IMG/VR virus record: IMGVR_UViG_3300020477_001008 | Span: 62,001 to 126,000 of that record | DNA length: 64,000 nucleotides | Direction: 5' to 3' (one strand) | Part shown: positions 1 through 64,000 of the stretch, piece by piece | Layout: every line of letters starts with the position of its first letter | How positions within the stretch are numbered: the first letter of the stretch is position 1 | Program-made: the position numbers and the translations under genes | The notes under the pieces: generated by a model | Database searches by the model: none | What the model was told of the DNA's origin: nothing | The model's input: the letters and a program-made list of their open reading frames with translations, nothing else

Positions 1-3000
1 GATGTGTCAATACCATTATTTCTAGTAGCAAGTCTTACATCTTTATATGTATAAAGAGGATGTTTATTTGAACCATTAAAGAAAGTACTTGAATATGCTG
101 ATACAGTTGTTGCCGCAACAACATCATTTTCTGGTAAATCAAATACATTGTAAATTGCTTTTTTATAATTTACAGAAATTTTTGCAGTACCAGTTGTTGA
201 TCCTGTAGTTGCAAATCTAATTCTTAATGTAGCATTTGCTCTATCTGTAATTGGCGTACCAAAAGATGTTGCAACTGCATTAGTAGATAAACTTTGATTT
301 GAAAGTAAACTGTTTGGTGTTGCTGTTGTACCAATATCAAATTGTGGATTCGATCCATCAAATGCAGTATTGATTACAATTTGTACATTAGCAATTGAAT
401 CTGGTTTAATTAATTGATCTGTAAAGTCTACATATTTGTTGTCACTATCTGTGATAGTATCTTTAACAACAATACCAATTGTTGGATTATCTGAAAATTC
501 TTTTCTATAACCATAACTACCATTTTCAACATAAGCTTTATTAATTACACCCGATGATGCACTAACAACACCAGTTGCTGGTGATGTTCCTGAAATAGTC
601 ATAGTAGGTGAAACATAATTTGAACCACCTTTGTTAATTGTTAAATTTAATATTGCACCAAATGTTGAATCCCCGTATGCTGATCCAGACCTTGCTGTAA
701 CAGTATGTGATCCAGTTGTACTTGCACCTCCAGTACCACCTGTTATTTGATTTGTTGTATCAAATGTATTTGTGTGATCGTAAATGTGTAAAATTGTACT
801 TGTACCATCTGTATATACATTAATTACTTTACCAGTTGCACCTGTATTTGCCTGTGTTATAGTTTCCCCATATTGGAATGGCGTACTTGCATTTGATAAT
901 GTTGTATTAATTTGGTACGTTGGATTATTTCCTTTAAACCTAATAACAGCACTAGAACCAGCTGAATCTGATCCACCTGTTTTAATTGATACGTTACCTG
1001 GTTCACCGTAATATGCACCACCAGGATTTGTTAATGTTATTGATGTAATACCACCACTACCGTTGATTGTTGCAACTGTACCTGATGCAGATGTACCACC
1101 GTTTCCGTCAGCTTCAATTGTATCTCCAACTGAATAACCTGAACCAGCAGTTGTTACTACCATTGCTGATACCCCATCAGCAACATTGGCTACAGAAACA
1201 TTTGCATTAGCTCCACCAAAGTCTGTAAAGTTAATTGTTTTTTCAATTACTTGATCTGTTAGTGATAACTGAAATGTTTTTGTTCCATATGTAGTTGTTG
1301 TAATTGTACTTGCGTCTGCATTTTTATGATCTGGTAATACAGCTTCAAATGTAGCATTAGCAGTTGTTACTAATTTTCCAGCAGTCTCATTCATTGATAC
1401 TGTTAATGGATTAGTTGTAATAACACTTTCAATTCCGTGATTTGTATCTGTTAATCTGTATACGTTCCAGTCACCATTGTCATCTTTTGCTACCCAGGTA
1501 GTTGACCCTATAGCAACATCAGTGTTACTTGCTACGGTATTACCGTATTGTGTTTTTAAATTTGCTTTCTCTAATGCTTGGAAATTTGTATCATTAATAT
1601 GTACGTATCCAGCTGTTGGTAAATCAAATGATTCTGCTCTAGTTGGCCAAATAACATCTGATACTTTAGAGCCTGTTGGCTTTTTAGTCCAGTTTAAACT
1701 GTCATCAGCATCAATAGTAATAATATCATCAGTAATAATATCTGTAGTAACTACATTATCAATTCTTGGTAAAAATTTAACTACTTGAGGATTTGTTTTA
1801 ATTTTAGTTGGATCAAGTCTAAATTCCATAGATTGATTAATTTCTGTACCACCAAATTCACCAACTTTAAATGCATAATACTCATAAAGATTAATTTCTT
1901 GTCTTTCATTAATAATATCAGTTCTTAAAATTTTATCAACTGAGTTTCTAGAACCTTTTTGTCTTACAAATCCTTGATAGAATCTTGTTTGACTTTCATC
2001 AACAATTTCTAAGTTTTCTAAACTTTCTCTATTTTGGAATCCAATTGTATGTAACCCTGCTTTGTTTAACTGTTCATTATTAGTTGTTTTGTCAATATCT
2101 AAATATGTTGTTACATCACTTGCCGCAGTTTCAAAGTTTGATATAATACCTTTCTCAGTATTAATTAAGTATCCATTGGCTTCTAGTTTACCATTCCAAT
2201 CATTTGTTCTTAATAATGTTTGCTTTAATCTTGGCTGTCTAATAGATAGTGCTGGATCATAAATTACATCTTTAAATGTTGTTACGTTATCAAAAATTGT
2301 AATATGTTCAATCTCTCTTGCATATACATTTACAAAATATATTGGTCTTTTTTCATCGGATGTTATTTTAACTGTTGAACCATCACGTATAATTGTTGTT
2401 GTTGATGGATCAATTGGTTTACCGTCTTTATCTAATATAGAATATGAACTACCAATAACATCTTCAACACTTGCCACAACACCGTTTAGTGGTTTAAACT
2501 TAACTTTGTTTGCCGCCGGCGAAACTGCTAAAATACTTTCAGCAGGCCAATTTCCTAAACTCCAGAATAAAAATTCTTTAGCAGAATATAACCAATTATA
2601 TGTTTCTTGTATATCAGTATTAATTGAATCAAATATCCAACCTTGTGACTCTAAGTATCTACCATAGTTAACTATAAAGTCAAATACTTCTTGTTTAGTT
2701 GTAAATTCTTTTCCATATTCAACATCAACAGTTTCATTTTCTTTACTTGCTCTATAGTAAGTTACACTTGCACCACCTTCCATTGGTGGTTTAGCTACTG
2801 ATAAAAATTTAGTAGGATCAAATGAATTACCTGTAGTGTGTGCTTCTTTAACTTTGTAATATGTTCCTTCATATAAAATATAATCTCCTAAAACAAGAGA
2901 TTGGTTTGGTTGATAATAAGGAATGTCAAGATATTTTCCACCAACTTGTACAGGTACACTTGGTCCTGTTTCTAAACTTACATTAGTTCTAAAATAATTT

Positions 3001-6000
3001 TTTCCAATATCATATCCGTGTACAGACCAACCTCTAGCAGTTTTTTCAATTATAATAGCTGAGTAAGTTGCATTTTGTACTGACGGAGAAATATGTAATA
3101 AGTGATTAATATTTGTATCAGGTATGTATATGCTTGTTCTTTTTGAAGTTGGAGAATATGCTTCAGCCTGGCATTTATAAGAACCAAAGTCAATAAACGC
3201 ACCTTGTTTGTGTGCTAACTGTGGAGTAATATTTCTTATTACACCACCATACAAAATATCTGGTTTTTTATTTTGATTAATTAATCTTTCACTAATATAT
3301 TGTTGATAACCTGTACCAACAGCTATTGAAGTATTAGCTGTTTCTCTGTGAACATATACATTATTTGTATGACGCTTACCTGTATTTTTATCAAATTTTT
3401 GTAATTTGTTTATATTACTATTATCAATGTTTAATGTATCAAACATTAATTCAGTAAATTGTGTTGGCTTCATTACAAATAAAGCAGACATTAATGCAAA
3501 TGGCATAGTACTACTCATATAGAATGCTTTTTCCGCCGGTGCAATATCTCCTATTGACCAATGAAAATGTGCTTCTACTCTATTTGGCTCTCTGCTACAT
3601 AAACCAATATCTTTTGGACTTTGTAAATCACCCTGGAAGTCTACTGGTAGATATGTACTAAAACCATCTCTTCTGTATATGTTTGCTCTTTTTGTGTAAG
3701 ATAAATCTTTAAAGTTTTCTCTTCTACCATAACGTATAATTCCATTTTCAACGTCTGAAATTAATTTATTTCTTTTATCTGTTTCAGTCCAAGAATATGT
3801 ATCGTCCCACCAAGTTGGTTTAATACTAAAACCTAACATTTCCCAAGGTGTTAAATGTGGTCTATCAGTACCGTAGAATTTTTTATAAATTCCTCTCCAG
3901 TGACCAGGTGTAGCTGTATCTTTAATATTTGTAATTGATTTCCAGTTCCAAGTTCTCCAATCTGTTTCACTAACAAGTACCGGATGATTTTTCTGCCAAT
4001 TAACATCATTGAAAGTCATCCAACGATAAATGTGTGCTCTAAAGATTTGATTAAATTCTAAATATGAATAATCTTTTGTATTAAAATAATTACTAACTAA
4101 TGATTCATATGATAAAGGCGCCGTGTAATCTGGATCAATAAATTTATTTTCAATATCATTAAATATTCTTTTCTCAAGTTCTAATAATGCTCTATCTCTA
4201 TCATCATAAAATTTTAAATTTAATGAACCATCGTGTCCTTGAATAAATGTTTGTTCACCTTTATTAAAAGAATCTTTATCAACTATTTCACTAGGTATAA
4301 ACGTTTGGTATATACCAAGTTTTGATGGAGTAGGCGGAATAAACACAGGTTGCTTTTTATCAAAAAAGTCAACTCTAACTTTGTCACCTACTTCTGGTTT
4401 ATTATCTCCAATAAACACAATTCTATTATCTGTTGCATTAGTAATTACATAATCTTGATTCATTACTAAAAGCTTATCGTTATTATAAACATATAAAGAT
4501 TTTGAATCTTTATCATTTACAGGACTATATGCGTATGATGTTACTAATCCACCAGCTGACGAATCAGTTAAAACATTTTGATAATCTTGTATAGCCCAGT
4601 TTTTAGTATCTGATGACCAAGTTTTATTTGCTGTTGTTATTGTTGTAGTATTAGTTTGTTTTGCATCACCATATGAAAGCATTAAACTATAAGCCCAATT
4701 TTCATTTGGTTTTTTATTTTGATTAATTTCTGCTAAAGCTGTATCAACAAGTTTAGTATCTGTCCAAGATGTTACATCATTTCTTCTTGCTACATCTAAA
4801 ATTTTATTTAAAAATTTATACTTGAACCTTACGTAATCAGTTTCAGCTAATCTTAATGATTTAATAATATCTCTATCATCACTATTAACGTGTGATGCTA
4901 ATTTTAAGAAAGGTGCATCGTGTTGCAATATATTTTCACTTAATGTTAAATCTTGTTCTGTGTCTCTGTAGTTGTTATTTCCTAACGCCAATCCAGTTAG
5001 ACCTTTTTGATTTGCAACACCGCCTGAGAAGTGATTTAATAAATCTCCATAATCATATGTTACTACATCAGAGTTTAATGCATTATTAGTTAAATTTTTT
5101 GGTACTTCATAATAAGCTTTATATAAATCTCTTGTATCAAAGCTTTTAAATTTAACTAAAATATGATCAGTATCAATTGCTGGTGTTGTTAATTTAATAA
5201 ACTGATTTTTTTGAATTTCATAATCTGTACCTTGTAATTTTTCTTTATTATTAATAAAAACACGTACAGTATCGTCACCTGCAATAATAGATTCAAGTAA
5301 AAATAGTTCGTTGCTTACTTCATCGGCAACATCAAATTCTTGAACTAAACATTGTTTTGATTTTGTACTAACAGCCGCCCATTCGTTATTGTGTGTAGTA
5401 ACTGTACCATCAGTTAAATTGGTTACATTATTATTAACAATTCTTATACTACCACCCATACCACTATGATTTTTACAATAGTAATATAATTGATCTGGAG
5501 TACCTGCTGTAGGTGTAAACTCAATTTTCCTTTTTGTTACAGTTGCGTTATCAAATGTTGCACTATGATATACTGCTTCTGTTACTTCAATATCATTATG
5601 AAAATACTTAATGCCAGTATTATAAGAAACGCCACTTGCGTGTGATCCATTTTCAGTAATACTCATTAAGAACGGATGATAAGCATCTGAATATCCTCTA
5701 GAAGTAACTGAACTGTCATCTATATCAAAGATATATTTGTTACCTCTAATTAATATTAAATTTTGTTGTTCAATATTATCAATATAAAATTTGTTGCCTG
5801 TAGTTCCACTTGCTTTTTGTACAATTATTTTGTATTCAAATGTATCTTGCAATATATTTTTATAATCATATTTTTTATAATATTTGAAACCAGCTGGGCC
5901 ATTAGTTTCACTGTTTAAATAATTCTTAAATTGTATTGTACTTAAACTTGTATAATCTGTGTATGTTAATGGAAAGCCTAAATGTGTGTCGTTAGTTCCA

Positions 6001-7874
6001 GTACCAACTGTATAACCAAAAATTTCATTTCCTGTAAATGTTGATGAACTGTAAACACTAGTATTTCCTAAATCAATACCATTTGTATCATATAAATTAA
6101 ATTTAGGTGATTTGTTTATTCCTGTTTTTTGTTGTCCTAATTTCCATTCGTAACCAGTCCAGTAATATTCTTTACCTCCATTACTACCACCAAGTCTTAT
6201 AGTAACTTTATCATTGTCTTTTATTTTAAGTTCTGTTCCAGCATAATAAGTTGAGTCATCTAATGCTCTTAATTTAATTACACCACCTACAAATTTTACT
6301 TCATAAATTGATGACGACGCATCAAATGTACTAGACTTAACGTCCCAACCAGTGTCAGGAGTACCGTCACCGTCCTTATCGTAGTCCCAAGGATCAGTAT
6401 TTGCATCCCAGGTAACTAAATCTGTTTGCGAATTTGGATTTACAAATAAAACTTTATAACCTTCTACTAATAATATATCATCAACTCTATATGATGCTTG
6501 ATCTTCTATATCACTAATAGTTGCTGTTGATTCAAGAACATCAACAGTAGTAACGTGTTCAGAACCATAATTGTATAATTCAATATCTTTATTAAATTCA
6601 ATAATTGGTCTTTGACCTTTTCTAGCTTGTTCTAATTGAAATGATGTTTCTCTTAAGAGTGTAGTTGAATCAAAATATCCACCATCCCAGCCTCTAATAG
6701 CATCTGTTATAGAATCAAATGGATGAAACTCAGGAACTTCTTCTTGATAAGTTCTGTAATTTGTAATATTGTCTTTATGCACCCAGCCGTTTGTTCTTGA
6801 CCAAGGATTTTTATCTTTGCAACCTCTATTGATTGTAATATAATCTGCTGTAGCTACATCAGGTATAGTATCGTAACGTTCACTATCAAAACCTTTAGTA
6901 GTATCTGTTTGTGCTATTGTATCTGCTCTGTCCCAAGGTATAAATGTTTCTTTCAAAAACAATTCAGTTTCAACATCTGATGTTTCAACTAATGATATAC
7001 CTTCTTTTGAACCAACACTTTCTACAAAAACTTTTTTATCTTTATAAGTTGTACCAACTAGTGAAGAATCACTAAATTGTATTAACATACCAGAGCTGAG
7101 TGTTACACCATTGGGAGAAGTATAAGATTTTGAACCAATAATATTGTTAGGATCAACTCTATGATTGACAGTTATTTTATCTCCAGTAACAACGTTAATT
7201 GAACTGGTGGCAAATGATAAATTTAAACCTGTGGACTCATAATCGGCTGTTGCGACCCCATTAACTTCTACTATGTCATTGGGAGCGATTGAGTATGTTA
7301 ACACGAACGTTTTTGAGTTTGCAACTGACTCAAACGATTCAACCAAACCTCCTATAACAATAGCAGGTACGTTTAAATCTAAACTTGGATACCAATAGTA
7401 ATTTTCATAATTTATAAACTTATCATAATCTATTGGTGCGGAAAATGTATAATGCTTTTGTTCAAATAATCTATTTTGATCAATTGTTTTACCATTTTCA
7501 CTATCTATATAATTTAATATTTCACTATAAAAAACAGAATCTCTTAAATTTTTACTATCTGGATCTTTAATGATTCCAGCTGTTTCTAATTGATACGTTT
7601 TTCTATTTTTAATTGTTTCTGTTTTATAATTGTCTTTAGCTGGTCTATAAAATACATCAGATTTCCTACCAATGTATTCTGTAACTCTAGTATCATTTGC
7701 TTTACTAAAAGCTTGTTCAACTGTACCATCAAAGAAGTTTTTTAACTTTTCGTTTTGTAAAATTTCAGGTAAGAAACTTATAGCCTTAGCTTTATCGTCA
7801 GTTGTTGAAACTGAATTGCTAACACTTGAATTTGCATTAGATGAATTGAATTTTATTTCATCATCATAAGCCAT
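1..7874 (-). CDS. Giant baseplate wedge/structural protein (T4 gp7-like position), >2600 aa, runs off the left edge of the window
   Basis: ATG at 7874 just after the gp6-like stop reads MAYDDEIKFNSS...ISFLPEILQNEKLKNFFDGTVEQAFSK. The same frame reads ...HPLYTYKDVRLATRNNGIDT at positions 62-3. The ORF track lists no terminated minus-strand ORF here, consistent with one open frame to the edge. Gly/Thr-rich beta repeats near 600-1200. Confidence 0.8.
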   Translation of the reverse strand, partial: MAYDDEIKFNSSNANSSVSNSVSTTDDKAKAISFLPEILQNEKLKNFFDGTVEQAFSKANDTRVTEYIGRKSDVFYRPAKDNYKTETIKNRKTYQLETAGIIKDPDSKNLRDSVFYSEILNYIDSENGKTIDQNRLFEQKHYTFSAPIDYDKFINYENYYWYPSLDLNVPAIVIGGLVESFESVANSKTFVLTYSIAPNDIVEVNGVATADYESTGLNLSFATSSINVVTGDKITVNHRVDPNNIIGSKSYTSPNGVTLSSGMLIQFSDSSLVGTTYKDKKVFVESVGSKEGISLVETSDVETELFLKETFIPWDRADTIAQTDTTKGFDSERYDTIPDVATADYITINRGCKDKNPWSRTNGWVHKDNITNYRTYQEEVPEFHPFDSITDAIRGWDGGYFDSTTLLRETSFQLEQARKGQRPIIEFNKDIELYNYGSEHVTTVDVLESTATISDIEDQASYRVDDILLVEGYKVLFVNPNSQTDLVTWDANTDPWDYDKDGDGTPDTGWDVKSSTFDASSSIYEVKFVGGVIKLRALDDSTYYAGTELKIKDNDKVTIRLGGSNGGKEYYWTGYEWKLGQQKTGINKSPKFNLYDTNGIDLGNTSVYSSSTFTGNEIFGYTVGTGTNDTHLGFPLTYTDYTSLSTIQFKNYLNSETNGPAGFKYYKKYDYKNILQDTFEYKIIVQKASGTTGNKFYIDNIEQQNLILIRGNKYIFDIDDSSVTSRGYSDAYHPFLMSITENGSHASGVSYNTGIKYFHNDIEVTEAVYHSATFDNATVTKRKIEFTPTAGTPDQLYYYCKNHSGMGGSIRIVNNNVTNLTDGTVTTHNNEWAAVSTKSKQCLVQEFDVADEVSNELFLLESIIAGDDTVRVFINNKEKLQGTDYEIQKNQFIKLTTPAIDTDHILVKFKSFDTRDLYKAYYEVPKNLTNNALNSDVVTYDYGDLLNHFSGGVANQKGLTGLALGNNNYRDTEQDLTLSENILQHDAPFLKLASHVNSDDRDIIKSLRLAETDYVRFKYKFLNKILDVARRNDVTSWTDTKLVDTALAEINQNKKPNENWAYSLMLSYGDAKQTNTTTITTANKTWSSDTKNWAIQDYQNVLTDSSAGGLVTSYAYSPVNDKDSKSLYVYNNDKLLVMNQDYVITNATDNRIVFIGDNKPEVGDKVRVDFFDKKQPVFIPPTPSKLGIYQTFIPSEIVDKDSFNKGEQTFIQGHDGSLNLKFYDDRDRALLELEKRIFNDIENKFIDPDYTAPLSYESLVSNYFNTKDYSYLEFNQIFRAHIYRWMTFNDVNWQKNHPVLVSETDWRTWNWKSITNIKDTATPGHWRGIYKKFYGTDRPHLTPWEMLGFSIKPTWWDDTYSWTETDKRNKLISDVENGIIRYGRRENFKDLSYTKRANIYRRDGFSTYLPVDFQGDLQSPKDIGLCSREPNRVEAHFHWSIGDIAPAEKAFYMSSTMPFALMSALFVMKPTQFTELMFDTLNIDNSNINKLQKFDKNTGKRHTNNVYVHRETANTSIAVGTGYQQYISERLINQNKKPDILYGGVIRNITPQLAHKQGAFIDFGSYKCQAEAYSPTSKRTSIYIPDTNINHLLHISPSVQNATYSAIIIEKTARGWSVHGYDIGKNYFRTNVSLETGPSVPVQVGGKYLDIPYYQPNQSLVLGDYILYEGTYYKVKEAHTTGNSFDPTKFLSVAKPPMEGGASVTYYRASKENETVDVEYGKEFTTKQEVFDFIVNYGRYLESQGWIFDSINTDIQETYNWLYSAKEFLFWSLGNWPAESILAVSPAANKVKFKPLNGVVASVEDVIGSSYSILDKDGKPIDPSTTTIIRDGSTVKITSDEKRPIYFVNVYAREIEHITIFDNVTTFKDVIYDPALSIRQPRLKQTLLRTNDWNGKLEANGYLINTEKGIISNFETAASDVTTYLDIDKTTNNEQLNKAGLHTIGFQNRESLENLEIVDESQTRFYQGFVRQKGSRNSVDKILRTDIINERQEINLYEYYAFKVGEFGGTEINQSMEFRLDPTKIKTNPQVVKFLPRIDNVVTTDIITDDIITIDADDSLNWTKKPTGSKVSDVIWPTRAESFDLPTAGYVHINDTNFQALEKANLKTQYGNTVASNTDVAIGSTTWVAKDDNGDWNVYRLTDTNHGIESVITTNPLTVSMNETAGKLVTTANATFEAVLPDHKNADASTITTTTYGTKTFQLSLTDQVIEKTINFTDFGGANANVSVANVADGVSAMVVTTAGSGYSVGDTIEADGNGGTSASGTVATINGSGGITSITLTNPGGAYYGEPGNVSIKTGGSDSAGSSAVIRFKGNNPTYQINTTLSNASTPFQYGETITQANTGATGKVINVYTDGTSTILHIYDHTNTFDTTNQITGGTGGASTTGSHTVTARSGSAYGDSTFGAILNLTINKGGSNYVSPTMTISGTSPATGVVSASSGVINKAYVENGSYGYRKEFSDNPTIGIVVKDTITDSDNKYVDFTDQLIKPDSIANVQIVINTAFDGSNPQFDIGTTATPNSLLSNQSLSTNAVATSFGTPITDRANATLRIRFATTGSTTGTAKISVNYKKAIYNVFDLPENDVVAATTVSAYSSTFFNGSNKHPLYTYKDVRLATRNNGIDT

Positions 7875-7877
7875 TTA

Positions 7878-10800
7878 TTAATTTCCCCCAGTTGATCTTA
7901 AATTTGCACCTGTTAATCCTGAAACAATCTCAACATCATCTACTGATGCAGTTGAAAAGAACAATTCATTACTTGCGGCTTTAATTTGGAATAAGTCTCC
8001 AAATTTAGCTTCAGCATCTTTTGGTACAATAACAACTGAAGAAATTTGTGTTGATAATTGTCTGTGGATGTATGCGGCTAATTCACTGTAATAAAAAGTA
8101 TCTCCAAAATCCCAATTTGTAATTCTAAAGTAAGAACTAATTGCTTTTACCACTTCAGTTTTTACTTGGTTATCCGTATAACTTGAACCTGGCATTTTAA
8201 CTACTCTAAATATAGCTTGATTTACTTCATCGGCTGTAGTACCAAATAATAATTTAAATGAAGCAGATGTATAAACTAATTGATCACTAATTGATTTATA
8301 TTTTTCTAATTCTGTTAAATTATTTTTAATTTCTTGAGATGTTGGTGCTAGTGGAAAATTAGATAACGTTCCACCTGCAGAATGCCAATTTATTACATTT
8401 GTATAGTATTCTGTTTGTAATACTATTAATTCCATAATATTTGATACACTAGGATCAATTCTTTGATCTCTTGGTGCAGAATGTCTATATTGGAAATAGA
8501 ATTTGTTTGTAGTGTTAAATGCTCTACCAATAAATGATTTGTAAATTGTAGTTCCGCTTACTCCATATCTTGTTGTATATGAACTAGCAGTACCATTTGT
8601 TAATTTAGTACCATTCAAGTAAAAGAAGTTATCACTAGTTAAGTATTCTAATCCACTATTTGTTAATGATGAAACAGCTGAAACACCTGTTGTTGTTTTG
8701 TAATATGTGTAACCATCATAATCATCATAACTTATAAAGAATATATTATTTGTATTATTAATAACATTTTCGTGAGCAATAGGATTATCAGGCATACCAT
8801 CATTGTCTGTATCCATATTTGTAAGTTTTATTTTTTTAGTATCAACAAAACCATCTGCTTCAACGTAACTATCACTAACACTAAAAGTTATTTTTTCTGT
8901 TAGTTTAGTTGTACTTGATGGGTTGCTTAATACAGCAACGTCTTTGTTAATATCTAAAAGTTCAATAGTATCTTTAACAGCTTTTCCAGTTGCACTATCA
9001 ATATTTTTATATTCAGGAACATAATAGAATCTAACTTCTTGGTCACTTTCAAATACATAATCTAATCCTCTAATTTTAAATTCATATTTTGGATTACTTG
9101 CCGAGTCAGCCGCCGGTATATAATTTGCGTGAATCAACCAAGATGTGTCAGCCGCCAATGTAGTTGCACCACCGTGTGATTGATTTTTTGTTATACCAAA
9201 ATCGTTAGTAAGGTCAATATAGTCTTCACTAATTAGATACCATTTTTCTGCTTTTGTACTTGCATCTCTATAATGATAACCAATACCAAAATCAACACCT
9301 TTTTCCATTTCTGTTTGTATTAAAGATGTTTCTGAAGTGTTTAATTTTGTTCTTAAGTTTGGAAGAATTTTTCTTACTTTTAAACCTGCTGTAATTGATT
9401 GATCTAAAACAATTGATCCAGTTGTTTCATTAGATAATACTGTACCATCATTGCTTATGCTTACCACAGTAGCCCAAGTAGTTGTAGTTGGTGTAGTATA
9501 ATCATCAACAAATTCTAGTTTAGTACCTGGTCTAATAAAACCAAGTTTCTCATCTGAGCCATTTGGATTATTATAAACTGTAATTAATTGTGCTTCATTT
9601 GGTCTACCTGTATTTGTAATTGGAGTATTACCAATATAAAAGAAACCTGTACTTGATTTTCCTGCTACAGCAAACGGTTGCCATAAAATTTTCTGCGCCG
9701 CTAAATTCATTATAAACTGATTTGCATCGTGTCCAGATTCAATAGCTGTTTTATACGTGTCAAAATAAAAATTCTGTAATTGTATTTTTTTTATTAATGG
9801 TGCTAGTACATTATCAATAATATATGTATAACTTGTTGTATCAACAATAGTACCTGTAATTTCCTCTGTACTTAAAGTAAAGTTTGGATTTTTGTATAGT
9901 ACACCATCTTCACCAAATACGTTTACACTTTTAACTGTACCAGTAGGATCATTTATATCAATATATCTTGAATGACCTATATGAGTTTTATTCAATGCTT
10001 TCATTTTTTGAATCGTAGTTGATTGTGTTAATGGAAAAATATTATAGTCTTCTGCATTAACCATTCTATCTTGTGTGTAAAAAGATTTTGGTGCATTGTT
10101 TTTAATATCTGTATCGGTTTCAGCCGCTTGTGAATTTGATACTGTACTTGATAAAGTTAAAGATATAGTTGCAGTATATTCTTGTCCAATAGAGTTTTTA
10201 TATTTGACTGCTATTTCTTTATTTTTAATTCTATCTTTTTTAAGTACTTGACCTTGTCCATTACTTGTTCTGTAATAAATTCTAAAACTTCCTTTTGGTG
10301 CATTACCAAAATTACCATCACTAAACAATACTGATACTTGGTCACTGTTTCTAGATTGTACAGCATATATGTTTCTTGTGTTTAATGCTAAACTATTATA
10401 AATTGTATTTTGACCAAATAACCCTGGCACAGATTGCCATTTCTCTGTAGGTACACCATTTGTATTAATTTTTTGCACCCAAACATCTGTATCATTTACA
10501 TCTGCTACATCTATATCAACTACTCTGTTTGGTAATGGATTTGAAAATGTATAATCTTGGAAACCTAATTCACCTTCTTTAAAATACATAAAGAATCCTG
10601 TGTCAACACTATTAAATCCTTGATTATCATTTCTGTATATAAAGTTAAAAGCTTCAGTCATATCTGGTGCTGTTTCATACAAGTATCCACTTTTATGAAT
10701 ATCTGCTTTTACAACATCAATTGATGTATTAACACCGTCAATTGTTTCTGAAAAGTTTTTAACAGCTGACTGTGTGCTTGTAGAATTTAAACTATAAATT

Positions 10801-11354
10801 TCAGTTTTAATAGAATTTAATGTAGCTGATTTATTTGGCGTACCAAATTTGTTAGTTGAATTGAAAATTGAATTACAAATTGTTAACCATTGATCATACC
10901 AATCAGCATTGTTTATATCATTCCAATTAACATAAGCATTAGTAAGTTCATTTCCTGAAGAATCTTGTAATGGTTCATTTGTTTTAATTTTTGTAATTTT
11001 TAAAAGACCTCTTGCTGGTACATTTCTTTTTGGTCTATAGTTAATTAATTTTGTTAATCTAATAATTGAATCTCTTCTTTCAGCAGTATCTAAAAAGTTT
11101 TCTCTAGAATTTAAATCTGTTCTAAAAGCTAAACTCTGTCCTAAGAAAGCAAGTAAGTCTATGATAGCAATAAATTCACTTGATGCAATATAGTCATTAA
11201 AATCTTCTGGATAATTTATTTGAATATAATTTAACATTGAGTTACGAATTGAATCGTAATCATATGCTTTGAAATCTGCTTGTGAAAATGTTCTGTAGAT
11301 TGTTTGCCAATCTTCTGCTGAAAATAAATTGTTCTGTCTAACTATCTGACTCAT
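7878..11354 (-). CDS. Baseplate wedge protein, T4 gp6-like
   Basis: N-terminal YDYDSIRNSMLNYI...PEDFNDY..SSEFIAIIDLLAFLG, FSDGNFGNAP and RMVNAEDY motifs of the gp6/baseplate J family; adjacent to gp25. Confidence 0.85.
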   Translation of the reverse strand: MSQIVRQNNLFSAEDWQTIYRTFSQADFKAYDYDSIRNSMLNYIQINYPEDFNDYIASSEFIAIIDLLAFLGQSLAFRTDLNSRENFLDTAERRDSIIRLTKLINYRPKRNVPARGLLKITKIKTNEPLQDSSGNELTNAYVNWNDINNADWYDQWLTICNSIFNSTNKFGTPNKSATLNSIKTEIYSLNSTSTQSAVKNFSETIDGVNTSIDVVKADIHKSGYLYETAPDMTEAFNFIYRNDNQGFNSVDTGFFMYFKEGELGFQDYTFSNPLPNRVVDIDVADVNDTDVWVQKINTNGVPTEKWQSVPGLFGQNTIYNSLALNTRNIYAVQSRNSDQVSVLFSDGNFGNAPKGSFRIYYRTSNGQGQVLKKDRIKNKEIAVKYKNSIGQEYTATISLTLSSTVSNSQAAETDTDIKNNAPKSFYTQDRMVNAEDYNIFPLTQSTTIQKMKALNKTHIGHSRYIDINDPTGTVKSVNVFGEDGVLYKNPNFTLSTEEITGTIVDTTSYTYIIDNVLAPLIKKIQLQNFYFDTYKTAIESGHDANQFIMNLAAQKILWQPFAVAGKSSTGFFYIGNTPITNTGRPNEAQLITVYNNPNGSDEKLGFIRPGTKLEFVDDYTTPTTTTWATVVSISNDGTVLSNETTGSIVLDQSITAGLKVRKILPNLRTKLNTSETSLIQTEMEKGVDFGIGYHYRDASTKAEKWYLISEDYIDLTNDFGITKNQSHGGATTLAADTSWLIHANYIPAADSASNPKYEFKIRGLDYVFESDQEVRFYYVPEYKNIDSATGKAVKDTIELLDINKDVAVLSNPSSTTKLTEKITFSVSDSYVEADGFVDTKKIKLTNMDTDNDGMPDNPIAHENVINNTNNIFFISYDDYDGYTYYKTTTGVSAVSSLTNSGLEYLTSDNFFYLNGTKLTNGTASSYTTRYGVSGTTIYKSFIGRAFNTTNKFYFQYRHSAPRDQRIDPSVSNIMELIVLQTEYYTNVINWHSAGGTLSNFPLAPTSQEIKNNLTELEKYKSISDQLVYTSASFKLLFGTTADEVNQAIFRVVKMPGSSYTDNQVKTEVVKAISSYFRITNWDFGDTFYYSELAAYIHRQLSTQISSVVIVPKDAEAKFGDLFQIKAASNELFFSTASVDDVEIVSGLTGANLRSTGGN

Positions 11355-11779
11355 TATAATGTTTCTTTCTCAAAATCTAATTGTAAGTTAATTCTTTTAT
11401 TGAACGGTATAGTGTTCATTGTAACATTTACAACTAGACCATTTTCAAATTCCTCAATTCTTGTAGACTCTAATTTTACTCTAGGGTCAGCATTAATAAT
11501 TCTTTTTGTGTCCTCTTCAATTTCTTCTTTAGTTGATTCGTCCATTGGCTCGTATAACATATCCCAAATGATTGAACCAAAATTTGGATTCATAACCCTT
11601 TCGCCTTTTCTAGTATAAAAGTGGTTAAGTAAATCCTGCTTGATAATATCCAAGTCATATAACTGGTTTGATTTTACACCCGCTACTGTGCTAAAGCCCT
11701 TATAAGTCGCACCTTTGGCGTTTGTGCCACTAAATGAGCTTACTTGTACATTTCCGCTATTTGAACTACTGTATGCCAT
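11354..11779 (-). CDS. Baseplate wedge subunit, gp25-like
   Basis: IKQDLLNHFYTRKGERVMNPNFGS..W..LYEP...DPRV is the GPW/gp25 signature. Confidence 0.9.
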   Translation of the reverse strand: MAYSSSNSGNVQVSSFSGTNAKGATYKGFSTVAGVKSNQLYDLDIIKQDLLNHFYTRKGERVMNPNFGSIIWDMLYEPMDESTKEEIEEDTKRIINADPRVKLESTRIEEFENGLVVNVTMNTIPFNKRINLQLDFEKETL

Positions 11780-11797
11780 AATCTACTTCTCTGTTAA

Positions 11798-11805
11798 TAT
11801 TTATA
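11798..11805 (-). promoter_or_regulatory. T4-type late promoter TATAAATA upstream of the gp25-gp6-wedge operon
   Basis: Exact TATAAATA on the minus strand, 18 nt upstream of the gp25 ATG; gp55 is encoded in the window. Confidence 0.65.
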
Positions 11806-11851
11806 GTGGTTTTTATATGCGTATATAATTACTTATCTAATCTAAAATAGT

Positions 11852-11880
11852 TGACCATATAAATATAGTTGTATATAATA
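11852..11880 (+). promoter_or_regulatory. sigma70-like promoter for the ClpP-like gene
   Basis: TTGACC-N17-TATAAT. Confidence 0.65.
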
Positions 11881-11907
11881 TCGTGCAACTAATGGGCAAA
11901 TAATAAT

Positions 11908-12468
11908 ATGAAAAAATATGAGAATTGGGGTGCTGATGACAGGATTGACGTTACCTTATTAGATAACGATGTCCACTATTTGTCAGGCGAAATCACAGAA
12001 GAAAATATAGCAAAAGCTATTAAGTGGATTCTATCGGCTAACCTAGCCAAAAAGCCCAAAAGAACCTTACAACTTTATGTTAACTCTACCGGTGGAGATC
12101 TTTACGAAACATTTGCCCTAATAGACGTAATGAAAAAAAGCTATCACGATATCTCCACTATTGGAGTTGGTGCTATAATGAGTGCCGCCTTTTTAATATT
12201 TGCAAGTGGAAAACAGGGTAAAAGATATATTGGTTGGAATACTGGAATAATGAACCACCAACATTCTGATACTATGGAATCCAAGATGCACGATATGAAA
12301 TCACAGATGGAAGAAAACCAAAACTGTGAAGATAGATGCTTTAAAATATTAAAAGAAGCAACTGGAATGACTTTAGCTAAAGTTAAAGCTAAATTAGATT
12401 CCCCAAGTGATCAATACTTTACGGCTAAACAGCTGATTGACTTACATATAGCAGATCATATATTATAA
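11908..12468 (+). CDS. clpP: ClpP-like protease subunit
   Basis: LYVNSTGG, GAIMSAA (catalytic Ser), IMNHQ (His), DQYFTA (Asp), ADHIL end. Confidence 0.85.
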   Translation: MKKYENWGADDRIDVTLLDNDVHYLSGEITEENIAKAIKWILSANLAKKPKRTLQLYVNSTGGDLYETFALIDVMKKSYHDISTIGVGAIMSAAFLIFASGKQGKRYIGWNTGIMNHQHSDTMESKMHDMKSQMEENQNCEDRCFKILKEATGMTLAKVKAKLDSPSDQYFTAKQLIDLHIADHIL

Positions 12469-12472
12469 TAGT

Positions 12473-12712
12473 ATGAGTTCGGATTTAAAAAACTTTGCTA
12501 ATGGAAAAGATCCGTGGCATATGGATAGAGACGTAGCAATAAAACTTCTCCAAGAAATAACTGAAAAATATAATAAGGATCTTGAGTTTGATTATTGGAC
12601 TGATCCATTAAATTCAGTTGATATTACACTCAAGCTAGTAGAAATCCAACAAGACATTCTTAAAAACCCAGAATCCTTCTGCAAAAAAGCTGGTATAAAA
12701 TTGGGCAAATAA
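12473..12712 (+). CDS. Hypothetical protein
   Basis: Directly follows clpP on the same strand; 79 aa. Confidence 0.6.
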   Translation: MSSDLKNFANGKDPWHMDRDVAIKLLQEITEKYNKDLEFDYWTDPLNSVDITLKLVEIQQDILKNPESFCKKAGIKLGK

Positions 12713-12818
12713 GATCATTTTCCTGGTTGACATATAACAACTTCTAGTATATTATGTTTATATTATGTTTAAAAATATAGCATATAAATTAGCTAATTTA
12801 ATCGGAGGTAACATTAAG

Positions 12819-13133
12819 ATGGCTAGAACTAAACAATACGTAGTATACACAAGAGAATTTGTAAAAGGCAACGTGAAAAACAAAGTAGGCGTTTTTCTTG
12901 ACGAAGCTAAAAACTCTCTTGATGCAAAAGGTAACGTAAACGGTGGTGTAATCAAGTACAAAAACTTGAAAATGAAAAGAACTACACCAACTACTAACTT
13001 GATTAATAAAGGTTATGATTTCTCAGTAAGAGTTATCGGAACTGGTAATTACCAAGTTGCAAAAGGAATGAAAAATTCTGTTATTGCTCTTTTACAAGAC
13101 AATGGCAAAACTCTAATTAACAAAGTTGCGTAA
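12819..13133 (+). CDS. Small basic hypothetical protein (probable start MARTKQ)
   Basis: GGAGG SD before ATG 12819; upstream TTGACA-N17-TATTAT from 12728; followed by a terminator. Confidence 0.7.
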   Translation: MARTKQYVVYTREFVKGNVKNKVGVFLDEAKNSLDAKGNVNGGVIKYKNLKMKRTTPTTNLINKGYDFSVRVIGTGNYQVAKGMKNSVIALLQDNGKTLINKVA

Positions 13134-13157
13134 TTAGACCTTAAACGTTACAATACT

Positions 13158-13187
13158 AAAGGGCGGGTTTTTACTCGCCCTTTTTTT
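13158..13187 (+). terminator. Rho-independent terminator
   Basis: AAAGGGCGGGT-TTTT-ACTCGCCC followed by a T-run. Confidence 0.8.
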
Positions 13188-13344
13188 ATGACTTATCAAC
13201 AAATTTTACCAAAATAATCGCTGTTTTACTACGTCAATCCAAATATGGGTAGTTAATAGGTTGATTTAATTGTAAATATACATTAATATATTATTAAGAT
13301 TAACATAACAGACGAATTGAAAACATTACGTAAAGGAGGAAGTT

Positions 13345-13578
13345 ATGGATATTGTTAGTAAAATTAAAACGTGGGCGGCCGCATTAGCAGAAGCCGGCGT
13401 GAGTTTAATTGCTTTAGGCATAGTGCTTGAAGTTTTATTTTCAGGTCAAGGAATTCCATTCTGGCCTAACATATCAGTAATAGGTAATGTACAAGGCATA
13501 CTTTCAGGCTTTAGTGATCAAGGATTACTAGGTTTAGTAGGTATCTGGATCTTGTATCATATCTACAACAGAAAATAA
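13345..13578 (+). CDS. Small two-helix membrane protein
   Basis: AAGGAGG SD; two hydrophobic segments and a basic C-terminus. Confidence 0.75.
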   Translation: MDIVSKIKTWAAALAEAGVSLIALGIVLEVLFSGQGIPFWPNISVIGNVQGILSGFSDQGLLGLVGIWILYHIYNRK

Positions 13579-13603
13579 TCAATATATAGATTAATTTAAA
13601 AGT

Positions 13604-13641
13604 AAGGGCGATGTCGCTTAACGGTTATATCGCCCTTTCTT
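13604..13641 (+). terminator. Hairpin / probable terminator
   Basis: AAGGGCGAT...ATCGCCCTT stem followed by TCTT. Confidence 0.6.
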
Positions 13642-13662
13642 GTAATAAGGAGAAAAACAACA

Positions 13663-13776
13663 ATGGATTTTTTTAAAAACAAATGGGTATGGGTTGGTGT
13701 AGCAGTTATTATTGTAATCGGCTTATATGCATCAGGTGTTTTTACACCAGCTGACGTGCCAGTAGACGCACAGTAA
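13663..13776 (+). CDS. 37-aa single-pass membrane peptide (not in ORF track)
   Basis: AAGGAG SD; MDFFKNKWVWVGVAVIIVIGLYASGVFTPADVPVDAQ*; bounded by hairpins on both sides. Confidence 0.7.
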   Translation: MDFFKNKWVWVGVAVIIVIGLYASGVFTPADVPVDAQ

Positions 13777-13803
13777 ATAGTAATTTAAATTTAAATTATA
13801 GAT

Positions 13804-13831
13804 AAAGGCGGCTTTCGGGTCGCCTTTTTTT
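13804..13831 (+). terminator. Rho-independent terminator
   Basis: AAAGGCGGCT-TTCG-GGTCGCC followed by a T-run. Confidence 0.8.
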
Positions 13832-13850
13832 GTGGCCATTAAATAGTAGT

Positions 13851-15056
13851 ATGAGCAGTAAAAAACCGTTGGTGTGCCAACTTGGTATGGCTGGAGTTAA
13901 TTTCAAACATAACAGAGTTGATCTTTGTTATAGGTCAACAAGTGGTACAACTAAAAAACATACAAGTATTGTAGATGCAATCAATGACGAAGAACTTTGT
14001 TCTCAAAGATTGCAATTGTTAAATGGTGACTGGCCAACAGCTTGTTATGATTGTGAGTATATGGAAAAATCTGGTGCTAACAGTTATAGGCAAAGAATAA
14101 AGCTCGATGAACAAAAACCAGATAGTTATTTTACAGATAATATAGATCCCAAAACAGGTAAAATTAAAAATCTTAAAAGAATAGAATTTAGATTTGATAA
14201 TGTTTGCAACTATGCTTGTAGGCATTGTTCAGCAGAATATAGTTCAACTTTAGAAAAAATTATAAAACAAAATCCAGATTTATTAGAGTTTGACGAAACA
14301 GATTTACATAAATTAGGACCAAGTTATGCTACTAGATTAGAAAATTTAAATGAAATAGAACAATTTATAAAAGATGATACAATTGAAATAGAAATTACAG
14401 GTGGAGAACCTTTTTTCCAAAATAGCTTTTATAATTGTTTAGAAAAACTTCAACCATTTGCTGACCGTATAAATTTTATTGTAACAACAAATGGAAGTAT
14501 AGCAGGTAAGTTTAAAAAATATGATGTTAAAGGATTACTTAAAAATTTCAAAGAAGTATATCTAAAAGTCAGTTTAGATGGATCAAAATCTTTTTATAAT
14601 TATTTTAGAGAAGGTGGCAATTGGGATACAGTAATAGCAAATATAAAATCTTTTAGAGAACTACCAAATGTTAGGATAGGTCCAATAGTAACTATATCTA
14701 ATATGCAGGCGGCTAGATTACCTGAAGTATATAAAGATTATTTTGAACTTGATCCTAATCCAAGAAACTTTGAAGCTGGGGAAGTTATTCATCCTAATAT
14801 GTTAAATCCTGTGCATTTACCAAATGCACTTAAACAACGATACCTTAAAGAATGGTTAGAGTTTAGGAATAGTTTAACTGATACAGAACACGCAGATCGT
14901 ATAGCCAATTTTGCAGTTCATATGTTTAAAACAGAACAACGTGATGAACTTGCTTGGAAACAATTTTGTTCTTATACAGATAAACTAGATAGAGTTCATA
15001 ACAAAAAAGTTTTTGATTATTTTCCTGAATGGGAAGAATTTTGGTATAAGTCTTAA
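13851..15056 (+). CDS. Radical SAM protein with an extra N-terminal Cys cluster (twitch/SPASM-like)
   Basis: CNYACRHC (CxxxCxxC), TGGEPF, TTNGS, VSLDG; N-terminal C..C..CxxC; probable start ATG 13851, 5 nt after TAAATA. Confidence 0.85.
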   Translation: MSSKKPLVCQLGMAGVNFKHNRVDLCYRSTSGTTKKHTSIVDAINDEELCSQRLQLLNGDWPTACYDCEYMEKSGANSYRQRIKLDEQKPDSYFTDNIDPKTGKIKNLKRIEFRFDNVCNYACRHCSAEYSSTLEKIIKQNPDLLEFDETDLHKLGPSYATRLENLNEIEQFIKDDTIEIEITGGEPFFQNSFYNCLEKLQPFADRINFIVTTNGSIAGKFKKYDVKGLLKNFKEVYLKVSLDGSKSFYNYFREGGNWDTVIANIKSFRELPNVRIGPIVTISNMQAARLPEVYKDYFELDPNPRNFEAGEVIHPNMLNPVHLPNALKQRYLKEWLEFRNSLTDTEHADRIANFAVHMFKTEQRDELAWKQFCSYTDKLDRVHNKKVFDYFPEWEEFWYKS

Positions 15057-16951
15057 ACTGATGTACCGTCTTTAAAATTTTTAAAAGTGTTAATTTTTTT
15101 AATTGTTTTTTTAGCTGTAGTTACAATTGATTGAGGAGAATGTTTACTTAATAAGTCTTTAGCTTTTAAGTTTGGTAAGATAATATTTTTTTGTAAATCT
15201 TCATTAACAAACATCAAGTCGTCAAATGCTTTCTTTTTGTTTATATCAGTAAGATCTAAATTTGGAACAAGTTTATTATTTTTAGTTAATAATTCTTTAA
15301 TTTCATTAGTTACTTTTTTCATATTTTCACTTATACCAGCAACAGATTCATCAACTAATGATGTATATGTTTCTGTTAAATTACTTTGGTTGTTTACTTT
15401 TTCAGTTACAGATGCCATTTCATTTTCAGTTGCTACTTTTGTTTCTTTGTATGTACTTTCAGCTTCTGCTATTTGTGTTTCTGTAATACTCTCATCAACA
15501 ACAGTAGCATTTTCAATTGATTGTGATTCGTGTAATGGATATGGTTCTCTAGTTGGAAATCTTGTTAATATTGAACCAATTCTTGTTTCAGTTTTTCTTG
15601 GAGAATAAATTGGTGTTTCCGCAGTTCTTTCTTCAAGTATGTTAGTATAAAATAAAAATCCATCAACGTCTTTTTGTAGTTCCATAGCACTTACAGGTAG
15701 AGCTGTTCCTGCCGCCGGTCCGTTCATATGTATTTGTGATGCTGTTTCAAAGTGGCCAGCACCTGCTGTAATATTACTAGTGCCTACCGCAGTTAAATTA
15801 TGATTTACACCTGAATATATGTTTGTTGTTTGCGATGTACTTAAATCTGTTCCTTCTGTAGACACAACTTTAAATCTACCTGCTATATCAAAAAATACAT
15901 TACCAGATATATCTTCTAAGTCTACAGTTGATTTTGGTTGTGTTTCAGGAATAGCTGATTTAGTTGAGTGTGTTTTAATATTGATATGTCTTCCTGACTC
16001 AATGTTAATATCTCTATCAGCTCTAATATTAAAATCTTTTTCACTTCTCATAGCAATTGAATCTGCACCCCATATTTCAACTTTACCGTTTGCAGATAAT
16101 TCAACCCAAGCTGTACCATTTGTGTTTGTGACGTATACTGTACTAGTTTGGTCATCCATTAACACTTGGGCACCGCCGGCTGTTCTAAATCTCATATGAC
16201 TACCACCGGATTTGTCATCCATAATAAATTGGTGTCCACCTGGTGTTAAAATACCAAATACATTACTAGGTGATTCTCTTCTAGCACTAGCATCTGTTAA
16301 ACCTCTAATGTTATCATTTTCTAAACCTTGTACTAATAGTCTATCATAGAAAGGTGTGTGTGCCGGACGTCTAACGTTATCTGATGTACCTTTTGATAAA
16401 TGATCTGGCATTTTTGCTGTATCAAGCTTTTCAAAGATGTTCATATTTTGAGCTTCGGCTGAAGCTCTATTAATTTCTGCAACTGGAACTTTTGGTGTAT
16501 TTGGCGTAGCTGTTTTACCTTTAGCAATACCAGGTATCATATGATTAATACTTGGCTGGAAAACACAACCTAAACACACACCATTGTTTTCTTTACCATT
16601 AACAAAAGCTACTACAACAATATTTCCAACATCAGGTGGAATCATCCACATACCATAACTTCTCTGTGTTGCCGCATACATATTCTCATTATCAGCATCA
16701 TCACTTTTAATTAATGAAGTAGGGTTTGTAGCACCTGCAAAAGGAGAAGACCAAATTACTGTTCTCCAATTATTTGGATCTTGCTTATCAGATTGGCTAC
16801 CTTGTATAAAAACTCTTAATCTACCAAGTCTAGCATAGTCAACATTATCCATTACTTCTGCTAGTTGTATTGACGTTGTACCACCAGCTTTAGTATTAAG
16901 ACCAGCTGTGTTTCTAAAGTTTTTAACTGACGATTGGTTTTTACCTGCCAT
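15053..16951 (-). CDS. Baseplate central spike, gp5/VgrG-like (no lysozyme domain seen)
   Basis: OB-fold motif D..RLGRLRV..., SYGMWMIPPDVG..VVVAF; GHQFIMDD and beta-helix repeats; IHMNG. Confidence 0.8.
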   Translation of the reverse strand: MAGKNQSSVKNFRNTAGLNTKAGGTTSIQLAEVMDNVDYARLGRLRVFIQGSQSDKQDPNNWRTVIWSSPFAGATNPTSLIKSDDADNENMYAATQRSYGMWMIPPDVGNIVVVAFVNGKENNGVCLGCVFQPSINHMIPGIAKGKTATPNTPKVPVAEINRASAEAQNMNIFEKLDTAKMPDHLSKGTSDNVRRPAHTPFYDRLLVQGLENDNIRGLTDASARRESPSNVFGILTPGGHQFIMDDKSGGSHMRFRTAGGAQVLMDDQTSTVYVTNTNGTAWVELSANGKVEIWGADSIAMRSEKDFNIRADRDINIESGRHINIKTHSTKSAIPETQPKSTVDLEDISGNVFFDIAGRFKVVSTEGTDLSTSQTTNIYSGVNHNLTAVGTSNITAGAGHFETASQIHMNGPAAGTALPVSAMELQKDVDGFLFYTNILEERTAETPIYSPRKTETRIGSILTRFPTREPYPLHESQSIENATVVDESITETQIAEAESTYKETKVATENEMASVTEKVNNQSNLTETYTSLVDESVAGISENMKKVTNEIKELLTKNNKLVPNLDLTDINKKKAFDDLMFVNEDLQKNIILPNLKAKDLLSKHSPQSIVTTAKKTIKKINTFKNFKDGTSV

Positions 16952-16952
16952 A

Positions 16953-19865
16953 TTACTTTATTTCCTTTATAATTGAAAAATCATTTTGCATTTGATTGAA
17001 TAATTTTAGTTCTTCACCACTTTTAAGATCTGGTACATAAACAGCTTTTCCTTCTGTTTTTTCATCATCGTTTTTAACTTCTGAATTCTTATCTCTTTTT
17101 TCATTTATTATTTCAGCTTCACTTTTATTATCTTTAGATAACATAATTTCTTCAATATCTATATTGCCATCTCCATTTAAATCTTTATCTTTATGTATAT
17201 CTTTTAAACTGATTGCACCGTTATGGACTCCTCCTAAAACATTTGCGTCATACATTCTTTTAATATCTTCAAATGTATCAGGATTATCAAAATTGTGTAT
17301 ATCGTCTCTAATAAATTTTTGAGACCAGTCTACCATTTTTTCATCTTCTTTTAAAGATTCATAAGTTATAGTACCGTGAACGTCAGATGGATTCCACCAC
17401 ACTTGTTGTTTTTCTTTTACTGATTCTTTCATAGATTTTATTTTTTGATCCATTTTATCATCGTATGGTTTAGTTGGTGCAGTTTTTTCTTCATATTTGT
17501 ATTTGCCTGCGCCGGTAAATTCACTTGAATCATAACTTACTTGACCTTCATTAGTAGCTGTACTATCTTGCGGCTTTGCAATATCACCGTCAACTAGTAA
17601 AGATAAATCTGTAATTGCATCTCTAATCATATGTAGTGTTTGAGTAAACATTCCATTAGAAAATTTATGTTCAATTTTCCATACTCTATATACAGCAGTT
17701 AAAAATTCATTGTTTCTTTGTGCTAGTGTTTTTTGGTAACCAGTAGATGCATCTTTTTCACTTGGTATTAAAGAACAAAACAATACACAGTTTTCTTTTT
17801 TATAATCAGCCATATGAGGAAATTTTTCACCATCATCTTTATTTGAATAAGCTGGATGATCTAACCAATATGGGTCACCAATAATATCCATTGTTACTCT
17901 AACCATTTCTGCAGAACCAACTTTAGCATTTCGTAAAAGTGTATTAAACCCAGAACCGTCAGCTGACGATACTCCTATCATACCTTCATTAGTTGGATCA
18001 ACATATCTTTCATAAAATTGTGTTGGAAATTGTGTTCCACCTTGATCTTCTTTTAGTGCTTCTTCATATAATTCATCTTTAAGATTTTCTGCTAATATAT
18101 TTTGTGCACCAAGTTTAGATACATTTTTATTTTTTGATTGAGGTAATCCCCAGCCGTACCGTGGATGATATGTATATGTGTCTAAAGCATTTAGTTTTGG
18201 TGATTTTTTAGGATTTAGAATAGGATGATAATGGTCAGCTTCTTGACCTCCTAGTTCTTCGTATTGCTTATATGTTTGATTGTAGTCTTCGACTAAGGCG
18301 TTATATGCCTCTAGTGTATTATTGTCAGGTTCTATTGTACCACTATCAAACATCTCTCTTATATTTTGTAGATTTCTTTGTTGCATTACCTTGATCCAAT
18401 ATTTTTCACCAACTGATAATTTTTCAGCATCTTCACTATCACTACTAGTTGCTTTTAAAAATTCTTTAGTTCCATCGCTGGAATTTTCTTTTACTTTATT
18501 AATAAGTTCTTGGCTTGTATTAGCTGTATTAATAACAGTTTCAAAAGCTTCTGAATACTTGTTAAACAAACCAACCATTGTGTCTAAACCATAAACATAT
18601 TGATAGTTGTAATTAATATTAAAGTTAAGTACATCTAAATTCATACCAGTATTGAAATAATCATATCTCTTAACTAATATTTTTCTATCAATCATACTTT
18701 TAACACGTTTTTCGGTATATGCTTTTTTCTTATCAAATTCTTTTCTAACAGCCGCCGTTACTGATATCATTGGCATAACTGTTATTGTGTAAATAAATTT
18801 TCTTGCATAATCTCTTCGAAGAGAATCATAATTAAGTAATTCATTATGCGTAGATATTGTAAACAAATATTTTTCAATTTTTAATTTTTCAATTTCTTTT
18901 TTTGCCCACGTCATATCCATCATTTGGTCTCTAGTTGCTTGTATTAATTTCTGCATTACTTTATTACGAGACATAAATCTTTCTAGTACTTCTTTAATGG
19001 TTGTGTTTCTTTCAATCTCAGCAAACATCTTACCTTCAAAATCTAGTGTTCTACTATCTTTTTTATCATCAGCGGCAATTTCTGAGTCATTAATTTTGCT
19101 CACTGGTGCTTCTGTATGTTCTAATGAATCTATTCTAAATACATATTGATCTAATATTGCTTTAGTTGAACCAAGTTTGTGTCTTTCTTGTTTATTAACT
19201 TCTTTTTGAAAAGAATCTAGAAAGTCTCCCATTGTGTCAATATTTTCTAATGTAGTTTTTTGTACTAATTGGTGATCATCTGCATTGTTTAAATCACCAG
19301 CTCTAATTCCTTCAATTTGGTAATTTGCAGATCCAACATCAACTTGATAGACAATATTTTTAATATAAACACAATATAATCTTCTAGTATTTGGTATTTC
19401 AACTTCTAGTTCTCCGTCTGCTTTTCTTCCTTTTAAAATTACTTGTAAAAAGAAAGGATGTGAATAATGATTTTTAATTCCTAATACTGCCGCGGCTTTG
19501 TAAATGTTTTCAATTAAACTAACACCTAATGGTTGTACAACACTCATTCTCCATTTTGTTGAAAATCCTGTGTCAGTTACTTTGTTAGGAGATGTAATAC
19601 CTTCAATATATAAATCTGTCATTGTTGTAATAGTTGACGCTGATTCAATTAAAGTTACTACTCCACCTTTAAACATTTTAGAGTTAATTGAATTTATATC
19701 AGGTGCATTTGCAAGTTTACGTTCAGCTCTCTGCCAATTAGCTGTGTCTGTAGTGTTAGCTAAATGCAAAGAAACATCATATGATATTCTTTCATAATCG
19801 TGTACGGGATTTTCTTTAAAAACATCACGTTCGATAACGTTCCAAAGTTTTAAACTGTCAGCCAT
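16953..19865 (-). CDS. Baseplate hub protein (gp27-like position)
   Basis: Between gp53-like and gp5-like genes; IIGDPYWL and Y.V..IEHKFSNGMFTQTL motifs typical of hub proteins. Confidence 0.6.
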   Translation of the reverse strand: MADSLKLWNVIERDVFKENPVHDYERISYDVSLHLANTTDTANWQRAERKLANAPDINSINSKMFKGGVVTLIESASTITTMTDLYIEGITSPNKVTDTGFSTKWRMSVVQPLGVSLIENIYKAAAVLGIKNHYSHPFFLQVILKGRKADGELEVEIPNTRRLYCVYIKNIVYQVDVGSANYQIEGIRAGDLNNADDHQLVQKTTLENIDTMGDFLDSFQKEVNKQERHKLGSTKAILDQYVFRIDSLEHTEAPVSKINDSEIAADDKKDSRTLDFEGKMFAEIERNTTIKEVLERFMSRNKVMQKLIQATRDQMMDMTWAKKEIEKLKIEKYLFTISTHNELLNYDSLRRDYARKFIYTITVMPMISVTAAVRKEFDKKKAYTEKRVKSMIDRKILVKRYDYFNTGMNLDVLNFNINYNYQYVYGLDTMVGLFNKYSEAFETVINTANTSQELINKVKENSSDGTKEFLKATSSDSEDAEKLSVGEKYWIKVMQQRNLQNIREMFDSGTIEPDNNTLEAYNALVEDYNQTYKQYEELGGQEADHYHPILNPKKSPKLNALDTYTYHPRYGWGLPQSKNKNVSKLGAQNILAENLKDELYEEALKEDQGGTQFPTQFYERYVDPTNEGMIGVSSADGSGFNTLLRNAKVGSAEMVRVTMDIIGDPYWLDHPAYSNKDDGEKFPHMADYKKENCVLFCSLIPSEKDASTGYQKTLAQRNNEFLTAVYRVWKIEHKFSNGMFTQTLHMIRDAITDLSLLVDGDIAKPQDSTATNEGQVSYDSSEFTGAGKYKYEEKTAPTKPYDDKMDQKIKSMKESVKEKQQVWWNPSDVHGTITYESLKEDEKMVDWSQKFIRDDIHNFDNPDTFEDIKRMYDANVLGGVHNGAISLKDIHKDKDLNGDGNIDIEEIMLSKDNKSEAEIINEKRDKNSEVKNDDEKTEGKAVYVPDLKSGEELKLFNQMQNDFSIIKEIK

Positions 19866-19866
19866 C

Positions 19867-20157
19867 TTATTGTATTAAACTTGCTACAGATGATTTTTGT
19901 GGAATTCTTATAACTTTTCCAGCACGAAAATCATTTATAGGATCTTGTATCAAGTTCATATTCCTTTTTGTAAATATCCACCACAATCTTGTACTGCCGT
20001 ATATTGCATTTGCTAATAAATCTGGTCTTCGATCGTATTTGTTTTCAATTGTATAGTACTCATCATTTTCAGATGCAGGTATATTAGGTAAACTTAAAAG
20101 ATCCCTGTAGTCACCAACTAGTGGTGTTCTAAAATATGGTGAACTTTTTCCAGCCAT
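19867..20157 (-). CDS. Baseplate wedge protein gp53-like (LysM-like)
   Basis: YDRRPDLLANAIYGSTRLWWIF..RN..IQDPI.DF.AG. Confidence 0.8.
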   Translation of the reverse strand: MAGKSSPYFRTPLVGDYRDLLSLPNIPASENDEYYTIENKYDRRPDLLANAIYGSTRLWWIFTKRNMNLIQDPINDFRAGKVIRIPQKSSVASLIQ

Positions 20158-20924
20158 TAAATTATTCCTTCATCTGTATCGTTAATATATTGTCCGCTTT
20201 TAAATTTTTCCAAATTAAATTCGTCACGCATTTTACTAGGAGTAGGTGCATAAACTAATTCCATAAACATCGCCAATACTGCTGGAACATAACTTTGTCC
20301 AATTTGAGCTTCTAAATTAGCGGCAGGTGTTGAATCTACATTTGGAGACGTCCCTGCAAATCCATCATTAGCATCAGCTTCTTTACTAGTGTACATTCCG
20401 TACCCAGTTTCTGAATCTATTTGATTATCTGGTTCAGCTTCACAGCTGATATAATCTACATCTTGGTCTAAACCAAAACTTACGTTTCTAATAAGCATAG
20501 GAACTCTGTCATACATATAAGGACCATAAGCACTAAACAATAATGTTGGTGGATTAATACCTCTTAAATCCCCATTTTGTCTACCATAATAGTTCATTGT
20601 AACTGCTCTTAAAAAATGTAGAACAGCTAACATATATCTTGCCTCTGCTTGGTTTTGTGCTGTAAACGTTGCTGTTACTGATAACATTGGTGAATTTCTT
20701 TTACTAAATGCAAAGTAATCAAAGTTAGTTTGTGGTAATGAATATTGCGAATATTCAACTGATGTATGAGTTACTTGAATTGCCGGTGTATACGGCATTA
20801 TCATACCATTAGTAGTCCACAAAGGAGCAATAACATTAGTGAACGGATTCTTTGGACCATATATACGGTCTTTCGCTCCGGGCTTTGCTTGTATACGTGC
20901 TCTGAAATCTTTTCTTACTGTCAT
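20157..20924 (-). CDS. Baseplate/tail-tube initiator, gp48/gp54-like
   Basis: MPYTPAI, PPTLLFSAYG.YMYDRVP motifs; first gene of a baseplate operon with TATAAATA at 20930-20937. Confidence 0.55.
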   Translation of the reverse strand: MTVRKDFRARIQAKPGAKDRIYGPKNPFTNVIAPLWTTNGMIMPYTPAIQVTHTSVEYSQYSLPQTNFDYFAFSKRNSPMLSVTATFTAQNQAEARYMLAVLHFLRAVTMNYYGRQNGDLRGINPPTLLFSAYGPYMYDRVPMLIRNVSFGLDQDVDYISCEAEPDNQIDSETGYGMYTSKEADANDGFAGTSPNVDSTPAANLEAQIGQSYVPAVLAMFMELVYAPTPSKMRDEFNLEKFKSGQYINDTDEGII

Positions 20925-21008
20925 ATTAATATTTATAGTGATAATTATATATAGTTTTATTTAATAAAGAGGTTGACCATTTTGCCAAAAATCCGTATAT
21001 AATATTAT

Positions 21009-21878
21009 ATGAAGCGAGTAAATTATCTAAATAATAAAGACATATTAAAAGAAATCCATAAAAGCAAAGGAAGTTACTGCTATTATGTAGATCCAAAGTA
21101 CTCAGCTTACGACTTTATTTTAGTTGATCCTATAGAAAAAATGAATAAAACCAAGCTTTTACAAGCTAGAAGAAACAGGGCAGATAGGCTTACTAAATTA
21201 AAAGCAGAAGAGCTTGGTTTATCTCGAGGAAAAGTATCAGAAGTACAAGTTAAGTTAAAAGAAGTATTACCCGAAGACGTTGTTGTTAGAGCTTACACTT
21301 ACGATCATATTCCAGATGAACCTGATAGAAAAGCTAAACCAAAAACAGTAGCAGATACCAAAGTAAAATTAAATTTTATTCCTTTTAAACATTATATTTT
21401 AAAAGATGATGTATGGACTGAAGTAGGAAGAAGTCATTGGGTTAATGGATTAGAGAATGGTCATTTTAGTTTAGAACACGGAAAAATGACAAACAAGTTA
21501 GCATTGATGTTTATGAAACTTTGTGAAAGATATGGATCAAGAGGTAACTGGCGTGGTTATACCTATAATGATGAAATGAGATCACAAGCTCTTTTACAAT
21601 TAAGTCAAATTGGATTACAGTTTGATGAATCAAAATCAGAAAATCCATTTGCATATTATACAGCGGCAATTACCAATTCCTTTACAAGAATTTTAAATGT
21701 GGAAAAGAAACATCAATCATTAAGAGATGATATTTTACAAGCTCACGGACAAACACCTTCCTTTACTAGACAAATGGAAAATGAATCAAAAGCAATGGGC
21801 GAAGAACCTATGATTCCACCAGCCATAAAACGTGGTTGGGGCGCCAAGAAATTTGTTGACAAAAAAGCAAAAAAGTAA
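21009..21878 (+). CDS. Late-transcription sigma factor, T4 gp55-like
   Basis: NYLNNKD, NWRGYTYNDEM, FDESKSENPFAYYT...NSF.RIL..EKK; lies upstream of gp47/gp46 as in T4-like phages. Confidence 0.85.
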   Translation: MKRVNYLNNKDILKEIHKSKGSYCYYVDPKYSAYDFILVDPIEKMNKTKLLQARRNRADRLTKLKAEELGLSRGKVSEVQVKLKEVLPEDVVVRAYTYDHIPDEPDRKAKPKTVADTKVKLNFIPFKHYILKDDVWTEVGRSHWVNGLENGHFSLEHGKMTNKLALMFMKLCERYGSRGNWRGYTYNDEMRSQALLQLSQIGLQFDESKSENPFAYYTAAITNSFTRILNVEKKHQSLRDDILQAHGQTPSFTRQMENESKAMGEEPMIPPAIKRGWGAKKFVDKKAKK

Positions 21879-21909
21879 TACAATTACTAATTGTTTGAGA
21901 TAGTAATTT

Positions 21910-22914
21910 ATGTTTAAAAAAGCGGCCTGTTTTACGGATATTCACTTTGGCTTAAAGAATAATAGTCGTCAGCATAATAACGACTGTGAAAACTTTACCA
22001 AATGGTTTATAGAAGAAGCGAAAAAGTTTGGAGCAGAAACTTGCATCTTCTTAGGAGATTGGCATCACCACAGATCCTCAATCAACATTAGTACACTCAA
22101 TTATTCTATCTCAAATCTCAAACGTCTGAGTGATAATTTTGAGCAAGTATATTTTATCGTAGGAAATCACGATTTATTTTATCGTGATAAACGTGAAATA
22201 TCTTCTGTGGTGTTTGCCAATGAAATTCCAAAAATAAAAGTAGTAAACGAAATCCTAGTAAAGGATGATGTTGCTATTGTACCTTGGTTAATTGGAAACG
22301 AATGGAAAAAGATACAAAAAATAAAAGCCAAGTATATGTTTGGACACTTTGAATTGCCAAACTTTAAAATGAATGCAATGGTAGAGATGCCTGATCACGG
22401 AGAAATACAAGCCAGTCACTTTGGCAATATTGAAAAAGTGTTCACTGGACATTTTCATAAAAGACAGCATCAAGGAAACATAAGCTACATTGGAAATCCA
22501 TTTGCACACAATTATTCAGATGCGTGGGACAATGATAGAGGTTGTATGTTTTTGGAATGGGATAAAGAACCACAATATAAAATATGGGCAGATGGACCCA
22601 AGTATAGAATTTTACCATTAAGCAAATTGCTAGAAGCACCAGATGATTATTTAGAAGCTGAATGTAATGTAAGAGTTAAAATTGATATGGACATTAGCTA
22701 CGAAGAAGCTAACTTTATTAAAGAAAACTTTCAGAACACATATCAGTTAAGAGAAATAAGTTTATTGCCTTATAAAGAAATAGAAGAAGAAATGGAGTTC
22801 CAAGGAGAAATATCATTTAAATCAGTTGATGAAATTGTGTTGGATCAATTAGCTAAAGTTGAAAGTGATACTTTTGACAATAGTGTTTTAATAGAGATTT
22901 ATAATAGATTATGA
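21910..22914 (+). CDS. Recombination endonuclease, gp47 (Mre11/SbcD-like)
   Basis: DIHFG, GDWHH, GNHD, GHFH metallophosphoesterase motifs. Confidence 0.9.
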   Translation: MFKKAACFTDIHFGLKNNSRQHNNDCENFTKWFIEEAKKFGAETCIFLGDWHHHRSSINISTLNYSISNLKRLSDNFEQVYFIVGNHDLFYRDKREISSVVFANEIPKIKVVNEILVKDDVAIVPWLIGNEWKKIQKIKAKYMFGHFELPNFKMNAMVEMPDHGEIQASHFGNIEKVFTGHFHKRQHQGNISYIGNPFAHNYSDAWDNDRGCMFLEWDKEPQYKIWADGPKYRILPLSKLLEAPDDYLEAECNVRVKIDMDISYEEANFIKENFQNTYQLREISLLPYKEIEEEMEFQGEISFKSVDEIVLDQLAKVESDTFDNSVLIEIYNRL

Positions 22915-24692
22915 TAAAGTTAAAAAGCTTAACAATTAAAAACTTTATGAGTGTGGGTGCCGCTACGCAGGTAGTAAAACTAGATCAACCTGGACTAACT
23001 CTAGTGTTAGGGAATAACTTAGATTTAGGTGGCGAAGGCTCACGAAATGGTACTGGTAAAACTACTATAATAAATGCATTAAGTTTTGTACTGTTTGGAG
23101 ATGCAATAACAAACATCAAACGTGATAATTTAATTAATAAAACCAATCAAAAAAATATGTTTGTGTCGTGTGAGTTTGAAGTAAACGGACACAGCTATAG
23201 AGTAGAACGTGGTCGTAAGCCAAATCACTTTAAGTTCATATGCGATGACCAAGTGGTTAACGAAAAGGATACCGACGAAGCACAAGGCGAAAACAGATTA
23301 ACACAAGACGAAATCAATCGTATATTTGGTATGAGCCACGGCTTGTTTAAACATCTAGTTGCACTTAACACTTATAATATGCCGTTCTTGGGTATGAAGC
23401 CCACAGAACAACGAGAGCTTATTGAAGAGCTATTGGGTATAACACAATTAAGTGATAAAGCAGATAGGCTAAAAGAACAAGTACGTTTAACTAAAGCGGA
23501 TATTACTAACGAAGAAGCTAGAATAGATGCTGTTAAGAAAAGCAACGAACGTATAGAAGAAACTATTAGAAAGTTTAAGATTAAAAGTACAGCTTGGCAA
23601 GAAGACAAAGAAAAACAAATAAAGCAGTTGGATCAAGCAATTACTGAATTAAAACAAACAGACATAGATAAAGAACTAGAACAGCACAAAGCACTAGCAC
23701 AATGGAAAGAGAAGTCACAAGAGCTTACTACACTTAACAAACAGCTAGATTATGATGTACGTGAAGAACAATCATTGGAAACGACCCTTGAGAATTTGAG
23801 GGAAGAGTTGAAGAGCCTTGAGGAGGAAGTATGCCCTACGTGTAAACAGAACTTGCACGACGTCAAGGACCACGAAAAAATCGCCGCAAATACAAAAAAT
23901 AATATAACGCATACAGAAGAAAAACACATACACATACAAAAAAATATGACACATACAAAAAATCGCATACACACACTCGGCGATATTGGACCTAAACCTG
24001 AAACATTTTATCAAGATATAGACAAAGCATATGGGCATAAACAGAATTTAAGTTCTTTACAACAAGATTATGATAGACTTAAAGCAGAAGAAAATCCGCA
24101 CACGGAACAAATTGAAACTTTACAGAGTAAAAATATTGAAGAATTAGATTATACTATGATGAATAATTTAACTAAACTTAAAGAACACCAAGAGTTTTTA
24201 TATAGACTATTAACAAGTAAAGATTCATTTATTAGAAAGAAAATTATAGATCAAAATTTAAACTACTTAAATTCAAGACTTAATGGATACCTTACAGATT
24301 TAGGTTTACCACACGAAGTTATTTTCCAGAGTGATTTAGGTGTAGAAATTACAGAGCTAGGAAGAGAGTTAGATTTTGATAATTTAAGTAGAGGTGAAAG
24401 AAACAGATTAATATTAGGATTAAGTTGGGCGTTTAGAGATATATACGAGTCTACTAACGCACCTATTAACTTATTGTTTATAGATGAATTAATAGATAGT
24501 GGTATGGATACTCAAGGTGTTGAGTCTTCAATGGCTATATTGAAAAAACTAACACGAGAAAGACAGAAAAATGTATTCTTAATTTCTCACAAAGATGAAT
24601 TAACTGGCAGAGTTAATTCTATAATGAATGTAGTAAAAGAGAATGGATTTACTTCGTTTGGCGAGGACTTTGAGGTTGTTTCTATACACTAA
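22911..24692 (+). CDS. Recombination ATPase, gp46 (Rad50/SbcC-like)
   Basis: Walker A NGTGKTT, coiled coil with CPTC zinc hook, LSRGE signature, LLFIDE, ISH. Confidence 0.92.
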   Translation: MIKLKSLTIKNFMSVGAATQVVKLDQPGLTLVLGNNLDLGGEGSRNGTGKTTIINALSFVLFGDAITNIKRDNLINKTNQKNMFVSCEFEVNGHSYRVERGRKPNHFKFICDDQVVNEKDTDEAQGENRLTQDEINRIFGMSHGLFKHLVALNTYNMPFLGMKPTEQRELIEELLGITQLSDKADRLKEQVRLTKADITNEEARIDAVKKSNERIEETIRKFKIKSTAWQEDKEKQIKQLDQAITELKQTDIDKELEQHKALAQWKEKSQELTTLNKQLDYDVREEQSLETTLENLREELKSLEEEVCPTCKQNLHDVKDHEKIAANTKNNITHTEEKHIHIQKNMTHTKNRIHTLGDIGPKPETFYQDIDKAYGHKQNLSSLQQDYDRLKAEENPHTEQIETLQSKNIEELDYTMMNNLTKLKEHQEFLYRLLTSKDSFIRKKIIDQNLNYLNSRLNGYLTDLGLPHEVIFQSDLGVEITELGRELDFDNLSRGERNRLILGLSWAFRDIYESTNAPINLLFIDELIDSGMDTQGVESSMAILKKLTRERQKNVFLISHKDELTGRVNSIMNVVKENGFTSFGEDFEVVSIH

Positions 24693-24696
24693 TCAC

Positions 24697-24773
24697 AGGC
24701 GATTAGCTCAGTTGGTTAGAGCATTCCGTTGATAACGGAAAGGTCGTAAGTTCGAGTCTTACATCGCCTACCA
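24697..24773 (+). tRNA. tRNA-Ile (anticodon GAT), CCA encoded
   Basis: Acceptor AGGCGAT/ATCGCCT, D-arm GCTC..GAGC, anticodon arm TTCCG-TTGATAA-CGGAA, T-arm GTAAG-TTCGAGT-CTTAC, 3' ACCA. Confidence 0.95.
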
Positions 24774-24811
24774 TCTCATAAATACTATAAAAATTGAGGA
24801 TAATATATAGT

Positions 24812-25624
24812 ATGTTAATTAGAAAAAAATATCAATTACCTACAATGTGGAAATTCAACAAGAAGTTTGACATTAAAAAACTTCAAGAAGAAGCTTTAAA
24901 ACTAGGTAACAGCTACGGTGACGTAATGGAAACTAACAAAGCATTATGTTCAAATAATCACGAATTAGTTATGAGTGTTTACAAACACTTTAAACAAATT
25001 AATTTAACTGAATTTGATCCTACTGCTCCTGCACCAACTGTTGAAAGTTGTGAAGCACTTGGTAAAACTGCTGGTACAGGTGATGAGTCAATTGGTAGAA
25101 TTGCAAAGTATAAATTGAAATCAAGACGTGGTGAATCTTTAGATCCAGCACTTAATGAACACAATTATAATACTCCAACAGAGCAATATAAAGGAACTTA
25201 CTTTCAAGAAGTTGTAAATTCATTTAATGCTGATGCTATTAGAGTTAGACTTGTTAGATTAGATCCAGGTAAAACACTTACACCACATATTGATTATGAT
25301 CCAACTTATGCAGTAAGAGTTATTGTTCCTATCTTTGCAGAGAAAGAAGCAACAAATTATTTTTGGCGTAAAGGTAAAGAAGAAGCATATCATTTAGAAC
25401 CAGATGGGTCAGCATACTTTTTAAATATTGGTTTCACTCATACTGTAGTTAATTCAGGTAGCACACCTAGAATTAGTTTAATGTTTAGTTTAAAAAATCA
25501 ATCAGACTTGCAAGAAATCCCAGATGCTGATTGGAATGAAAATAATAATATGGGTGAGCTACGTATTAATAATAATTATAAAACACAAAAGGCACTAGCA
25601 GATGCCCAACAATTGGCAGTTTAA
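24812..25624 (+). CDS. Aspartyl/asparaginyl beta-hydroxylase-like Fe(II)/2OG oxygenase
   Basis: RVRLVRLDPG...PHIDYD (HxD)...HTVVNSG.TPR. Confidence 0.75.
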   Translation: MLIRKKYQLPTMWKFNKKFDIKKLQEEALKLGNSYGDVMETNKALCSNNHELVMSVYKHFKQINLTEFDPTAPAPTVESCEALGKTAGTGDESIGRIAKYKLKSRRGESLDPALNEHNYNTPTEQYKGTYFQEVVNSFNADAIRVRLVRLDPGKTLTPHIDYDPTYAVRVIVPIFAEKEATNYFWRKGKEEAYHLEPDGSAYFLNIGFTHTVVNSGSTPRISLMFSLKNQSDLQEIPDADWNENNNMGELRINNNYKTQKALADAQQLAV

Positions 25625-25949
25625 AACTGAAATAAAAGAATCTGAAATACACGGCCACGGCAGGTTTGCTATGGAAGATATTCCTAAAGGGAAAACAGTT
25701 GTAACATTAGAAGGTCCTGCTTTACCAAAAGAACAAGCACCAAGAAAAATGCCAGTAAGTGATACACACAATATGAATTGCGAGGATACATTTGTTAATC
25801 ACAATGATGATGCCAACCTTACATTAGTAGATACTAAAATTACTATAACTGTTGAAAAAACATTTGTGTCTACAAAGAAGATTAAAAAAGGTGCTGAACT
25901 TACAATGAACTACGAAGAATTTGCAAGAGGCAAAAAGTTTTTATTCTAA
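25602..25949 (+). CDS. SET-domain protein (putative lysine methyltransferase)
   Basis: SEIHGHGRFA.EDIPKG, FVNH, IKKGAELTMNY SET motifs. Confidence 0.8.
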   Translation: MPNNWQFKTEIKESEIHGHGRFAMEDIPKGKTVVTLEGPALPKEQAPRKMPVSDTHNMNCEDTFVNHNDDANLTLVDTKITITVEKTFVSTKKIKKGAELTMNYEEFARGKKFLF

Positions 25950-26059
25950 TGAAAGATCCATTAAGCTATAAAATAAAAAAGTGGATAGAGTGGCTACTAA
26001 TTCAACAAGTTCCAGCAATACTAGTAATATTATTTCTAATTTACTGGCTTATATTTTAG
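25949..26059 (+). CDS. 36-aa membrane peptide (not in ORF track)
   Basis: ATG overlaps the SET stop (TAATG); MKDPLSYKIKKWIEWLLIQQVPAILVILFLIYWLIF*. Confidence 0.45.
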   Translation: MKDPLSYKIKKWIEWLLIQQVPAILVILFLIYWLIF

Positions 26060-26189
26060 TTTTACTTTCAATAAATTTTGCGTAATATTTCGTCAAAGGA
26101 TTATTTGGCTGATAACCAAATGGCTCTGACTGTGATTTTTTACGTTTTTTTGAAAGTTTTTTACGGGTTCTCTTTTTCTGACTCTGCAT
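26049..26189 (-). CDS. 46-aa very basic peptide (not in ORF track)
   Basis: MQSQKKRTRKKLSKKRKKSQSEPFGYQPNNPLTKYYAKFIESKTKI*; overlaps the end of the upstream oxygenase gene. Confidence 0.4.
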   Translation of the reverse strand: MQSQKKRTRKKLSKKRKKSQSEPFGYQPNNPLTKYYAKFIESKTKI

Positions 26190-26865
26190 CAAAATTATAT
26201 TTATCTTTCCAGCCCATATTTGCAAAAGGCCAGCCAGTAATTACAGCACGACATCCTGGTTTAGCATTTCTAACAGGGTTAACAAAGTGAGCAGATCCTA
26301 CTCTAAATAATACACAAGAGTTTCTTTTTGGTTTTATTGCTAAAGGTCCTGCAAGGTAAGGTTGTGTTTCTAGTTTTTCTTTAAACTGTTCCCAGTTTCC
26401 TCTTTCTTCTGGGTATGTATCAAAATGATCCATTAACATAATTTCATTAGGAAATACTAGTTCACCACCTTCTTCTGTAGTTAGATAATGTACAAAAACA
26501 AAGTCACCATAAATGTCTCTTCTTTCAGTATGTACGTTGTATATGCTTTGTGGGTTAAAAGTTTTTGTAGTAAATTGTAATACATTTTTAGGATTTATAT
26601 CTTGTATTAGTATTGGCTTATATACTTCTTCGAGAACTTCATTTAGTTTTGTAATGATTTGTACAACAAGTTTACTATTTTCGTGTATATTATATTTGAT
26701 ATGATTATAGTTGTAATAAGATTTACTTATTATATGTGGTTGTTCGTTACCATCTAATTCTTTTGTGTCTGAATTTTCTATATTTTTTAAAACGTCATCA
26801 ATTAATTCTTCTTCAACAAAATTTTCAGTATACCAGACTTCGTTTATGATTCTTTCTTCCCACAT
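26161..26865 (-). CDS. Fe(II)/2OG dioxygenase (prolyl-hydroxylase-like)
   Basis: HTE (HxE), YL..EEGGELVFP, KPKRNSCVLF...SAH.V..., R.VITGW. Confidence 0.75.
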   Translation of the reverse strand: MWEERIINEVWYTENFVEEELIDDVLKNIENSDTKELDGNEQPHIISKSYYNYNHIKYNIHENSKLVVQIITKLNEVLEEVYKPILIQDINPKNVLQFTTKTFNPQSIYNVHTERRDIYGDFVFVHYLTTEEGGELVFPNEIMLMDHFDTYPEERGNWEQFKEKLETQPYLAGPLAIKPKRNSCVLFRVGSAHFVNPVRNAKPGCRAVITGWPFANMGWKDKYNFDAESEKENP

Positions 26866-27462
26866 CTAAATATGTTCCTGTGTTCTTATATGAGCGAATG
26901 CTTCTACTAATACTTCAATGGCTTCATCTTCTGTATATCCTCTGCTTTGCAAATAAAACAAATGATCTTCATCTAATGCTCCTATTGTGCAACCGTGTGT
27001 ACAAATAACATCATCATTGTTAATATCTAATTCTGGTTTTGCAAAAGCATCTGATTCATTATCTAATAAAATGTTTTTGTTTAACATATGACTTTCGCAT
27101 TTTACTACATCTTTTGGTACAGTAATTTTTCCTTCAAAAGAACTTATACCTTTTTTATTAACAAATCTAAAATCTTGATTACATTTTGATTTACTGCCTT
27201 TATGTACAACATTAGTAATTAAATTAGTTTTCTTTTTTGTATTTTTAAAAAAACCATAAAGTTCACAAGAAGAATTTTCGCCTAGCTCAACATTAATTTT
27301 TGTATCGCTATCTGCTTTGCCTTTAGCTTCAAAAAATAAACAAGCTTTTGCGTTTGGTTTTATTTTAAAATTTAAATTATTGATATCAGTTATATTGATT
27401 TTTGTTTCTAATTCTTTATCAATAATATAATTATTTTCTATCATTATTAAACCCTTGCTCAT
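26866..27462 (-). CDS. sufD: Short SufD/SufB-family Fe-S assembly protein
   Basis: KPELDINNDDVICTHGCTIG.LDEDHLFYLQSRG..E.EA...LVEAF is the SufBD C-terminal signature. Confidence 0.8.
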   Translation of the reverse strand: MSKGLIMIENNYIIDKELETKINITDINNLNFKIKPNAKACLFFEAKGKADSDTKINVELGENSSCELYGFFKNTKKKTNLITNVVHKGSKSKCNQDFRFVNKKGISSFEGKITVPKDVVKCESHMLNKNILLDNESDAFAKPELDINNDDVICTHGCTIGALDEDHLFYLQSRGYTEDEAIEVLVEAFAHIRTQEHI

Positions 27463-28120
27463 CTATGGTATCAAGTAATGTTACATCACCAGTTCTGTTT
27501 ATTTTGCCATCTTGCAAAATATGTACATAAGTTGGGTTCAAGCTTCTTAATACAGATGAATTATGACTAATAACAATCCATCCAAACTTATCTTTGTTTT
27601 CAGTAATTAATTCTTTAACAATTTTTAATGCATCTACATCAAGTCCTGTATCGAGTTCATCAAGTATTACAAGTTTAGGATTAATATGTAACAGTTGTAA
27701 TATTTCGTTTTTCTTTTTCTCTCCACCTGATGCACCATCATTAAAATGTCTTTGAGCCCATCCGGATTGTAATTTTAATCTTTCAATGTCACTTAAATAT
27801 TTTTCATATTGTTTAGAAAATTGACTTACTAATTTATAATTTGTTATACCTGGTATACTAGGAGGAGATTGAAAGCTCATAAACAAACCAGAATTTGCTC
27901 TTTCAGTTACATCTAAATCAATTAATTCATTGTTGTTTAGTTTAATTGAACCAGTTGTTGCATATTGTTCTTTACCAACTATTGCATTTGCTAAACTTGA
28001 TTTGCCTGATCCATTAGGTCCTATTAAGGCGTGAAGTTCCCCTTGCTTAACATTTAAGTTAACGCCTTTAATGATTTCGTTATCATCTACTTTTACTTTT
28101 ATATCTTTTAATTCTAACAT
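27431..28120 (-). CDS. sufC: Fe-S assembly ABC ATPase SufC
   Basis: GELHALIGPNGSGKSSL, LFMSFQSP, SGGEKKKNEILQ, LDELDTGLDVDAL. Confidence 0.9.
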   Translation of the reverse strand: MLELKDIKVKVDDNEIIKGVNLNVKQGELHALIGPNGSGKSSLANAIVGKEQYATTGSIKLNNNELIDLDVTERANSGLFMSFQSPPSIPGITNYKLVSQFSKQYEKYLSDIERLKLQSGWAQRHFNDGASGGEKKKNEILQLLHINPKLVILDELDTGLDVDALKIVKELITENKDKFGWIVISHNSSVLRSLNPTYVHILQDGKINRTGDVTLLDTIDEQGFNNDRK

Positions 28121-28887
28121 TAATGACAATCTTCCGGCTTTGGTTCTTGATGTTTTTCAGCATCAAAGTAATAGTTAAAATTACAATGCTGATCTAACCC
28201 ATCTATAAGTTCTTTGGTAGCATAAGGCCAACCTGTTACTACTGGTCTTGCATTTTCTTTTACTTCTCCTTCAAGAGATGTAACGTAATGTGCTGATCCA
28301 ATAGCAAATATTACACATTTATTATATTTTGGTTTTATAGTAATATCGTTTAGATAACGCATTGGAAAACCTTTTGACTCAACTAGTTTTATATTTTCTT
28401 CCCAACGATTTTTTTGTTTTGGATATTTTTCTAAATGTTTTTCACAACCTTCTTTACTCGGAAATATTAAATGTCCACCTTTTTCATCTGAAAGGAAATG
28501 CATAAAAGCATAAGGTCCATATTTGTTAATTGGTTCTGTATGTAAATCATACCAACCTCTTTTGCTAAAGCTTTTTGTAAACAACTGTAACCCTTCTAAG
28601 TTTGTTTTAGGTACAGGTGTTTCTGTTAATGGCTGTAGCACTTCATTTATTCTATCCATATATAAATCAATTAATATTTTATTTTTATGTATATCTGTTC
28701 TATGTACAGTATAATTGTAAGTTGTAGCATTAACCCCAGAGTTTCTAAAGTTTGGTAGTATTGCTTCTCCTGGCTCTAGTTCAGTTGTTCCTGCTTGAAA
28801 CATTTCTCTTTTAATATGTTCAACAGTTTCTTCATTAAGAAAATCATCTATTTCCCAAATTTCGTTTTTAACTATTTCGTTCCACAT
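28120..28887 (-). CDS. Fe(II)/2OG dioxygenase, paralog of 26161-26865
   Basis: HTE, FLSDEKGGHLIFP, KPKYNKCVIF.IGSAH, RPVVTGWP. Confidence 0.75.
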   Translation of the reverse strand: MWNEIVKNEIWEIDDFLNEETVEHIKREMFQAGTTELEPGEAILPNFRNSGVNATTYNYTVHRTDIHKNKILIDLYMDRINEVLQPLTETPVPKTNLEGLQLFTKSFSKRGWYDLHTEPINKYGPYAFMHFLSDEKGGHLIFPSKEGCEKHLEKYPKQKNRWEENIKLVESKGFPMRYLNDITIKPKYNKCVIFAIGSAHYVTSLEGEVKENARPVVTGWPYATKELIDGLDQHCNFNYYFDAEKHQEPKPEDCH

Positions 28888-30683
28888 TATCTTTCGTGTC
28901 CTATTGCTATTACATTTGCATTTTTCATTCTTGCATCAGTACCATACATACTCATATCAAACTCTTTTTTCCATTCGTTAACGTCAGATTTAACAACATC
29001 TAAAGGATATATTGTGGACATCTCGTCAACTATACTTTCTTTATGATGCCAAATTTGATATATTTCATCAGAACGTAAACATCTACTAAAATAAAGATAT
29101 GTAGCCAAATCTTGTACTTCAGTTCTTTCTTCATCACAAAATATTTTTGTAATGATATCTCTATTTTTTCCAACCAACCATTTCATAAGTGGCATATTAT
29201 CTAAGTTATTATAAAACATTTTTATTTGATCTGCAACCGATGTACCACGTTCCACTAGGTATTTAATAGAATTTGATAGGGTTCTTGCATTATAAAAGTT
29301 ATGGTAAAACCACCAATAATCAAACATTTTCAATAATTCTGGTAAATCATATGATGAACATTGGTGCATAATTTCTATTTCTTCAAACTCATATGTACTT
29401 CTTTCATCTCTAAATTCTGGTTCGTTGTGTAATTTTTTATATCCAAGTCCACTAAAACTATAAGGAAATGCAAGTATTTTAGATTTAACTTTATATTCTT
29501 TTCTAAATTGTTTTGTGTATATTTCTGTATTTGGTACAAGATTTAAAAAATAAGAACGCATAAAATCAATACCAAGTTCATAATCTTTGTTTAAACTGTA
29601 TAACCAACTGTCTGCTGTTTCACCTGGTAATGCAATAATCATTTCACTTGTAACAGGCAATCCTTTTGATTTAAAACTGTCAATTAACGGCAATAACTTA
29701 TCATTATTAATGTTTGCTCTGTTAATAACTTTTAATGTTTGTTTGGCGTGTGTTTGAAAACTTACTTTTAGGTTACGTTGGTCTGCATCTAAATTGTTAT
29801 GTATAATATCTATAATTTCTGGCAACCACTTACTGCCATTCTTTGCAAGTCCTGAGTATGATATCTTAGGATTATTACCTGTTGCTTCTTTGTTTGCTTT
29901 CATCTTCTTTACAACATCTAAATCTCTAGGTAGCATACCAAAGTTAGCATCAAGTATTTCAAGCTCTGCTATGTTTGTGTGCTTGTATAAGAAGTCTAAT
30001 TGTGCATTAACAGGATCCATATCAAACTTTGTAACTTTAGATCTTGCTTGTCCACCCCAATCACAAAATGCACACTTAAAAGGACAACCACGATTAGTTT
30101 CAAAAGATGCTTTAACTCTTTTTTCTTTTGCAAGTATAGAATCAAATGTACCGTCTAAGTATGGTGTAGGCATTTCATAAGTTTCAATTTGATATAATTT
30201 ACGTCCTACTTCAACATTATTCCAACCAATACCAAATCCTCCATCGTGAGTTTGCATTGGTGCATCAATATTTTTTAAAAAATTGCTAACTAATTTTTCT
30301 CCTGGACCTACCCAAAATATATCTATGTAAGGATGTTCTTTTGCAAACTGTTCTGCAAGTTCTGGGTCTTCAGGTATATTAGGTCCACCATACATAGCAA
30401 TACCGTTTGGATTTACATCTTTGTAATGACTCATTAATTGATCGTTGTATGCTTGATTCCAAACATAACAAGTCAAACCAAATATATCAATGTTTTTAAA
30501 TTGTTCTGTGTATTCTTCTACAGGCTTAAATTTATATAATGGTTCGTTAAATGTGTAGTTTTCTTTTATTTGTGGAATTTTATTACAATAGCTTATGAGA
30601 CAAGCCGCGGCATATGGTAGCCACGTTTCGTGAATTACAGATATGGTTCCTAATTGTACTGTTTTCATAATGCTATTGTCCAA
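28887..30683 (-). CDS. B12-binding-domain radical SAM protein
   Basis: N-terminal GLTCYVWN...YGGP...GPGE cobalamin-binding-like fold; ETNRGCPFKCAFCDW; DANFG; LPGET. Confidence 0.85.
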   Translation of the reverse strand: MDNSIMKTVQLGTISVIHETWLPYAAACLISYCNKIPQIKENYTFNEPLYKFKPVEEYTEQFKNIDIFGLTCYVWNQAYNDQLMSHYKDVNPNGIAMYGGPNIPEDPELAEQFAKEHPYIDIFWVGPGEKLVSNFLKNIDAPMQTHDGGFGIGWNNVEVGRKLYQIETYEMPTPYLDGTFDSILAKEKRVKASFETNRGCPFKCAFCDWGGQARSKVTKFDMDPVNAQLDFLYKHTNIAELEILDANFGMLPRDLDVVKKMKANKEATGNNPKISYSGLAKNGSKWLPEIIDIIHNNLDADQRNLKVSFQTHAKQTLKVINRANINNDKLLPLIDSFKSKGLPVTSEMIIALPGETADSWLYSLNKDYELGIDFMRSYFLNLVPNTEIYTKQFRKEYKVKSKILAFPYSFSGLGYKKLHNEPEFRDERSTYEFEEIEIMHQCSSYDLPELLKMFDYWWFYHNFYNARTLSNSIKYLVERGTSVADQIKMFYNNLDNMPLMKWLVGKNRDIITKIFCDEERTEVQDLATYLYFSRCLRSDEIYQIWHHKESIVDEMSTIYPLDVVKSDVNEWKKEFDMSMYGTDARMKNANVIAIGHER

Positions 30684-30727
30684 ACCTAGATTGTTTTACA
30701 CGACAATTATAGTGTTATTTAGTTTGT

Positions 30728-31459
30728 CTATTGATATTTTTTTGCTTGTTTTAGTTTGCTTAAAACGTCACGCCAACTCACTCCGTGAGCAATATAAGGA
30801 TAACTTTGTTCTCTGTTGAAAGGTAGTATGCCGTATTTGACACGTTGAGTTCCTGGTGCCTGATGAATAATTTCGTTGTCGTTTATTTCAACTAGTTTTT
30901 TCATAACAGTATCACTAACTCCAAAATAAACTGTGTTTCTTGTACAAGCTGACAATGGTATATGTTTATCTATTGTTGGTACATCATTTAAAAGAACAAA
31001 AGGATGACCTTGATGTGTTAAAATTACAGGAATATTTTTTTTGAATTTATGAATATGTTCAGCCAGGTTGCCTGTATTGTGATCCCATATTAAATCCCAA
31101 TCTTCATCTATATGATCATCATAGTTTATTGGACCATTAACAAACGTATATTCTCCATTAAATTCAAAAAATTCTTTCAGCCAGTCTTGCTTTTCATTAA
31201 CTTGTTCTTCGGTAGTTCCAAATTCTAAAATATCATAATTTACTGCTTCAACGTCTGATGAATTACAACTTTGTATAGCATAAAAGAAATCACAATTAGT
31301 AAAACCTCCAGCTATTAAAATTTTTCTTGGCTTTAATAATTTAAAATAATGAAATAACAGTTCGTAATCAGATAATGAAGTTATTTTTGTGGCTGTGTCG
31401 TTCACAAATATCTTATGATAACGTATATTGGTTTCGTAGTTTTTAAATGGGTATTTCAT
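30728..31459 (-). CDS. Hypothetical protein, possible divergent class I SAM methyltransferase
   Basis: LKPRKILIAGG resembles motif I; VNYD; WDLIWD; probable start MKYPF 8 nt after TAAATA. Confidence 0.45.
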   Translation of the reverse strand: MKYPFKNYETNIRYHKIFVNDTATKITSLSDYELLFHYFKLLKPRKILIAGGFTNCDFFYAIQSCNSSDVEAVNYDILEFGTTEEQVNEKQDWLKEFFEFNGEYTFVNGPINYDDHIDEDWDLIWDHNTGNLAEHIHKFKKNIPVILTHQGHPFVLLNDVPTIDKHIPLSACTRNTVYFGVSDTVMKKLVEINDNEIIHQAPGTQRVKYGILPFNREQSYPYIAHGVSWRDVLSKLKQAKKYQ

Positions 31460-31475
31460 TATATACGTATTTATT

Positions 31476-32609
31476 TTATGTTTGAATATGTAAGTTGGGA
31501 TCACCACTTTGTTTTTGTATTACAGTATTAGACGACTTCCATTTACCATTTTCACAACTTCTCCAACATCTACGTAACTCACGTTTTTTTGTAGTCCACG
31601 CATCAGTAATTTCTTTCCAAGCTGGCTGGTGCCAAATTTCCATTAATGAACGTGTATTAAAGTTGTTAAAATCGTTTTTGTAATGTTCTACTAGCCATTC
31701 TTCTTTTCTTGCTAATTGATGTATTGATAAATCATATTCCTCTGACAAATAACAACAAGGCCATATTCTACCTTTAGGATTCAAATACATTCTATGGTCG
31801 TCAATACCTCTGCAAGAAATACAAGTTTCTTCTTTTACTTTTAGTTGTTTAAAAACTTCTTTTTTAATCTCTTCAGTTTTCTTTGTTTTTATTTCTTCAA
31901 CTTCTTTAACTCTTTCAATTCTTTTTTCAGGTTTTTTCTTTGCAACTTTTACAGCTTCTTGATAATCTTCTTCTGGTGGTGGCTCTCTAGTTGTAACTTC
32001 AGCTGAAAAATGTGCAAATCCTAATTTTCTTGATAAGGCTTCTGCTTCTTCTACTTGGTGTTCGTTGTGATCAAATATTAACATTTTCCACTCAGCTAAT
32101 CCGCCAGCATTAATATAAGCTTCAACGTTTTGAATTAATTTGTCCCAATCAACTTTTCTTCTATATAAATGATTAGTATCTTTTAATCCATCAATAGAGA
32201 AAGTTATACGTGTTGATCCTATATCCCAATTTGATGATCCTTTGCGTTTAGATGTTTCTCCTAGATTACGCCAAAAGTCAGTTGTACGTCCTCCACCATT
32301 AGTATGAACTCCAACGTTCTTGAAATTTTCTGATGCATATTGATATAAAAATTCAAATTCAGGGTGCATTAAAGAATCGCCATAATTTCCACAGTACCAA
32401 ACATTGACTTTATCAGCTCCTTGAAATAAATCAAACTGTTCTTTCATTTTTTCTAATAAATGAGTAGGTAAATGTTCTAAAGCTAGATCTTCTATAACGT
32501 CACTTGTACCTGGCTTATGTCTAGAGCAATACGGACACCCTGCGTTACAAAAGGTCGTAGGCTCTACCTCAATCGTATGTATATGCTGTGGTTTAATTAA
32601 TGAAAACAT
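31476..32609 (-). CDS. Radical SAM protein with C-terminal SPASM/twitch domain
   Basis: CNAGCPYC, GNYGD, HTNGG, FSIDG; C-terminal C...G.IWPCC...CWRSC. Confidence 0.88.
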   Translation of the reverse strand: MFSLIKPQHIHTIEVEPTTFCNAGCPYCSRHKPGTSDVIEDLALEHLPTHLLEKMKEQFDLFQGADKVNVWYCGNYGDSLMHPEFEFLYQYASENFKNVGVHTNGGGRTTDFWRNLGETSKRKGSSNWDIGSTRITFSIDGLKDTNHLYRRKVDWDKLIQNVEAYINAGGLAEWKMLIFDHNEHQVEEAEALSRKLGFAHFSAEVTTREPPPEEDYQEAVKVAKKKPEKRIERVKEVEEIKTKKTEEIKKEVFKQLKVKEETCISCRGIDDHRMYLNPKGRIWPCCYLSEEYDLSIHQLARKEEWLVEHYKNDFNNFNTRSLMEIWHQPAWKEITDAWTTKKRELRRCWRSCENGKWKSSNTVIQKQSGDPNLHIQT

Positions 32610-32619
32610 TTGTTAGTAT

Positions 32620-33312
32620 TTAAGCAAATTGGATATTAAATGAAATCGGCCAATGCCCGTAGCTAGACTCTTCTTTTTCACATTTAATCACGTCAATGTT
32701 GCTAATTTTAATATTACTGTTCTGTGTTGTTAATATTTTATCTAAACTGGCATTGTAATTATTTTTATTAGTAAATGTTCCAAAGTCTTTTAAATGATTT
32801 TTTATATTTCTTTCTTTTAAACTTAAAACTTTTTGTTGTTCAATTTCGCTATCTTCAAAATGTAAATCTGTTAAAATTAATGTATTATCATCAATCATTG
32901 AAAGTAATTCTTTACCTTGTTCATAATAAATTTTATAAGGCACTCTGCCAGAATCAAAGCTATTAATCATTTCACTTTTTTGTAGTATTGGTTCTTCAGG
33001 ATCAGGATAGCAAATTGAACTATTAATAATTTTGTATTTTCCTAATTTTAATGTTTGCCAATATTGTCCTTGGGTTTCATCTGTTAGATTTTTAATATGG
33101 TAATTGAATTGCCCAACTTCTACATCTAATTTATTATTTTTATCAATAATACACAGTCCACGTTTTCCATAATTGTTAGTGTAATGATAATTGTAATCTT
33201 TATCTCTTACGTCTTTAGTAAAACGTTCTTTCCATCGTTGTAAAAAATAAATGTCACTATTGAATTGTAGTGCATCGACCTCCCCATTCCAACTAAACAT
33301 TAAAGCTTTCAT
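32620..33312 (-). CDS. Degenerate EEP (exonuclease/endonuclease/phosphatase)-fold protein
   Basis: Motif order SWN...DIYFLQR...LTDLH...LDKI...GHWP mirrors EEP SWNV/LQE/GDFN/DY/SDHxP with several catalytic residues changed. Confidence 0.45.
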   Translation of the reverse strand: MKALMFSWNGEVDALQFNSDIYFLQRWKERFTKDVRDKDYNYHYTNNYGKRGLCIIDKNNKLDVEVGQFNYHIKNLTDETQGQYWQTLKLGKYKIINSSICYPDPEEPILQKSEMINSFDSGRVPYKIYYEQGKELLSMIDDNTLILTDLHFEDSEIEQQKVLSLKERNIKNHLKDFGTFTNKNNYNASLDKILTTQNSNIKISNIDVIKCEKEESSYGHWPISFNIQFA

Positions 33313-33950
33313 TACCAATATTTACTTTGCCTGTAATAAAGTACTCTTGTAGGATCAACATTTTCTCCATTATGGCTATGTTCTATAATTGCGTTAGTAG
33401 GTTTCCATACGTATGATTCGTCAATGTAATAACTGTAAATGTATTGTAGCATATCTGATTTAGGAGAATCGTGAAACAATAGTTCTTTTTCTAAAGTTAA
33501 TTTTTTATAGTCTTCGTCATTGAACCAACTATTATCTCCTACAATATAAGTTCTTTTGTGTTGAAATAATTTATTAATTGCTTTGTCGTTTACATCGTGG
33601 GTCCAATAGTAATGTTTGAATCCATTTTCTTTTGCCCAAGCAATTTGATGTTTCATCATTTTAAATCCATAGCGACCGTGTCTATGTTTTTTAAGTATAT
33701 GATATCTACATTTTCTAATTGATTCTGGTGTACCTGTAATAAAACTTCTTTCAGCATAACTTATACTAGCAACTTCATCATTAACTAATGCTATCCAAAG
33801 ACTACTTTTTTCATCTAAACTATCTAAATCAAATTTCTTTTGAGTATATGTTCCGGCACTACCTTCTGCTTTAGCTTTTTCAAGAAATTGTTCTACTAAT
33901 TCTTTATGTGATGAATTATATTGTATTATACTTTCCATTCTCCTACCCAA
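33312..33950 (-). CDS. GNAT-like acetyltransferase
   Basis: YHILKKHRHGRYG...WAKENG resembles acetyl-CoA-binding motif A. Confidence 0.55.
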   Translation of the reverse strand: MGRRMESIIQYNSSHKELVEQFLEKAKAEGSAGTYTQKKFDLDSLDEKSSLWIALVNDEVASISYAERSFITGTPESIRKCRYHILKKHRHGRYGFKMMKHQIAWAKENGFKHYYWTHDVNDKAINKLFQHKRTYIVGDNSWFNDEDYKKLTLEKELLFHDSPKSDMLQYIYSYYIDESYVWKPTNAIIEHSHNGENVDPTRVLYYRQSKYW

Positions 33951-34579
33951 TCTTTAAACCATTTTAAAAATTCATCTTTATTTTCTATTATATTAAGTTT
34001 TTCATCGTTGCTTTTTGGATTTTGTCGTATCATTATTTCACCATTGTTAGGAAAGTCTGGTAACTCTTCAAACCAAACAGTACGTTCAATGTTTAATTTA
34101 CTTTCACGTTTTTTTAAATCTTCTATACGCCATACTAAATTATCAAACCATTCTTTTTTATAATTAAATGTTTGCCCTTTTTCTAATCCATTAATGCCAT
34201 TATTCTTTTTCCAATCAGGATACCAATACCATTTAAAAGTTGTCCATCCTATTCCGTAACTTATAAATTGCCCAAGTAAATCTTTTCTTTTAACTAAAAC
34301 AATAGGTTTTTGATAAACAAAGTCCCAAATATATTTGCTCATATCAGGACCTGAGTGCATTTTAAATATATAATCAGGTGGTAGTTCTCTTATTCTTTTT
34401 TGTGTTTCGTTATCTATACCTTCAATATCGCCAAGGTCAGGCCAATCAGGATAGTCTGGCTCAAAGTACTCAAATAATCTGTGTTCAGAAAGTGCAATAC
34501 ATTGAGGATATTCATTTGCATACCATTTAGTAACAAAGCTTGTTCCACTTCTTGGAGTACCTATAATAATTTTATGCAT
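33926..34579 (-). CDS. Sulfotransferase (Stf0-like)
   Basis: IIGTPRSGTSFV (5'-PSB loop), EYF, KRKDLLGQFISY (3'-PB). Confidence 0.75.
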   Translation of the reverse strand: MHKIIIGTPRSGTSFVTKWYANEYPQCIALSEHRLFEYFEPDYPDWPDLGDIEGIDNETQKRIRELPPDYIFKMHSGPDMSKYIWDFVYQKPIVLVKRKDLLGQFISYGIGWTTFKWYWYPDWKKNNGINGLEKGQTFNYKKEWFDNLVWRIEDLKKRESKLNIERTVWFEELPDFPNNGEIMIRQNPKSNDEKLNIIENKDEFLKWFKDWVGEWKV

Positions 34580-35009
34580 TGTTTCCTATCGTGTTTAATG
34601 TACCAACAATGGTATCAATCCACCCTTCAGCATTTTTTTCTTTAATAATAATATCTGCATCGTCACCATTAGCAACTATTGGTTTCTCAAACATTTCATT
34701 TGTATCTTCAAAGTCACTTGATTCAATAGTGTCTAACCATATTGTAAAATCAGCATTAAAAATTTTTCTTGTTTCAACTGTAGGACAAATAAAATCTGCA
34801 ACAACAATATGTCCTTCGTTTACTTTTCTATCAGCAAGTTGTTTCATACGTTCTGCTTGTTTTATTCTTCCTTCTTTACTATAATCAAAATTTTGATCAG
34901 TCTTTCTAACAACATCAGCATTAAGCCATTTTGCTTTTAATACTGGTACTAATTTTGAAGCTAAAGTAGTTTTGCCAGCACCTGACAAACCCATTATTAA
35001 TATTTTCAT
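34572..35009 (-). CDS. cysC: Adenylylsulfate (APS) kinase
   Basis: ILIMGLSGAGKTTLA, LNADVVR, DFICPT, FEKP. Confidence 0.82.
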   Translation of the reverse strand: MKILIMGLSGAGKTTLASKLVPVLKAKWLNADVVRKTDQNFDYSKEGRIKQAERMKQLADRKVNEGHIVVADFICPTVETRKIFNADFTIWLDTIESSDFEDTNEMFEKPIVANGDDADIIIKEKNAEGWIDTIVGTLNTIGNNA

Positions 35010-35770
35010 TTTTCTTTCTTTGATAATAACTTTATAAATTGATATCCTATATCAAGCTCCCACCATTTATATTTGAACGTTGCTTCTTGTGGTTTCCAAT
35101 GGTGATTATTATGCCAGCCTTCTCCCCACATTAATATTCCTAGTATAGGAATGTTTGTTGAGTTATCATCTGTATCGTGATTTCTATAACCAAACGTATG
35201 AGTTAATGTGTTAATAAATGATCCAGCATTCCATAATATCATTGCTGGAAATAGATAAGCGGCAACTAATAACATTGGGTCAATAAGATACCATATTATT
35301 GCTATTACTAAATGAATAGCAAAATACCAATTATGCAATATTAAATGAAACTTTGATCTAATTAATCTTATAACATATCTTGGGTTAGGTGTTTCAAACA
35401 TACTCAGCCATTGCACTCTAAAAAATCCTAAATGTTCAGGAGAGTGCGGATCACCTTCTTTATCAGTATGGTGATGATGTTCTTTATGTATTGCTACCCA
35501 ACCTATACTTGATCCTGTTAAACCATAAAAGCCACATAATGTTCCAAAGTATTCAAACCATTTAGGTGCCTTCCAGCTGTTATGACTTAACAATCTATGA
35601 TATGTCATAGTCATACCAAAACATCCAGTAACAAAATAAACTGCAAATCCAATTAACCAATGATGTAATGATCCATACATAATCATTGGAATAATTGATA
35701 AGTGAGTTATAATTTGTACTAAAAGAAGCAAGTATTGATCTCTAGTATATTTTTTCATTATTATTCCCAA
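35006..35770 (-). CDS. Membrane acyl-CoA/lipid desaturase (delta-9 type)
   Basis: Three His boxes HRLLSH, HKEHH, HNNHH; DPHSP; GEGWHNNHH; TM helices. Confidence 0.9.
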   Translation of the reverse strand: MGIIMKKYTRDQYLLLLVQIITHLSIIPMIMYGSLHHWLIGFAVYFVTGCFGMTMTYHRLLSHNSWKAPKWFEYFGTLCGFYGLTGSSIGWVAIHKEHHHHTDKEGDPHSPEHLGFFRVQWLSMFETPNPRYVIRLIRSKFHLILHNWYFAIHLVIAIIWYLIDPMLLVAAYLFPAMILWNAGSFINTLTHTFGYRNHDTDDNSTNIPILGILMWGEGWHNNHHWKPQEATFKYKWWELDIGYQFIKLLSKKEK

Positions 35771-35850
35771 TATTTTAGTCTATTATAATGATATTTATTG
35801 TATTTTACAACCGCAGATGTTACAATAAATATAAGAAAAGGAACAAAAAT

Positions 35851-36252
35851 ATGTATTGTATAGTATGGAGACATTATAATTTAAACGGTATAACGCCTTA
35901 TGTGGTTAGTAAGTATCCTAATGAGTGGGATTACTATCACCAACCAGAATTAAAGGATAAAAAACGTGGATATAAATTAAGACCAGATAATGCACATAAA
36001 ACAATGGGCGGAAAAGACGTAGAAGAGCTTGGAAAATTTTATAGAGAACAAGTTGCTAATGGAAACGTTGTTGCTAATAAAGTTATTGATATTGATTACA
36101 ATACTATTGAAGATACTTTAGTTTTTAAAAGTAAAGAAGCCTGTGATATATATTTGAAAAAATTGTCAGAAGTAGATTGGACAAAATCTGATCATACAAT
36201 TGTAATAGAAAAAGAGATTAAAAATTTAAAAGAGTTACCAGCATTTCAATAA
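35851..36252 (+). CDS. Hypothetical protein (probable start MYCIVW)
   Basis: AAAGGA SD before ATG 35851; TAAATA upstream; coupled to the next gene. Confidence 0.65.
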   Translation: MYCIVWRHYNLNGITPYVVSKYPNEWDYYHQPELKDKKRGYKLRPDNAHKTMGGKDVEELGKFYREQVANGNVVANKVIDIDYNTIEDTLVFKSKEACDIYLKKLSEVDWTKSDHTIVIEKEIKNLKELPAFQ

Positions 36253-37307
36253 TGAAATATAAGTTTTATGTAAAAGATTGTCCAGATGAGACTGTACCTC
36301 ATTGGTGGATAAAAGAAGAAACTAATTTGCAGTATTATATGGATAATATGAAACCAGTTAATACTGATAAAAAGTTTTTGTCTTTTACACACCCAAATAT
36401 TGACCTTTCTAAAGTACAACAATCTTGTAAATCTGCTTTTGAAAAATTTGGCTTCTTTGGTTTTTTAAACATATATGGTAAAGAAATGTTTAGAGATCCA
36501 ACGTACGGTGGATTAAGTTTAGTATATAATCCAAATTACAAATATAAAGATCAAGTAGAAAAAAATGCACAGACTTTAGGCTATCCTCGTAATAATATGG
36601 ATTTGAATTTCATATTAGAAAATTTAGATATTTGGAAAAAAACAATGGTAGCTGGTTTAGATAAAGACATTTGGAGAAAAACTACAGAAACAGGAACTCA
36701 TAGTGCTTTTAAATTTCTTTTTAGAAATAATGTAATTGATGAAGAAACATACAATAACCTTTGTAAAAAATATCCTGACCAAAAACAATTAAAGAAAAAA
36801 ATTCTTAAGAATACATATCAAGATAGTTGGGGATTTAACACACCCACTGATGTAATGAATCACGAATACCTTGCAGAGCTTACAAAACTTTTTAAAAGAA
36901 GTTTTATAAGAAGTAGATTAGCAAAACTACAACAACTAGATAATGACGAAGTAAGAAAAAATGTAAATGAATATATGTGGCACAGAGACGATTCTATTTT
37001 TATGGAAGCTAGAATTAATTTAAGTGTTACCTCACCAGAAGATGCATTTGGAATGGAAATTGAAGGAGATGGTCGTTATTATCTTCAACCTGGTAAATGG
37101 TATTCTTGGGATACTGGAATTACACATAGGCCTTTTGCTGACAAAACAAATTTAACTAGAACAAATTTAGTTTATGCAGTTAGTCCTTGGTTTGATTATA
37201 TTAAAGAAGAACAAGCTTGGGTATCAAATGAATTTTTTGGAGAGAAACATCCTGTTGATATGTTTATTGATGGAGATGTAGTTGAAGGTTTAAAATTTAT
37301 AGATTAA
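36252..37307 (+). CDS. AspH-like/cupin Fe(II)/2OG oxygenase
   Basis: RSRLA...WHRDD (HxD)...RIN...WDTGITHR...RTNLV. Confidence 0.6.
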   Translation: MKYKFYVKDCPDETVPHWWIKEETNLQYYMDNMKPVNTDKKFLSFTHPNIDLSKVQQSCKSAFEKFGFFGFLNIYGKEMFRDPTYGGLSLVYNPNYKYKDQVEKNAQTLGYPRNNMDLNFILENLDIWKKTMVAGLDKDIWRKTTETGTHSAFKFLFRNNVIDEETYNNLCKKYPDQKQLKKKILKNTYQDSWGFNTPTDVMNHEYLAELTKLFKRSFIRSRLAKLQQLDNDEVRKNVNEYMWHRDDSIFMEARINLSVTSPEDAFGMEIEGDGRYYLQPGKWYSWDTGITHRPFADKTNLTRTNLVYAVSPWFDYIKEEQAWVSNEFFGEKHPVDMFIDGDVVEGLKFID

Positions 37308-37953
37308 TTATTTTAATTGGTTCTTTTAAAACTGTTCCGTATTCAAATGTCTCATCGTGATGTTCAGTTGATTGCAACGTTTCATTAGCTTCGCCAATAC
37401 CTAACATTAATTCAACTCTTTTATCAATGCCTAACGTGTGCATCATTTTTTCGTGGTTAGAAAAACATTTGCAAAATCCAGTTTTGTATCCAATGCTACC
37501 TGCCATTATATTTGCGTATGCACTACTGATACCAACGTGCATAGAAACTAATTGTTCTGATAAAAAATGATAATCGTTTTGAACTTTTCGCATTAATGAA
37601 TGTTCTTCCTGATAAAACTCATCAGTTTTTCCTCTTGCTTCGTTGTTTGATCCTAAAGCTTTTTGAAATCTATTAACCCAAACTAAAACTAAAGGTGCAA
37701 GTATTTGAGAATTTTTGTGTTCTTTGCCACCAGCAATGGTATAACCTAATGTACAATCATATAATTCTCTTTTAATTGTATTGTCTGTAACACATATTAG
37801 ATCAAAATAGTTAATTCCGTTCTTTGTTGGTATGCTAATTGCAAAGTCAACTATTCTTTTAGTGTGGGGCTGAGGAAACGGTACACTGACATCCCAGTTT
37901 CTTTGAGTGTGTGAGGTAAGTTTGACTACTTTTTTTAATTGTTGCTCTAACAT
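37297..37953 (-). CDS. Nitroreductase-family flavoprotein
   Basis: SHTQRNWD, PTKNG, NSQILAP, GYKTGFCKCF, LMLGIG. Confidence 0.65.
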   Translation of the reverse strand: MLEQQLKKVVKLTSHTQRNWDVSVPFPQPHTKRIVDFAISIPTKNGINYFDLICVTDNTIKRELYDCTLGYTIAGGKEHKNSQILAPLVLVWVNRFQKALGSNNEARGKTDEFYQEEHSLMRKVQNDYHFLSEQLVSMHVGISSAYANIMAGSIGYKTGFCKCFSNHEKMMHTLGIDKRVELMLGIGEANETLQSTEHHDETFEYGTVLKEPIKIINL

Positions 37954-37974
37954 TAAAAGCTATTTATTATGATG

Positions 37975-38706
37975 TTAAGATTTGGCCCACTCTCTTTCCA
38001 AACACCACCAACATTTACCGCAACTTTGTTCAAGAATTGATTGATCACCTTCACAACTACGAGTAGTATTCCACAGGCCTACTATCTTGTAGTGCTTGTA
38101 TGAGCCCCATATCCATTTTTTATCCACAGATATCATTGGTGTATAATAATAAGTGTCATTAGCAAACCATTTGTTTGCATCATTGTCAGTATCTTGTAGT
38201 TTTTCCATAACAGGAGCGTCTTTATTTCTTTGATAAGTTATTATTTCACTCATAGAAAAAGGTAAACCTTCAGAATTAGTTGTTTGTCCTTCTTTCCAGT
38301 ATGGTGTAAGTTGATCTTCAGGTGGCCAACTAGTTCTACCTGATATAAACAAAGTAGGTTTATGAAGTAATGCTATTGCTTTCATATGTTTATACATCGA
38401 TGAAGTAATTGTTGCTTTTTGTCGAAATGTACACCAACTATAATCGTGATCAAATTTTGTATAATCAAAAATCCAATTTATTACTTTTAATGCGTGATAG
38501 AAGTTAAAATAATTTTTTGTTCTTCCAGAACTAGTATAGATTATAACTTTAAATTTATTATTTGTTTGTTTTTGATGTTGTAATATTTTCCATAACAATA
38601 ATGCACTATCGGCCCCGCCACTGCAACTAACACATATAGTTTTATGTTCTTCAGATATCTGAAGTTCAATACTTTTATCATTATGCGTACTTTTTATAGC
38701 AACCAT
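37975..38706 (-). CDS. QueC-like PP-loop ATPase
   Basis: SCSGGADSALL PP-loop; TRSCEG...CGKCWWCLER zinc site; probable start MVAIK 5 nt after TAAATA. Confidence 0.75.
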   Translation of the reverse strand: MVAIKSTHNDKSIELQISEEHKTICVSCSGGADSALLLWKILQHQKQTNNKFKVIIYTSSGRTKNYFNFYHALKVINWIFDYTKFDHDYSWCTFRQKATITSSMYKHMKAIALLHKPTLFISGRTSWPPEDQLTPYWKEGQTTNSEGLPFSMSEIITYQRNKDAPVMEKLQDTDNDANKWFANDTYYYTPMISVDKKWIWGSYKHYKIVGLWNTTRSCEGDQSILEQSCGKCWWCLEREWAKS

Positions 38707-38795
38707 ACAGCTATTTAACAAATTTGTAACAAATTTTAATAGTAATTCTTATACTAATAGGTTGAAATTTATTGGAAAGTATTATAATATAAATT

Positions 38796-38954
38796 ATGAA
38801 AAGAATAGTAAATGAAGTAGAAACGCCAGATGGAAAGTGGAGAGTTGTAGTCCGTGAAGATGGAACAATGGATTGTGTTAACCTACATCATATCCAAGGT
38901 AAGTATACTATGGAAGAGATATTAGAAGCTTTTAATAAATTAGAACAGGAATAA
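38796..38954 (+). CDS. 52-aa hypothetical protein (not in ORF track)
   Basis: MKRIVNEVETPDGKWRVVVREDG...; TTGAAA-N17-TAATAT promoter ends 5 nt upstream. Confidence 0.6.
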   Translation: MKRIVNEVETPDGKWRVVVREDGTMDCVNLHHIQGKYTMEEILEAFNKLEQE

Positions 38955-38957
38955 TAT

Positions 38958-39143
38958 ATGGGAAAGTTCCAAGGCATTAATAGAAATTATTCATCAACAG
39001 ATGAATACGGTGGAAAGTCACCTGAGCAAAGAGCAAAAGAATTAAAAAAGAAAATGGACGAGTTTTTAGCTAAAGGTGGCAAAGTAGAAAAATGTAAACC
39101 AATGAAGCCTACTAAAGAACAATTAAAAAGTTGGAAAATTTAA
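38958..39143 (+). CDS. Small protein with SutA-like RNAP-binding motif
   Basis: ELKKKMDEFLAKGGKVEK resembles the SutA core (MEEFLxxGGKV). Confidence 0.5.
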   Translation: MGKFQGINRNYSSTDEYGGKSPEQRAKELKKKMDEFLAKGGKVEKCKPMKPTKEQLKSWKI

Positions 39144-39398
39144 ATGGAAGACTTTACTAAAAGATTAGAAGAAATAAAATCTGAAAAAGCAAAATTAGAT
39201 CCTTTGCGTCCTCAGTTTTGCAAAACAAAAACTGATTGGGCAAAATTAGAAAAATGGTGGGAACTATCAAAAGAACAAAATCGAATTGAGAGTCAAATGT
39301 GGGAAATAGAAAAACATATAGAAGAAAATACTCTATCAACACCACTATCAGAATATGAAGCGATTGAAAAACAAACAAAAGACAACGATAAAGTTTAG
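39144..39398 (+). CDS. Hypothetical coiled-coil protein
   Basis: Abuts neighbouring genes in a tightly packed operon. Confidence 0.6.
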   Translation: MEDFTKRLEEIKSEKAKLDPLRPQFCKTKTDWAKLEKWWELSKEQNRIESQMWEIEKHIEENTLSTPLSEYEAIEKQTKDNDKV

Positions 39399-39573
39399 AG
39401 AAAAACTAATAATGACATTGGTTATTGTTATGTCATTTGCAGTAGTAGTTTTATCTTATTCAATTATCGATATGCAACAATCTATTTCTGAACTTTATGA
39501 AATACAATTAGAAAATAATGCAATGATGAATTTTTTTAAAATGTTATTAGGAGGTATAGGACCTAGTGTCTAA
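39355..39573 (+). CDS. Small membrane-anchored coiled-coil protein
   Basis: One TM segment followed by a coiled coil. Confidence 0.55.
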   Translation: MKRLKNKQKTTIKFREKLIMTLVIVMSFAVVVLSYSIIDMQQSISELYEIQLENNAMMNFFKMLLGGIGPSV

Positions 39574-39976
39574 GAAAATAGGCATCACGTTTTCAACTTT
39601 TGATTTGCTACACGCAGGTCATATTGCTATGCTTGAAGAAGCAAAATCAAAATGTGATTATTTGATAGTTGGTTTACAAAGTGATCCTACAATTGATAGG
39701 CCTGATACAAAGAATAAACCTATACAAACTATTTTTGAAAGGTACTTACAATTAAAAGCATTAAAATATGTTGATGAAATTATTCCTTATCAAACTGAAC
39801 AAGACTGTGAAGACATATTATCAACATTACCAATTAATATACGTATTATAGGTGAAGAATATAAAACCAAACCATTTACTGGTGCAGATATTTGTAAAAG
39901 AAGAAACATTGAAGTTTATTTTAATAAACGTGAACACAGATTTAGTTCAACAGATTTAAGAGAGAGAATAAAATAA
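39566..39976 (+). CDS. Glycerol-3-phosphate cytidylyltransferase-like (TagD family)
   Basis: FDLLHAGH (HxGH), YVDEII, RFSSTDLR. Confidence 0.85.
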   Translation: MSKKIGITFSTFDLLHAGHIAMLEEAKSKCDYLIVGLQSDPTIDRPDTKNKPIQTIFERYLQLKALKYVDEIIPYQTEQDCEDILSTLPINIRIIGEEYKTKPFTGADICKRRNIEVYFNKREHRFSSTDLRERIK

Positions 39977-40705
39977 ATGGGATATTACGACGATAAACAT
40001 AGCAGTCAAGAAGAAGTTGAAAAAGAACTACTTAAACATTGGCAACCAGAATGGCTTAAAGAAAAAAACATTTATGATTGGCTAAATGATGAAACAACAA
40101 TTCCTTATTTAGAATTAGATGTTTATGACAATATGCCTTGGCCTGAAATTTTTAAAGAAGCCCAAGCTGTTAAAGATCAATGCGTAATACATAGAGAATA
40201 TTCAGGAGGAGGAACTTGGTTAAGTGGTTGCTTACACGGGTTAGGTACAGAATATACTAATACTTGGGATAGTTATGAAGAGTTTAAGCATTTAACAGAA
40301 GAGCAAGTTGAGTATAAATGGACAACGTTATCTGAACAATGTCCGGTTACAACAAACTATTTTAAAAATATATTTCCTTTTAGAGAATATAAACGATTAA
40401 GGTTTATGTGGGTAGAACCGGGCGGTTATATTTTGCCACATAGAGATAATGACCATAGAACATTTTCTCCGGTTAATGTTTCAATTTATAATCCTCAAGG
40501 TTGTGAATTTAGATACAAAAATTGGGGTACTGTTCCATTTACAAATGGTAGTGCTTTTTTAATTGATGTAGGACAAGAACACGCAGTATGGAACAAATCA
40601 AATGAGGCAAGACTACATATCATTTGCCACGGTAGAAGAAAAAATCCAGAATGGAAGCAGTTGTTATTAAAAAGTTGGCAGAAATATGGCTATGGTAAAT
40701 ATTAG
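39977..40705 (+). CDS. Aspartyl/asparaginyl beta-hydroxylase-like oxygenase
   Basis: RLRFMWVEPGGYILPHRD (HxD)...EHAVWN.SNEARLHII. Confidence 0.78.
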   Translation: MGYYDDKHSSQEEVEKELLKHWQPEWLKEKNIYDWLNDETTIPYLELDVYDNMPWPEIFKEAQAVKDQCVIHREYSGGGTWLSGCLHGLGTEYTNTWDSYEEFKHLTEEQVEYKWTTLSEQCPVTTNYFKNIFPFREYKRLRFMWVEPGGYILPHRDNDHRTFSPVNVSIYNPQGCEFRYKNWGTVPFTNGSAFLIDVGQEHAVWNKSNEARLHIICHGRRKNPEWKQLLLKSWQKYGYGKY

Positions 40706-40725
40706 CACTTTAAAGGAGCAACAAA

Positions 40726-40920
40726 ATGATTAAAGAAGCATTAATTAAAAAACTAGAGGGTGATGTAGCGTCAGCAAGAGCAGACTTATTGGTGTTTTTA
40801 GAAAAACCTATGGGTGTTGCAGAGCATATTGATTATGTTGCTACAGCCGAAAAGAAACTTGAAGCATTAGCCACAGCTCAAGATAAATTAAATTCATTAA
40901 GAGATTTAGACAAAGAGTAG
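40726..40920 (+). CDS. Small hypothetical protein
   Basis: AAAGGAG SD; GVAEH.D motif in a helical hairpin. Confidence 0.7.
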   Translation: MIKEALIKKLEGDVASARADLLVFLEKPMGVAEHIDYVATAEKKLEALATAQDKLNSLRDLDKE

Positions 40921-41039
40921 AAACAGTATCTACGTAGGAATAGAACTAAAGTTCTATTGTACAACGTTCGTTAGTTTCTTTACGATTTTTTATTCTATCA
41001 ATATTGATAACTGTGATATTTGTATGTGTTTTTTTATAC

Positions 41040-41370
41040 TACTATTAGCTGATTTGGCCATACTTCACCCAGTTACGGGTGAAGATATCTCACTATTAGA
41101 GATCAGTCATCCAACTTGCGGACTCTAAAGAGGTGGTTGGCCGATACCCCTATCAATCCTACTTCATCCAACGGGACCTATACATATCCAAAGTTGGCTG
41201 TTTATGTATAAGTTAATGGTTGCATTTCTTTCTCTAGCAGAGCCATTATCATTTGTGCCTTAGTTAACACTTGCCTTGCATCGTGCGATTCGCCTGTGTT
41301 GTTACACCGTAATTCGCTTTTTCCAAAGATGCTATGTTTGCCTATGTTTGCCTGAATTATTCTGCCTATG
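41040..41370 (-). ncRNA. Candidate structured non-coding RNA
   Basis: ORF-free, locally GC-richer, several stems (41063-41084, 41087-41103, 41127-41152, 41176-41213, 41215-41247) that pair better on the minus strand via G-U; upstream TTGACC-N18-TAATTT. Confidence 0.55.
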
Positions 41371-41467
41371 CTTTAAATTACGACAAATATAGCATAATGG
41401 TCAACCTTTATTTTCCAACTTTATTAAATCTCTTGCTTTTGTGCGAAAAATTTAGTAATATTAAAGT

Positions 41468-41716
41468 ATGAAAACAAAAGATCCAAGAAAAGATCACTAC
41501 GTTAAAGCACTTCTAAGGAGTATTGATCGAAGTAAAAAAAGAAAATCAAAACATAAAACAATTACTATAAACAATTATGAACGATATTGGGATAGTTCAA
41601 CACCAACAGGTCACGTTATTGATATTGTTTCTCAAAATGGAGATATGTTAACAATTAAAATGAATTGGCCAAAAGGTTATAGCCCAAGATTGAGTCCCTA
41701 TACAAGGAAACAGTAA
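41468..41716 (+). CDS. Hypothetical protein
   Basis: TTGCTT-N17-TAATAT promoter ends 6 nt upstream of the ATG. Confidence 0.65.
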   Translation: MKTKDPRKDHYVKALLRSIDRSKKRKSKHKTITINNYERYWDSSTPTGHVIDIVSQNGDMLTIKMNWPKGYSPRLSPYTRKQ

Positions 41717-42033
41717 TGAGTAAAACATTAGATCCTTTAGATAACGAATGGGATTATAGAGATTGTAGATTAGAAAATAACGGCATCATACCAAAGACGT
41801 GTGGATATAATAAAACATTTAAGTATCAAATAAAATTACCAGCACACGGAGTTCAAGGAGAGTATCTAGATTGGTGTACAGACCATTGTAAAGGAAAGTT
41901 TGGTTGGCATTTTGAAGCAACTGATCAACAGTTTGATGATTATGAACCAGGCACACATTGGGGACAAGACAGAGCTGTTTTAAGTTTTTCTAATAAAAAA
42001 GAAGCTTTTCTTTTTAGTCTTTACATAAAATAG
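41716..42033 (+). CDS. Hypothetical phage protein
   Basis: Coupled start (TAATG); WC..HCKGKFGW...F....AFLF pattern. Confidence 0.65.
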   Translation: MSKTLDPLDNEWDYRDCRLENNGIIPKTCGYNKTFKYQIKLPAHGVQGEYLDWCTDHCKGKFGWHFEATDQQFDDYEPGTHWGQDRAVLSFSNKKEAFLFSLYIK

Positions 42034-42068
42034 TTGCATATAAATATTTTTGGTAGTATAATAATATT

Positions 42069-42578
42069 ATGAGTGGTACTAAATCAAAAAACAAAGGTAA
42101 ATCATACGAACGTGATATTGCGAATTTTTTAAGTGAACTTTATCAAGAGTCATTTACAAGAGTTCCACATTCAGGTGCGTTTATTGGCGGACAAAATTTT
42201 TCTAGGATTGATACTTTATCTGAAAATCAAACTAGAGGATTTAAAGGCGATATTATTCCACCTGATACTTTTCAGTTATTAGTTATTGAAGCAAAAAATT
42301 ATGGAGAGTTTAGATGGAATCAATTAGCCCTCGGCCAAGAAGTAAAACAATTAGACGAATGGATTAAACAAGCACAAGACAGTTGTGAGCCTCAAGATAA
42401 ATGGTTACTATGTGTTAAGATATCAAGACAAGGTGAATTTGTTTTATGGGATCCAAAGCTTTGGAAAGATTTACAATATAGATTACCATACAGAGATTAT
42501 CATTATGTAGATTATAAAACTTTTTGGGAAGTTAACAAAAACGAAATACAAAAGCAAAGTAAAAAAGAAATTGTATAA
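42069..42578 (+). CDS. Holliday junction resolvase-like PD-(D/E)xK nuclease
   Basis: SKNKGKSYER.IA..L, RVPHSGA, GDI, IEAK. Confidence 0.75.
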   Translation: MSGTKSKNKGKSYERDIANFLSELYQESFTRVPHSGAFIGGQNFSRIDTLSENQTRGFKGDIIPPDTFQLLVIEAKNYGEFRWNQLALGQEVKQLDEWIKQAQDSCEPQDKWLLCVKISRQGEFVLWDPKLWKDLQYRLPYRDYHYVDYKTFWEVNKNEIQKQSKKEIV

Positions 42579-43849
42579 TGATATCATTTACATTAATAGT
42601 TTTAAAAGATCCTAATTTATTACAATCTATAAATGATTATACTTCACAAAAAATTTCTTGGCCGGCTGAATTAAAAGTTAAAGAATATGATTCAGCTTGG
42701 TTTTCTTCTAAAGTTCATACAGATAAAAATATTGAAGGAATAATAAAAGCTTATCCTGTAAAAGAATGTAATTGGGAAGAATTAAAAGAAACATTAAACA
42801 AAGTACAATCTTCTCACGCACTAGTTGTTAAAGAAGGAAATATTGTAGATGTTGATTTGTTTCCTGATTTTATTTTCAACACAATTGGTACAGATGATAT
42901 AGTAGATTATTCTTTAATAGGACACATATTAGATAAAAAAGAAAGATATTATAATTTACACAATCAAATGTTTTTAATAAATGTAGATCATTGGAAACAA
43001 GTTGGCTCACCTACATTTGATAGAGCTAAAAATATAGAATTACAAAACGTTAATAGGTCTACTGATAATTTTCACGATGATTATACACCAACATCAATTA
43101 CAAAAGGCGAAGGAAAGCATACATATACAAATAATACAGCACAAGGATCACAAGTTATTAGTGCATTATTAGAAAACAATTATAAAGTTAGACCTTTTCA
43201 AGAACAAGAAAGACATAAAAAAACTTGTTGCTATGATAATATTGATAATCAAGTATCAACAATTTTTAACTTTTTAGATAAGCCTACAACTCAATCTCAT
43301 AATATTGTTTATATAAATTCAACTTCTGCAAGACCAAAAGAATTTACAAATAATAATGATACAATAATTAGTGTAGCATCTCCAGTAACTTTATTATCTC
43401 GTATAAAAAACAAGTATAAAAATATTAGTAAAATAATTTTTTATGATATATCGTTACCAGCATTGATTTGGACTGAATTGTTTTTTAAAAATATAAAAAA
43501 TTATGATTATGAAGTAGAAAAATTATTTGAACTTTATAGAAGTTATGGTGGAGAAAAATTTGTACTTGATGCACATTTAGAATTTGAACATTACAAATAT
43601 AATGTTAAAGAATATTCAACATTATTAGAACATTTATCTACTTGCGATATTCAGTATCGTTATGGAGATATAACTAGGCCATCAATTTATAATAAAGAAA
43701 ACGTTGGAAATTCAAATAGTATAGGTGTTAATTTTACAAACGTTTGGGATTATCAAAGAAATATTTTGCGTAAAGATGATTTTGTTTGGTTTAGAGATGA
43801 ATATATTCCTGTAATTGAAAAAAAATATAAGTTTGAATATTTAGATTAA
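42578..43849 (+). CDS. Hypothetical protein, possibly glycosyltransferase-like N-terminus plus Rossmann-like C-terminus
   Basis: 423-aa ORF; GHILD...LHNQ.FLIN...FHDDYTP; C-terminal IFYDIS and GDI..NFTNVW. Confidence 0.45.
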   Translation: MISFTLIVLKDPNLLQSINDYTSQKISWPAELKVKEYDSAWFSSKVHTDKNIEGIIKAYPVKECNWEELKETLNKVQSSHALVVKEGNIVDVDLFPDFIFNTIGTDDIVDYSLIGHILDKKERYYNLHNQMFLINVDHWKQVGSPTFDRAKNIELQNVNRSTDNFHDDYTPTSITKGEGKHTYTNNTAQGSQVISALLENNYKVRPFQEQERHKKTCCYDNIDNQVSTIFNFLDKPTTQSHNIVYINSTSARPKEFTNNNDTIISVASPVTLLSRIKNKYKNISKIIFYDISLPALIWTELFFKNIKNYDYEVEKLFELYRSYGGEKFVLDAHLEFEHYKYNVKEYSTLLEHLSTCDIQYRYGDITRPSIYNKENVGNSNSIGVNFTNVWDYQRNILRKDDFVWFRDEYIPVIEKKYKFEYLD

Positions 43850-44076
43850 ACTACAGGCGTCATTGAGCCTTTAAATCTTTCCATATTTTCTTTTAAGAAA
43901 TCTTGTATATCTTTATTGTCTTCCCAAGTAAGATCATATGCTTCTGCCATAGTAATACTTCCACGCATATACCAGCAAATTTCAATAATGCCTTTTCTGA
44001 TTTGTTTTTGTTCTGAAGCTAAAGTACCAAAGTATTCACCTATCTCAGACGGCGAGTGTGTTATTAAGTACTGACG
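43846..44076 (-). CDS. -1 frame extension of the gp26-like chaperone (gp51/GT-like domain)
   Basis: 76-codon open frame RQYLITHSPSEIGEYF...ICWYMRGSITMAEAYDLTWED...VV* starting at the T TTT TTC heptamer; no ATG until about halfway. Confidence 0.65.
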   Translation of the reverse strand, partial: RQYLITHSPSEIGEYFGTLASEQKQIRKGIIEICWYMRGSITMAEAYDLTWEDNKDIQDFLKENMERFKGSMTPVV

Positions 44077-44918
44077 AAAAAATCCGACGGATCCAACCTT
44101 ACTTCAGACTCAAATTCACTACCTGTTTCTTTACATTTAAATTTTCTCTTAACAGTAGTAGAAGCTTTATTCAAACTTTCAATTAATAAATCTACTTTTC
44201 TATGATCAGTACTTTCAATACTATCCATAAAATCTTTGATCTGTTTCTTGTTAACAACTGATGTTCCGTCTGGCGTTGTAATTTTATCTACTGATTGAAC
44301 TAATACGTCCATATTAGTATCAGCTAGTTGAGTGAAAAGAGCTGTAAACTGTTTAGCTGATTCACTTGTTAAGTCATTTACATTTCTTAATGCTTTTGCT
44401 TGATCATAAGCCATTAAATTTAATCTTGTTTGTATTGTATAGCTAAAAGGTTTGACATATATACTACAACCATTTTTAAGTACTACTGAGTTTTCTGCTG
44501 GTAGCGGTTTAACATCTTCAATAATTCCTTCTAAATTAATATCATAATCTTCTTCTTTTTTCTCACCATATGGTGATTTTAATTTAGTTTGAAGTATAGA
44601 ACCGTGTGTAGCCATTCTTACAGCTATTAATAAAATATCAACGTCACAAACTGGTAAGTTTCTTACATCCATTACATCAGGTACACAGCTTTTTAATACT
44701 TTCATAACAGCATCACCATTTAATAGTGCATCTGGGTTTCGCATTATGATTTCATCTTTGGCCGTCATAGCATATACTGGTATTTCTCCATTAGCGGCTT
44801 TCTCGCCAATATCGTTAAATCTACCACCAGATGGCAAAGTTACATATAGCTTTGGAGCTCTATAAAACTTTTTTAATGGATTTTCTTCTTTATTTTGTAC
44901 AGTTTCTTCTGTTGTCAT
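44064..44918 (-). CDS. Baseplate hub assembly/tail chaperone, gp26-like
   Basis: NPLKKFYR.PKLYVTLPSGG, MTAKDEI...PDALLNG, AVRMATHG, C-terminal DPSDFF; adjacent to tape measure. Confidence 0.75.
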   Translation of the reverse strand: MTTEETVQNKEENPLKKFYRAPKLYVTLPSGGRFNDIGEKAANGEIPVYAMTAKDEIIMRNPDALLNGDAVMKVLKSCVPDVMDVRNLPVCDVDILLIAVRMATHGSILQTKLKSPYGEKKEEDYDINLEGIIEDVKPLPAENSVVLKNGCSIYVKPFSYTIQTRLNLMAYDQAKALRNVNDLTSESAKQFTALFTQLADTNMDVLVQSVDKITTPDGTSVVNKKQIKDFMDSIESTDHRKVDLLIESLNKASTTVKRKFKCKETGSEFESEVRLDPSDFFVST

Positions 44919-45027
44919 TATTATTGTTCCTATCTTTATATACGTACTTTTTACTGCTAATAAATATCTTTATATGAATACTTATAGGAGTAATTAACGT
45001 AGTACTTAATTATTTATCAGAGATAAA

Positions 45028-47274
45028 ATGGCAGAGAAGATAACAATAGAATTTGGCGGTGAAAGAATAGAAATACCTGAGTTCGCTATGGACTCAACGG
45101 TAAAATCTCTTCAGAATGTCTTAAAGCAACAAGGCCTCAACCAAGTTAAATCCGCTAAAGAGCAAAAGAAATCCATTGAAACTCTTATGAAAGAGTTAGT
45201 TGGTGTTAATGCTAAACAACATCGAAAGAAAGAATTAGGTGCTCAAGCTGATACTACTGAAGCAGTTAAAAAAGTAGGAAAGAAAATTGAAGAAGCTTCT
45301 AAATCACAAAAAGGTTTATTAAGTAAACTCGGCGGAGGTACGGGAAGTATACTTGGCGGAGTTGTTTCTAAATTTGGTAAGTTTGGTAAAATGCTTAATC
45401 CAATTACAGCTGGGTTATTTGGTTTATTCAATGCTGTAAAATCAGTTACAAGTTTTTTAATGAAAATGGGAAGACTTGAAAATACTTTATTTAGAAGAGG
45501 ATTTAATTTTAGATCTACAGATGGTAGATTAGCAGATGGTATAGCAAACCTAGGTGCTCAGGCCGCCGACGCCGCCTTGAGTATAGACGAAGCTGTAGAA
45601 TTAATAAGTCAGTTTGCAACAGCGGCCGGTGAGTATGGTTCAAAAACAATTCTTGATGCAGTTAAGAATACACAGAATCTTTTAGACTCTCAGGGTTTAT
45701 TAGGTATGAGTAATAATGAAATTGCTCAAGCTACTGCTGAAATGGCAGAACAATTTAGAGGATTAGGTTTTGAGTTAGAAGGTAGTTCAATGTACCTTGC
45801 TCAACAAACTACAAAAGTTTTACAAGTAACACAGGCATTTACAAAATTAACAAATACATCTGCTGAAGTTATTAGACAAATGGTAATGCAGGCAACTACA
45901 ATGGAAGCATTTAGAAATGCTATGCAGATGTTACCACAAGGCGCAAGAGCAGGAGCCACAGAAGCTTCTCAAATAGCATTTGCAGGATTAGGAGCATTTG
46001 GTGAAGAACTTGGTAGTCAACTTACTACTGCATTAAGTGAAGCAATTGGAAGAGGTGGAGTACAGTTTACAGACTTTGGTCAACAACTAGCTGGTGTGTC
46101 ACCTTTACTATTAAATTCTTTACAAGATTTAAGAGATGCGGCAGGCAGAGGAGATAATCAAGGTGTAGTTGGTGCGTTAGAAGATTTTAGATCAAGTGTT
46201 TTAAATGTTAGTGATAATCAAAGACAATTTTTAAGAGCTTTAGAAATTAGTGGCGATCCAATGGCCAAGTTTGTAATTAAACTTGCTAATATGAATGAAA
46301 CAATTGATGATGCAGATTTTCAAAGGTTAGCGGCTACAATGACTTCAGTTTCTGCAGATGACTTAGGTGTAGCTCAAACACAATTAGCATTAGCAATGGC
46401 AAAAGTTAGAGAAGCATTTCAAAAATTACAAATTGCATTTTTAACACCAGAAGTAGTAAAAGCTTTTGAAAGAGGTGTTGATTTAGTTGTTAGTGGTTTA
46501 ACAAAATTTGCAGAATTTTTAAGAGACGATATTTACAGTTATATGAATTCATTTATTAGAGCAATTTCAAGAGGAGTTAAATGGATGGAAAATATGATTT
46601 CTGGTTCTGGAATAGGACAAGCAATTACACATATTACTAGTGCGGCTGTACAAACAATTGGAGCCGCGGCACATAGAATTGTTGCAGAAATGGTTTGGGG
46701 TGGAGATAGTGCTAAAGAACTTGATAAAATGGATGCTCTTAATGCCAAAGTACAAAGTGCTAAAACTAAAGCTGAATATGATAAAGCTTTAGATGACTTG
46801 TACAAATATGTTTTTAAAACATCAACTTTCTTAGGATGGGAAAGTGATGCTGTAGACTTTGGTGATTTAAGAGCTAACAAATATTCAACAATAGAAGACA
46901 AGTCAGCAAGACTAGATTCGAGACTTGGAAAATATGGAGTGAATACTGGTTGGAACCAAGGTGGAACTGGAGATGGACCTTGGACTATGAGAGATGGCGG
47001 AATGGATTCTGGTGCAGAATCTACTAATATGCTAGGAGCTCAACCAAGACGTAGAATATCAATTATGCCAATGTATGGCGATTTAGACGACTATGTTGGC
47101 GCAGATCAATCACCAGAAGTGAAACAATTAATTAGAATCAATAAGAATCTAGAAGCACAATTGGCTGAATTACAGGCACAAACCTCAGCTAATAACCAAG
47201 GATTAAGTTATACTAAAGAGCAAAGAGATGCCTTAAGGGCTCTAAGATCGGATGCCGCTTATTCGGTTGATTAA
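45028..47274 (+). CDS. Tape measure-like protein
   Basis: 748 aa, Ala/Gln/Gly-rich and helical, next to the gp26-like chaperone and portal. Confidence 0.6.
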   Translation: MAEKITIEFGGERIEIPEFAMDSTVKSLQNVLKQQGLNQVKSAKEQKKSIETLMKELVGVNAKQHRKKELGAQADTTEAVKKVGKKIEEASKSQKGLLSKLGGGTGSILGGVVSKFGKFGKMLNPITAGLFGLFNAVKSVTSFLMKMGRLENTLFRRGFNFRSTDGRLADGIANLGAQAADAALSIDEAVELISQFATAAGEYGSKTILDAVKNTQNLLDSQGLLGMSNNEIAQATAEMAEQFRGLGFELEGSSMYLAQQTTKVLQVTQAFTKLTNTSAEVIRQMVMQATTMEAFRNAMQMLPQGARAGATEASQIAFAGLGAFGEELGSQLTTALSEAIGRGGVQFTDFGQQLAGVSPLLLNSLQDLRDAAGRGDNQGVVGALEDFRSSVLNVSDNQRQFLRALEISGDPMAKFVIKLANMNETIDDADFQRLAATMTSVSADDLGVAQTQLALAMAKVREAFQKLQIAFLTPEVVKAFERGVDLVVSGLTKFAEFLRDDIYSYMNSFIRAISRGVKWMENMISGSGIGQAITHITSAAVQTIGAAAHRIVAEMVWGGDSAKELDKMDALNAKVQSAKTKAEYDKALDDLYKYVFKTSTFLGWESDAVDFGDLRANKYSTIEDKSARLDSRLGKYGVNTGWNQGGTGDGPWTMRDGGMDSGAESTNMLGAQPRRRISIMPMYGDLDDYVGADQSPEVKQLIRINKNLEAQLAELQAQTSANNQGLSYTKEQRDALRALRSDAAYSVD

Positions 47275-47329
47275 CCAGAATATTAACTCTTGACAAACAC
47301 CATTATAATGTATTAAAATAAATACTAAT

Positions 47330-49087
47330 ATGAGCTGGCGAAAATATTTCAAAGATTATAGTACTGAACTAGGTACAAAGTCTCCTATGGGGTCCACAAC
47401 ACCTGGTACTAATACTGCATCACATAACCGTTATAATACGTGGTTGCCTGAAGTTTATGCAGGTCAACCTAATAGACAAGAACGTTATTATCAGTATGAT
47501 ATGATGGATTTAGATACTGAGATTAATTCAGCATTAGATACTATTGCTGAATTTTGTACTCAAAATGATGAAAAAACTAAATCACCTTTTAATGTTCATT
47601 ACAAGACTGAACCAACAGATACAGAAACACAATTATTAACTACTGCATTACAACAATGGAACAAAATTAATGAGTGGAATAAAAGATGTTTCAAAATGGT
47701 TAGAAATGTAATCAAATATGGTGATCAAATATTTGTAAGAGATCCACAAACTTATAAATGGTTTTGGGTTGACCCAGGATTTGTTGATAGAATTATTGTT
47801 AATGAAGGTAAAGGTAAAAAGCCAGAAGCATACTTTCTTAAAAATTTAGATTTAAATATTAAAAATTTAAACTTAACATCAGATTCATATTCAAAATTTC
47901 ATACGTCAGGTACAGGTTTTGCAACTACAATGCCAATGCAATTTGGTAATGTAGGAGGTTCAAGAGGTATGCATCAGCCACGTGGATCACAATCAGGTGG
48001 TTTAATGGGTGGCTATGGATCAAGATTTCAAAGAGATGCAACTATACATCCTATTGATGCATCACACGTAATACATTTAAGTATGACAGAAGGTATGGAT
48101 AGATTTTGGCCTTTTGGTTTATCAATATTAGAGCCAATCTTTAAAACATACAAACAAAAAGAATTATTAGAAGACGCAATTATCATTTATAGAGTTCAAA
48201 GAGCACCTGAAAGAAGAGTATTTTATATTGACGTAGGAAATATGCCAACATCAAAAGCTATGGGCTTTATTGAAAGAGTTAAAAACGAAATACACCAAAG
48301 AAGAATTCCAAACCAAACAGGTGGTGGTGCAAATATAATGGATGCAACATATAATCCATTATCAATGATAGAAGATTATTTCTTTGCTCAAACGGCAGAG
48401 GGTAGAGGTTCTAAAGTTGAAACATTACCAGGTGGAACACAATTAGGTGAGATAGATGACTTAAGATATTTTAATGATAAGTTAATGAAAGGTTTAAGAG
48501 TACCTAGTGCATACTTGCCAAGTTCTCCAAATGATCCACAAACAGCATTTACAGATGGTAGAGTAGGTACAGCTTATATTCAAGAATACAGATTTACAAA
48601 ATTCTGTAAAAGAATACAGAGTTTTATGCAACCAGGTTTAGATAGAGAATTTAAAATGTTCTTGAAACATAGAGGTATTGAAATTGATTCAGGATCATTT
48701 GAATTGCAATTTAATGAACCACAAAACTTTGGAAAATATAGACAGATTGAATTAGATACACAATTAGTTAATATATTCTCACAGATTAATCAAGTTCCAC
48801 ATATTAGTAAACGTTTTGCAATGAAACGTTTCTTAAAATTAAGTGAAGAAGAGGTACACGATAACCAGAGACTATGGGCAGAAGAAAATAAAAGTATGAT
48901 GCCTTCGGACGTTAGTCCAACGCAAGATGGTCTAGGTTCAGTAGGTGCATCTCCAATTCCATCTAATTTTGGTGCAGGGGCTGATGTTCCTGAGCCTGAA
49001 ATTAATACAGGCGACCAGTCTCCAATATCAGGAGCTCAAGGCCAAGCACCAGAAGGCGGAGAAGGCGACAAAGGTGGAACTGCCTAA
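47330..49087 (+). CDS. Portal protein, gp20
   Basis: LLEDAIIIYRVQRAPERRVFYIDVGNMP, EDYFF...GRGSKVETLPGG. Confidence 0.95.
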   Translation: MSWRKYFKDYSTELGTKSPMGSTTPGTNTASHNRYNTWLPEVYAGQPNRQERYYQYDMMDLDTEINSALDTIAEFCTQNDEKTKSPFNVHYKTEPTDTETQLLTTALQQWNKINEWNKRCFKMVRNVIKYGDQIFVRDPQTYKWFWVDPGFVDRIIVNEGKGKKPEAYFLKNLDLNIKNLNLTSDSYSKFHTSGTGFATTMPMQFGNVGGSRGMHQPRGSQSGGLMGGYGSRFQRDATIHPIDASHVIHLSMTEGMDRFWPFGLSILEPIFKTYKQKELLEDAIIIYRVQRAPERRVFYIDVGNMPTSKAMGFIERVKNEIHQRRIPNQTGGGANIMDATYNPLSMIEDYFFAQTAEGRGSKVETLPGGTQLGEIDDLRYFNDKLMKGLRVPSAYLPSSPNDPQTAFTDGRVGTAYIQEYRFTKFCKRIQSFMQPGLDREFKMFLKHRGIEIDSGSFELQFNEPQNFGKYRQIELDTQLVNIFSQINQVPHISKRFAMKRFLKLSEEEVHDNQRLWAEENKSMMPSDVSPTQDGLGSVGASPIPSNFGAGADVPEPEINTGDQSPISGAQGQAPEGGEGDKGGTA

Positions 49088-49090
49088 TTT

Positions 49091-49294
49091 ATGGCAAGTT
49101 CAAAGAAACCATATTTAAAAGTACGACTTGTTCCTGAAGATTCAAAAATGAAAGACCACGCATTTTATTATTATGCGATGAAACCTACCAAAGGTGAAAA
49201 AAGAACACAAAAGTTGAGAGTAAGAAAATACGATCCAGTTACTCGTAAACATATTTGGTGGGTGGAAAAAAAGCTTCCACCACACTCAAAATAA
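49091..49294 (+). CDS. rpmG: 50S ribosomal protein bL33 (Cys-free type)
   Basis: KVRLV...YYY..K....KLRVRKYDPVTRKH..W.EKK. Confidence 0.85.
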   Translation: MASSKKPYLKVRLVPEDSKMKDHAFYYYAMKPTKGEKRTQKLRVRKYDPVTRKHIWWVEKKLPPHSK

Positions 49295-49298
49295 TCTT

Positions 49299-49442
49299 TT
49301 ATAGTTTAATAAGATAATAAATCGCGAATCCAAAAAACAATCCTTTAATAAATGCCATCCAGCTGATACTATACCAAGAGATACCGCACTCCTTCATCAT
49401 CTTCTCTGTTAAGTCTTTATGCCATTTAAAGAATCGTTTCAT
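49299..49442 (-). CDS. 47-aa membrane peptide (not in ORF track)
   Basis: MKRFFKWHKDLTEKMMKECGISWYSISWMAFIKGLFFGFAIYYLIKL*; TAAATA 5 nt upstream. Confidence 0.6.
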   Translation of the reverse strand: MKRFFKWHKDLTEKMMKECGISWYSISWMAFIKGLFFGFAIYYLIKL

Positions 49443-49472
49443 ACAAATATTTAAATTAATTGGAAAAGGAGT

Positions 49473-49679
49473 TTAGTGTATAGTTAAATTTTCTGTGCTA
49501 ACATATACGTCGCCATTAAGTCTTTCAACTAGATATTTGGCAACTACTTTTAGTTTTTTTAATTCTTTTTTATCAAATGTGGATAATTTCTTTTTATTTT
49601 CAATTAACACTATATAATTGTTTATTGCATCTAACTCGTGCTGGAATAATTCTGCTACTGAAACAATTTGATCTTTCAT
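49473..49679 (-). CDS. Hypothetical protein
   Basis: 68 aa; TAAATA upstream at 49690-49695. Confidence 0.55.
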   Translation of the reverse strand: MKDQIVSVAELFQHELDAINNYIVLIENKKKLSTFDKKELKKLKVVAKYLVERLNGDVYVSTENLTIH

Positions 49680-49710
49680 AATATAAAGTTATTTACTAAA
49701 TAAGTTTATT

Positions 49711-49911
49711 ATGAGATATAAAGAACTTAAAGAAGCATATTTTCCAGCAGAGGATGATTACCATAAAGCAGGTATTGGTCAAGCAAGAAAAACACGATTA
49801 ACTCTAAGACACTTAAACAAATTGAGAAAAGTAAGAGAAATTAGACGTCAAGACCAAGAAGAAAATGCTGAATTTGTAGCTACAATGTACGGCCAACCGC
49901 CGGCTATGTAA
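49711..49911 (+). CDS. Small head-region protein
   Basis: RKTRLTLRHLNKLRK...MYG; first gene of the head cluster, 8 nt after TAAATA. Confidence 0.65.
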   Translation: MRYKELKEAYFPAEDDYHKAGIGQARKTRLTLRHLNKLRKVREIRRQDQEENAEFVATMYGQPPAM

Positions 49912-50063
49912 TACAAAGATCTTTATTAAAACACGTTTTTTGACGGCGATCTTAAAAAATCGTCTTTTTTCGCCTCAAAACCCCACGATCTGCACAAAAA
50001 TTCGTAAATAAAAGATATAACTATTATTATAGTCGCGAATATACTATACAAGGAGATATCGAT

Positions 50064-50999
50064 ATGTCAGAAATGAGTTCAAAATTAGAACAAGTCCTTG
50101 AATACTTGGTTAACGGCGAGCAAGACAAAGCAGAAACTTTACTGCACGATGTCATCGTTGAAAAAGCAAGAGGAATTCACGAGGAGCTTGTTAATGCACA
50201 AGAAGATACAGTAGCTGAAGAGACTAAAGAAGAAGCAACTGAATCAACTGAAGCAACTACAGACGAATCAACAGAAGTAACAGAAGAATCAACAGACGAA
50301 GTTAAAGAAGAAGCTAAAGAAGAAGCTACTACTGAAGCAAAAGAAGAAGATGCTAAAGAAGAAGCTACTACTGAAGCAACTGAAGAAACTAAAGCTGAAG
50401 AATCTAAAGAAGAAACTAAAGAAGCAGTAGGTTCTGAAACAGGTGATGCTGAAGCTGATCTTAAAGATGAGTTAAAAGCAAAAGCTGAATCAGATGCTGA
50501 AGAAATTGACTACGAAGAAACTAACGAAGACGATGGTGATGAAGATGGTGAAGACGATGACCACGATCACGAAGAAGTTGAAGATAGAGTAGATGATTTA
50601 GAATCAGCATTAGAAGAACTGAAATCAAAATTTGATGATATTATGAACGGTGAAGGCGAAGGCGAAGAAGAAGCTGACGCAGAAGTAGAAGTTCCAGCAG
50701 AAATCGACGCTGAAGAATCAACAGAAGAAGTTGAGACTCCAGTTGTTGAAGCAGAACTTAAAGCAGTTAAAGTTGCTTCTCCAGACGGTTCAGATAACAC
50801 AAAATCACCAGTAGCATCAGCTAATATGAAAGATATGGGAGCGGCACCAAGTGTATCTCCAGCATCTGACGAAAAAGGCGGATCAACACCAGCATCAAAA
50901 GATATGGGTGCTAGTAACACAGGTGATATGAAAGAAGTTAAGGCTGACAGCAAAGATGGATCAGATTCATCTGCGAAGTCACCAGTAGCCAGCAAATAA
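50064..50999 (+). CDS. Acidic prohead core/scaffold protein (gp67-like position)
   Basis: AAGGAG SD; extremely Glu/Asp-rich; lies before the prohead protease. Confidence 0.65.
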   Translation: MSEMSSKLEQVLEYLVNGEQDKAETLLHDVIVEKARGIHEELVNAQEDTVAEETKEEATESTEATTDESTEVTEESTDEVKEEAKEEATTEAKEEDAKEEATTEATEETKAEESKEETKEAVGSETGDAEADLKDELKAKAESDAEEIDYEETNEDDGDEDGEDDDHDHEEVEDRVDDLESALEELKSKFDDIMNGEGEGEEEADAEVEVPAEIDAEESTEEVETPVVEAELKAVKVASPDGSDNTKSPVASANMKDMGAAPSVSPASDEKGGSTPASKDMGASNTGDMKEVKADSKDGSDSSAKSPVASK

Positions 51000-51027
51000 T
51001 TTGCTGACTAGGTAAGGAGATAGATTT

Positions 51028-51663
51028 ATGGTTCAATTGATTACAGAAGCTTTGACATTCGACCAAGCAGGGATCGAAGTTTTGCACGAAGGTAAAGACG
51101 GCAAAGCAAAAGACCTTTTTATGAAAGGTGTTTTTATTCAAGGCGGAGTGAAGAATCAAAATCAAAGAGTTTATCCTATAAACGAAATTTCTTCTGCGGT
51201 AGCTAATATCAAAGAAAGATTAAATTCGGGTTATAGTGTTTTAGGTGAGGCGGATCACCCAGAAAACTTAACAGTAAATCTTGACAGAGTAAGTCATATG
51301 ATTACTGATATGTGGATGGATGGTCCAAATGGCCTAGGTAAACTTAAAATAATGCCAACACCAATGGGTAAGATAGTAACTACATTATCTGAAAGTGGTG
51401 TTAAATTAGGAGTAAGTTCTAGAGGATCTGGGAACGTTAATGAAGCAGGAGAAGTTCAAGGTTTTGAAATTATCACTGTTGATATCGTAGCCCAACCGTC
51501 GGCTCCGGATGCATATCCAAAAGCGATTTATGAAGGCTTATGGAATATGCGTGGTGGTCAAAAACTTTATGGTTTAGGTCAATCAGCGATGTTTGATCCT
51601 AGAGCACAAAAGCATTTGGCTGATTCTATAACTAAACTAATAGAAGAGCTAAACAAGAAGTAA
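51028..51663 (+). CDS. Prohead protease, gp21
   Basis: NQNQRVYP, LGEADHP, GVSSRGSG, DIVAQPSAPDA. Confidence 0.93.
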   Translation: MVQLITEALTFDQAGIEVLHEGKDGKAKDLFMKGVFIQGGVKNQNQRVYPINEISSAVANIKERLNSGYSVLGEADHPENLTVNLDRVSHMITDMWMDGPNGLGKLKIMPTPMGKIVTTLSESGVKLGVSSRGSGNVNEAGEVQGFEIITVDIVAQPSAPDAYPKAIYEGLWNMRGGQKLYGLGQSAMFDPRAQKHLADSITKLIEELNKK

Positions 51664-51673
51664 GGAGAATCAG

Positions 51674-52765
51674 ATGGCAGATATTACAGAAATCTTTGGA
51701 ACAGATGGTTTATCTGAAGACGTTAAATCAAAAGTTCAAGAAGCTTGGGAGAAAAAGCTGTCTGAGGCTCGTGAGGACATCTCTGCAGAATTAAGAGAAG
51801 AGTTTGCTCAACGTTATGCGAATGACAAAGCTAACATAGTGGAAGCTATGGACAAAATGATCGGTGAAGTAATGAAAAAAGAAGTTTCAGAATTTGCTGA
51901 AGATAAAGCTAAAGTAGTTGCTGAAAGAGTAGCACTAAAAAATAGCGTAGCTAAACATACGAAAATGTTGGAAAAATTCATATCTGAAGTTCTTGTAAAA
52001 GAAGTAAAAGAGTTACAAGGCGATAGAGATGCACTTAAAGGTCAATTTGCGAACTTAGAAGAGTTCGTAGTCAGACAACTCTCCAATGAGTTAACTGAAT
52101 TTAGCCAAGACAAGAAAGATGTTATTGAAACAAAAGTTAAATTAGTAGCAGAAGGTCGTAAGATGATTGAAGATACTAAAGCAACATTTGTTAAAAGAGC
52201 ATCGGACATTGTTGAGAAAACAGTTAGTTCAACACTTAAAAATGAAATGAAAACACTTAAAGACGATATCAAAGTTGCTAAAGAAAACGACTTTGGAAGA
52301 AAAGTGTTTGAAGCATTTGCAGGTGAATATATGAGTTCTTACCTTTCAGAAGGTGGAGAAATTCGTAAGTTGCAGTCACAACTTACAAATGAGAAAGAAG
52401 CAACTGCGAAAGCAGAAGCGGCCCTTTCAACAAAAGATGACGAAGTTAAAGCAATGGAGACTAAGGTTAAAATAGCTGAAGACAAAGTTTCAAGAGAGAA
52501 AACTCTCAATGAACTTGTTGGTCCATTAGCTAAAGACAAGCGTCAAGTAATGACTGAGCTATTAGAATCAGTTCAAACTGCTAACTTAAGAAAGCAATTT
52601 GAAAAGTATCTACCAGCTGTATTAAACGAAACAGCGGCGCCTAAAGCTGATGATGATAAAATTATCATCACTGAGCATACAGGTGATAGAGAAACTGAGC
52701 ACGGCTCAGACAATACAAACAACGATATCGTTAATATTAAACGACTAGCAGGGTTAAGGAGTTAA
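51674..52765 (+). CDS. Prohead core scaffold, gp22
   Basis: Long coiled coil between gp21 and gp23; ends IKRLAGL. Confidence 0.8.
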   Translation: MADITEIFGTDGLSEDVKSKVQEAWEKKLSEAREDISAELREEFAQRYANDKANIVEAMDKMIGEVMKKEVSEFAEDKAKVVAERVALKNSVAKHTKMLEKFISEVLVKEVKELQGDRDALKGQFANLEEFVVRQLSNELTEFSQDKKDVIETKVKLVAEGRKMIEDTKATFVKRASDIVEKTVSSTLKNEMKTLKDDIKVAKENDFGRKVFEAFAGEYMSSYLSEGGEIRKLQSQLTNEKEATAKAEAALSTKDDEVKAMETKVKIAEDKVSREKTLNELVGPLAKDKRQVMTELLESVQTANLRKQFEKYLPAVLNETAAPKADDDKIIITEHTGDRETEHGSDNTNNDIVNIKRLAGLRS

Positions 52766-52768
52766 ACA

Positions 52769-53947
52769 ATGTCAGAAAACAAAATGATAACTGAAAATTG
52801 GGATAACACTAAAAAAGCTCTGATGGAAGGTCTAGAAGGCCAAAAGAAAGACACTATGTCTGCTGTGTTAGAAAATACACAGAAATATTTGGCAGAGGCC
52901 GCTTCAGCAGGTGCTACAGGTGCCGGCAACGTTGCCGCACTTAACAAAGTGGTATTACCAGTAATTCGTAGGGTTATGCCTACTGTGATCGCGAACGAAA
53001 TCATCGGTGTACAACCAATGACGGGTCCAGTTGGACAAATCCACACATTAAGAGTAAGATATGCAGAGTCAGATCAAGGTGTAACAGCAGGTTCTGAAGC
53101 ACTTTCACCATTCCAAATCGCAAGAGGTTATTCTGGTGAAGAAGGTACGACTACTGATACAGCGGCGGCTACAAGTGCGTTAGAAGGTAAAGCGGGTAAC
53201 AAATTATCTATCCAAATCTTAAAACAAACTGTAGAAGCTAAAACAAGAAAACTTTCAGCAAGATGGACATTCGAATCGGCGCAAGATGCTAACGCGATGC
53301 ACGGTTTAGATGTAGAAGCGGAAATTATGGCCGCTCTTGCTCAAGAGATAACTGCAGAGATAGATCAAGAGATCTTATTCTCATTAGATTCATTAGCGGC
53401 AGTTGGTGGAACATATAACCAAGGTGGTGTTTCAGGTACAGCTACTTTCGTAGGTGACGAACACGCGGCTTTGGCTACTATGATCAACAGAGAAGCTAAC
53501 AGAATCGCACAAAGAACAAGAAGAGGCGCAGGTAACTGGTGTGTATTATCTCCAGTAGCTTTAACTGTTCTTCAATCAGCAACAACTTCAGCTTTCGCAA
53601 GAACAACTGAAGGTACTTTTGAAGCTCCAACTAATACTAAAATGGTTGGTACTTTGAACGGTGCAATGAGAGTATATGTTAATTCATATGCGGCTGACGG
53701 TGCAAACGTATTAATCGGTTACAAAGGTCCAGGTGAAGTGGATGCGGCGGCTTTCTATTGCCCATACATCCCATTAATGTCATCAGGTGTTGTAATTGAT
53801 CCTACAACTTTCGAACCAGTAGTAAGCTTTATGTCTAGATACGGTTACGTACAATTAGACAATACTGCTTCATCACTTGGTAATGCAGGTGACTACCTAT
53901 CGAAAATTGATATGAATACAAACATCGCTAACTTGAAATTTATGTAA
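52769..53947 (+). CDS. Major capsid protein, gp23
   Basis: GVQPMTGPVGQI, AKTRKLSARWTFE.AQD..AMHGLDVEAE, FYCPYIPL, SRYG. Confidence 0.96.
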   Translation: MSENKMITENWDNTKKALMEGLEGQKKDTMSAVLENTQKYLAEAASAGATGAGNVAALNKVVLPVIRRVMPTVIANEIIGVQPMTGPVGQIHTLRVRYAESDQGVTAGSEALSPFQIARGYSGEEGTTTDTAAATSALEGKAGNKLSIQILKQTVEAKTRKLSARWTFESAQDANAMHGLDVEAEIMAALAQEITAEIDQEILFSLDSLAAVGGTYNQGGVSGTATFVGDEHAALATMINREANRIAQRTRRGAGNWCVLSPVALTVLQSATTSAFARTTEGTFEAPTNTKMVGTLNGAMRVYVNSYAADGANVLIGYKGPGEVDAAAFYCPYIPLMSSGVVIDPTTFEPVVSFMSRYGYVQLDNTASSLGNAGDYLSKIDMNTNIANLKFM

Positions 53948-53987
53948 TATTTTAAGTTGCGGAATAGTATTCCGTAGTAAACAATTT

Positions 53988-54016
53988 AAAACGCCCGGTT
54001 TTATGCCGGGCGTTTT
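53988..54016 (+). terminator. Rho-independent terminator after the major capsid gene
   Basis: AAAACGCCCGGT-TTTAT-GCCGGGCGTTTT. Confidence 0.85.
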
Positions 54017-54091
54017 GCGTTATAGCAGATCTTTAATTAAACAATCCTTTTAATAAAAATGGCTAAATATTTGTAGGAGAACAGAACAAAT

Positions 54092-56536
54092 ATGGCGGCT
54101 AAGACAACAAGACGATCATCAGGTACTATTCACTTCGCACCAGAAGTTACATTTGCTGGTAATACAGCTACAATAAGCTCTACGGACTTATCAGTAGGAG
54201 ATAGCTTATTAACACTTAATAAAGGCAATGCTTCATTAAGTGGTTCAGGTGGTATTGAAATAGAAGAAGCAGGATCAATTATATCAAGCTTAAAATATAC
54301 TGAAGCAAGTGGAAATGGTACTTGGACTTTCCTAGGAAAAGGTACATCAAAAGTAGATTTTAATAATGCTACATTTGAAAACTATGGATTAGGTACAATA
54401 TCGTCAGCGGATATTAACGCAGGTACAATTGATGGTACTACAATTGGTGCTACGTCGCATACAACAGGTAAGTTTACAGATTTAACAGCTACAGGAACAG
54501 TTAATTTAGGTTCTGGTTCAGTATCAGCTACAACATTCACAGGTGCCTTAACAGGAGATGTTAATGGTAACGTAACAGGTAACCTAGTAGGAAATACAAC
54601 AGGTAATACAACAGGAAATTTAATTGGTGATGTTTATGCAAGTAATACTACAACAAAAATTTTAGAAGCAGGTACTAATGGTACAGATGCAACAATACAA
54701 GCAACATTAACAGGTGACTCAACAGGAGTACATACTGGTAATGTTAAAAAAGGTGATGGTACAGTAATAGTAGATGTTGCTTCAACACCAGCATCATTTA
54801 CAGGACAAGTTTCAAGTATTGCTAATTTTACTACAACAAATTTAGCTGAAGGTACAAATTTATATTATACAAACGCAAGAGCAGATGCCAGAATAGCGGC
54901 GGCAGGTATAAATGATTTATCAGATGTTAATACAAGTGGTATAAGCACAAATAATATTTTACAATGGAACGGAACAGCTTTTGTTCCAGCTACAATAGGT
55001 TATTCAGTTGCTAATTGGCAGACGGCTACTTTTACAACTAATAATACAATTAATGGTACATCATTAGCGGCAGGATCAGCCAGTGGTTTATCAGATAACA
55101 TTACAGTAATTGGATCAACTAAAGTTAGGGTTGAAGCACATTCAAGATATAAAATTACTGGTTCAGGTAATTGTGATTTTTATGCTCAATTAAAAAGAAC
55201 ATCTGGAACACCAGCTATATTGGCAGAAGAAAAATATTCAGTAACGGCAACTACAGCACAAACAATTAATTCAAACTTTGATGTGTTTGAAACTGTTGGT
55301 GCAGGAACTCACACTTATGCAATTGAATTTTTTGCTAGTGCTAATACTATTTCATTAGAAAACAATCCGGCACAAACAAGTGGAACAGCAACAAGTTATA
55401 TACAATTAACTGAACAAATTATAAACAATAGCATTATGCAAAATGTTATTGAAGATTCTACTCCACAATTAGGCGGGGCCTTAGATGCCCAATCAAACAA
55501 AATTGAAAATTTAGCGGCGCCAACAGCACTTACAGATGCGGCTAATAAGCAATATGTTGATACTCAAATAGCAACAGAAAACAGTATTGCTGAAATGGAT
55601 GATGTTGATACAACAGGTATTGGCAATAACAAAATTTTAAAATACAACAGTACATCAAGCAAATGGGAAATGGCTGATGATATAGATACAGATACAGGTA
55701 TATTAAATGTTGTAGAAGATACTACTCCACAACTTGGTGGCGGTTTAGATTTAAACTCAAAAGATATTACAGGCACAGGATCAATCAACATAACAGGCGG
55801 TGTTACAGCTTCAACAACAGGTGCATTTAAAGATGGAACATATTCAGGTAACGTAACTATTACAGGAAACTTAACTGTAAATGGAGATACAACTACAATT
55901 GATGTACAAACATTAGAAGTTGAAGATCCAATTATCATTTTAAACAAGCATTCAACACAACCAGCAAACAATACTACTGACGCAGGTATTATAGCACAAA
56001 GAGGATCATCTGAAAACAATGCGGCTTGGTTCTGGGATGAAACAAGTGATAGATGGATTGCGGCAACCACAACAAGTGATGGTTCGGCTACAGATATTAC
56101 AGTTACAGCAAACGCAAATATGCAGGCCGGCACAGCATACTTAACAGCAACAACGGCTCAATATGCTGACTTGGCTGAGCTTTATACTTCAGATAAAGAA
56201 TATACTGTAGGTACTATTCTTGTACACGGAGGTTCAGGTGAAGTAACAGAATCAACTACTAAAATGGATCATAGAGTGGCAGGAGTTGTATCATCAAATC
56301 CAGCATACTTAATGAATAGTGAAGAAAAAGGTATGACAGTACCAGTTGCATTAAGAGGTAAAGTTCCTGTAAGTGTAATAGGTCCAGTTGCAAAAGGTGA
56401 TTTAATTGTAACTAGTGATACGCCAGGTGTAGGTGAAGCACATCCAGGTGTAACTAATTGTGTGTTTGTAGTTGGTAAAGCACTTGAAGATGATGATACT
56501 GAAAATCTAGTAAGATTAATTAACGTTTTAGTTTAG
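54092..56536 (+). CDS. Tail fibre/virion fibre protein with C-terminal chaperone-like domain
   Basis: Thr/Gly-rich repeats (GNVTGN, EDTTPQLGG, LSDV); C-terminal YADLAE...GVVS.NPAYLMN...VALRGKVP. Confidence 0.75.
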   Translation: MAAKTTRRSSGTIHFAPEVTFAGNTATISSTDLSVGDSLLTLNKGNASLSGSGGIEIEEAGSIISSLKYTEASGNGTWTFLGKGTSKVDFNNATFENYGLGTISSADINAGTIDGTTIGATSHTTGKFTDLTATGTVNLGSGSVSATTFTGALTGDVNGNVTGNLVGNTTGNTTGNLIGDVYASNTTTKILEAGTNGTDATIQATLTGDSTGVHTGNVKKGDGTVIVDVASTPASFTGQVSSIANFTTTNLAEGTNLYYTNARADARIAAAGINDLSDVNTSGISTNNILQWNGTAFVPATIGYSVANWQTATFTTNNTINGTSLAAGSASGLSDNITVIGSTKVRVEAHSRYKITGSGNCDFYAQLKRTSGTPAILAEEKYSVTATTAQTINSNFDVFETVGAGTHTYAIEFFASANTISLENNPAQTSGTATSYIQLTEQIINNSIMQNVIEDSTPQLGGALDAQSNKIENLAAPTALTDAANKQYVDTQIATENSIAEMDDVDTTGIGNNKILKYNSTSSKWEMADDIDTDTGILNVVEDTTPQLGGGLDLNSKDITGTGSINITGGVTASTTGAFKDGTYSGNVTITGNLTVNGDTTTIDVQTLEVEDPIIILNKHSTQPANNTTDAGIIAQRGSSENNAAWFWDETSDRWIAATTTSDGSATDITVTANANMQAGTAYLTATTAQYADLAELYTSDKEYTVGTILVHGGSGEVTESTTKMDHRVAGVVSSNPAYLMNSEEKGMTVPVALRGKVPVSVIGPVAKGDLIVTSDTPGVGEAHPGVTNCVFVVGKALEDDDTENLVRLINVLV

Positions 56537-56693
56537 ATAAACGTTCTTTTTTAGCTAAACGTTCTTTTTTAGCTCTAACACTTTCATTATAACTTAATCG
56601 TAAAGATTTAATTTCTTCAGCCATATAATCAGCAAAGTCTTTTCTTGCTTTTCTTATGTTTTTTTCTTTACCCATCCAAACAACCTTAATCAT
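56520..56693 (-). CDS. 57-aa basic hypothetical protein (not in ORF track)
   Basis: ATG overlaps the upstream gene end; MIKVVWMGKEKNIRKARKDF...AKKERLAKKERLSKLKR*. Confidence 0.5.
   Translation of the reverse strand: MIKVVWMGKEKNIRKARKDFADYMAEEIKSLRLSYNESVRAKKERLAKKERLSKLKR
56538..56573. repeat. Perfect 18-bp tandem duplication
   Basis: TAAACGTTCTTTTTTAGC x2, in frame (AKKERL x2). Confidence 0.9.
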
Positions 56694-57354
56694 ATTTTCT
56701 TTTTAATTCTTCTATTATATTTTCATTGAAGTCTTTATATACATCTGCCCATTTTTTAAAGTCTTTTAACATTTCTTGTACGTGATAATAACTTATAGGA
56801 TATGTAAAAAATGGATAATTTGCTTTAATATCTTGATATCTTTGTTCAAGTCTTTGTAAGCTAATAATATCGTATTCAATATCAAGCCTTAACTGTGGAA
56901 AAAAATGTTCTTGCAAAAATATATCATATACAAATCTGTGATTTATATTTCCTAAATCAAAGTTGATACGACATTCTGCTATTTCAAAATACAAAGCTCT
57001 TACTGGATTAATTCCTATTCTATATTTAGATAATATACTTGGAAATTTATATCTTTGGTCTAGTGTTCTTAAGTTACTAGTTATAGTATAATATACATCT
57101 TCAATATCATATCTTAATTGTAAATCAGTATCAGCAGTATGTTGATTATAAAAATTATATGCATCAACTAATACTTTATATAAACTTCTTAATTCACCTT
57201 TTTCAATACCTTCCATATATTCATAGAAATCTTTTTTTGTAATTCCGTAATCAGTAAGGTAATTTGCTAAATTTTTATTAATAGCTCTTTTTTTAAGAAA
57301 GTGATTTAAATCACTTATCATTCGTGCTTGATGTATTTGATAAATTTGCCCCAT
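56686..57354 (-). CDS. Hypothetical protein
   Basis: 222 aa; TAAATA 7 nt upstream. Confidence 0.65.
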   Translation of the reverse strand: MGQIYQIHQARMISDLNHFLKKRAINKNLANYLTDYGITKKDFYEYMEGIEKGELRSLYKVLVDAYNFYNQHTADTDLQLRYDIEDVYYTITSNLRTLDQRYKFPSILSKYRIGINPVRALYFEIAECRINFDLGNINHRFVYDIFLQEHFFPQLRLDIEYDIISLQRLEQRYQDIKANYPFFTYPISYYHVQEMLKDFKKWADVYKDFNENIIEELKRKYD

Positions 57355-57371
57355 AATGTACTATTTAGGCA

Positions 57372-57794
57372 TTATGTAGAAAGGTTACAAAGCTTTTTAA
57401 TTTTGGCTATATTTTTTTTATTAGTTAATGTAATTTTGGCACCACTATGCAATGGCTTAGGCCATTTACCAATATCTATCCAAGCATAACCAGAGCTTTC
57501 ATCATTTAATGTAGGAATAAATTCTTTAGGAGTAATAATAACATAGGTATAATATATAAATCCTTTGTCAGGTGATCTGTACGTATCAAGAGGATTTAGT
57601 TTTTCCATATGTGGTACAAAACCTATCTCTTCATTCATTTCTCTACGTAAAGCATCAATAGGCTCTTCACCTTTTTCAATTTTTCCACCCCAGAAGCTCC
57701 AAGTATTAGGATAAGAAACACTTTTGCTTCTTAAGTTTAAAAGCATTCTCTTTGTGTTTTTTGCTACGAATGTTGTTCCTACTGCTTTATACAT
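57372..57794 (-). CDS. NUDIX hydrolase
   Basis: GGKIEKGEEPIDALRREMNEEIG Nudix box. Confidence 0.9.
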   Translation of the reverse strand: MYKAVGTTFVAKNTKRMLLNLRSKSVSYPNTWSFWGGKIEKGEEPIDALRREMNEEIGFVPHMEKLNPLDTYRSPDKGFIYYTYVIITPKEFIPTLNDESSGYAWIDIGKWPKPLHSGAKITLTNKKNIAKIKKLCNLST

Positions 57795-57838
57795 AATAAT
57801 TTCTCTTTTATTTTTCTTATATTATAAGAGAATTATGG

Positions 57839-59218
57839 CTACGGTGCAAGTTCTAATTTCCAGAAGCCATTTTTATATTGACCTTGATAACTGTCAATCC
57901 ATTGGGTTCCTGTCCATCTATATTGTGATCCTGTATTAGTATTTGTTACATATTTTGTACTAGAATTTGCTGAAGCATCAAAACTTATTGTCCATTTTGC
58001 AGAGCTACCATCATATTGGATAATATCATTTGCACTTGCTTCAAATGTTGATCCCCAAGCTAGTGTATTTTTTGGAATAGGATTTACTAATAGATATCTT
58101 TGTCCATTAGTAACTGCTGGTAAAGTACCATTTGTTGTTGGTAATGGAAATGCTGTTTCTGGATCAATAATTTTATCAACTGCCGCTTCGGTATTATTTG
58201 GTAATGTTGAAGTATCAAGTGTAAAAATTAATTTATTTTTATCAGTTGGATGAAATGCTAAAGTACCATAAATGTCAGCTGTAGAATCAGTAGGTTCACC
58301 TGACTGTCTTAAAACTAATCTTGAAATACCATCTTGCAATTGTCCATAAATTTCTAAAAACTCTTTCCAACTTTCATCATCATTTTTACCATAAGCACCT
58401 AATAATGAAACGTTATTTCCTACAATTGATATTTGTGAATTTTCAGGTGTAACAACATTTGTTCTAATTTGACCAGGAAAGTTTTCAAAGAAATTAATAA
58501 ATCTTGGATCGTAATCTAAGTCATCAATTGAATCTGTATTGTTTACTCTAGCAATAATTTGTTTAATAATAGATTGTTTTTTAACTTTAGCAGGTGGGTT
58601 TAACCAAATAGGTAAACTAAATGTTAATGTAGCAACATCTAATTGTGTATCTGCACCTTGCGGTACTGCTCTTGAACTCCATACAATATCAATTAACTCT
58701 ACGTTAGTAATATTAGTCCAATCTAATGGATTATCATTTGCTTGTAATTCTATTGCTGGATTAAACAATACTAATATTTGTTCCATAATTTGTAATTTTT
58801 GATCTGTGTTTGAACACCAAAGATCAACAGCCATATTTAGATTATATGGAACAGGCATAAATCTTTCTACTGTATAAGTATTGCCTATTTCTGCTGTATA
58901 ACTATCTGATGAAGTATCATATTTTCTTTCCGCAACTTGTACTTTATCAATTAATCTTGGTTCTTGTAATCTGTCTCTTGCTATTTGCAAATTAGTAATA
59001 TAAGCACTCATAAAAGGACAAGAGTTCATTACGTTTTCTGAATTATGTCTTAATATATGAGCTACCATTCTTTGCATATCAGCATATCTTACTGGTACTC
59101 TCACATAAGCATTACTATCACTATTACTTTTTTTACCAACTTTAATAGAAACGTCATCAAACAATTTCATAAATTGTAAAATGTATCTTCTTACCTGTTG
59201 ATCATACCAATATTGCAT
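57839..59218 (-). CDS. Tail sheath stabiliser/terminator, gp15-like
   Basis: YDQQVRRYILQF, RVPVRY, MPVPYNL, QIMEQILVLFNP. Confidence 0.8.
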   Translation of the reverse strand: MQYWYDQQVRRYILQFMKLFDDVSIKVGKKSNSDSNAYVRVPVRYADMQRMVAHILRHNSENVMNSCPFMSAYITNLQIARDRLQEPRLIDKVQVAERKYDTSSDSYTAEIGNTYTVERFMPVPYNLNMAVDLWCSNTDQKLQIMEQILVLFNPAIELQANDNPLDWTNITNVELIDIVWSSRAVPQGADTQLDVATLTFSLPIWLNPPAKVKKQSIIKQIIARVNNTDSIDDLDYDPRFINFFENFPGQIRTNVVTPENSQISIVGNNVSLLGAYGKNDDESWKEFLEIYGQLQDGISRLVLRQSGEPTDSTADIYGTLAFHPTDKNKLIFTLDTSTLPNNTEAAVDKIIDPETAFPLPTTNGTLPAVTNGQRYLLVNPIPKNTLAWGSTFEASANDIIQYDGSSAKWTISFDASANSSTKYVTNTNTGSQYRWTGTQWIDSYQGQYKNGFWKLELAP

Positions 59219-59227
59219 TTTTTATCC

Positions 59228-60472
59228 TTAATCTGTTTTAGGTTTAATAACCTTACTTAAATATTCTCTTTCTTTGTTACCAGAACCTTGTCCTGATTTA
59301 TCATTATTAATAAATGAATCAAGTTGTTGATTACTTGTAACGTATGTACCTCTAAAGTCATCACTAACTTTAATATATCTATTTCCTTCTTTTCTAAATA
59401 ATCTACTTGGCGAATAATCAACACGTAATACATATTGACCTTCTGTAATTGAAGCAGGAAACGATGTTCCAGTATGAGTTATTGTTAATCCTAATCCAGG
59501 TTTTCCACTTTGTGATTTTGGATTAATTTTATGTGTGTCTTTTTCATTTACATATAAGTGACCTACGTCAGCCCCTTTAGTTGGAACGTTTCTAGTAGCT
59601 TCATTAACAACAGCATCTGAAATATTAATATCTTCTTGATAAGTTGATATAATATTTTTAAGATCACCTGCGTCTTTACCGCTACCAAGGATATCTCTAA
59701 ATTCTTGTGCGTCTTGCATAGCAACTGCCTTACATCTCCAGATGTGTGGCCACCAACCTGGATCGTAACCTTCTTGACCTCTTGCGGCGTCTTCAACCAC
59801 ATAAAATTTGTTTATCGCCATATCTTCTTTTGGTGTATAAGAAGATGTTGTTGCACTAGCAGAACTTTTATCGCCAGTAACTGTTTCTCCTGTTTGGAAA
59901 TCTGCGCCAACTGTTACTCTAACAGTTTTTGCATCGTGGTTGTAAGCAATAACGGTGGCAGTTGCTCCTGATGTTCCACCAGTTATTGTCTCGCCTTTGC
60001 GAAACTTTTTAGTTGGCTGTGCTGTTAATGTCATTGTTGCACAGTCAAGTCTTAAATCATCACGTTGGTGTGGTAATTCAAATACATCACCTGGCATAAT
60101 TTTTCTACCAAATCTATCAACCATATCATTAAGATGGAAAGTTAGATAGATAGTATCGTTGGTTTGAAACAAGCCAAATTGTGTTAAATCAAAATCTTGA
60201 TCTTGAACTGAATATACACCACGTAAATCATATACATCAGGGTCATAATTTCTGTCCCTGTTTTCTAAGAATAATAAATCTTGTACGTTAGTAGGACTTA
60301 TATTAGTGTTCGTAGGTTGGTCTGAAGATACACTATCAGTTTGTGCGTGAGTACCTAATAGTTTGTGTACAAATACACCTGTACCACCCATTAAAAAGTG
60401 TTCTCTTACAACACGATCAGCAAAACTGTAATCGTTACCTTTATTTGGTTTCCATAAGCTTAATCTTGGCAT
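59228..60472 (-). CDS. Neck protein, gp14-like
   Basis: QDLLFLENRDRNYD, DLTQFGLF, GDVFELPH; divergent from gp13. Confidence 0.75.
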   Translation of the reverse strand: MPRLSLWKPNKGNDYSFADRVVREHFLMGGTGVFVHKLLGTHAQTDSVSSDQPTNTNISPTNVQDLLFLENRDRNYDPDVYDLRGVYSVQDQDFDLTQFGLFQTNDTIYLTFHLNDMVDRFGRKIMPGDVFELPHQRDDLRLDCATMTLTAQPTKKFRKGETITGGTSGATATVIAYNHDAKTVRVTVGADFQTGETVTGDKSSASATTSSYTPKEDMAINKFYVVEDAARGQEGYDPGWWPHIWRCKAVAMQDAQEFRDILGSGKDAGDLKNIISTYQEDINISDAVVNEATRNVPTKGADVGHLYVNEKDTHKINPKSQSGKPGLGLTITHTGTSFPASITEGQYVLRVDYSPSRLFRKEGNRYIKVSDDFRGTYVTSNQQLDSFINNDKSGQGSGNKEREYLSKVIKPKTD

Positions 60473-60538
60473 AATAAGTCCTTATAAGTCCTTTATCTAG
60501 TATTTATTGAATTTAAAAATCTACTAAATAGTTATACA

Positions 60539-61285
60539 ATGGCAAAAGAGCAATCAAAACGACAGGAGCTAATAAACGATATCAAAACCATCTTAGGTGA
60601 CGGTATGGTTGATGTAGAGCTTGATCCAAAGCACTACGAACAGGGTATTGATTTAGCTGTAGACAAATTTAGGGCAAAAAGCGACAATTCTACTGAAGAA
60701 GCATTTATATTTGTAGAATTACAAGCCGATAAAAACCAGTATACATTATCTGAAGAAGTAATTGAAGTTAAACAGCTATATCGTAGATCAATCTCAGGCT
60801 CAAATAATGCTGTAGATATGGATCCATTTGAATTAGCATATACTAATTTGTATTTTTTACAAGGTGGTAGAATTGGTGGTTTATTAACGTGGGATGCATT
60901 TGCACAATATCAAGAAGTTGTTAGAAGATTATTTGGTGGTCACTTAAACTTTAAATTCAATACAAATACTAAAATATTGGAATTAATGCGTAGACCAAGA
61001 GCAAATGAAAATATATTAGTACAATGTTATATGGAAAAACCTGTTGATACTTTAATAACAGATAGATATGCAAGACCTTGGATAAGAGATTATTCATTAG
61101 CACAATGTAAAATGATGCTAGGTGAAGCAAGATCTAAATATTCATCTTTACCAGGTGCTCAAGGTAACGTAACTTTAAATGGTGATGCTCTTAAAAATGA
61201 AGCCCAAGCGGCAATAGAAAAACTTGAAAGAGATATAGAATTATACGGTTCAGGTGAAGATCCACTAACATTTGTCATTGGATAA
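60539..61285 (+). CDS. Neck protein, gp13-like
   Basis: LGDGMVDVELD, WIRDY.LA.CK..LG.ARSKY..LPG..G.V.LNG. Confidence 0.85.
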   Translation: MAKEQSKRQELINDIKTILGDGMVDVELDPKHYEQGIDLAVDKFRAKSDNSTEEAFIFVELQADKNQYTLSEEVIEVKQLYRRSISGSNNAVDMDPFELAYTNLYFLQGGRIGGLLTWDAFAQYQEVVRRLFGGHLNFKFNTNTKILELMRRPRANENILVQCYMEKPVDTLITDRYARPWIRDYSLAQCKMMLGEARSKYSSLPGAQGNVTLNGDALKNEAQAAIEKLERDIELYGSGEDPLTFVIG

Positions 61286-61311
61286 TTTTAAAAAATTTGT
61301 TATAATATAGA

Positions 61312-62166
61312 ATGAGTATTAATTTTAGAGTACATCTTACGGGTTCAAAAAACGTATCTTTAGACTTTGAAACATATGGTAATTCATATGTTAAATTATT
61401 TGAAGATAGTTTAGTAGATGCAATACAAAATAGTTCTTTAAGACATCCATATAAAGTATATAATTTTTCTGATCAACAGACAGAAATAAAAGAACAAATT
61501 AGTAAAATTAATACTACTATTGATATAATTAATAATTCAAAATCAGATACATTTATTGATAGAAAAATTAATTATGAAACGTATGCTGATGATGTAAATT
61601 ATGTACATACACACTTTGTTGATTCACACGTTTCTGATATTGATGGCGAAGCATTTGGTGATTTAAATAACCACTTACACGGTTTAGAAATATTACAAAG
61701 TCCAAGGCAAAATAACAATGCTATTGGACAAATTTATTTAGATTTTCATAATAAAAAGTTTTTTGATATGCCAGAAGAAGCATTAAAACATTTTACTATA
61801 TCAAGAAAATATGGAGAATGTTATGTAAATTATTGCCAAATAGGTAGACATATTTTTGAAATGTTTAATAATCAAGACGAACACGCACACGATGATCATA
61901 TTATTCCATTAAACAGAATTAGCGGTAGTACATATATTTGGCTAGGACCAAATACTGGCTTTGAAACTTTTAAACAAAAAACAAAACAATTAGAAGAATG
62001 GTTTACAACTAATAATATAGGTGATAAAATTGGTATGAAATGGGGCGATCCTAAATTAGCAATAGGTTGGTTACCTGTTGGAAGAATGATAACAAATATT
62101 GATTACCAAGAATTAATAGGTATTAATGAAATTAAAAAAGTTGACTATTTAGAAAAAACAAGTTAG
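61312..62166 (+). CDS. Hypothetical protein
   Basis: 284 aa; NYVHTHF and LNNHLH.LE His motifs. Confidence 0.65.
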   Translation: MSINFRVHLTGSKNVSLDFETYGNSYVKLFEDSLVDAIQNSSLRHPYKVYNFSDQQTEIKEQISKINTTIDIINNSKSDTFIDRKINYETYADDVNYVHTHFVDSHVSDIDGEAFGDLNNHLHGLEILQSPRQNNNAIGQIYLDFHNKKFFDMPEEALKHFTISRKYGECYVNYCQIGRHIFEMFNNQDEHAHDDHIIPLNRISGSTYIWLGPNTGFETFKQKTKQLEEWFTTNNIGDKIGMKWGDPKLAIGWLPVGRMITNIDYQELIGINEIKKVDYLEKTS

Positions 62167-62174
62167 TATATATT

Positions 62175-62804
62175 ATGATAGTTGGATTAGTAGGTTTTAT
62201 AGGTTCAGGAAAAGATTCAGTAGCAAAACATTTTGAAGAAAGTGGTTTTACAAGAGATTCTTTTGCGGCGCCATTAAAAGATGCTGTATCAAGTATATTC
62301 AATTGGCCACGTGATATGTTAGAAGGCGATACAGATAAGAGTAGAGCATTTCGAGAAATGAGAGATACGTGGTGGTCTAGCAAATTAGAAGATAAAGGCT
62401 TTACACCAAGATGGGCTTTACAATACATTGGTACAGAAATATTAAGAGATCAATTTAATCATAATATTTGGCTTCATAGTTTAGAAAATAGATATATGGC
62501 TAAAGGTAGAAAACAAACTATTGTTAGTGATTGTAGATTTAAAAATGAAGTTGGATTAATTAAAACTTTAGGTGGATATGTAGTTAGAGTTAAAAGAGGG
62601 CCAGATCCACATTGGTACGAAATGGCTAAAGAAGCCGCTTCAGGCGATAAATTTGCACAACATAGTTTATATGAAATGGGCGTACATCAAAGTGAATGGG
62701 ACTGGGTTAATACTAGAGTAGATTTTGTAGTTGAAAATTCAGGATCATTAGATGATCTATCAAAAGGTGTTCAGAACATTGTCGCTCAAATTAATAAAAA
62801 TTAA
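62175..62804 (+). CDS. Deoxynucleoside monophosphate kinase, gp1-like
   Basis: IVGLVGFIGSGKDS, SFAAPLKD, TPRWALQYIGTE, SDCRF.NE, HQSE. Confidence 0.9.
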   Translation: MIVGLVGFIGSGKDSVAKHFEESGFTRDSFAAPLKDAVSSIFNWPRDMLEGDTDKSRAFREMRDTWWSSKLEDKGFTPRWALQYIGTEILRDQFNHNIWLHSLENRYMAKGRKQTIVSDCRFKNEVGLIKTLGGYVVRVKRGPDPHWYEMAKEAASGDKFAQHSLYEMGVHQSEWDWVNTRVDFVVENSGSLDDLSKGVQNIVAQINKN

Positions 62805-63095
62805 TTAAAACGACAAATGCTCATCAGTTTCTAATAGTGGTAAACTTGTTGAAGCAACAGGTTCTATATCTAAAGCATCATATTCTGCTCTAGTAATATT
62901 CCATTCTTCTGTTATAACTAAATCACTACCAACAATTTCAGATTTAAAATTTATTCTTCCATTTTCAGTAGCCCAAGTTTGATAGTCTTTACCATACTTG
63001 TTCTCGTAGTACTGTGAACCAGTACCATTTTCTTGTCTGCCTGCTACTAAATCTATTGCACCGGCAGAACCGTCAGTTTTCCAAGAAATTTTCAT
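62805..63095 (-). CDS. Small acidic protein, paralog A
   Basis: AAGGA SD; shares ISWKTDGS, VGSD.VITEEW.I.RAEYDAL and ET..HLSF with its neighbour. Confidence 0.75.
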   Translation of the reverse strand: MKISWKTDGSAGAIDLVAGRQENGTGSQYYENKYGKDYQTWATENGRINFKSEIVGSDLVITEEWNITRAEYDALDIEPVASTSLPLLETDEHLSF

Positions 63096-63124
63096 TGTTA
63101 CTTCCTTACTTTAAAAATTTAAAA

Positions 63125-63397
63125 TTACGCAAAAGATAAATGATCGCTAGTTTCAACAACTGGTAATGCACTACCATCAGCTGAATGATCAATACCTAAT
63201 GCATCATATTCTGCTCTTGAGATGGACCATTCTTCAGTAATAACGATGTCACTACCAACTTCTTCCCATCTGTAATCTGTTCTTCCGTTAGCATCGGCCC
63301 AAGATCTGTAACTAGTATGCTTATCACCGTTTTCTAACCAATTTTTTACTGTGTCAACTGCGCCTGTTGAACCATCAGTTTTCCAAGATATCATCAT
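63125..63397 (-). CDS. Small acidic protein, paralog B
   Basis: AAGGAG SD; TATAAATA at 63437-63444 upstream. Confidence 0.75.
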   Translation of the reverse strand: MMISWKTDGSTGAVDTVKNWLENGDKHTSYRSWADANGRTDYRWEEVGSDIVITEEWSISRAEYDALGIDHSADGSALPVVETSDHLSFA

Positions 63398-63471
63398 AGT
63401 ATAATGCTCCTTTTTAATAATATATATTATGTTTGTATTTATACAGTAATATATAAAATTTAAGTGATTTA

Positions 63472-63897
63472 CTATAATTTAACGTCTATGCCCATAGAAC
63501 GTGCCTGTCCACTTACAATTTTAACAGCGGCTTCAAGATCGTGTGCATTTAAGTCTTCCATCTTTTCTTTAGCTATATCTTCTACTTGAGCTTTAGTTAA
63601 TGTTGCAATTCTTGATCTACCAGGAGTTCTAGAACCTTTTTTCAGCTTTAATTTTTCTCTAATTAAAAAAGATGTAGGTGGTTGTTTTGTAATAAATTTA
63701 AAACTTTTATCTTTAAAAACAGTGATAATGACAGGTATAACTTTACCCATTTTATCTTTAGTTTTATCATTAAATTGTTTACAAAAGTCCATTATGTTAA
63801 CACCTTTTTGACCTAGTGCTGGACCTACTGGTGGAGCTGGATTGGCCTTGCCTGCTTCTATCTGTAATTTTAGCATTCCTGCTATTTCTTTTGCCAT
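63472..63897 (-). CDS. rplK: 50S ribosomal protein uL11
   Basis: [34 protein letters not shown]...KQPPTSFL...G.ARSMGI; 141 aa from ATG 63897 with AAAGGA SD. Confidence 0.95.
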
Positions 63898-63919
63898 ATA
63901 ATCCTTTGTTGCGACAAAG

Positions 63920-63948
63920 ATAATACGAAGTTTTTTAAGTAAAGTCAA
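63920..63948 (-). promoter_or_regulatory. sigma70-like promoter for rplK
   Basis: TTGACT-N17-TATTAT. Confidence 0.65.
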
Positions 63949-64000
63949 ATGGTTTTTTAGCCAGTATTCTAAGGTTTATCAGGCATTAATCCGCCTTGCT

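What the first reader, a model, noticed from the sequence alone, without database searches (positions are those of the whole stretch)
24812..40705. Phage-encoded tailoring-enzyme island with its own cofactor supply: candidate undescribed modification pathway
Seen: within ~16 kb are two radical SAMs (one B12-type, one SPASM-type; a third lies at 13851), five Fe(II)/2OG or AspH-type oxygenases, a SET domain, a possible methyltransferase, GNAT, sulfotransferase, APS kinase, desaturase, nitroreductase, QueC-like ATPase, a cytidylyltransferase and SufC/SufD. Many genes are translationally coupled. Established: these families hydroxylate, methylate, acylate, sulfate or cross-link substrates, and CysC and Suf supply PAPS and Fe-S. 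Inference: this resembles a self-contained biosynthetic or post-translational modification system rather than scattered auxiliary metabolic genes. No PKS/NRPS or obvious RiPP precursor is present, so the substrate may be a phage protein, host protein, lipid or small molecule.
Basis: partly seen in the sequence, partly recalled or inferred. Interest (0 to 1): 0.8.

Follow-up and report, generated by a model that had tools for sequence, protein, structure and literature searches.

The report
Late-expressed tailoring-enzyme island, marine jumbo phage
An uncultivated marine T4-like jumbo phage carries a real, tightly packed block of oxygenases, radical-SAM enzymes and methyl-, acetyl- and sulfo-transferases headed by late-promoter motifs; parts of it recur in hundreds of ocean phages, including a cultured SAR11 phage, but its substrate is unknown and it is a mosaic, not one self-contained pathway.

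Summary
Window 24.8-40.7 kb encodes 2 radical SAMs (one B12/KedN5-like, one SPASM), 5 Fe/2OG-cupin oxygenases, SET, GNAT, a sulfotransferase-like protein, an APS-kinase-like P-loop protein, a delta-9-type desaturase, a nitroreductase-fold protein, a PP-loop/QueC-like ATPase, a cytidylyltransferase, SufC and a short SufD. Only the 'possible methyltransferase' found no support.

The host genome is a 242.6-kb fragment, about 55% complete, of a marine T4-like jumbo phage.

The island is a mosaic. A conserved network (AspH-like/SET, two P4H-like 2OG enzymes, B12 rSAM, GNAT, desaturase) recurs in shuffled order in many marine phage contigs and in cultured Pelagibacter phage Mosig. There it sits upstream of tail-fibre genes on the same strand. 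The SufCD, SPASM, sulfotransferase and other cassettes are lineage-specific inserts.

Main transcription units carry T4-type late-promoter motifs. Partner genes (PLP enzyme, SDR, second desaturase) lie about 80 kb away in this genome.

The Fe-S supply is genome-wide (SufB/C/D, NfuA, SufT-like, ferredoxin, FNR) alongside 24 radical SAM genes, so the island is not self-contained.

Best guess (about 0.35): late decoration of phage proteins, probably host-recognition proteins. Envelope-lipid remodelling is a close rival. No RiPP hallmarks were found.

The parts
24697..24773 (+). tRNA-Ile(GAT), immediately upstream of the island
   Evidence: ARAGORN; Rfam tRNA 73 bits
24778..24784 (+). ATAAATA, a T4-type late-promoter-like motif heading the AspH1-SET unit
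   Evidence: The motif occurs 44 times in the contig against 264 +/- 15 in shuffles. 31 copies lie within 60 nt upstream of a gene, including the portal gene and many structural genes. It is conserved upstream of orthologues in L002-L004, L007 and L008.
24812..25624 (+). AspH1: AspH/cupin-type Fe(II)/2OG oxygenase, the hub of the conserved network
   Evidence: PF05118 E 1.1e-5. H159/D161/H210/R220 are invariant in 36 homologues. AF2 pLDDT 86. Best folds: nucleoside-antibiotic hydroxylase 7v4m at 1e-11, free L-Pro hydroxylases at 1e-8, OlsC and AspH at about 6e-6.
25602..25949 (+). Minimal SET-domain methyltransferase (115 aa), overlapping AspH1 by 23 nt
   Evidence: PF00856 E 4.8e-9. NH.. and ..NY motifs are present in the sequence. 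The orthologue is fused to the GNAT orthologue in L032:2036-3040.
26161..26865 (-). 2OG oxygenase a (P4H-like), last gene of the 12-gene minus-strand operon
   Evidence: PF13640 E 1.7e-7. Paralogue of 28120-28887 at E 2.7e-40. H/E/H/R are invariant in alignment A3.
26866..27462 (-). Short SufD-like protein (C-terminal SufBD core only); variable insert
   Evidence: PF01458 E 2.1e-36, profile positions 63-232. Found only in L002 and L004 among the relatives. Paralogue of the full-length SufB elsewhere in the contig.
27431..28129 (-). SufC ABC-type ATPase; variable insert
   Evidence: PF00005 E 1.9e-23. Found only in L002 and L004.
28120..28887 (-). 2OG oxygenase b, prolyl-hydroxylase-like fold, overlapping the B12 rSAM stop
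   Evidence: AF2 pLDDT 92. Best folds: PKHD-type hydroxylases, OGFOD1 (rmsd 3.9 A over 224 columns), Tpa1, PHD2.
28887..30683 (-). Class-B (B12-type) radical SAM enzyme, KedN5-like
   Evidence: PF04055. NF033712 E 5e-45 over residues 64-391, below the cut-off. C200/C204/C207 are invariant. More than 3000 metagenomic homologues, some carrying PF02310.
30728..31507 (-). Unknown 259-aa protein; part of the variable SPASM cassette
   Evidence: No Pfam or PHROG hit. Homologue only in L002.
31476..32609 (-). Radical SAM/SPASM enzyme; variable cassette
   Evidence: PF04055 + PF13186. Member of the 23-member rSAM paralogue family of this contig.
32620..33318 (-). Unknown 232-aa protein; variable cassette
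   Evidence: No family hit. Homologue only in L002.
33312..33950 (-). GNAT acyl/acetyltransferase, conserved core
   Evidence: PF00583 E 3.4e-5. Present in 8 relatives. 40% identical to the Mosig 'N-acetyltransferase', which overlaps the AspH1 homologue there. Fused to SET in L032.
33926..34579 (-). Sulfotransferase-like protein; variable
   Evidence: No Pfam hit. PRSGTS motif. Atlas neighbours at 0.95-0.97 carry PF13469, PF09037 or PF00685.
34572..35009 (-). APS-kinase-like P-loop kinase (145 aa); variable
   Evidence: PF01583 E 3.1e-10, but only profile positions 5-91 of 152. Not found in L002.
35006..35770 (-). Membrane delta-9-type fatty-acid desaturase, first gene of the minus-strand operon
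   Evidence: PF00487 E 3.8e-16. Three His boxes are visible. A desaturase is present in 68 of 73 distant AspH1-anchored loci.
35792..35798 (-). ATAAATA late-promoter-like motif, 28 nt upstream of the desaturase start
   Evidence: Conserved upstream of the orthologous desaturase in L002-L004, L006-L008 and L032.
35788..36252 (+). Unknown 154-aa protein
   Evidence: No family hit. Homologue only in L002.
36252..37307 (+). Divergent AspH-like oxygenase (the fifth oxygenase)
   Evidence: Atlas neighbours carry PF05118. AspH1 HMM E 1.4e-4. HxD...H is visible in the sequence.
37297..37953 (-). Nitroreductase-fold protein, with an ATAAATA motif 14 nt upstream
   Evidence: Atlas score 0.94, structural TM 0.80 to viral nitroreductase clusters. 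Motif.
37975..38721 (-). PP-loop ATPase with a QueC-like C-terminus
   Evidence: PF06508 E 6.6e-5, PF01171. phrog_1550 E 6.5e-10. No TGT/DpdA on the contig.
38796..39573 (+). Four small ORFs (52-84 aa) of unknown function; not conserved beyond the nearest relative
39566..39976 (+). Cytidylyl/adenylyltransferase (RfaE domain II / TagD-like)
   Evidence: PF01467 E 1.4e-16. TIGR02199 E 6.3e-24, below the cut-off.
39977..40705 (+). AspH2: second AspH-type oxygenase
   Evidence: PF05118 E 2.2e-12.
13830..15056 (+). Twitch-type radical SAM outside the island, one of 23 paralogues
   Evidence: NF033640 at 233 bits, above the cut-off of 170..

Best explanation
The region is a late-transcribed block of active-looking tailoring enzymes in an uncultivated marine T4-like jumbo phage. 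It is a mosaic rather than one linear pathway.

Conserved network:
- AspH-like oxygenase coupled to a SET methyltransferase.
- Two prolyl-hydroxylase-like 2OG oxygenases coupled to a B12-type radical SAM enzyme.
- A GNAT and a delta-9-type desaturase.

Lineage-specific cassettes:
- SufC/short SufD.
- SPASM rSAM plus two unknown proteins.
- Sulfotransferase plus an APS-kinase-like protein.
- A divergent AspH.
- Nitroreductase plus a PP-loop ATPase.
- Cytidylyltransferase plus AspH2.

Most likely mechanism (inferred): the enzymes covalently decorate proteins made late in infection, most plausibly virion host-recognition proteins such as tail fibres or baseplate parts. The steps would be hydroxylation by the Fe/2OG enzymes, O-sulfation of new hydroxyls where the sulfotransferase cassette is present, lysine or N-terminal methylation and acetylation by SET and GNAT, and C-methylation or other radical chemistry by the rSAM enzymes. 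Fe-S clusters and electrons would come from phage-encoded SufB/C/D, NfuA, a SufT-like protein, ferredoxin and FNR spread over the genome.

Shown: gene content, intact catalytic motifs, operon packing, the conserved late-promoter motif, recurrent clustering in distant phages, the GNAT-SET fusion, and position on the same strand upstream of tail-fibre genes in a cultured SAR11 phage.

Inferred: late expression, protein as the substrate class, and virion proteins as the target.
For: - Families typical of protein modification. SET was found, and by established knowledge SET enzymes are known only as protein methyltransferases. The two 2OG paralogues fold like OGFOD1, Tpa1, PHD2 and P4H.
- In L032 the GNAT and SET orthologues are one 334-aa fusion protein. 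Here SET overlaps AspH1 by 23 nt.
- The ATAAATA motif is 6-fold depleted, 44 copies against 264 +/- 15 in shuffles. It sits 12-35 nt upstream of the portal, sheath-like, PAAR and other structural genes. It also sits upstream of AspH1, the desaturase (head of the 12-gene operon) and the nitroreductase. It is conserved upstream of the orthologues in relatives and upstream of the Mosig operon and its tail-fibre genes.
- In Pelagibacter phage Mosig the AspH-desaturase-aminotransferase...GNAT-AspH1 operon runs straight into the annotated tail-fibre genes on the same strand. Homology to this island is shown.
- Iyer et al. 2010 (PMC2938197) found bacterial neighbourhoods of beta-hydroxylase, sulfotransferase, PAPS synthetase and acetyltransferase next to phage tail-collar and collagen-like proteins.
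- Bacterial AspH-sulfotransferase fusion clusters exist.
- Short fragments identical to the island occur in marine metatranscriptome assemblies. This is weak support, because DNA carry-over is possible.
Against: - In 73 distant loci the commonest partners of AspH1 are a membrane desaturase (68), a HisC/CobD-like PLP enzyme (64) and an SDR (about 30). These families normally act on lipids or small molecules.
- The AspH1 model is closer to free-amino-acid and nucleoside hydroxylases and OlsC than to AspH.
- No substrate protein was identified. No collagen-like repeats were found.
- Homologues of Mosig's tail-fibre proteins were found in only 1-3 of the 97 anchored phage loci, though fibres diverge fast.
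- Late expression rests on a motif, not on timed RNA data.
Confidence: 0.35

Rival explanations
1. Envelope lipid, aminolipid or LPS remodelling. The desaturases, the AspH/OlsC/LpxO-like hydroxylases, the GNAT acting as an N-acyltransferase, the PLP enzyme, the SDR, the sulfotransferase and the RfaE-like nucleotidyltransferase would alter host membrane lipids or surface glycolipids. The purpose could be receptor masking, superinfection exclusion or phosphorus sparing.
For: - Desaturase and PLP enzyme accompany AspH1 in 68 and 64 of 73 distant loci, at median gaps of 0.2-0.9 kb.
- They form overlapping desaturase-PLP-AspH1 cassettes in L011, L013 and L030.
- OlsC is among the best Swiss-Prot fold matches of AspH1, E 6e-6.
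- The sulfotransferase's neighbours include NodH- and Stf0-like clusters.
- The cytidylyltransferase resembles RfaE domain II and TagD.
- Pelagimyophage host-recognition clusters hold LPS-type genes (PMC7029224).
Against: - SET enzymes have no known lipid substrates (established knowledge), yet SET is coupled to AspH1 and fused to the GNAT.
- The 2OG paralogues resemble protein prolyl hydroxylases.
- The GNAT hits PF00583, with no hit to an OlsB-type family.
- No GT1 or GT2 glycosyltransferase was found on the fragment.
- A late promoter fits poorly with phosphorus sparing.
Confidence: 0.25
2. Functionally unlinked auxiliary genes that accumulate in a hyperplastic region of T4-like genomes. 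Clustering would reflect where insertions are tolerated, not a shared substrate.
For: - Gene order is shuffled between relatives, and several cassettes are present or absent.
- The PLP, SDR and second desaturase genes sit about 80 kb from the island here.
- B12 rSAM, GNAT, 2OG and SET accompany AspH1 in only 7-38% of distant loci.
- Hypervariable AMG islands are well known in cyano- and pelagimyophages (PMC7029224).
Against: - 88-93% co-occurrence of AspH1 with the PLP enzyme and desaturase at about 42% identity, with sub-kb spacing.
- The GNAT-SET fusion.
- Overlapping start and stop codons across 12 genes.
- Shared late-promoter motifs conserved in relatives.
Confidence: 0.15
3. Biosynthesis of a RiPP or other small-molecule natural product, in the style of proteusins or modified amino acids or nucleosides.
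For: - The B12 rSAM is most similar to KedN5-type small-molecule C-methyltransferases.
- SPASM and twitch rSAMs are expanded.
- The AspH1 fold is closest to a nucleoside-antibiotic hydroxylase and to free-proline hydroxylases.
- Partners elsewhere include PLP, SDR, TauD-like and methylase enzymes.
- An SbmA/BacA-type transporter and an M17 aminopeptidase are encoded on the contig.
Against: - No PqqD/RRE or Nif11-type leader was found.
- No Cys-rich or repeated small precursor lies next to the enzymes.
- The small ORFs at 38796-39573 are not conserved beyond the nearest relative.
- No PKS/NRPS domain appeared among the ORFs scanned.
Confidence: 0.1
4. Nucleic-acid (DNA or tRNA) hypermodification.
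For: The set of a PP-loop/QueC-like ATPase, rSAMs, a GNAT, a P-loop kinase and (elsewhere) a PLP enzyme resembles the enzyme sets of thymidine or 7-deazaguanine hypermodification (my own knowledge of those pathways). A thymidylate synthase and a DHFR lie near the module in L013.
Against: - No TGT/DpdA was found on the fragment. QueD and QueE were not searched for.
- The late-promoter motif does not fit replication-coupled modification.
- The core enzymes (SET, P4H-like, AspH-like, desaturase) are not nucleic-acid enzymes.
Confidence: 0.05

Closest known systems
Enzyme operon in the host-recognition cluster of Pelagibacter phage Mosig EXVC030M (MT647606) and other pelagimyophages (PMC7029224)
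   Same: Homologous AspH1 (39%), GNAT (40%), desaturase (28-30%) and PLP enzyme (30%). Nitroreductase and 'MoaA-like' radical SAM genes are also annotated nearby. TATAAATA motifs head the operon.
   Different: Mosig is a 141-kb Kyanoviridae phage. Its operon abuts tail-fibre genes and holds TauD-like, class-I methylase, FMN-reductase and peroxiredoxin genes. No homologues of the SET, B12 rSAM, P4H-like pair, SufCD or sulfotransferase were seen in the 24.6-kb Mosig stretch compared. Here the island lies between gp46 and the baseplate/portal module.
Tandem dioxygenase arrays of cyanophage Syn9, and bacterial beta-hydroxylase/sulfotransferase/PAPS-synthetase/acetyltransferase neighbourhoods (Iyer et al. 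2010, PMC2938197)
   Same: Multiple unrelated Fe/2OG and cupin oxygenases in one phage locus. The same combination of AspH-type hydroxylase, sulfotransferase, PAPS-related kinase and acetyltransferase. A predicted peptide or tail-collar protein substrate.
   Different: This island adds B12 and SPASM radical SAMs, SET, a desaturase and SufCD. No halogenase, JmjC/MINA member or collagen-like or tail-collar gene was found next to it. Neither system has been tested experimentally.
T4-like marine environmental viral genomes with many radical SAM genes plus Fe-S assembly AMGs (Nishimura et al. 2017, PMC5332604)
   Same: A T4-like marine phage combining a dozen or more rSAM genes with its own Fe-S assembly, glutaredoxin, PaaD/SufT-like and ClpP genes.
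   Different: Those genomes carry A-type carrier or IscU scaffolds. This one carries SufB, SufC and SufD-like proteins plus NfuA, ferredoxin and FNR, and at least 24 rSAM genes on half a genome.
Proteusin-type RiPP pathways (polytheonamide; recalled from my own knowledge, not tested)
   Same: A combination of B12 rSAM C-methyltransferases, other rSAMs and a 2OG hydroxylase acting on one substrate.
   Different: No precursor with an NHLP or Nif11 leader, no RRE, no dehydratase or protease cassette.
Ornithine-lipid / lipid A tailoring (OlsC, LpxO; recalled from my own knowledge)
   Same: An AspH-family hydroxylase working beside acyl-chain enzymes. OlsC is a fold neighbour of AspH1.
   Different: No OlsB/OlsA or Lpx genes. 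SET and P4H-like enzymes have no counterpart in those pathways.

Membership tests
Radical SAM superfamily | CX3CX2C cluster motif in a PF04055 core | tested here: met
   PF04055 for 28887-30683, 31476-32609 and 13830-15056. C200/C204/C207 are invariant. All 23 twitch/SPASM paralogues carry the motif.
Class B (cobalamin-dependent) radical SAM methyltransferase, KedN5 family | N-terminal B12-binding domain plus rSAM core, scoring above the NF033712 cut-off | tested here: inconclusive
   NF033712 E 5e-45 but 154 bits against a cut-off of 700. PF02310 was not detected in this protein but is precomputed for several 45-48% homologues. Cofactor and methyl transfer were not tested.
SPASM-domain radical SAM maturase | C-terminal SPASM auxiliary-cluster domain | tested here: met
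   PF13186 E 2.2e-7 at residues 271-352. No equivalog family reached its cut-off.
Aspartyl/asparaginyl beta-hydroxylase family (PF05118) | Cupin/DSBH fold with an HxD...H iron triad and a 2OG-binding Arg | tested here: met
   Pfam above the cut-off for 24794-25624 and 39977-40705. H159, D161, H210 and R220 are invariant. The AF2 model matches AspH-family structures.
Aspartyl/asparaginyl beta-hydroxylase family (PF05118) | Protein (EGF-like Asp/Asn) substrate | not testable with these tools
   The best fold matches are small-molecule hydroxylases (7v4m, proline hydroxylases) and OlsC, ahead of AspH. Family membership does not fix the substrate class.
Prolyl-hydroxylase-like 2OG oxygenases (PF13640) | DSBH fold with an HxD/E...H triad and Arg | tested here: met
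   PF13640 E 1.7e-7. H116/E118/H200/R214 are invariant. The model (pLDDT 92) matches PKHD, OGFOD1, Tpa1 and PHD2.
SET-domain protein methyltransferase | SET fold with the NH(S/x)C-type and ELxxxY-type motifs | tested here: met
   PF00856 at 37 bits against a cut-off of 22.4, covering profile positions 1-104 of 105. Motifs are visible in the sequence. The L032 orthologue has canonical NHSCxPN and post-SET Cys motifs.
Adenylylsulfate (APS) kinase CysC | Full-length match including the APS-binding C-terminal half, and an ATP sulfurylase to supply APS | tested here: not met
   Only profile positions 5-91 of 152 are matched. No PF01747-type ATP sulfurylase was found on the 242.6-kb fragment. CysD/N-type sulfurylase was not tested. 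It should be filed as an APS-kinase-like P-loop kinase.
Sulfotransferase | PAPS-binding 5'-PSB loop and a sulfotransferase fold | tested here: inconclusive
   No Pfam hit even at E 5. A PRSGTS loop is present. Language-model neighbours at 0.95-0.97 partly carry PF13469, PF09037 or PF00685.
SUF Fe-S assembly system | SufB + SufC + SufD scaffold complex (plus SufS/SufE sulfur donor) | tested here: inconclusive
   SufC and a 198-aa SufD C-terminal core lie in the island. Full-length SufB is at L205:857-2281. No cysteine desulfurase was looked for, and about 45% of the genome is missing.
Membrane fatty-acid desaturase (delta-9 / SCD-DesC type) | Three His boxes in a PF00487 membrane domain | tested here: met
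   PF00487 at 60 bits. HxxxxH, HxxHH and HxxHH boxes are visible. Regiospecificity was not tested.
7-deazaguanine (QueC) pathway | QueC together with FolE/QueD/QueE and a TGT/DpdA transglycosylase | tested here: not met
   Only the C-terminal 50-55 residues match QueC, and the whole-protein score is barely over the cut-off. No PF01702 was found on the contig.
RiPP biosynthetic gene cluster | Precursor peptide gene and a recognition element (RRE/PqqD) or leader family | tested here: not met
   No PF05402 or PF07862 on the contig. No conserved small ORF lies beside the enzymes.
T4-type late transcription unit | TATAAATA-like motif just upstream, gp55 sigma factor present, late timing | tested here: inconclusive
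   The motif statistics and positions are met. A candidate gp55-like gene at 21009-21878 was judged by eye only, with no Pfam hit. No time-resolved expression data are available.

The most novel reading that the evidence does not exclude
A widespread, phage-encoded multi-enzyme system would chemically hyper-decorate virion host-recognition proteins late in infection, by hydroxylation, C- and N-methylation, acetylation and sulfation. It would be powered by the phage's own SufBCD/NfuA/ferredoxin/FNR supply for two dozen radical SAM enzymes. This would be a new layer of host-range determination in abundant ocean phages, including SAR11 phages. An equally novel variant is that the same kit builds or tailors an aminolipid or envelope molecule.
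Probability: 0.2. Interest if true: 0.85.

Novelty: new variant of a known kind. Interest (0 to 1): 0.6.

Why it matters
Arrays of oxygenases and radical SAM enzymes in marine T4-like phages have been noted for 15 years without a function.

This case shows several things:
- Part of the array is a conserved, clustered gene network found in hundreds of ocean phage contigs.
- The network is probably a late function.
- GNAT and SET are linked by a fusion.
- A cultivated virus-host pair (Pelagibacter phage Mosig / HTCC1062) carries the core next to its tail fibres. That makes the question directly testable by virion proteomics and lipidomics.

The phage also carries an unusually complete Fe-S and electron supply for at least 24 radical SAM genes. 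That bears on how far large phages free themselves from host cofactor metabolism.

Tried and rejected
- Megablast of the island against 50,697 phage records found no match.
- tblastn of the B12 rSAM against the same records found no match.
- PDB sequence-profile searches for the 2OG family and the GNAT gave nothing useful.
- Collagen-like G-X-Y repeats as a candidate substrate: none on the contig.
- Rfam on the whole window found only the tRNA, with no riboswitch.
- RiPP hallmarks (PqqD/RRE, Nif11 leader), glycosyltransferases GT1 and GT2, TGT/DpdA and ATP sulfurylase were all absent from the 242.6-kb fragment.
- The apparent 1-kb gap in the downstream rSAM array is another rSAM ORF, not a precursor gene.
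- The sigma-70 promoter scan was no better than shuffles, and terminator-like sites were fewer than in shuffles.
It was re-run without that sequence.
- Literature searches for a characterised function of phage AspH-like, desaturase or PLP cassettes, or of phage SufBCD, found none in the open-access library.
- Metatranscriptome contigs gave only short identical fragments. They do not prove transcription and do not define transcript ends.
- Tail-fibre adjacency could not be generalised. Homologues of Mosig's tail-fibre proteins appear in only 1-3 of 97 anchored loci.

Full report
**Context.**
- The window is bases 62,001-126,000 of a 242,646-bp linear IMG/VR virus record with 32% G+C. CheckV estimates it at 55% complete, so the genome is roughly 440 kb.
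- It is a T4-like myovirus. A Mre11/Rad50-like gp47/gp46 pair lies at 21,910-24,692, preceded by a gp55-like ORF judged by eye only. The window also holds a gp5-like spike, a baseplate protein, the gp20 portal, the gp21 protease and the gp23 capsid protein.
- The capsid protein is 69.6% identical to those of PA5oct-like Pseudomonas jumbo phages.
- Exactly matching proteins occur in Tara Oceans and other marine assemblies.

**Observation check.**
- There are five oxygenases. Two are clear AspH-type proteins (24812-25624 and 39977-40705). One is a divergent AspH-like protein (36252-37307). Two are paralogous PF13640 enzymes (26161-26865 and 28120-28887).
- The 598-aa radical SAM is a class-B enzyme, most similar to the KedN5 family (E 5e-45, below the family cut-off).
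- The 377-aa radical SAM has a SPASM domain. The one at 13830-15056 is a twitch-type NF033640 member.
- 'SufD' is only the C-terminal 198-aa core.
- The 'APS kinase' matches only the N-terminal 60% of the profile.
- The sulfotransferase and nitroreductase calls rest on language-model and structural neighbours, not on HMMs.
- No methyltransferase other than SET was found.
- The twelve minus-strand genes from 35770 to 26161 have gaps of -32 to +44 nt, so the translational coupling is real.

**Regulation.**
- The heptamer ATAAATA occurs 44 times on the contig, against 264 +/- 15 in shuffles. 31 copies lie within 60 nt upstream of a gene on the same strand. Those genes include the portal, a sheath-like gene, a PAAR gene and the giant-protein operon. 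This is the behaviour expected of T4-type late promoters.
- Copies sit upstream of AspH1, just after the tRNA-Ile. Copies also sit upstream of the desaturase that heads the 12-gene operon, and upstream of the nitroreductase.
- The motif is conserved upstream of the orthologous AspH1 and desaturase genes in relatives.
- In Pelagibacter phage Mosig it precedes both the homologous enzyme operon and the tail-fibre genes.
- Late expression is therefore inferred, not shown. Marine metatranscriptome assemblies hold only short identical fragments.

**Comparative genomics.**
- Eight IMG/VR relatives keep the order AspH1-SET-2OG-(SufDC)-2OG-B12 rSAM-(...)-GNAT-(...)-desaturase. Their B12 rSAMs are 47-84% identical to this one.
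- The SufDC, SPASM, sulfotransferase, AspH3, nitroreductase/PP-loop and cytidylyltransferase/AspH2 cassettes occur only in the nearest one or two relatives.
- Full-length B12 rSAM homologues at 32-46% identity lie on large contigs of up to 398 kb. Some of these are binned as Bdellovibrionales MAGs but share many genes with this phage. They again sit among AspH1-like, P4H-like, SET, GNAT and desaturase genes.
- Half-length homologues at 26-33% identity in Streptomyces, Sericytochromatia and other bacteria do not have these neighbours.
- Anchoring on AspH1 instead gave 73 distant loci at 41-50% identity. 68 hold a desaturase, 64 a HisC/CobD-like PLP enzyme, about 30 an SDR and 28 the GNAT. 23 hold the B12 rSAM, 15 both the B12 rSAM and a 2OG enzyme, and 5 hold SET.
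- Median gaps in those loci are 0.2-1.2 kb for the first three pairs.
- In this genome the PLP enzyme, the SDR and a second desaturase lie at contig 3.9-8.0 kb, about 80 kb from the island. In the 328-kb relative they are inside it.
- The system is therefore a network of co-occurring genes with fluid arrangement, not a fixed operon.

**Links between members.**
- In L032 the GNAT and SET orthologues form one 334-aa fusion protein.
- In Mosig the GNAT overlaps the AspH1 homologue. Here SET overlaps AspH1.
- Bacterial clusters of AspH-sulfotransferase fusion proteins exist. That gives a hydroxylate-then-sulfate logic for the variable sulfotransferase cassette.

**Structures.**
- AspH1 (pLDDT 86) is closest to a nucleoside-antibiotic hydroxylase (7v4m, E 1e-11) and to free L-proline hydroxylases. 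OlsC and AspH follow at about 6e-6.
- The 2OG enzyme next to the B12 rSAM (pLDDT 92) is closest to PKHD-type hydroxylases, OGFOD1, Tpa1 and PHD2. These are mostly protein prolyl hydroxylases.
- TM-scores are about 0.5, so these results indicate clades, not substrates.

**Cultured counterpart.**
- The only cultured phage with an AspH1 homologue is Pelagibacter phage Mosig EXVC030M.
- Its operon reads AspH-desaturase-aminotransferase-FMN reductase-peroxiredoxin-hypothetical-TauD-like-methylase-GNAT-AspH1. It runs on the same strand straight into the annotated tail-fibre genes.
- A nitroreductase, three 'MoaA-like' rSAMs, an ArnB-like aminotransferase and a carbamoyltransferase lie on the other strand.
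- This region is the 'host recognition cluster' described for pelagimyophages (PMC7029224).

**Cofactor supply.**
- The contig encodes 23 twitch/SPASM radical SAMs with intact CX3CX2C motifs, plus the B12 enzyme.
- It also encodes full-length SufB, NfuA, a FeS_assembly_P (SufT/PaaD-like) protein, a 2x[4Fe-4S] ferredoxin, a ferredoxin-NADP reductase-like protein and glutaredoxin. Three ClpP paralogues, ClpS and an SbmA/BacA transporter are present too.
- Nishimura et al. 2017 described the same theme, 12 rSAMs plus Fe-S AMGs, in a 183-kb T4-like environmental genome.

**Interpretation.**
- I favour late covalent decoration of phage proteins, most plausibly host-recognition proteins, at confidence 0.35. 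The reasons are that SET is a protein-only family by established knowledge, the GNAT-SET fusion, the P4H-like folds, the late-promoter motif, the Mosig arrangement and the neighbourhoods of Iyer et al. 2010.
- The main rival is envelope lipid or aminolipid remodelling, at 0.25. It is driven by the very tight AspH1-PLP-desaturase association and by the OlsC-like and small-molecule-like fold of AspH1.
- Unlinked AMGs in a hyperplastic region come at 0.15, RiPP or small-molecule synthesis at 0.10, and nucleic-acid modification at 0.05.
- RiPP hallmarks, GT1/GT2 glycosyltransferases, TGT and ATP sulfurylase were not found on the fragment. About 45% of the genome is unseen.

**Novelty.**
- The kind of locus has been noticed before: oxygenase and rSAM arrays with Fe-S helpers in marine T4-like phages (PMC2938197, PMC5332604, PMC7029224). 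It has never been characterised.
- This is a new variant, with B12 and SPASM rSAMs, SET, SufB/C/D and a jumbo genome.
- The analysis adds the conserved network, the fusion, the late-promoter evidence and a cultivable test system.

Noticed in passing
L022:12815-20000 and L023:1-14054 (contig 198,815-220,054), plus scattered copies: 24 radical SAM genes lie on this half-genome. 23 are twitch/SPASM paralogues, all with CX3CX2C, and about 14 of them form one tandem array. The apparent gap at contig 210.7-211.8 kb is another rSAM ORF that my gene caller missed.
   Followed up: partly
L205:857-2281; L022:8786-10674; L021:8646-9005; L023:9743-10510; L015:5851-6249: Genome-wide Fe-S and electron supply: full-length SufB, an SbmA/BacA transporter (E 9.5e-136), NfuA-like, FeS_assembly_P (SufT/PaaD-like), a 2x[4Fe-4S] ferredoxin, a ferredoxin-NADP reductase-like protein and glutaredoxin.
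   Followed up: partly
L015:3919-4698, 5312-5854, 7051-7968 (all minus strand): A second desaturase, a 180-aa minimal SDR and a 305-aa HisC/CobD-like PLP enzyme. These are the commonest neighbours of AspH1 in other phages but are displaced about 80 kb from the island here.
   Followed up: yes
L032:2036-3040 (+): A single 334-aa ORF fuses orthologues of the island's GNAT and SET proteins. The SET half has canonical NHSCxPN and post-SET motifs.
   Followed up: yes
window 1-7874 (-), continuing to contig 57,689: A giant 4061-aa ORF, followed in the same operon by a 1158-aa ORF. A scan of its 3291 N-terminal residues gave no Pfam hit. It is headed by a late-promoter motif upstream of 11354-11779 and may be a VrlC-like structural protein.
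   Followed up: partly
whole contig; e.g. window 47318, 24778, 35798: ATAAATA is 6-fold depleted (44 copies against 264 +/- 15). Most copies lie 12-35 nt upstream of start codons, which marks T4-type late promoters.
   Followed up: yes
window 11908-12468 (+); L022:10706-11293; contig 155,809-156,417: Three ClpP paralogues plus a ClpS-like gene (contig 194,484-194,786). The same pairing of Clp with Fe-S AMGs was noted by Nishimura et al. 2017.
   Followed up: no
L017:3901-5439 (-): An M17 leucyl aminopeptidase (E 3.8e-117) sits among rSAM genes and two tandem families of unknown proteins (contig 33-42 kb), upstream of tail-fibre-like genes carrying Peptidase_G2 and E1_FCCH domains.
   Followed up: no
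L203:1-2144: One assembly carrying the identical rSAM array has a glutathione peroxidase, a Na+/H+ antiporter, a Zn-ribbon protein and NDUS4-like genes where another has MotA/ExbB and ClpS genes. This is either variable gene content or a chimeric assembly.
   Followed up: no
window 40921-41467: A 547-nt stretch with no ORF of 50 aa or more and no Rfam match. Its RNA fold z-score is only -1.6. It remains unexplained.
   Followed up: partly
L025-L034 (GTDB genome contigs up to 398 kb): Contigs labelled as Bdellovibrionales or Pseudobdellovibrionaceae MAGs carry many homologues of this phage's genes. They may be jumbo-phage contigs binned with bacteria.
   Followed up: no
window 31000-36999: Two 2019 marine metatranscriptome runs hold short (about 100-400 nt) contigs. 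Several are identical to the GNAT, the kinase-like gene, the desaturase/ORF junction and the SPASM gene. DNA carry-over cannot be excluded.
   Followed up: partly

What the first reader, a model, noticed from the sequence alone, without database searches (positions are those of the whole stretch)
26866..28120. Minimal two-gene Suf module (SufC plus ~200-aa SufD-like) embedded among Fe-dependent enzymes
Seen: SufC is coupled to a SufBD-family protein about half the usual length that keeps the DDVxCxHG motif. No sufB, sufS, sufE or sufA is in the window. The pair sits in the same run of genes as two radical SAMs. Inference: a dedicated Fe-S scaffold for the phage radical SAM enzymes, either a minimal SufBC/SMS-like complex or subunits that join the host SufBCD.
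Basis: partly seen in the sequence, partly recalled or inferred. Interest (0 to 1): 0.6.

Follow-up and report, generated by a model that had tools for sequence, protein, structure and literature searches.

The report
Phage SUF system with half-size SufD
The sufC plus half-length sufD pair is real, but it is one piece of a near-complete iron-sulfur cluster assembly (SUF) pathway scattered through a marine jumbo phage that also encodes 23 radical SAM enzymes; the half-size SufD is an old, conserved phage form, not a broken gene.

Summary
A SufC ATPase (window 27431-28120, minus strand, 229 aa) overlaps a SufD-like gene (26866-27444, 192 aa). The pair sits between two 2OG-Fe(II) oxygenases and next to radical SAM genes.

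The "minimal two-gene module" reading does not hold. The window is part of a 242.6-kb jumbo myovirus contig. That contig also encodes full-length SufB, SufS, SufE, a SufT-like protein and a CGFS glutaredoxin, plus 23 radical SAM proteins.

The short SufD is not a recent truncation:
- It forms one well-supported clade of 184-213 aa proteins, down to about 45% identity.
- dN/dS is 0.14-0.19.
- No close full-length relative exists among 1.84 billion representatives.
- It is the only SufD in a complete 328-kb relative.
- A full-length SufB lies within 10 kb on every related contig examined.

It keeps SufD's dimer-interface and cluster residues (Pro347, His360) and the conserved C-terminal residues of the SufC-binding domain. 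It lacks the N-terminal domain and about a third of the β-helix.

Best reading: a phage SufB-SufC2-SufD(short) scaffold, fed by phage SufS/SufE, supplies clusters to the phage's radical SAM enzymes. Binding itself is not shown.

The parts
27431..28120 (-). sufC: Fe-S cluster assembly ATPase, 229 aa from the ATG at 28120 (the ORF caller's TTG start at 28129 gives 232 aa)
   Evidence: TIGR01978 scores 244.9 bits, above the cut-off of 212.8. The Walker A Lys40, Q-loop, SGGEKK signature, Walker B Asp-Glu and H-loop His all align with E. coli SufC K40, E171 and H203. About 17 residues of the helical subdomain are missing. The start overlaps the upstream stop codon as TAATG.
26866..27444 (-). Short sufD: 192 aa (198 aa if the ATG at 27462 is used). 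It comprises roughly the last six turns of the SufBD β-helix plus a short C-terminal helical domain.
   Evidence: PF01458 matches positions 63-232 of 232, E 2e-36. The AlphaFold2 model has pLDDT 92.4, with 12 strands followed by 3 helices. It superposes on E. coli SufD 2zu0_B at Z 19.5, rmsd 2.0 Å. P143, C154, H156, Y170, R174, G175 and F189 are invariant across the family and correspond to E. coli P347, C358, H360, Y374, R378, G379 and F393. dN/dS is 0.14-0.19.
28120..28887 (-). 2OG-Fe(II) oxygenase-like gene (255 aa) directly upstream of sufC
   Evidence: PF13640 gives a weak hit (18.9 bits, below the cut-off of 27). phrog_61 2OG-Fe(II) oxygenase hits at E 1.9e-6. The gene keeps this position in relatives L007, L013, L014 and L015.
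26161..26865 (-). 2OG-Fe(II) oxygenase (234 aa) directly downstream of the short sufD, with no spacer
   Evidence: PF13640 scores 32.5 bits, above the cut-off of 27. The junction reads TAG then ATG. Synteny is conserved in relatives.
28887..30683 (-). Radical SAM protein (593-598 aa) at the head of the tightly packed run
   Evidence: PF04055 scores 38.6 bits. CxxxCxxC lies at residue 195 of the 593-aa ATG-start ORF. The protein is 81-84% identical in relatives, at the same position.
31476..32609 (-). Radical SAM/SPASM protein (377 aa) in the same gene run
   Evidence: PF04055 scores 41.5 bits and PF13186 SPASM 31.5 bits.
13851..15056 (+). A further radical SAM paralog inside the window, a likely client of the Fe-S supply
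   Evidence: PF04055 scores 32.8 bits. It belongs to the network of 22 radical SAM paralogs.

Best explanation
The sufC and short sufD pair is the ATPase plus SufD half of a phage-encoded, near-complete SUF iron-sulfur cluster assembly pathway. The other parts are dispersed over the same jumbo-phage genome: SufB, SufS, SufE, a SufT-like protein and a CGFS monothiol glutaredoxin.

Proposed mechanism (inferred by homology with E. coli SufBC2D): phage SufS/SufE deliver persulfide sulfur to SufB. SufB pairs end-to-end with the shortened SufD through the retained C-terminal end of the β-helix, bringing SufB Cys405, Glu432, His433 and Glu434 together with SufD His156. [quoted passage not shown] The finished clusters go to the phage's 23 radical SAM enzymes, possibly by way of the glutaredoxin and SufT.

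The short SufD is a stable, selected miniaturisation. It has lost the N-terminal helical domain and about a third of the β-helix, and it keeps every residue known to matter in SufD.
For: Shown:
- Family assignments of SufC and the short SufD.
- SufB, SufS, SufE, SufT-like and CGFS glutaredoxin genes on the same contig. GC content is uniform at 0.30-0.37 along the contig, so nothing suggests a chimeric join.
- The same gene set is found dispersed in a complete relative of 328,149 bp with terminal repeats. Its only SUFBD genes are SufB and a short SufD.
- A full-length SufB lies within 10 kb of the short SufD on all 19 related contigs. It is directly adjacent on five, and three carry an operon-like sufC, short sufD, sufS, sufE, sufT run.
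- The short family is a single clade (SH-aLRT 99) under purifying selection.
- An exhaustive search shows scores falling from 211 bits at 57% identity (short forms) to 113 bits or less for the nearest full-length SufDs, which match at 45% identity or less over the C-terminal part only.
- Functional residues are retained in SufD, SufB and SufC, as listed in the review PMC6006206.
- The model is confident and superposes on E. coli SufD at Z 19.5, rmsd 2.0 Å.
- The phage has a large Fe-S demand: 23 radical SAM ORFs with CxxxCxxC here, and 22 hits in the complete relative.

Inferred: the order of steps and the subunit contacts.
Against: - No direct evidence exists that the three phage proteins bind each other. 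The one complex prediction gave no verdict.
- sufB lies about 95 kb from sufC/sufD in this genome, so co-expression is not shown.
- RNA-library contigs identical to the window cover sufC and neighbouring genes but not the short sufD, and DNA carry-over cannot be excluded.
- The family carries a conserved Cys-Glu-Ser-His motif (122-125) and a periodic series of cysteines that E. coli SufD lacks. These could mean a role beyond that of canonical SufD.
- Phage SufB is 75-76% identical to SufB of marine Flavobacteriaceae and Crocinitomicaceae genomes assembled from metagenomes, so mixed phage-host complexes are plausible.
- No SufA/IscA-type carrier gene was found on this partial contig.
Confidence: 0.7

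Rival explanations
1. Hybrid complexes: phage SufC and short SufD plug into the host's SufB or SufBC2D, re-tuning or boosting the host machine rather than forming an all-phage scaffold.
For: Phage SufB is 75-76% identical to SufB of marine Flavobacteriaceae and Crocinitomicaceae metagenome-assembled genomes, so the interfaces may be compatible. sufC and sufD are separated from sufB in this genome.
Against: Every genome or contig with the short SufD also carries its own full-length SufB, often adjacent to it. Phage SufC is far from any cellular SufC, about 46-47% identical at best, which suggests long co-evolution inside phages. This rival does not exclude the main reading.
Confidence: 0.15
2. 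Stand-alone minimal scaffold: SufC2 with a short-SufD homodimer assembles clusters without SufB, in the manner of SMS (SmsCB).
For: The pair is translationally coupled. The short SufD is about the size of, or smaller than, SmsB and superposes on it at Z 16.9. The family has gained conserved Cys122, Glu123 and His125 in addition to Cys154 and His156.
Against: The SmsB model scores 28.6 bits against a cut-off of 650. The position of SufB Cys405 is Asn, and those of Glu432 and Glu434 are Thr and Gly. SufB always co-occurs with the short SufD. SufS and SufE are present, whereas the minimal SufB*/SufC system is reported to use inorganic sulfide as its sulfur source (title of preprint 10.1101/2024.03.20.586028). 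E. coli SufC2D2 is a known sub-complex, but Fe-S assembly is described on SufBC2D (PMC6006206).
Confidence: 0.07
3. Host-takeover decoy: the truncated SufD titrates host SufB or SufC and shuts down host Fe-S assembly.
For: Truncated subunits can act as dominant negatives. The N-terminal domain and part of the β-helix are missing.
Against: The cluster-ligand His and all conserved interface residues are kept under purifying selection. The phage carries the complete pathway and a large radical SAM load that needs clusters.
Confidence: 0.05
4. Recent truncation or decaying pseudogene.
For: The protein is half the usual length and scores below the TIGR01981 cut-off. Sporadic short SufD-like ORFs elsewhere branch among full-length SufDs and may be fragments or independent truncations; at least one (P0095) is a frameshift piece.
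Against: More than 50 sequence clusters of 184-213 aa span 93% to about 45% identity. They form a single clade, with dN/dS of 0.14-0.19 and a confident compact fold. No close full-length relative exists in 1.84 billion representatives.
Confidence: 0.02

Closest known systems
E. coli SufBC2D scaffold with SufS/SufE (PDB 5AWF, 2ZU0; review PMC6006206)
   Same: The same protein families and the same key residues are present:
- SufB: R226, N228, C254, Q285, W287, K303, C405, E432, H433, E434.
- SufC: K40, E171, H203.
- SufD: P347, H360.
- C-terminal SufC-binding domain of SufD: Y374, R378, G379, F393.

sufC and sufD are adjacent and coupled.
   Different: - SufD is 192 aa instead of 423. It has no N-terminal helical domain and about six β-helix turns in the model, against the nine reported for E. 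coli SufD.
- SufC is about 17 residues shorter.
- The genes are scattered over more than 190 kb of a phage genome rather than forming one operon.
- No SufA was found.
- The family has an extra conserved Cys-Glu-Ser-His motif.
SMS / minimal SUF (SmsB-SmsC, also called SufB*-SufC) of anaerobic archaea and bacteria (PDB 9H78)
   Same: It has a small β-helix scaffold subunit plus a SufC-type ATPase. The fold is similar (Z 16.9).
   Different: The SmsB model is far below its cut-off. The SufB/SmsB-type Cys at the C405 position is absent. The phage has a separate full-length SufB and also SufS/SufE.
SufB reported as an auxiliary metabolic gene in freshwater amoC-encoding jumbo phages (preprint 10.64898/2026.06.18.733297)
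   Same: A jumbo phage carries a host-like SufB.
   Different: In that preprint the searched passages name SufB as a host-like auxiliary gene. They mention no SufC, short SufD, SufS/SufE or large radical SAM complement.
PA5oct-like and related jumbo myoviruses (Pseudomonas PA5oct, Vibrio 2.275.O, Sinorhizobium Phosso, Erwinia pEa_SNUABM_19 and pEa_SNUABM_47)
   Same: The major capsid protein is 65-70% identical, and portal, sheath and baseplate genes are present.
   Different: None of the 50,697 deposited phage records carries a close relative of the short SufD (best 42% identity over 46% of the query). Their other suf matches lie in stretches annotated with bacterial housekeeping genes or in unannotated fragments.

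Membership tests
SufC (TIGR01978) | Score above the curated equivalog cut-off | tested here: met
   244.9 bits against a cut-off of 212.8.
SufC (TIGR01978) | ATPase motifs: Walker A Lys40, Walker B Glu171, H-loop His203 | tested here: met
   All three align with E. coli SufC. The residue list comes from PMC6006206.
SufD (TIGR01981 / PF01458) | SUFBD core β-helix domain | tested here: met
   PF01458 scores 126 bits against a cut-off of 27, but only profile positions 63-232 are matched. The fold superposes on SufD at Z 19.5.
SufD (TIGR01981 / PF01458) | Full-length equivalog score and N-terminal SufBD_N domain | tested here: not met
   TIGR01981 scores 134.5 bits against a cut-off of 222. There is no PF19295 hit, and the model starts directly in the β-helix.
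SufD (TIGR01981 / PF01458) | Dimer-interface and cluster residues Pro347 and His360, plus C-terminal Tyr374, Arg378, Gly379 and Phe393 | tested here: met
   P143, H156, Y170, R174, G175 and F189 are invariant in the 24-sequence family alignment.
SufD (TIGR01981 / PF01458) | Physical binding to SufC and SufB | tested here: inconclusive
   The complex prediction returned no verdict. The only indirect evidence is gene coupling and co-occurrence.
Complete SUF pathway (SufBC2D with SufS/SufE) | SufB, SufC, SufD, SufS and SufE encoded by one genome | tested here: met
   All are present in this contig and in the complete 328-kb relative. No SufA was found in this contig.
SMS minimal system (SmsB/SmsC) | SmsB model score, and SufB-type Cys at the C405 position | tested here: not met
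   NF052511 scores 28.6 bits against a cut-off of 650. Asn sits at the Cys405 position.

The most novel reading that the evidence does not exclude
The half-size SufD is not only a trimmed SufD. It has gained cysteines at the start of every second strand (C66, C94, C122, C154, spaced one helix turn apart) and a Cys-Glu-Ser-His motif next to His156. These could give it its own sulfur-relay or cluster-binding capacity. If so, SufC2 with a short-SufD dimer, or a SufB/short-SufD heterodimer with a richer ligand set, would be a new type of compact Fe-S scaffold evolved in phages to load radical SAM enzymes quickly.
Probability: 0.12. Interest if true: 0.8.

Novelty: new variant of a known kind. Interest (0 to 1): 0.62.

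Why it matters
Three points make this worth attention.

- It shows a virus carrying what looks like a whole Fe-S cluster assembly line: sulfur donor, scaffold, ATPase and carriers. The same virus carries more than twenty radical SAM enzymes. Neither feature is mentioned in the marine jumbo-phage survey or the 2026 jumbo-phage review that I checked.
- The naturally minimised SufD is a ready-made deletion experiment. Evolution has kept only the last part of the β-helix, His360 and the SufC-binding helices. That points to the part of SufD that is needed and makes the role of the N-terminal half testable.
- It gives marine virus ecology a concrete case of phage investment in iron and sulfur cofactor supply. 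The stretch occurs in marine metagenomes from 12 studies.

Tried and rejected
- Complex prediction. I submitted phage SufB residues 130-474, two copies of SufC and the short SufD. The tool's verdict was "no answer": the score did not clear the margin over the control in which SufB was replaced. It is not used as evidence for or against binding.
- Promoter and terminator scan of 24.5-36 kb. It found no more sites than in shuffled sequence, so it is uninformative in this AT-rich DNA.
- Search of deposited phage genomes. No close short SufD turned up. The suf genes of the Microcystis phage MaAM05 record sit beside panB, panC and a full sufBCDS-iscU operon, which looks like bacterial sequence. The Staphylococcus, Listeria and Enterococcus records are mostly unannotated fragments; where annotated, the match lies at a record end. 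None was used as a precedent.
- Other short SufD candidates. P0095 is a frameshift fragment from an error-prone assembly. P0498 has only full-length relatives (308-510 aa) in reference genomes, mostly Bacteroidales. Sporadic cellular short forms are therefore separate cases.
- Literature searches for a phage SUF system or a short SufD. Only SufB as an auxiliary gene in the amoC phages was found.
- RNA evidence. A metatranscriptome from the source sample holds identical contigs over sufC, the upstream oxygenase gene and the radical SAM gene. None covers the short sufD, and DNA carry-over is possible. It is not counted as proof of expression.

Full report
**What is in the window**

On the minus strand, a run of tightly packed genes extends from about 33.3 kb down to 26.2 kb:
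- a 232-aa ORF with no Pfam hit at 32620-33318;
- a radical SAM/SPASM protein of 377 aa;
- a 259-aa ORF with no Pfam hit;
- a radical SAM protein of 593-598 aa;
- a 2OG-Fe(II) oxygenase-like protein of 255 aa;
- SufC;
- a short SufD-like protein;
- a second 2OG-Fe(II) oxygenase of 234 aa.

SufC passes the curated SufC equivalog (244.9 bits against 212.8). The short protein matches only the C-terminal 170 positions of the 232-position SUFBD_core model. It scores best as SufD but stays below the full-length SufD cut-off.

The junctions are those of a translationally coupled operon:
- The upstream oxygenase gene and sufC overlap as TAATG.
- sufC and the short sufD overlap by 14 nt. This uses the ATG at 27444, which has an AAGGG seven bases upstream and gives the 192-aa length of the closest relatives.
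- The short sufD stop (TAG) is followed directly by the ATG of the next gene.

**What the window belongs to**

The window is positions 62,001-126,000 of a 242,646-bp linear virus record, estimated about 55% complete. The window itself holds portal, major head, tail sheath and baseplate genes. The major head protein is about 70% identical to that of Pseudomonas phage PA5oct and 65-68% identical to those of other jumbo myoviruses. GC content is 0.30-0.37 along the whole contig, so nothing suggests a chimeric join.

**The rest of the SUF pathway is on the same contig**

Searches of the whole contig found these genes outside the window:
- SufB: full length, 474 aa, at contig 184,856-186,280. It scores 856 bits on the SufB equivalog, above the cut-off of 717.
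- SufS: a cysteine desulfurase of 401 aa at 183,109-184,314.
- SufE: 134 aa at 173,164-173,568.
- SufT-like: a FeS_assembly_P protein of 101 aa at 196,369-196,674.
- Glutaredoxin: a CGFS-type monothiol glutaredoxin at about 5,935-6,243.

No SufA/IscA-type gene was found.

A related record of 328,149 bp has direct terminal repeats and is rated 100% complete. It carries the same set, also dispersed: SufS, SufB, SufC, short SufD, SufE, SufT and the glutaredoxin. Its only two SUFBD-family genes are SufB and a short SufD. The short form is therefore the only SufD these phages have.

**Fe-S demand**

The contig has 23 Radical_SAM matches, 17 of them above Pfam's cut-off. All 23 ORFs carry a CxxxCxxC motif, and 22 are linked as paralogs. 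The complete relative has 22 matches, and partial relatives have 1-12. This load gives a plain reason for a phage to carry its own cluster assembly line.

**The short SufD is not a recent truncation**

- A word-based search found more than 50 clusters of 184-213 aa proteins, from 93% down to about 45% identity. Some lie on contigs of up to 328 kb.
- In the 24-sequence alignment, P143, C154, H156, Y170, R174, G175 and F189 are invariant.
- dN/dS against the two nearest relatives with DNA in hand is 0.14 and 0.18.
- An exhaustive HMMER search of 1.84 billion representatives was justified because the claim rests on the absence of full-length close kin. Scores dropped sharply, from 211 bits at 57% identity (short forms) to 113 bits or less for the nearest full-length SufDs. 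Those match at 45% identity or less, over the C-terminal part only.
- In a tree, the 23 phage-type short proteins form one clade with SH-aLRT 99. Their nearest neighbour is another short protein, which is also coupled to a sufC.
- Other short SufD-like ORFs are scattered among full-length SufDs. They are fragments, independent truncations or unclear cases.

**Co-occurrence with SufB**

I examined 13 IMG/VR loci and 6 other metagenome contigs that carry the short SufD. One of the metagenome contigs is the same record as an IMG/VR locus. Every one has a full-length SufB within 10 kb, 69-76% identical to this phage's SufB. The arrangements vary:
- On five contigs, sufB is immediately followed by the short sufD.
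- Two carry sufB, a short gap, then sufC and the short sufD.
- Three carry a run of glutaredoxin, a small ORF, sufC, short sufD, sufS, sufE and sufT, with sufB 4 kb upstream.
- The window's closest relatives keep the local order: radical SAM, oxygenase, sufC, short sufD, oxygenase, then a SET-domain gene and an Asp/Asn hydroxylase-like gene on the other strand.

**Structure and residues**

The AlphaFold2 model, built from a 70-sequence alignment, has mean pLDDT 92.4. It shows twelve β-strands (residues 11-161) followed by three short helices. It superposes on:
- E. coli SufD from the SufC2D2 crystal, at Z 19.5 and rmsd 2.0 Å over all 198 residues;
- E. coli SufB, at Z 20.5;
- M. jannaschii SmsB, at Z 16.9.

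According to the SUF review (PMC6006206), SufD has a nine-turn β-helix with helical N- and C-terminal subdomains. Pro347 and His360 sit at the dimer interface, and the C-terminal helical domain binds SufC. His360 is the only SufD residue found critical in vivo. The conserved C-terminal residues are Tyr374, Arg378, Gly379, Ala385 and Phe393.

The short protein keeps all of these. It lacks the N-terminal domain and roughly three helix turns.

Phage SufB keeps R226, N228, C254, Q285, W287, K303, C405, E432, H433 and E434. Phage SufC keeps K40, E171 and H203 but is about 17 residues shorter.

Aligned to SufB, the short SufD has Asn at the Cys405 position, and Thr and Gly at the Glu432 and Glu434 positions. 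It is therefore of the SufD type, not the SufB or SmsB type. The SmsB model scores 28.6 bits against a cut-off of 650.

**Most likely mechanism**

This is inferred by homology. Phage SufS/SufE pass persulfide sulfur to SufB. SufB and the short SufD form the end-to-end heterodimer through the retained end of the β-helix. SufC binds each C-terminal domain and drives opening of the interface, where the cluster forms on SufB Cys405 and Glu434 and SufD His156. Clusters then go to the radical SAM enzymes, possibly through the CGFS glutaredoxin and SufT.

What is shown: the gene content, conservation, residues, fold and co-occurrence. What is not shown: binding, cluster formation and co-expression.

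**Origin and host hints**

Phage SufB is 75-76% identical to SufB of marine Flavobacteriaceae and Crocinitomicaceae genomes assembled from metagenomes. Phage SufC has no non-phage relative above about 47% identity. Several phage contigs carrying these genes are filed in public bins named as Euryarchaeota, Roseibacillus or Puniceicoccaceae. These look like binning errors.

**Distribution and expression**

The 4.5-kb stretch occurs in marine metagenomes from 12 studies. A metatranscriptome from the probable source sample holds six 100%-identical contigs over sufC, the upstream oxygenase gene and the radical SAM gene. None covers the short sufD, and the tool warns that DNA can be present in RNA libraries.

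**Comparison with what is known, and verdict**

The parts are all known families, and the system works like E. coli SufBC2D with SufS/SufE. Three things are new:
- the carrier, a jumbo phage with a full pathway;
- the scale of the radical SAM complement that goes with it;
- the conserved half-size SufD.

In the searchable literature I found only SufB noted as an auxiliary gene in freshwater amoC jumbo phages. Fe-S assembly and radical SAM enzymes are not mentioned in a marine jumbo-phage survey or in a 2026 review.

I rate this a new variant of a known kind, with interest 0.62.

The complex prediction gave no verdict. It is listed only under Tried and rejected.

Noticed in passing
Whole contig (G000); in the window at 13851-15056 (+), 28887-30683 (-) and 31476-32609 (-); densest at contig 198.8-220 kb: There are 23 radical SAM ORFs, each with a CxxxCxxC motif, and 22 are linked as paralogs. 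Most have an N-terminal extension of about 110-160 aa before the motif. Their substrates are unknown. A complete 328-kb relative has 22 matches.
   Followed up: partly
Short SufD residues 66, 94, 122 and 154 (window 26866-27462, minus strand): Cysteines recur at the start of every second β-strand, spaced 28, 28 and 32 residues apart (one helix turn). The series ends at C154/H156, and a conserved Cys-Glu-Ser-His motif at 122-125 is absent from E. coli SufD. It could be a structural ladder or a sulfur or metal path. No model coordinates were available to check which way the side chains point.
   Followed up: no
Contig G000 180,261-184,853 (locus L003 8261-12856), outside the window: The phage encodes ClpX, translation initiation factor IF-3, ribosomal protein bS21 and ribosomal protein bL12. 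The bL12 gene sits between sufS and sufB. The same ClpX, IF-3, S21 order recurs in distant relatives (L010-L012).
   Followed up: partly
Contig G000 about 5,935-6,243 (-), outside the window; also L010 8805-9113, close upstream of sufC (one small ORF between): This is a CGFS-type monothiol glutaredoxin, the class known as Fe-S cluster carriers. In some relatives it lies in the same run as sufC, short sufD, sufS, sufE and sufT.
   Followed up: partly
Window 24794-25949 (+): An Asp/Asn β-hydroxylase-like protein (276 aa) and a SET-domain protein (115 aa) lie on the opposite strand next to the suf pair. Both are 68-97% identical in relatives. Together with the two 2OG oxygenases, this suggests protein- or peptide-modifying chemistry.
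   Followed up: no
Window 1-7874 (-), continuing upstream of the window (contig 57,689-69,874): A single ORF of about 4,061 aa lies next to a 1,158-aa baseplate wedge gene. It was not analysed.
   Followed up: no
Window 21910-24692 (+): A 334-aa and a 593-aa gene pair, by my reading SbcD/SbcC-like (T4 gp47/gp46-type nuclease), lies just upstream of the Fe-enzyme block. No family scan was run on it.
   Followed up: no
L027 1759-3079; L046 5074-6573; L049 334-954: Other sufC plus roughly 190-206 aa SufD-like pairs lie on contigs with housekeeping genes (ThiG, CysRS, GroEL). They are unrelated to the phage clade. They may be independent miniaturisations or decaying genes in cellular genomes.
   Followed up: partly
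L026 (GenBank MW495066.1, 'Microcystis phage MaAM05', 261.8-273.9 kb): The end of this deposited phage record carries panB, panC and a full sufBCDS-iscU operon. It looks like bacterial sequence rather than phage auxiliary genes.
   Followed up: no
Proteins P0152, P0273 and P0296: Near-identical copies of the phage SufC and SufB are filed in public genome bins named Puniceicoccaceae, Euryarchaeota and Roseibacillus. These are probably jumbo-phage contigs binned into cellular genomes by mistake.
   Followed up: no

Follow-up and report, generated by a model that had tools for sequence, protein, structure and literature searches.

A probable structured non-coding RNA gene with a pseudoknotted core and a twin direct repeat in uncultured T4-like phages

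The RNA gene: locus, signals and conserved fold

A gene for a structured non-coding RNA very probably occupies the minus strand at positions 40939-41414 of the window, the 64,000-nt stretch of phage DNA analysed here. The gene appears to be self-contained. Counted from the predicted start as far as the conserved 3' hairpin, its RNA measures about 431 nt, with a core of about 250-340 nt. This agrees with the original prediction, made from the sequence of the window, of a structured minus-strand RNA of about 330-430 nt, and both the covariation and the conserved promoter described below support it. The window corresponds to bases 62001-126000 of an IMG/VR virus contig of 242,646 bp with 32% G+C, which carries genes for a T4-type portal, a major capsid protein and a baseplate hub. 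Judged by the capsid protein, the nearest cultured phages (about 65-70% identity) were the jumbo myoviruses Pseudomonas phage PA5oct, Vibrio phage 2.275.O and Salicola phage SCTP-2. A phage tmRNA of the alphaproteobacterial type sits elsewhere in the genome, away from the RNA locus, which hints at an abundant marine host.

Neither strand of positions 40921-41467 (genome C1:102921-103467) held an ORF of at least 50 aa, and this was the sole gap of at least 300 bp without such an ORF inside the window, as had been claimed. The stops TAA, TAG and TGA were present in all six frames of the gap, so neither simple recoding nor a hidden gene explains it. A coding role for the gap was also rejected on the evidence of its relatives, among which no ORF was conserved. 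A second ORF-free gap, of 1,015 bp, was present elsewhere in the 242-kb contig, outside the window.

The features of the gene are listed in Table 1. Among 33 close relatives, the invariant GGTTGAC was preceded by a run of A and followed, at a distance of 17-18 nt, by a TAnnnT box. The minus-strand promoter TTGACC-N18-TAATTT that had been proposed was thus confirmed as a conserved element, with an invariant -35 box and a conserved -10 box. Furthermore, the decamer AAAGGTTGAC from the upstream tract and -35 region occurred a single time in the 242-kb contig. Transcription is predicted to start near 41369 (41368-41370), and a metatranscriptome contig extended to 41358, close to this position. The 3' end of the RNA probably lies near 40939, at the terminal hairpin. 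This hairpin had been noticed at the far end of the gap, and it was found to be rebuilt by compensatory changes in close and distant lineages (AUAGAAC, AUAGAGC, AUGGAG, GAUGUGC, AUGAGC and GAACGAAC). No U-run follows the hairpin, and for this reason it is only a putative terminator.

Table 1. Features of the RNA gene in the window, in the 5' to 3' direction of the minus strand.
Feature	Position	Strand	Remarks
A-rich upstream tract and -35 box TTGACC	41399-41414 (-35 box 41399-41404)	minus	GGTTGAC invariant in 33 close relatives
-10 box TAATTT	41375-41380	minus	18 nt past the -35 box; TAnnnT in relatives
5' tail with three AGGCA motifs	41334-41369	minus	3-5 AGGCA here in all marine relatives
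Helix P1	41328-41333 with 41278-41282	minus	100% paired; 2 compensatory pairs; encloses the P2 domain
Exchangeable P2 domain	41285-41317	minus	At least 3 unrelated versions, shuffled between lineages
Helix P3, GUGUU with AGGCAC	41255-41270	minus	RNAalifold prediction
Conserved AAAUGA	41249-41254	minus	Directly after P3
Helix P4, AAUGG with CCAUU	41243-41247 with 41215-41219	minus	Compensatory changes in 3 of 5 pairs
Hairpin P5	41203-41212 with 41177-41186	minus	Compensatory changes in 5 of 9 pairs
Pseudoknot, 5' strand CCAACUU	41191-41197	minus	In the loop of P5; pairs with 41111-41117
Joining strand CCGUUGGAUGAAG	41162-41174	minus	Identical in all close relatives
Helix P6	41155-41159 with 41120-41124	minus	U-A/A-U/U-G exchange; encloses P7
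Hairpin P7	41146-41151 with 41129-41134	minus	A-U/G-C exchange; near-invariant loop AUCGGCCAACC
Pseudoknot, 3' strand AAGUUGG	41111-41117	minus	7 pairs with 41191-41197
Conserved GACUGAUCUC, then lineage-specific hairpin bearing R_A	41087-41110	minus	
R_A, CUAAUAGU	41092-41099	minus	After GACUGAUCUC, in the lineage-specific hairpin
Hairpin P8, CUUCACCC with GGGUGAAG	41063-41084	minus	100% paired; tetraloop GNRA in many relatives
Conserved UAUGGCCAAAUC, then repeat copy R_B	41036-41062	minus	
R_B, CUAAUAGU	41041-41048	minus	After UAUGGCCAAAUC(U)
A-rich, poorly conserved linker	40973-41035	minus	Sequence and length vary; A-rich in all lineages
3' module: small hairpin and terminal hairpin	40963-40972 and 40939-40958	minus	Probable 3' end

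Against shuffled sequences, the minus strand of the locus gave a better fold (z = -3.3), which was not the case for the plus strand (z = -1.6). RNAalifold predicted 55 pairs on the alignment of the 33 close relatives, and 12 of these showed compensatory changes. The pairs of eight helices with the pseudoknot, 50 in all, were then counted on the same alignment with a custom script: 99.6% of the paired cells were canonical, and 17 of the 50 showed double compensatory changes, so that the homologues display the covariation expected of a structured RNA. The canonical share was 93.7 ± 0.3% (maximum 94.7%) in 500 column shuffles, and sliding the partners gave 33-43% canonical pairs with 0-2 double changes. 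The paired cells comprised 1420 Watson-Crick, 218 G-U, 0 A-C and 6 other combinations. The presence of 218 G-U cells and no A-C cell indicates selection on the minus strand as a single strand, in line with the original prediction that the wobble pairs of two stems work on that strand only.

The elements of the core were conserved to different degrees. The P7 hairpin (41129-41151) was the most conserved 21 nt of the family. The 23-nt loop of P4 (GCUCUG...CAAC) retained its motif in distant lineages, and CCGUUGG of the joining strand was retained in the majority of them; the joining strand was required by the first search pattern, and it also held in loci obtained with an independent pattern. 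In P8, A-U alternated with G-U (17 and 16 sequences, respectively), an exchange workable on the minus strand alone. Helix P3 was invariant in the close family and was therefore neither supported nor refuted by covariation. The seven pairs of the pseudoknot were 100% canonical, with compensatory changes in five of the seven within the close family. Moreover, distant lineages rebuilt it with unrelated sequences (GUCAAUAC/GUAUUGAC, CAGAUAAUAC/GUAUUAUCUG and UACAUUGGUG/CGUUAAUGUA, and GCAUUGCUG/CAGCAAUGC in L082), and its covariation was found in at least four lineages. Mutual information over all column pairs was dominated by module shuffling and phylogeny, and it was used only to confirm the pseudoknot.

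Several of these helices had been drawn from the sequence beforehand. The stem CTTCACCC/GGGTGAAG (41063-41084) is P8, which is conserved with A-U to G-U changes; AGGGGT/ACCTCT (41129-41151) is the conserved P7; the stem of 10-11 bp at 41177-41212 is P5, with compensatory changes in five pairs; and AATGG/CCATT (41215-41247) is P4, with three covarying pairs. The stem ATCTC/GAGAT (41087-41103) was confined to the window's own lineage; elsewhere a different hairpin takes its place. P1, P6, the pseudoknot (41191-41197 with 41111-41117) and the direct repeat R had not been drawn. Two further pairings were tried and rejected. One would join GUUGG to the P7 loop CCAAC; the two strands are invariant, and it is broken in two lineages by GCUGG, for which no compensating change was seen. 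A second helix of GGAUGAAG with the 5' strand of P8, or an internal duplication, was not retained in L124 or L131.

Expression was assessed in four marine RNA libraries from four studies, which were compared to positions 40500-41900 of the window. Three of the four runs gave contigs wholly inside the RNA (41147-41358, 41091-41260 and 41046-41196, with 4, 0 and 1 differences, respectively), and in these same runs the flanking genes were matched by diverged relatives only. In addition, 16-47% of the sampled 31-mers of the core were present in each of at least 18 metatranscriptome runs, whose samples were marine, seawater, freshwater and salt-marsh. These data are unstranded assembled contigs in which DNA carry-over is possible. 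Accordingly, transcription of the RNA gene, which had been foreseen, is well supported but not proven.

Relatives, modules and the twin repeat

The adjacent left gene, of 64 aa, was common in marine T4-like contigs. The gap sequence lay alongside it in one of 80 such loci, and at that one locus the non-coding stretch was more conserved than the 64-aa gene. Homologues were searched for by exact-pattern scans with three short conserved strings in IMG/VR and metagenomes. The scans returned 31 and 33 stretches in IMG/VR, and metagenome contigs contributed 74. The pattern of the 21-nt core matched 109 loci, from which 64 distinct core sequences were kept. Once chance matches in G+C-rich coding DNA were set aside, about 50 distinct homologues were left, which grouped at 90% identity into about 21 clusters; the source samples were marine, freshwater and of other types. 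The species-representative bacterial and archaeal genomes gave 21 matches to the core pattern, of which none matched model R1, and these were taken as chance matches in G+C-rich DNA for that reason. P5 was lost when RNAalifold was applied to the mixed alignment, and model R1 contains just 13 pairs as a result. The phages that carry the RNA are uncultured T4-like phages, partly jumbo, of oceans and lakes, and the RNA is widespread among them. A covariance model can mark the RNA gene where phage annotation shows a gap or tiny spurious ORFs.

The GenBank phages were searched by blastn with the window gap, the core and two distant homologues, and no real match was found, which suggests that the canonical core is carried by no cultured phage. 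Next to its PDDEXK homologue, PA5oct, the closest cultured relative by capsid, has a 1.5-kb gap with almost no ORFs and a perfect sigma-70 promoter. The score of model R1 for this gap was only 7 bits, so homology is not shown, and the gap was rejected as a homologue. The published ncRNA003 of PA5oct was rejected as a counterpart too, and its genomic context is different.

The 5' domain was shuffled between lineages. For instance, L172 combines a 3' half of the window type with a different 5' hairpin, and loci like L022 have the promoter, the AGGCA tail and P1/P2 in common with the window and carry another body.

The twin direct repeat R differs between lineages. It measures 7-10 nt, and the 13 lineages had 13 sequences, among them UGGUAAUA, AUGAAGAG, ACGAAGAG, AUAGCAG, GUCGAAAG, GGAUGAAGU, GUAGAAAGAU, GGAUAAU, AACAGAG and GCGAAUAG; the two copies agreed in every lineage. 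In several lineages the copies differed merely by G/A or U/C, and pairing with one pyrimidine-rich partner would persist through such differences. With the flanks included, the differences between copies were just modestly transition-enriched (114 vs 85). The left flanks of the copies were pyrimidine-rich and similar in all lineages (ACUC or AUCUC, and AUCU). A third copy of the R unit was present in L162, and one subfamily has an inserted strand that is able to pair with R_A or R_B alike. No complement of R was found inside the RNA, and complements in the 242-kb contig were at chance frequency (19 sites vs 19 expected). A pairing of R with the P4 loop was inconsistent across lineages and was rejected. 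Direct repeats whose copies change together from lineage to lineage are uncommon as a signature, and they offer experiments a concrete starting point.

Relation to known RNAs

Bacteria and phages are known to have only a few large, intricately folded RNAs of this kind without an assigned function: OLE, GOLLD, ROOL, raiA and a handful more. Such orphan RNAs have each opened new biology. Like GOLLD and ROOL, which have been examined by cryo-EM (PMC12286853), the present RNA is several hundred nt long, multi-helical and pseudoknotted, occurs mainly in phages or prophages and has no known function; it also shares with them its own transcription signals and strong covariation. However, it has no sequence or model similarity to GOLLD or ROOL, is smaller, carries the twin R elements and, in the window, does not lie beside tRNA genes.

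The search of the gap region 40600-41700 with Rfam 15, at the gathering score and at E = 10, gave nothing real (best E 1.7 or worse), and ARAGORN found no tRNA or tmRNA in the gap. The models of tmRNA, RNase P RNA, group I and II introns, 6S, SRP RNA, GOLLD, ROOL, HEARO and the other families of Rfam 15 were unmatched. The statement of the original prediction that the locus is not a tRNA and is not recognisable as tmRNA, RNase P RNA or an intron was thus upheld, and no Rfam family is matched by the window RNA. The sole gathering-level match of Rfam 15 in the window was a tRNA-Ile at 24697.

The freshwater relatives gave a different result in their 5' part. Polynucleobacter-1 (RF01718, gathering score 37) matched L122 with 77.7 bits and L124 with 38.5 bits, over 141 nt directly 5' of the shared core. 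After this match, both loci carry the 21-nt P7 hairpin, the P8 hairpin, the R repeat and the 3' module, and model R1 aligned L122:1517-1617 (18 bits, E = 0.06). The window RNA had no match to RF01718 even at E = 10 in 40600-41700, nor in the whole window. It follows that the window RNA lies outside that Rfam family, yet is core-homologous to RNAs that contain the motif. Polynucleobacter-1 may therefore be one version of an exchangeable 5' accessory module on a larger core, as the arrangement of the matches suggests. The 5' domain of the window RNA is a different, unrelated module, and the RF01718 model is without the core of P4-P8 and pseudoknot that defines the family of the window RNA. The suggestion that the RNA is possibly undescribed accordingly stood for the core, which matches no Rfam family, but not for the 5' part of the freshwater relatives, which is Polynucleobacter-1.

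Polynucleobacter-1 was reported as an orphan motif with no function assigned; its examples came from water samples of environmental origin and from a single Polynucleobacter genome (Weinberg et al. 2010, PMC2864571). It was often downstream of a phage-like gene, with no case in a sequenced phage, and it was listed as possibly cis-regulatory (Weinberg et al., PMC2864571). A phage-like gene upstream of the motif fits the same-strand arrangement in which the gene stands upstream of the RNA. The core strings were absent from the alignments of Weinberg et al. (200 supplementary files searched), and no later mention of Polynucleobacter-1 was found in the literature searched. This orphan, now 16 years old, gains a context as one exchangeable 5' module. 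The core is described in no Rfam family or GenBank phage annotation, nor in the literature found.

A sponge of the Csr/Rsm type was also considered and rejected. The repeats of the 5' tail are AGGCA and not GGA, and the GGAAC repeats of the L119 group lie inside the coding 3' end of a neighbouring gene.

Genomic setting, proposed function and alternative readings

The usual neighbours of the RNA were a PDDEXK_15 nuclease gene (42069-42578 in the window; a RusA-like resolvase in PHROGs) and a baseplate-hub gene. Pfam, NCBIfam and PHROG scans also identified a 423-aa viral protein, small unknowns and a 2OG-type hydroxylase, and for the 423-aa protein no domain or named relative was found. In the window and five other lineages the RNA is divergent from the nuclease gene. 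Same-strand arrangements are of two kinds: the RNA is upstream of the gene in L085, L091, L096, L098 and L101 and downstream of it in the L119/L124 group. About one third of the lineages had no PDDEXK_15 gene within 1.8 kb. An obligatory link with the nuclease was thus rejected as frequent, not universal, and the frequent proximity may be mere synteny. The variation of the arrangement between lineages points to an autonomous gene and not to a leader or UTR.

We consider it reasonably probable, with a good deal of reserve, that the RNA is an early, trans-acting scaffold, working as an RNP or as RNA only and expressed from a host-type promoter. This reading is preferred because of the autonomy of the gene, the invariant loops, the modular 5' end and the recovery of the core as RNA. 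Host RNA polymerase would transcribe the gene early in infection from the strong sigma-70-type promoter, and the RNA would act in trans. The invariant 3' core (P4 to P8 and the pseudoknot) would serve as the scaffold, either binding a protein partner or building an active architecture of RNA, a likeness taken from other orphan, ornate phage RNAs. The scaffold would display R_A and R_B as identical, lineage-specific, purine-rich elements of 7-10 nt. Through base pairing, both might recognise the same partner, for which a pyrimidine-rich nucleic acid is the simplest candidate, and the 5' domain would be an exchangeable accessory module.

That R is a pairing or guide-like element is suggested only tentatively. 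A bolder version, which we regard as unlikely, is that the RNA is a programmable phage recognition device with two guide-like R elements, or a new ribozyme that cuts before each R. In the former case, R_A and R_B would direct the scaffold or a partner protein to nucleic acid of the host or of a rival phage, and such a system, lacking any known effector family, would constitute a new class among guide RNAs. The IS110 bridge RNA, the IscB/TnpB omega RNA and the crRNA-tracrRNA pair resemble the window RNA in joining a structured scaffold to short, lineage-hypervariable segments, and matching copies of variable segments reportedly led to the discovery of the bridge-RNA guides. The window RNA differs from these guide RNAs in that both copies of R are inside the RNA and none is in the flanking DNA, and in that no target of R was found in the RNA or the phage contig, the places searched. 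Moreover, no IS110, IscB, TnpB or Cas gene was near the RNA in the Pfam, NCBIfam and PHROG scans of the neighbours.

A replication origin had been named as an alternative from the beginning. The ColE1 RNA II and the R-loops of T4 oriF and oriG prime replication through RNA-DNA hybrids, and by analogy the structured transcript would form a hybrid in the A/T-rich linker and prime the leading strand. A dedicated promoter and nearby replication and recombination genes are features in common with these systems, and RNA II likewise is a structured transcript, several hundred nt long, with the region that forms the hybrid lying behind the structured part. Here, too, a strong promoter is followed at a distance by an A/T-rich stretch (40973-41035), the short AGGCA repeats just past the promoter look iteron-like, and the locus is flanked by a baseplate-hub gene on one side and a nuclease of the recombination type on the other. 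On the T4 map, oriF occupies a comparable place, in uvsY beside genes 25/26/51. The minimum of the cumulative GC skew was 5-7 kb off, but it lay at a switch of gene orientation (contig 96-98 kb) and not at the RNA (102.9-103.5 kb); the skew minimum therefore tracks gene orientation, and the check spoke against the origin. Furthermore, a conserved fold is not a requirement of R-loop origins of the T4 type; in the present RNA, selection acts on eight helices, a pseudoknot and invariant loops, and the A/T-rich linker is the least conserved part. The RNA also terminates in a conserved hairpin, its orientation relative to the neighbours varies, and its core was repeatedly recovered as RNA. An origin primer was thus considered improbable.

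Self-processing was judged to be a rather remote prospect. The RNA would be a ribozyme or a nuclease substrate cut before each R, after AUCUC and after AAUCU, to give a hairpin RNA of 50-75 nt and a 3' fragment, both starting with R. The pyrimidine-rich left flanks, alike at both copies of R in all lineages, and the third copy of the unit in L162 are consistent with such cutting, and invariant joining strands with a pseudoknot are typical of catalytic cores. However, the RNA resembles no ribozyme family of Rfam, and the metatranscriptome contigs 41046-41196 and 41091-41260 span the site at R_A.

Compared with the trans-acting scaffold, a cis-acting leader or riboswitch for the operon of the neighbouring PDDEXK nuclease is very unlikely. 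The same-strand lineages L085, L091, L096, L098 and L101, in which the RNA is followed by the Shine-Dalgarno-like GGAGGUGAU, and the listing of Polynucleobacter-1 as possibly cis-regulatory (PMC2864571) would agree with a leader. Nevertheless, the window and five other lineages have the RNA directed away from the nuclease gene, and the L119/L124 group has it downstream of that gene. The gene is not near in about one third of the lineages, there are three arrangements overall, and the next downstream gene of the window is on the opposite strand.

Finally, it is highly improbable that the locus is not an RNA gene and is instead a double-stranded DNA element (for packaging, recombination or protein binding), a decayed gene or a small-protein gene: direct repeats and hairpins can also mark DNA sites, and a 16-codon ORF (AUGAUAAUGGCU...) is open in the window and L086, but every wobble pair is G-U as read on a single strand and none is A-C, the compensatory changes of P4 alter the amino acids of the small ORF, which is closed after 5 codons in L119, stops of all kinds are found in all frames, and conservation was higher in the non-coding core than in the protein gene next to it.

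Variants and possible sister forms of the RNA

The variant at locus L082 was altered in the P7 loop (AUGCGGGUUUCC) and was devoid of the CCGUUGG of the joining strand, which shows that the RNA family extends beyond the exact patterns by which it was collected. The P4 loop, helix P8 and the pseudoknot were kept in this variant, the pseudoknot with an entirely different sequence, and it carried its own version of the direct repeat R, GCGAAUAG. Furthermore, the copy at L162 possessed three R copies, because the unit AUCUCUAAUAGU(G/A)AG was doubled in tandem ahead of P8.

Other ORF-free gaps of related marine phages contained the promoter, AGGCA tail and P1/P2 module known from the window RNA, and the body downstream of this common 5' module was unlike that of the window RNA. 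These gaps may belong to a sister class of RNAs, or else to the same RNA in strongly diverged shape.

Coordinates of the RNA genes, RNA homologues and ORF-poor stretches
Feature	Location	Remarks
RNA variant	L082:6400-6800	Minus strand
RNA copy with tandem unit	L162:712-1064	
ORF-free gaps, related marine phages	L022:2332-2678; L017; L084; L089; L092	Minus strand of L022
RNA homologue, lake metagenome contig	L131:1-640	
Match to freshwater-2 RNA (Rfam RF02980)	L122:12867-12948	52.2 bits
ORF-poor 1.5 kb, Pseudomonas phage PA5oct	L224:2488-4000 (MK797984.1, ~75.7-77.2 kb)	Adjoins PDDEXK nuclease homologue
Permuted two-piece tmRNA, alphaproteobacterial type	G000:C1:172221-172515 (L227:222-516)	Outside window; alpha_tmRNA 152.8 bits; ARAGORN tag ADENLALAA
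tRNA-Ile (GAU)	Window 24697-24773	Rfam and ARAGORN
Second ORF-free gap, 1,015 bp	G000:C1:23944-24958 (L226)	Outside window; no ORF of at least 50 aa

Setting of distant homologues and the PA5oct stretch

On the lake metagenome contig, a D-amino-acid-dehydrogenase-like ORF ended ahead of the homologue, which was also preceded by a tRNA-like gene, the latter judged by eye. Such a setting would be cellular or prophage, rather than T4-like. In addition, an RNA homologue and a freshwater-2 match were found on one contig, that of L122.

In PA5oct, the only annotated ORFs of the 1.5-kb stretch were four tiny ones. A perfect TTGACA-N17-TATAAT in the stretch was directed away from the nuclease gene. 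The stretch also contained a string, GCUCUGGUAGAAAAAGAUCAAC, similar to the conserved P4 loop. As a candidate homologue it scored only 7 bits with R1, the covariance model of the RNA, which is too little to establish homology.

Other RNA genes and ORF-poor stretches of the genome

The contig of the phage itself carried nine tRNA genes, and the tRNA-Ile was the sole catalogued RNA of the window. The alphaproteobacterial type of the tmRNA encoded by the phage hints at an alphaproteobacterial host.

The second ORF-free gap was longer than the RNA-bearing gap of the window, and neither Rfam at E = 0.01 nor model R1 gave a match in it. A further unknown RNA, or a regulatory region, could lie there. 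At window 1-7878, the sole listed ORF of at least 80 aa was one of 103 aa (1477-1788, plus strand), and the base composition was typical for minus-strand coding. Probably, one very large gene on the minus strand occupies this stretch and runs off the window start; it would be absent from the ORF list because ORFs running off that end go unlisted.
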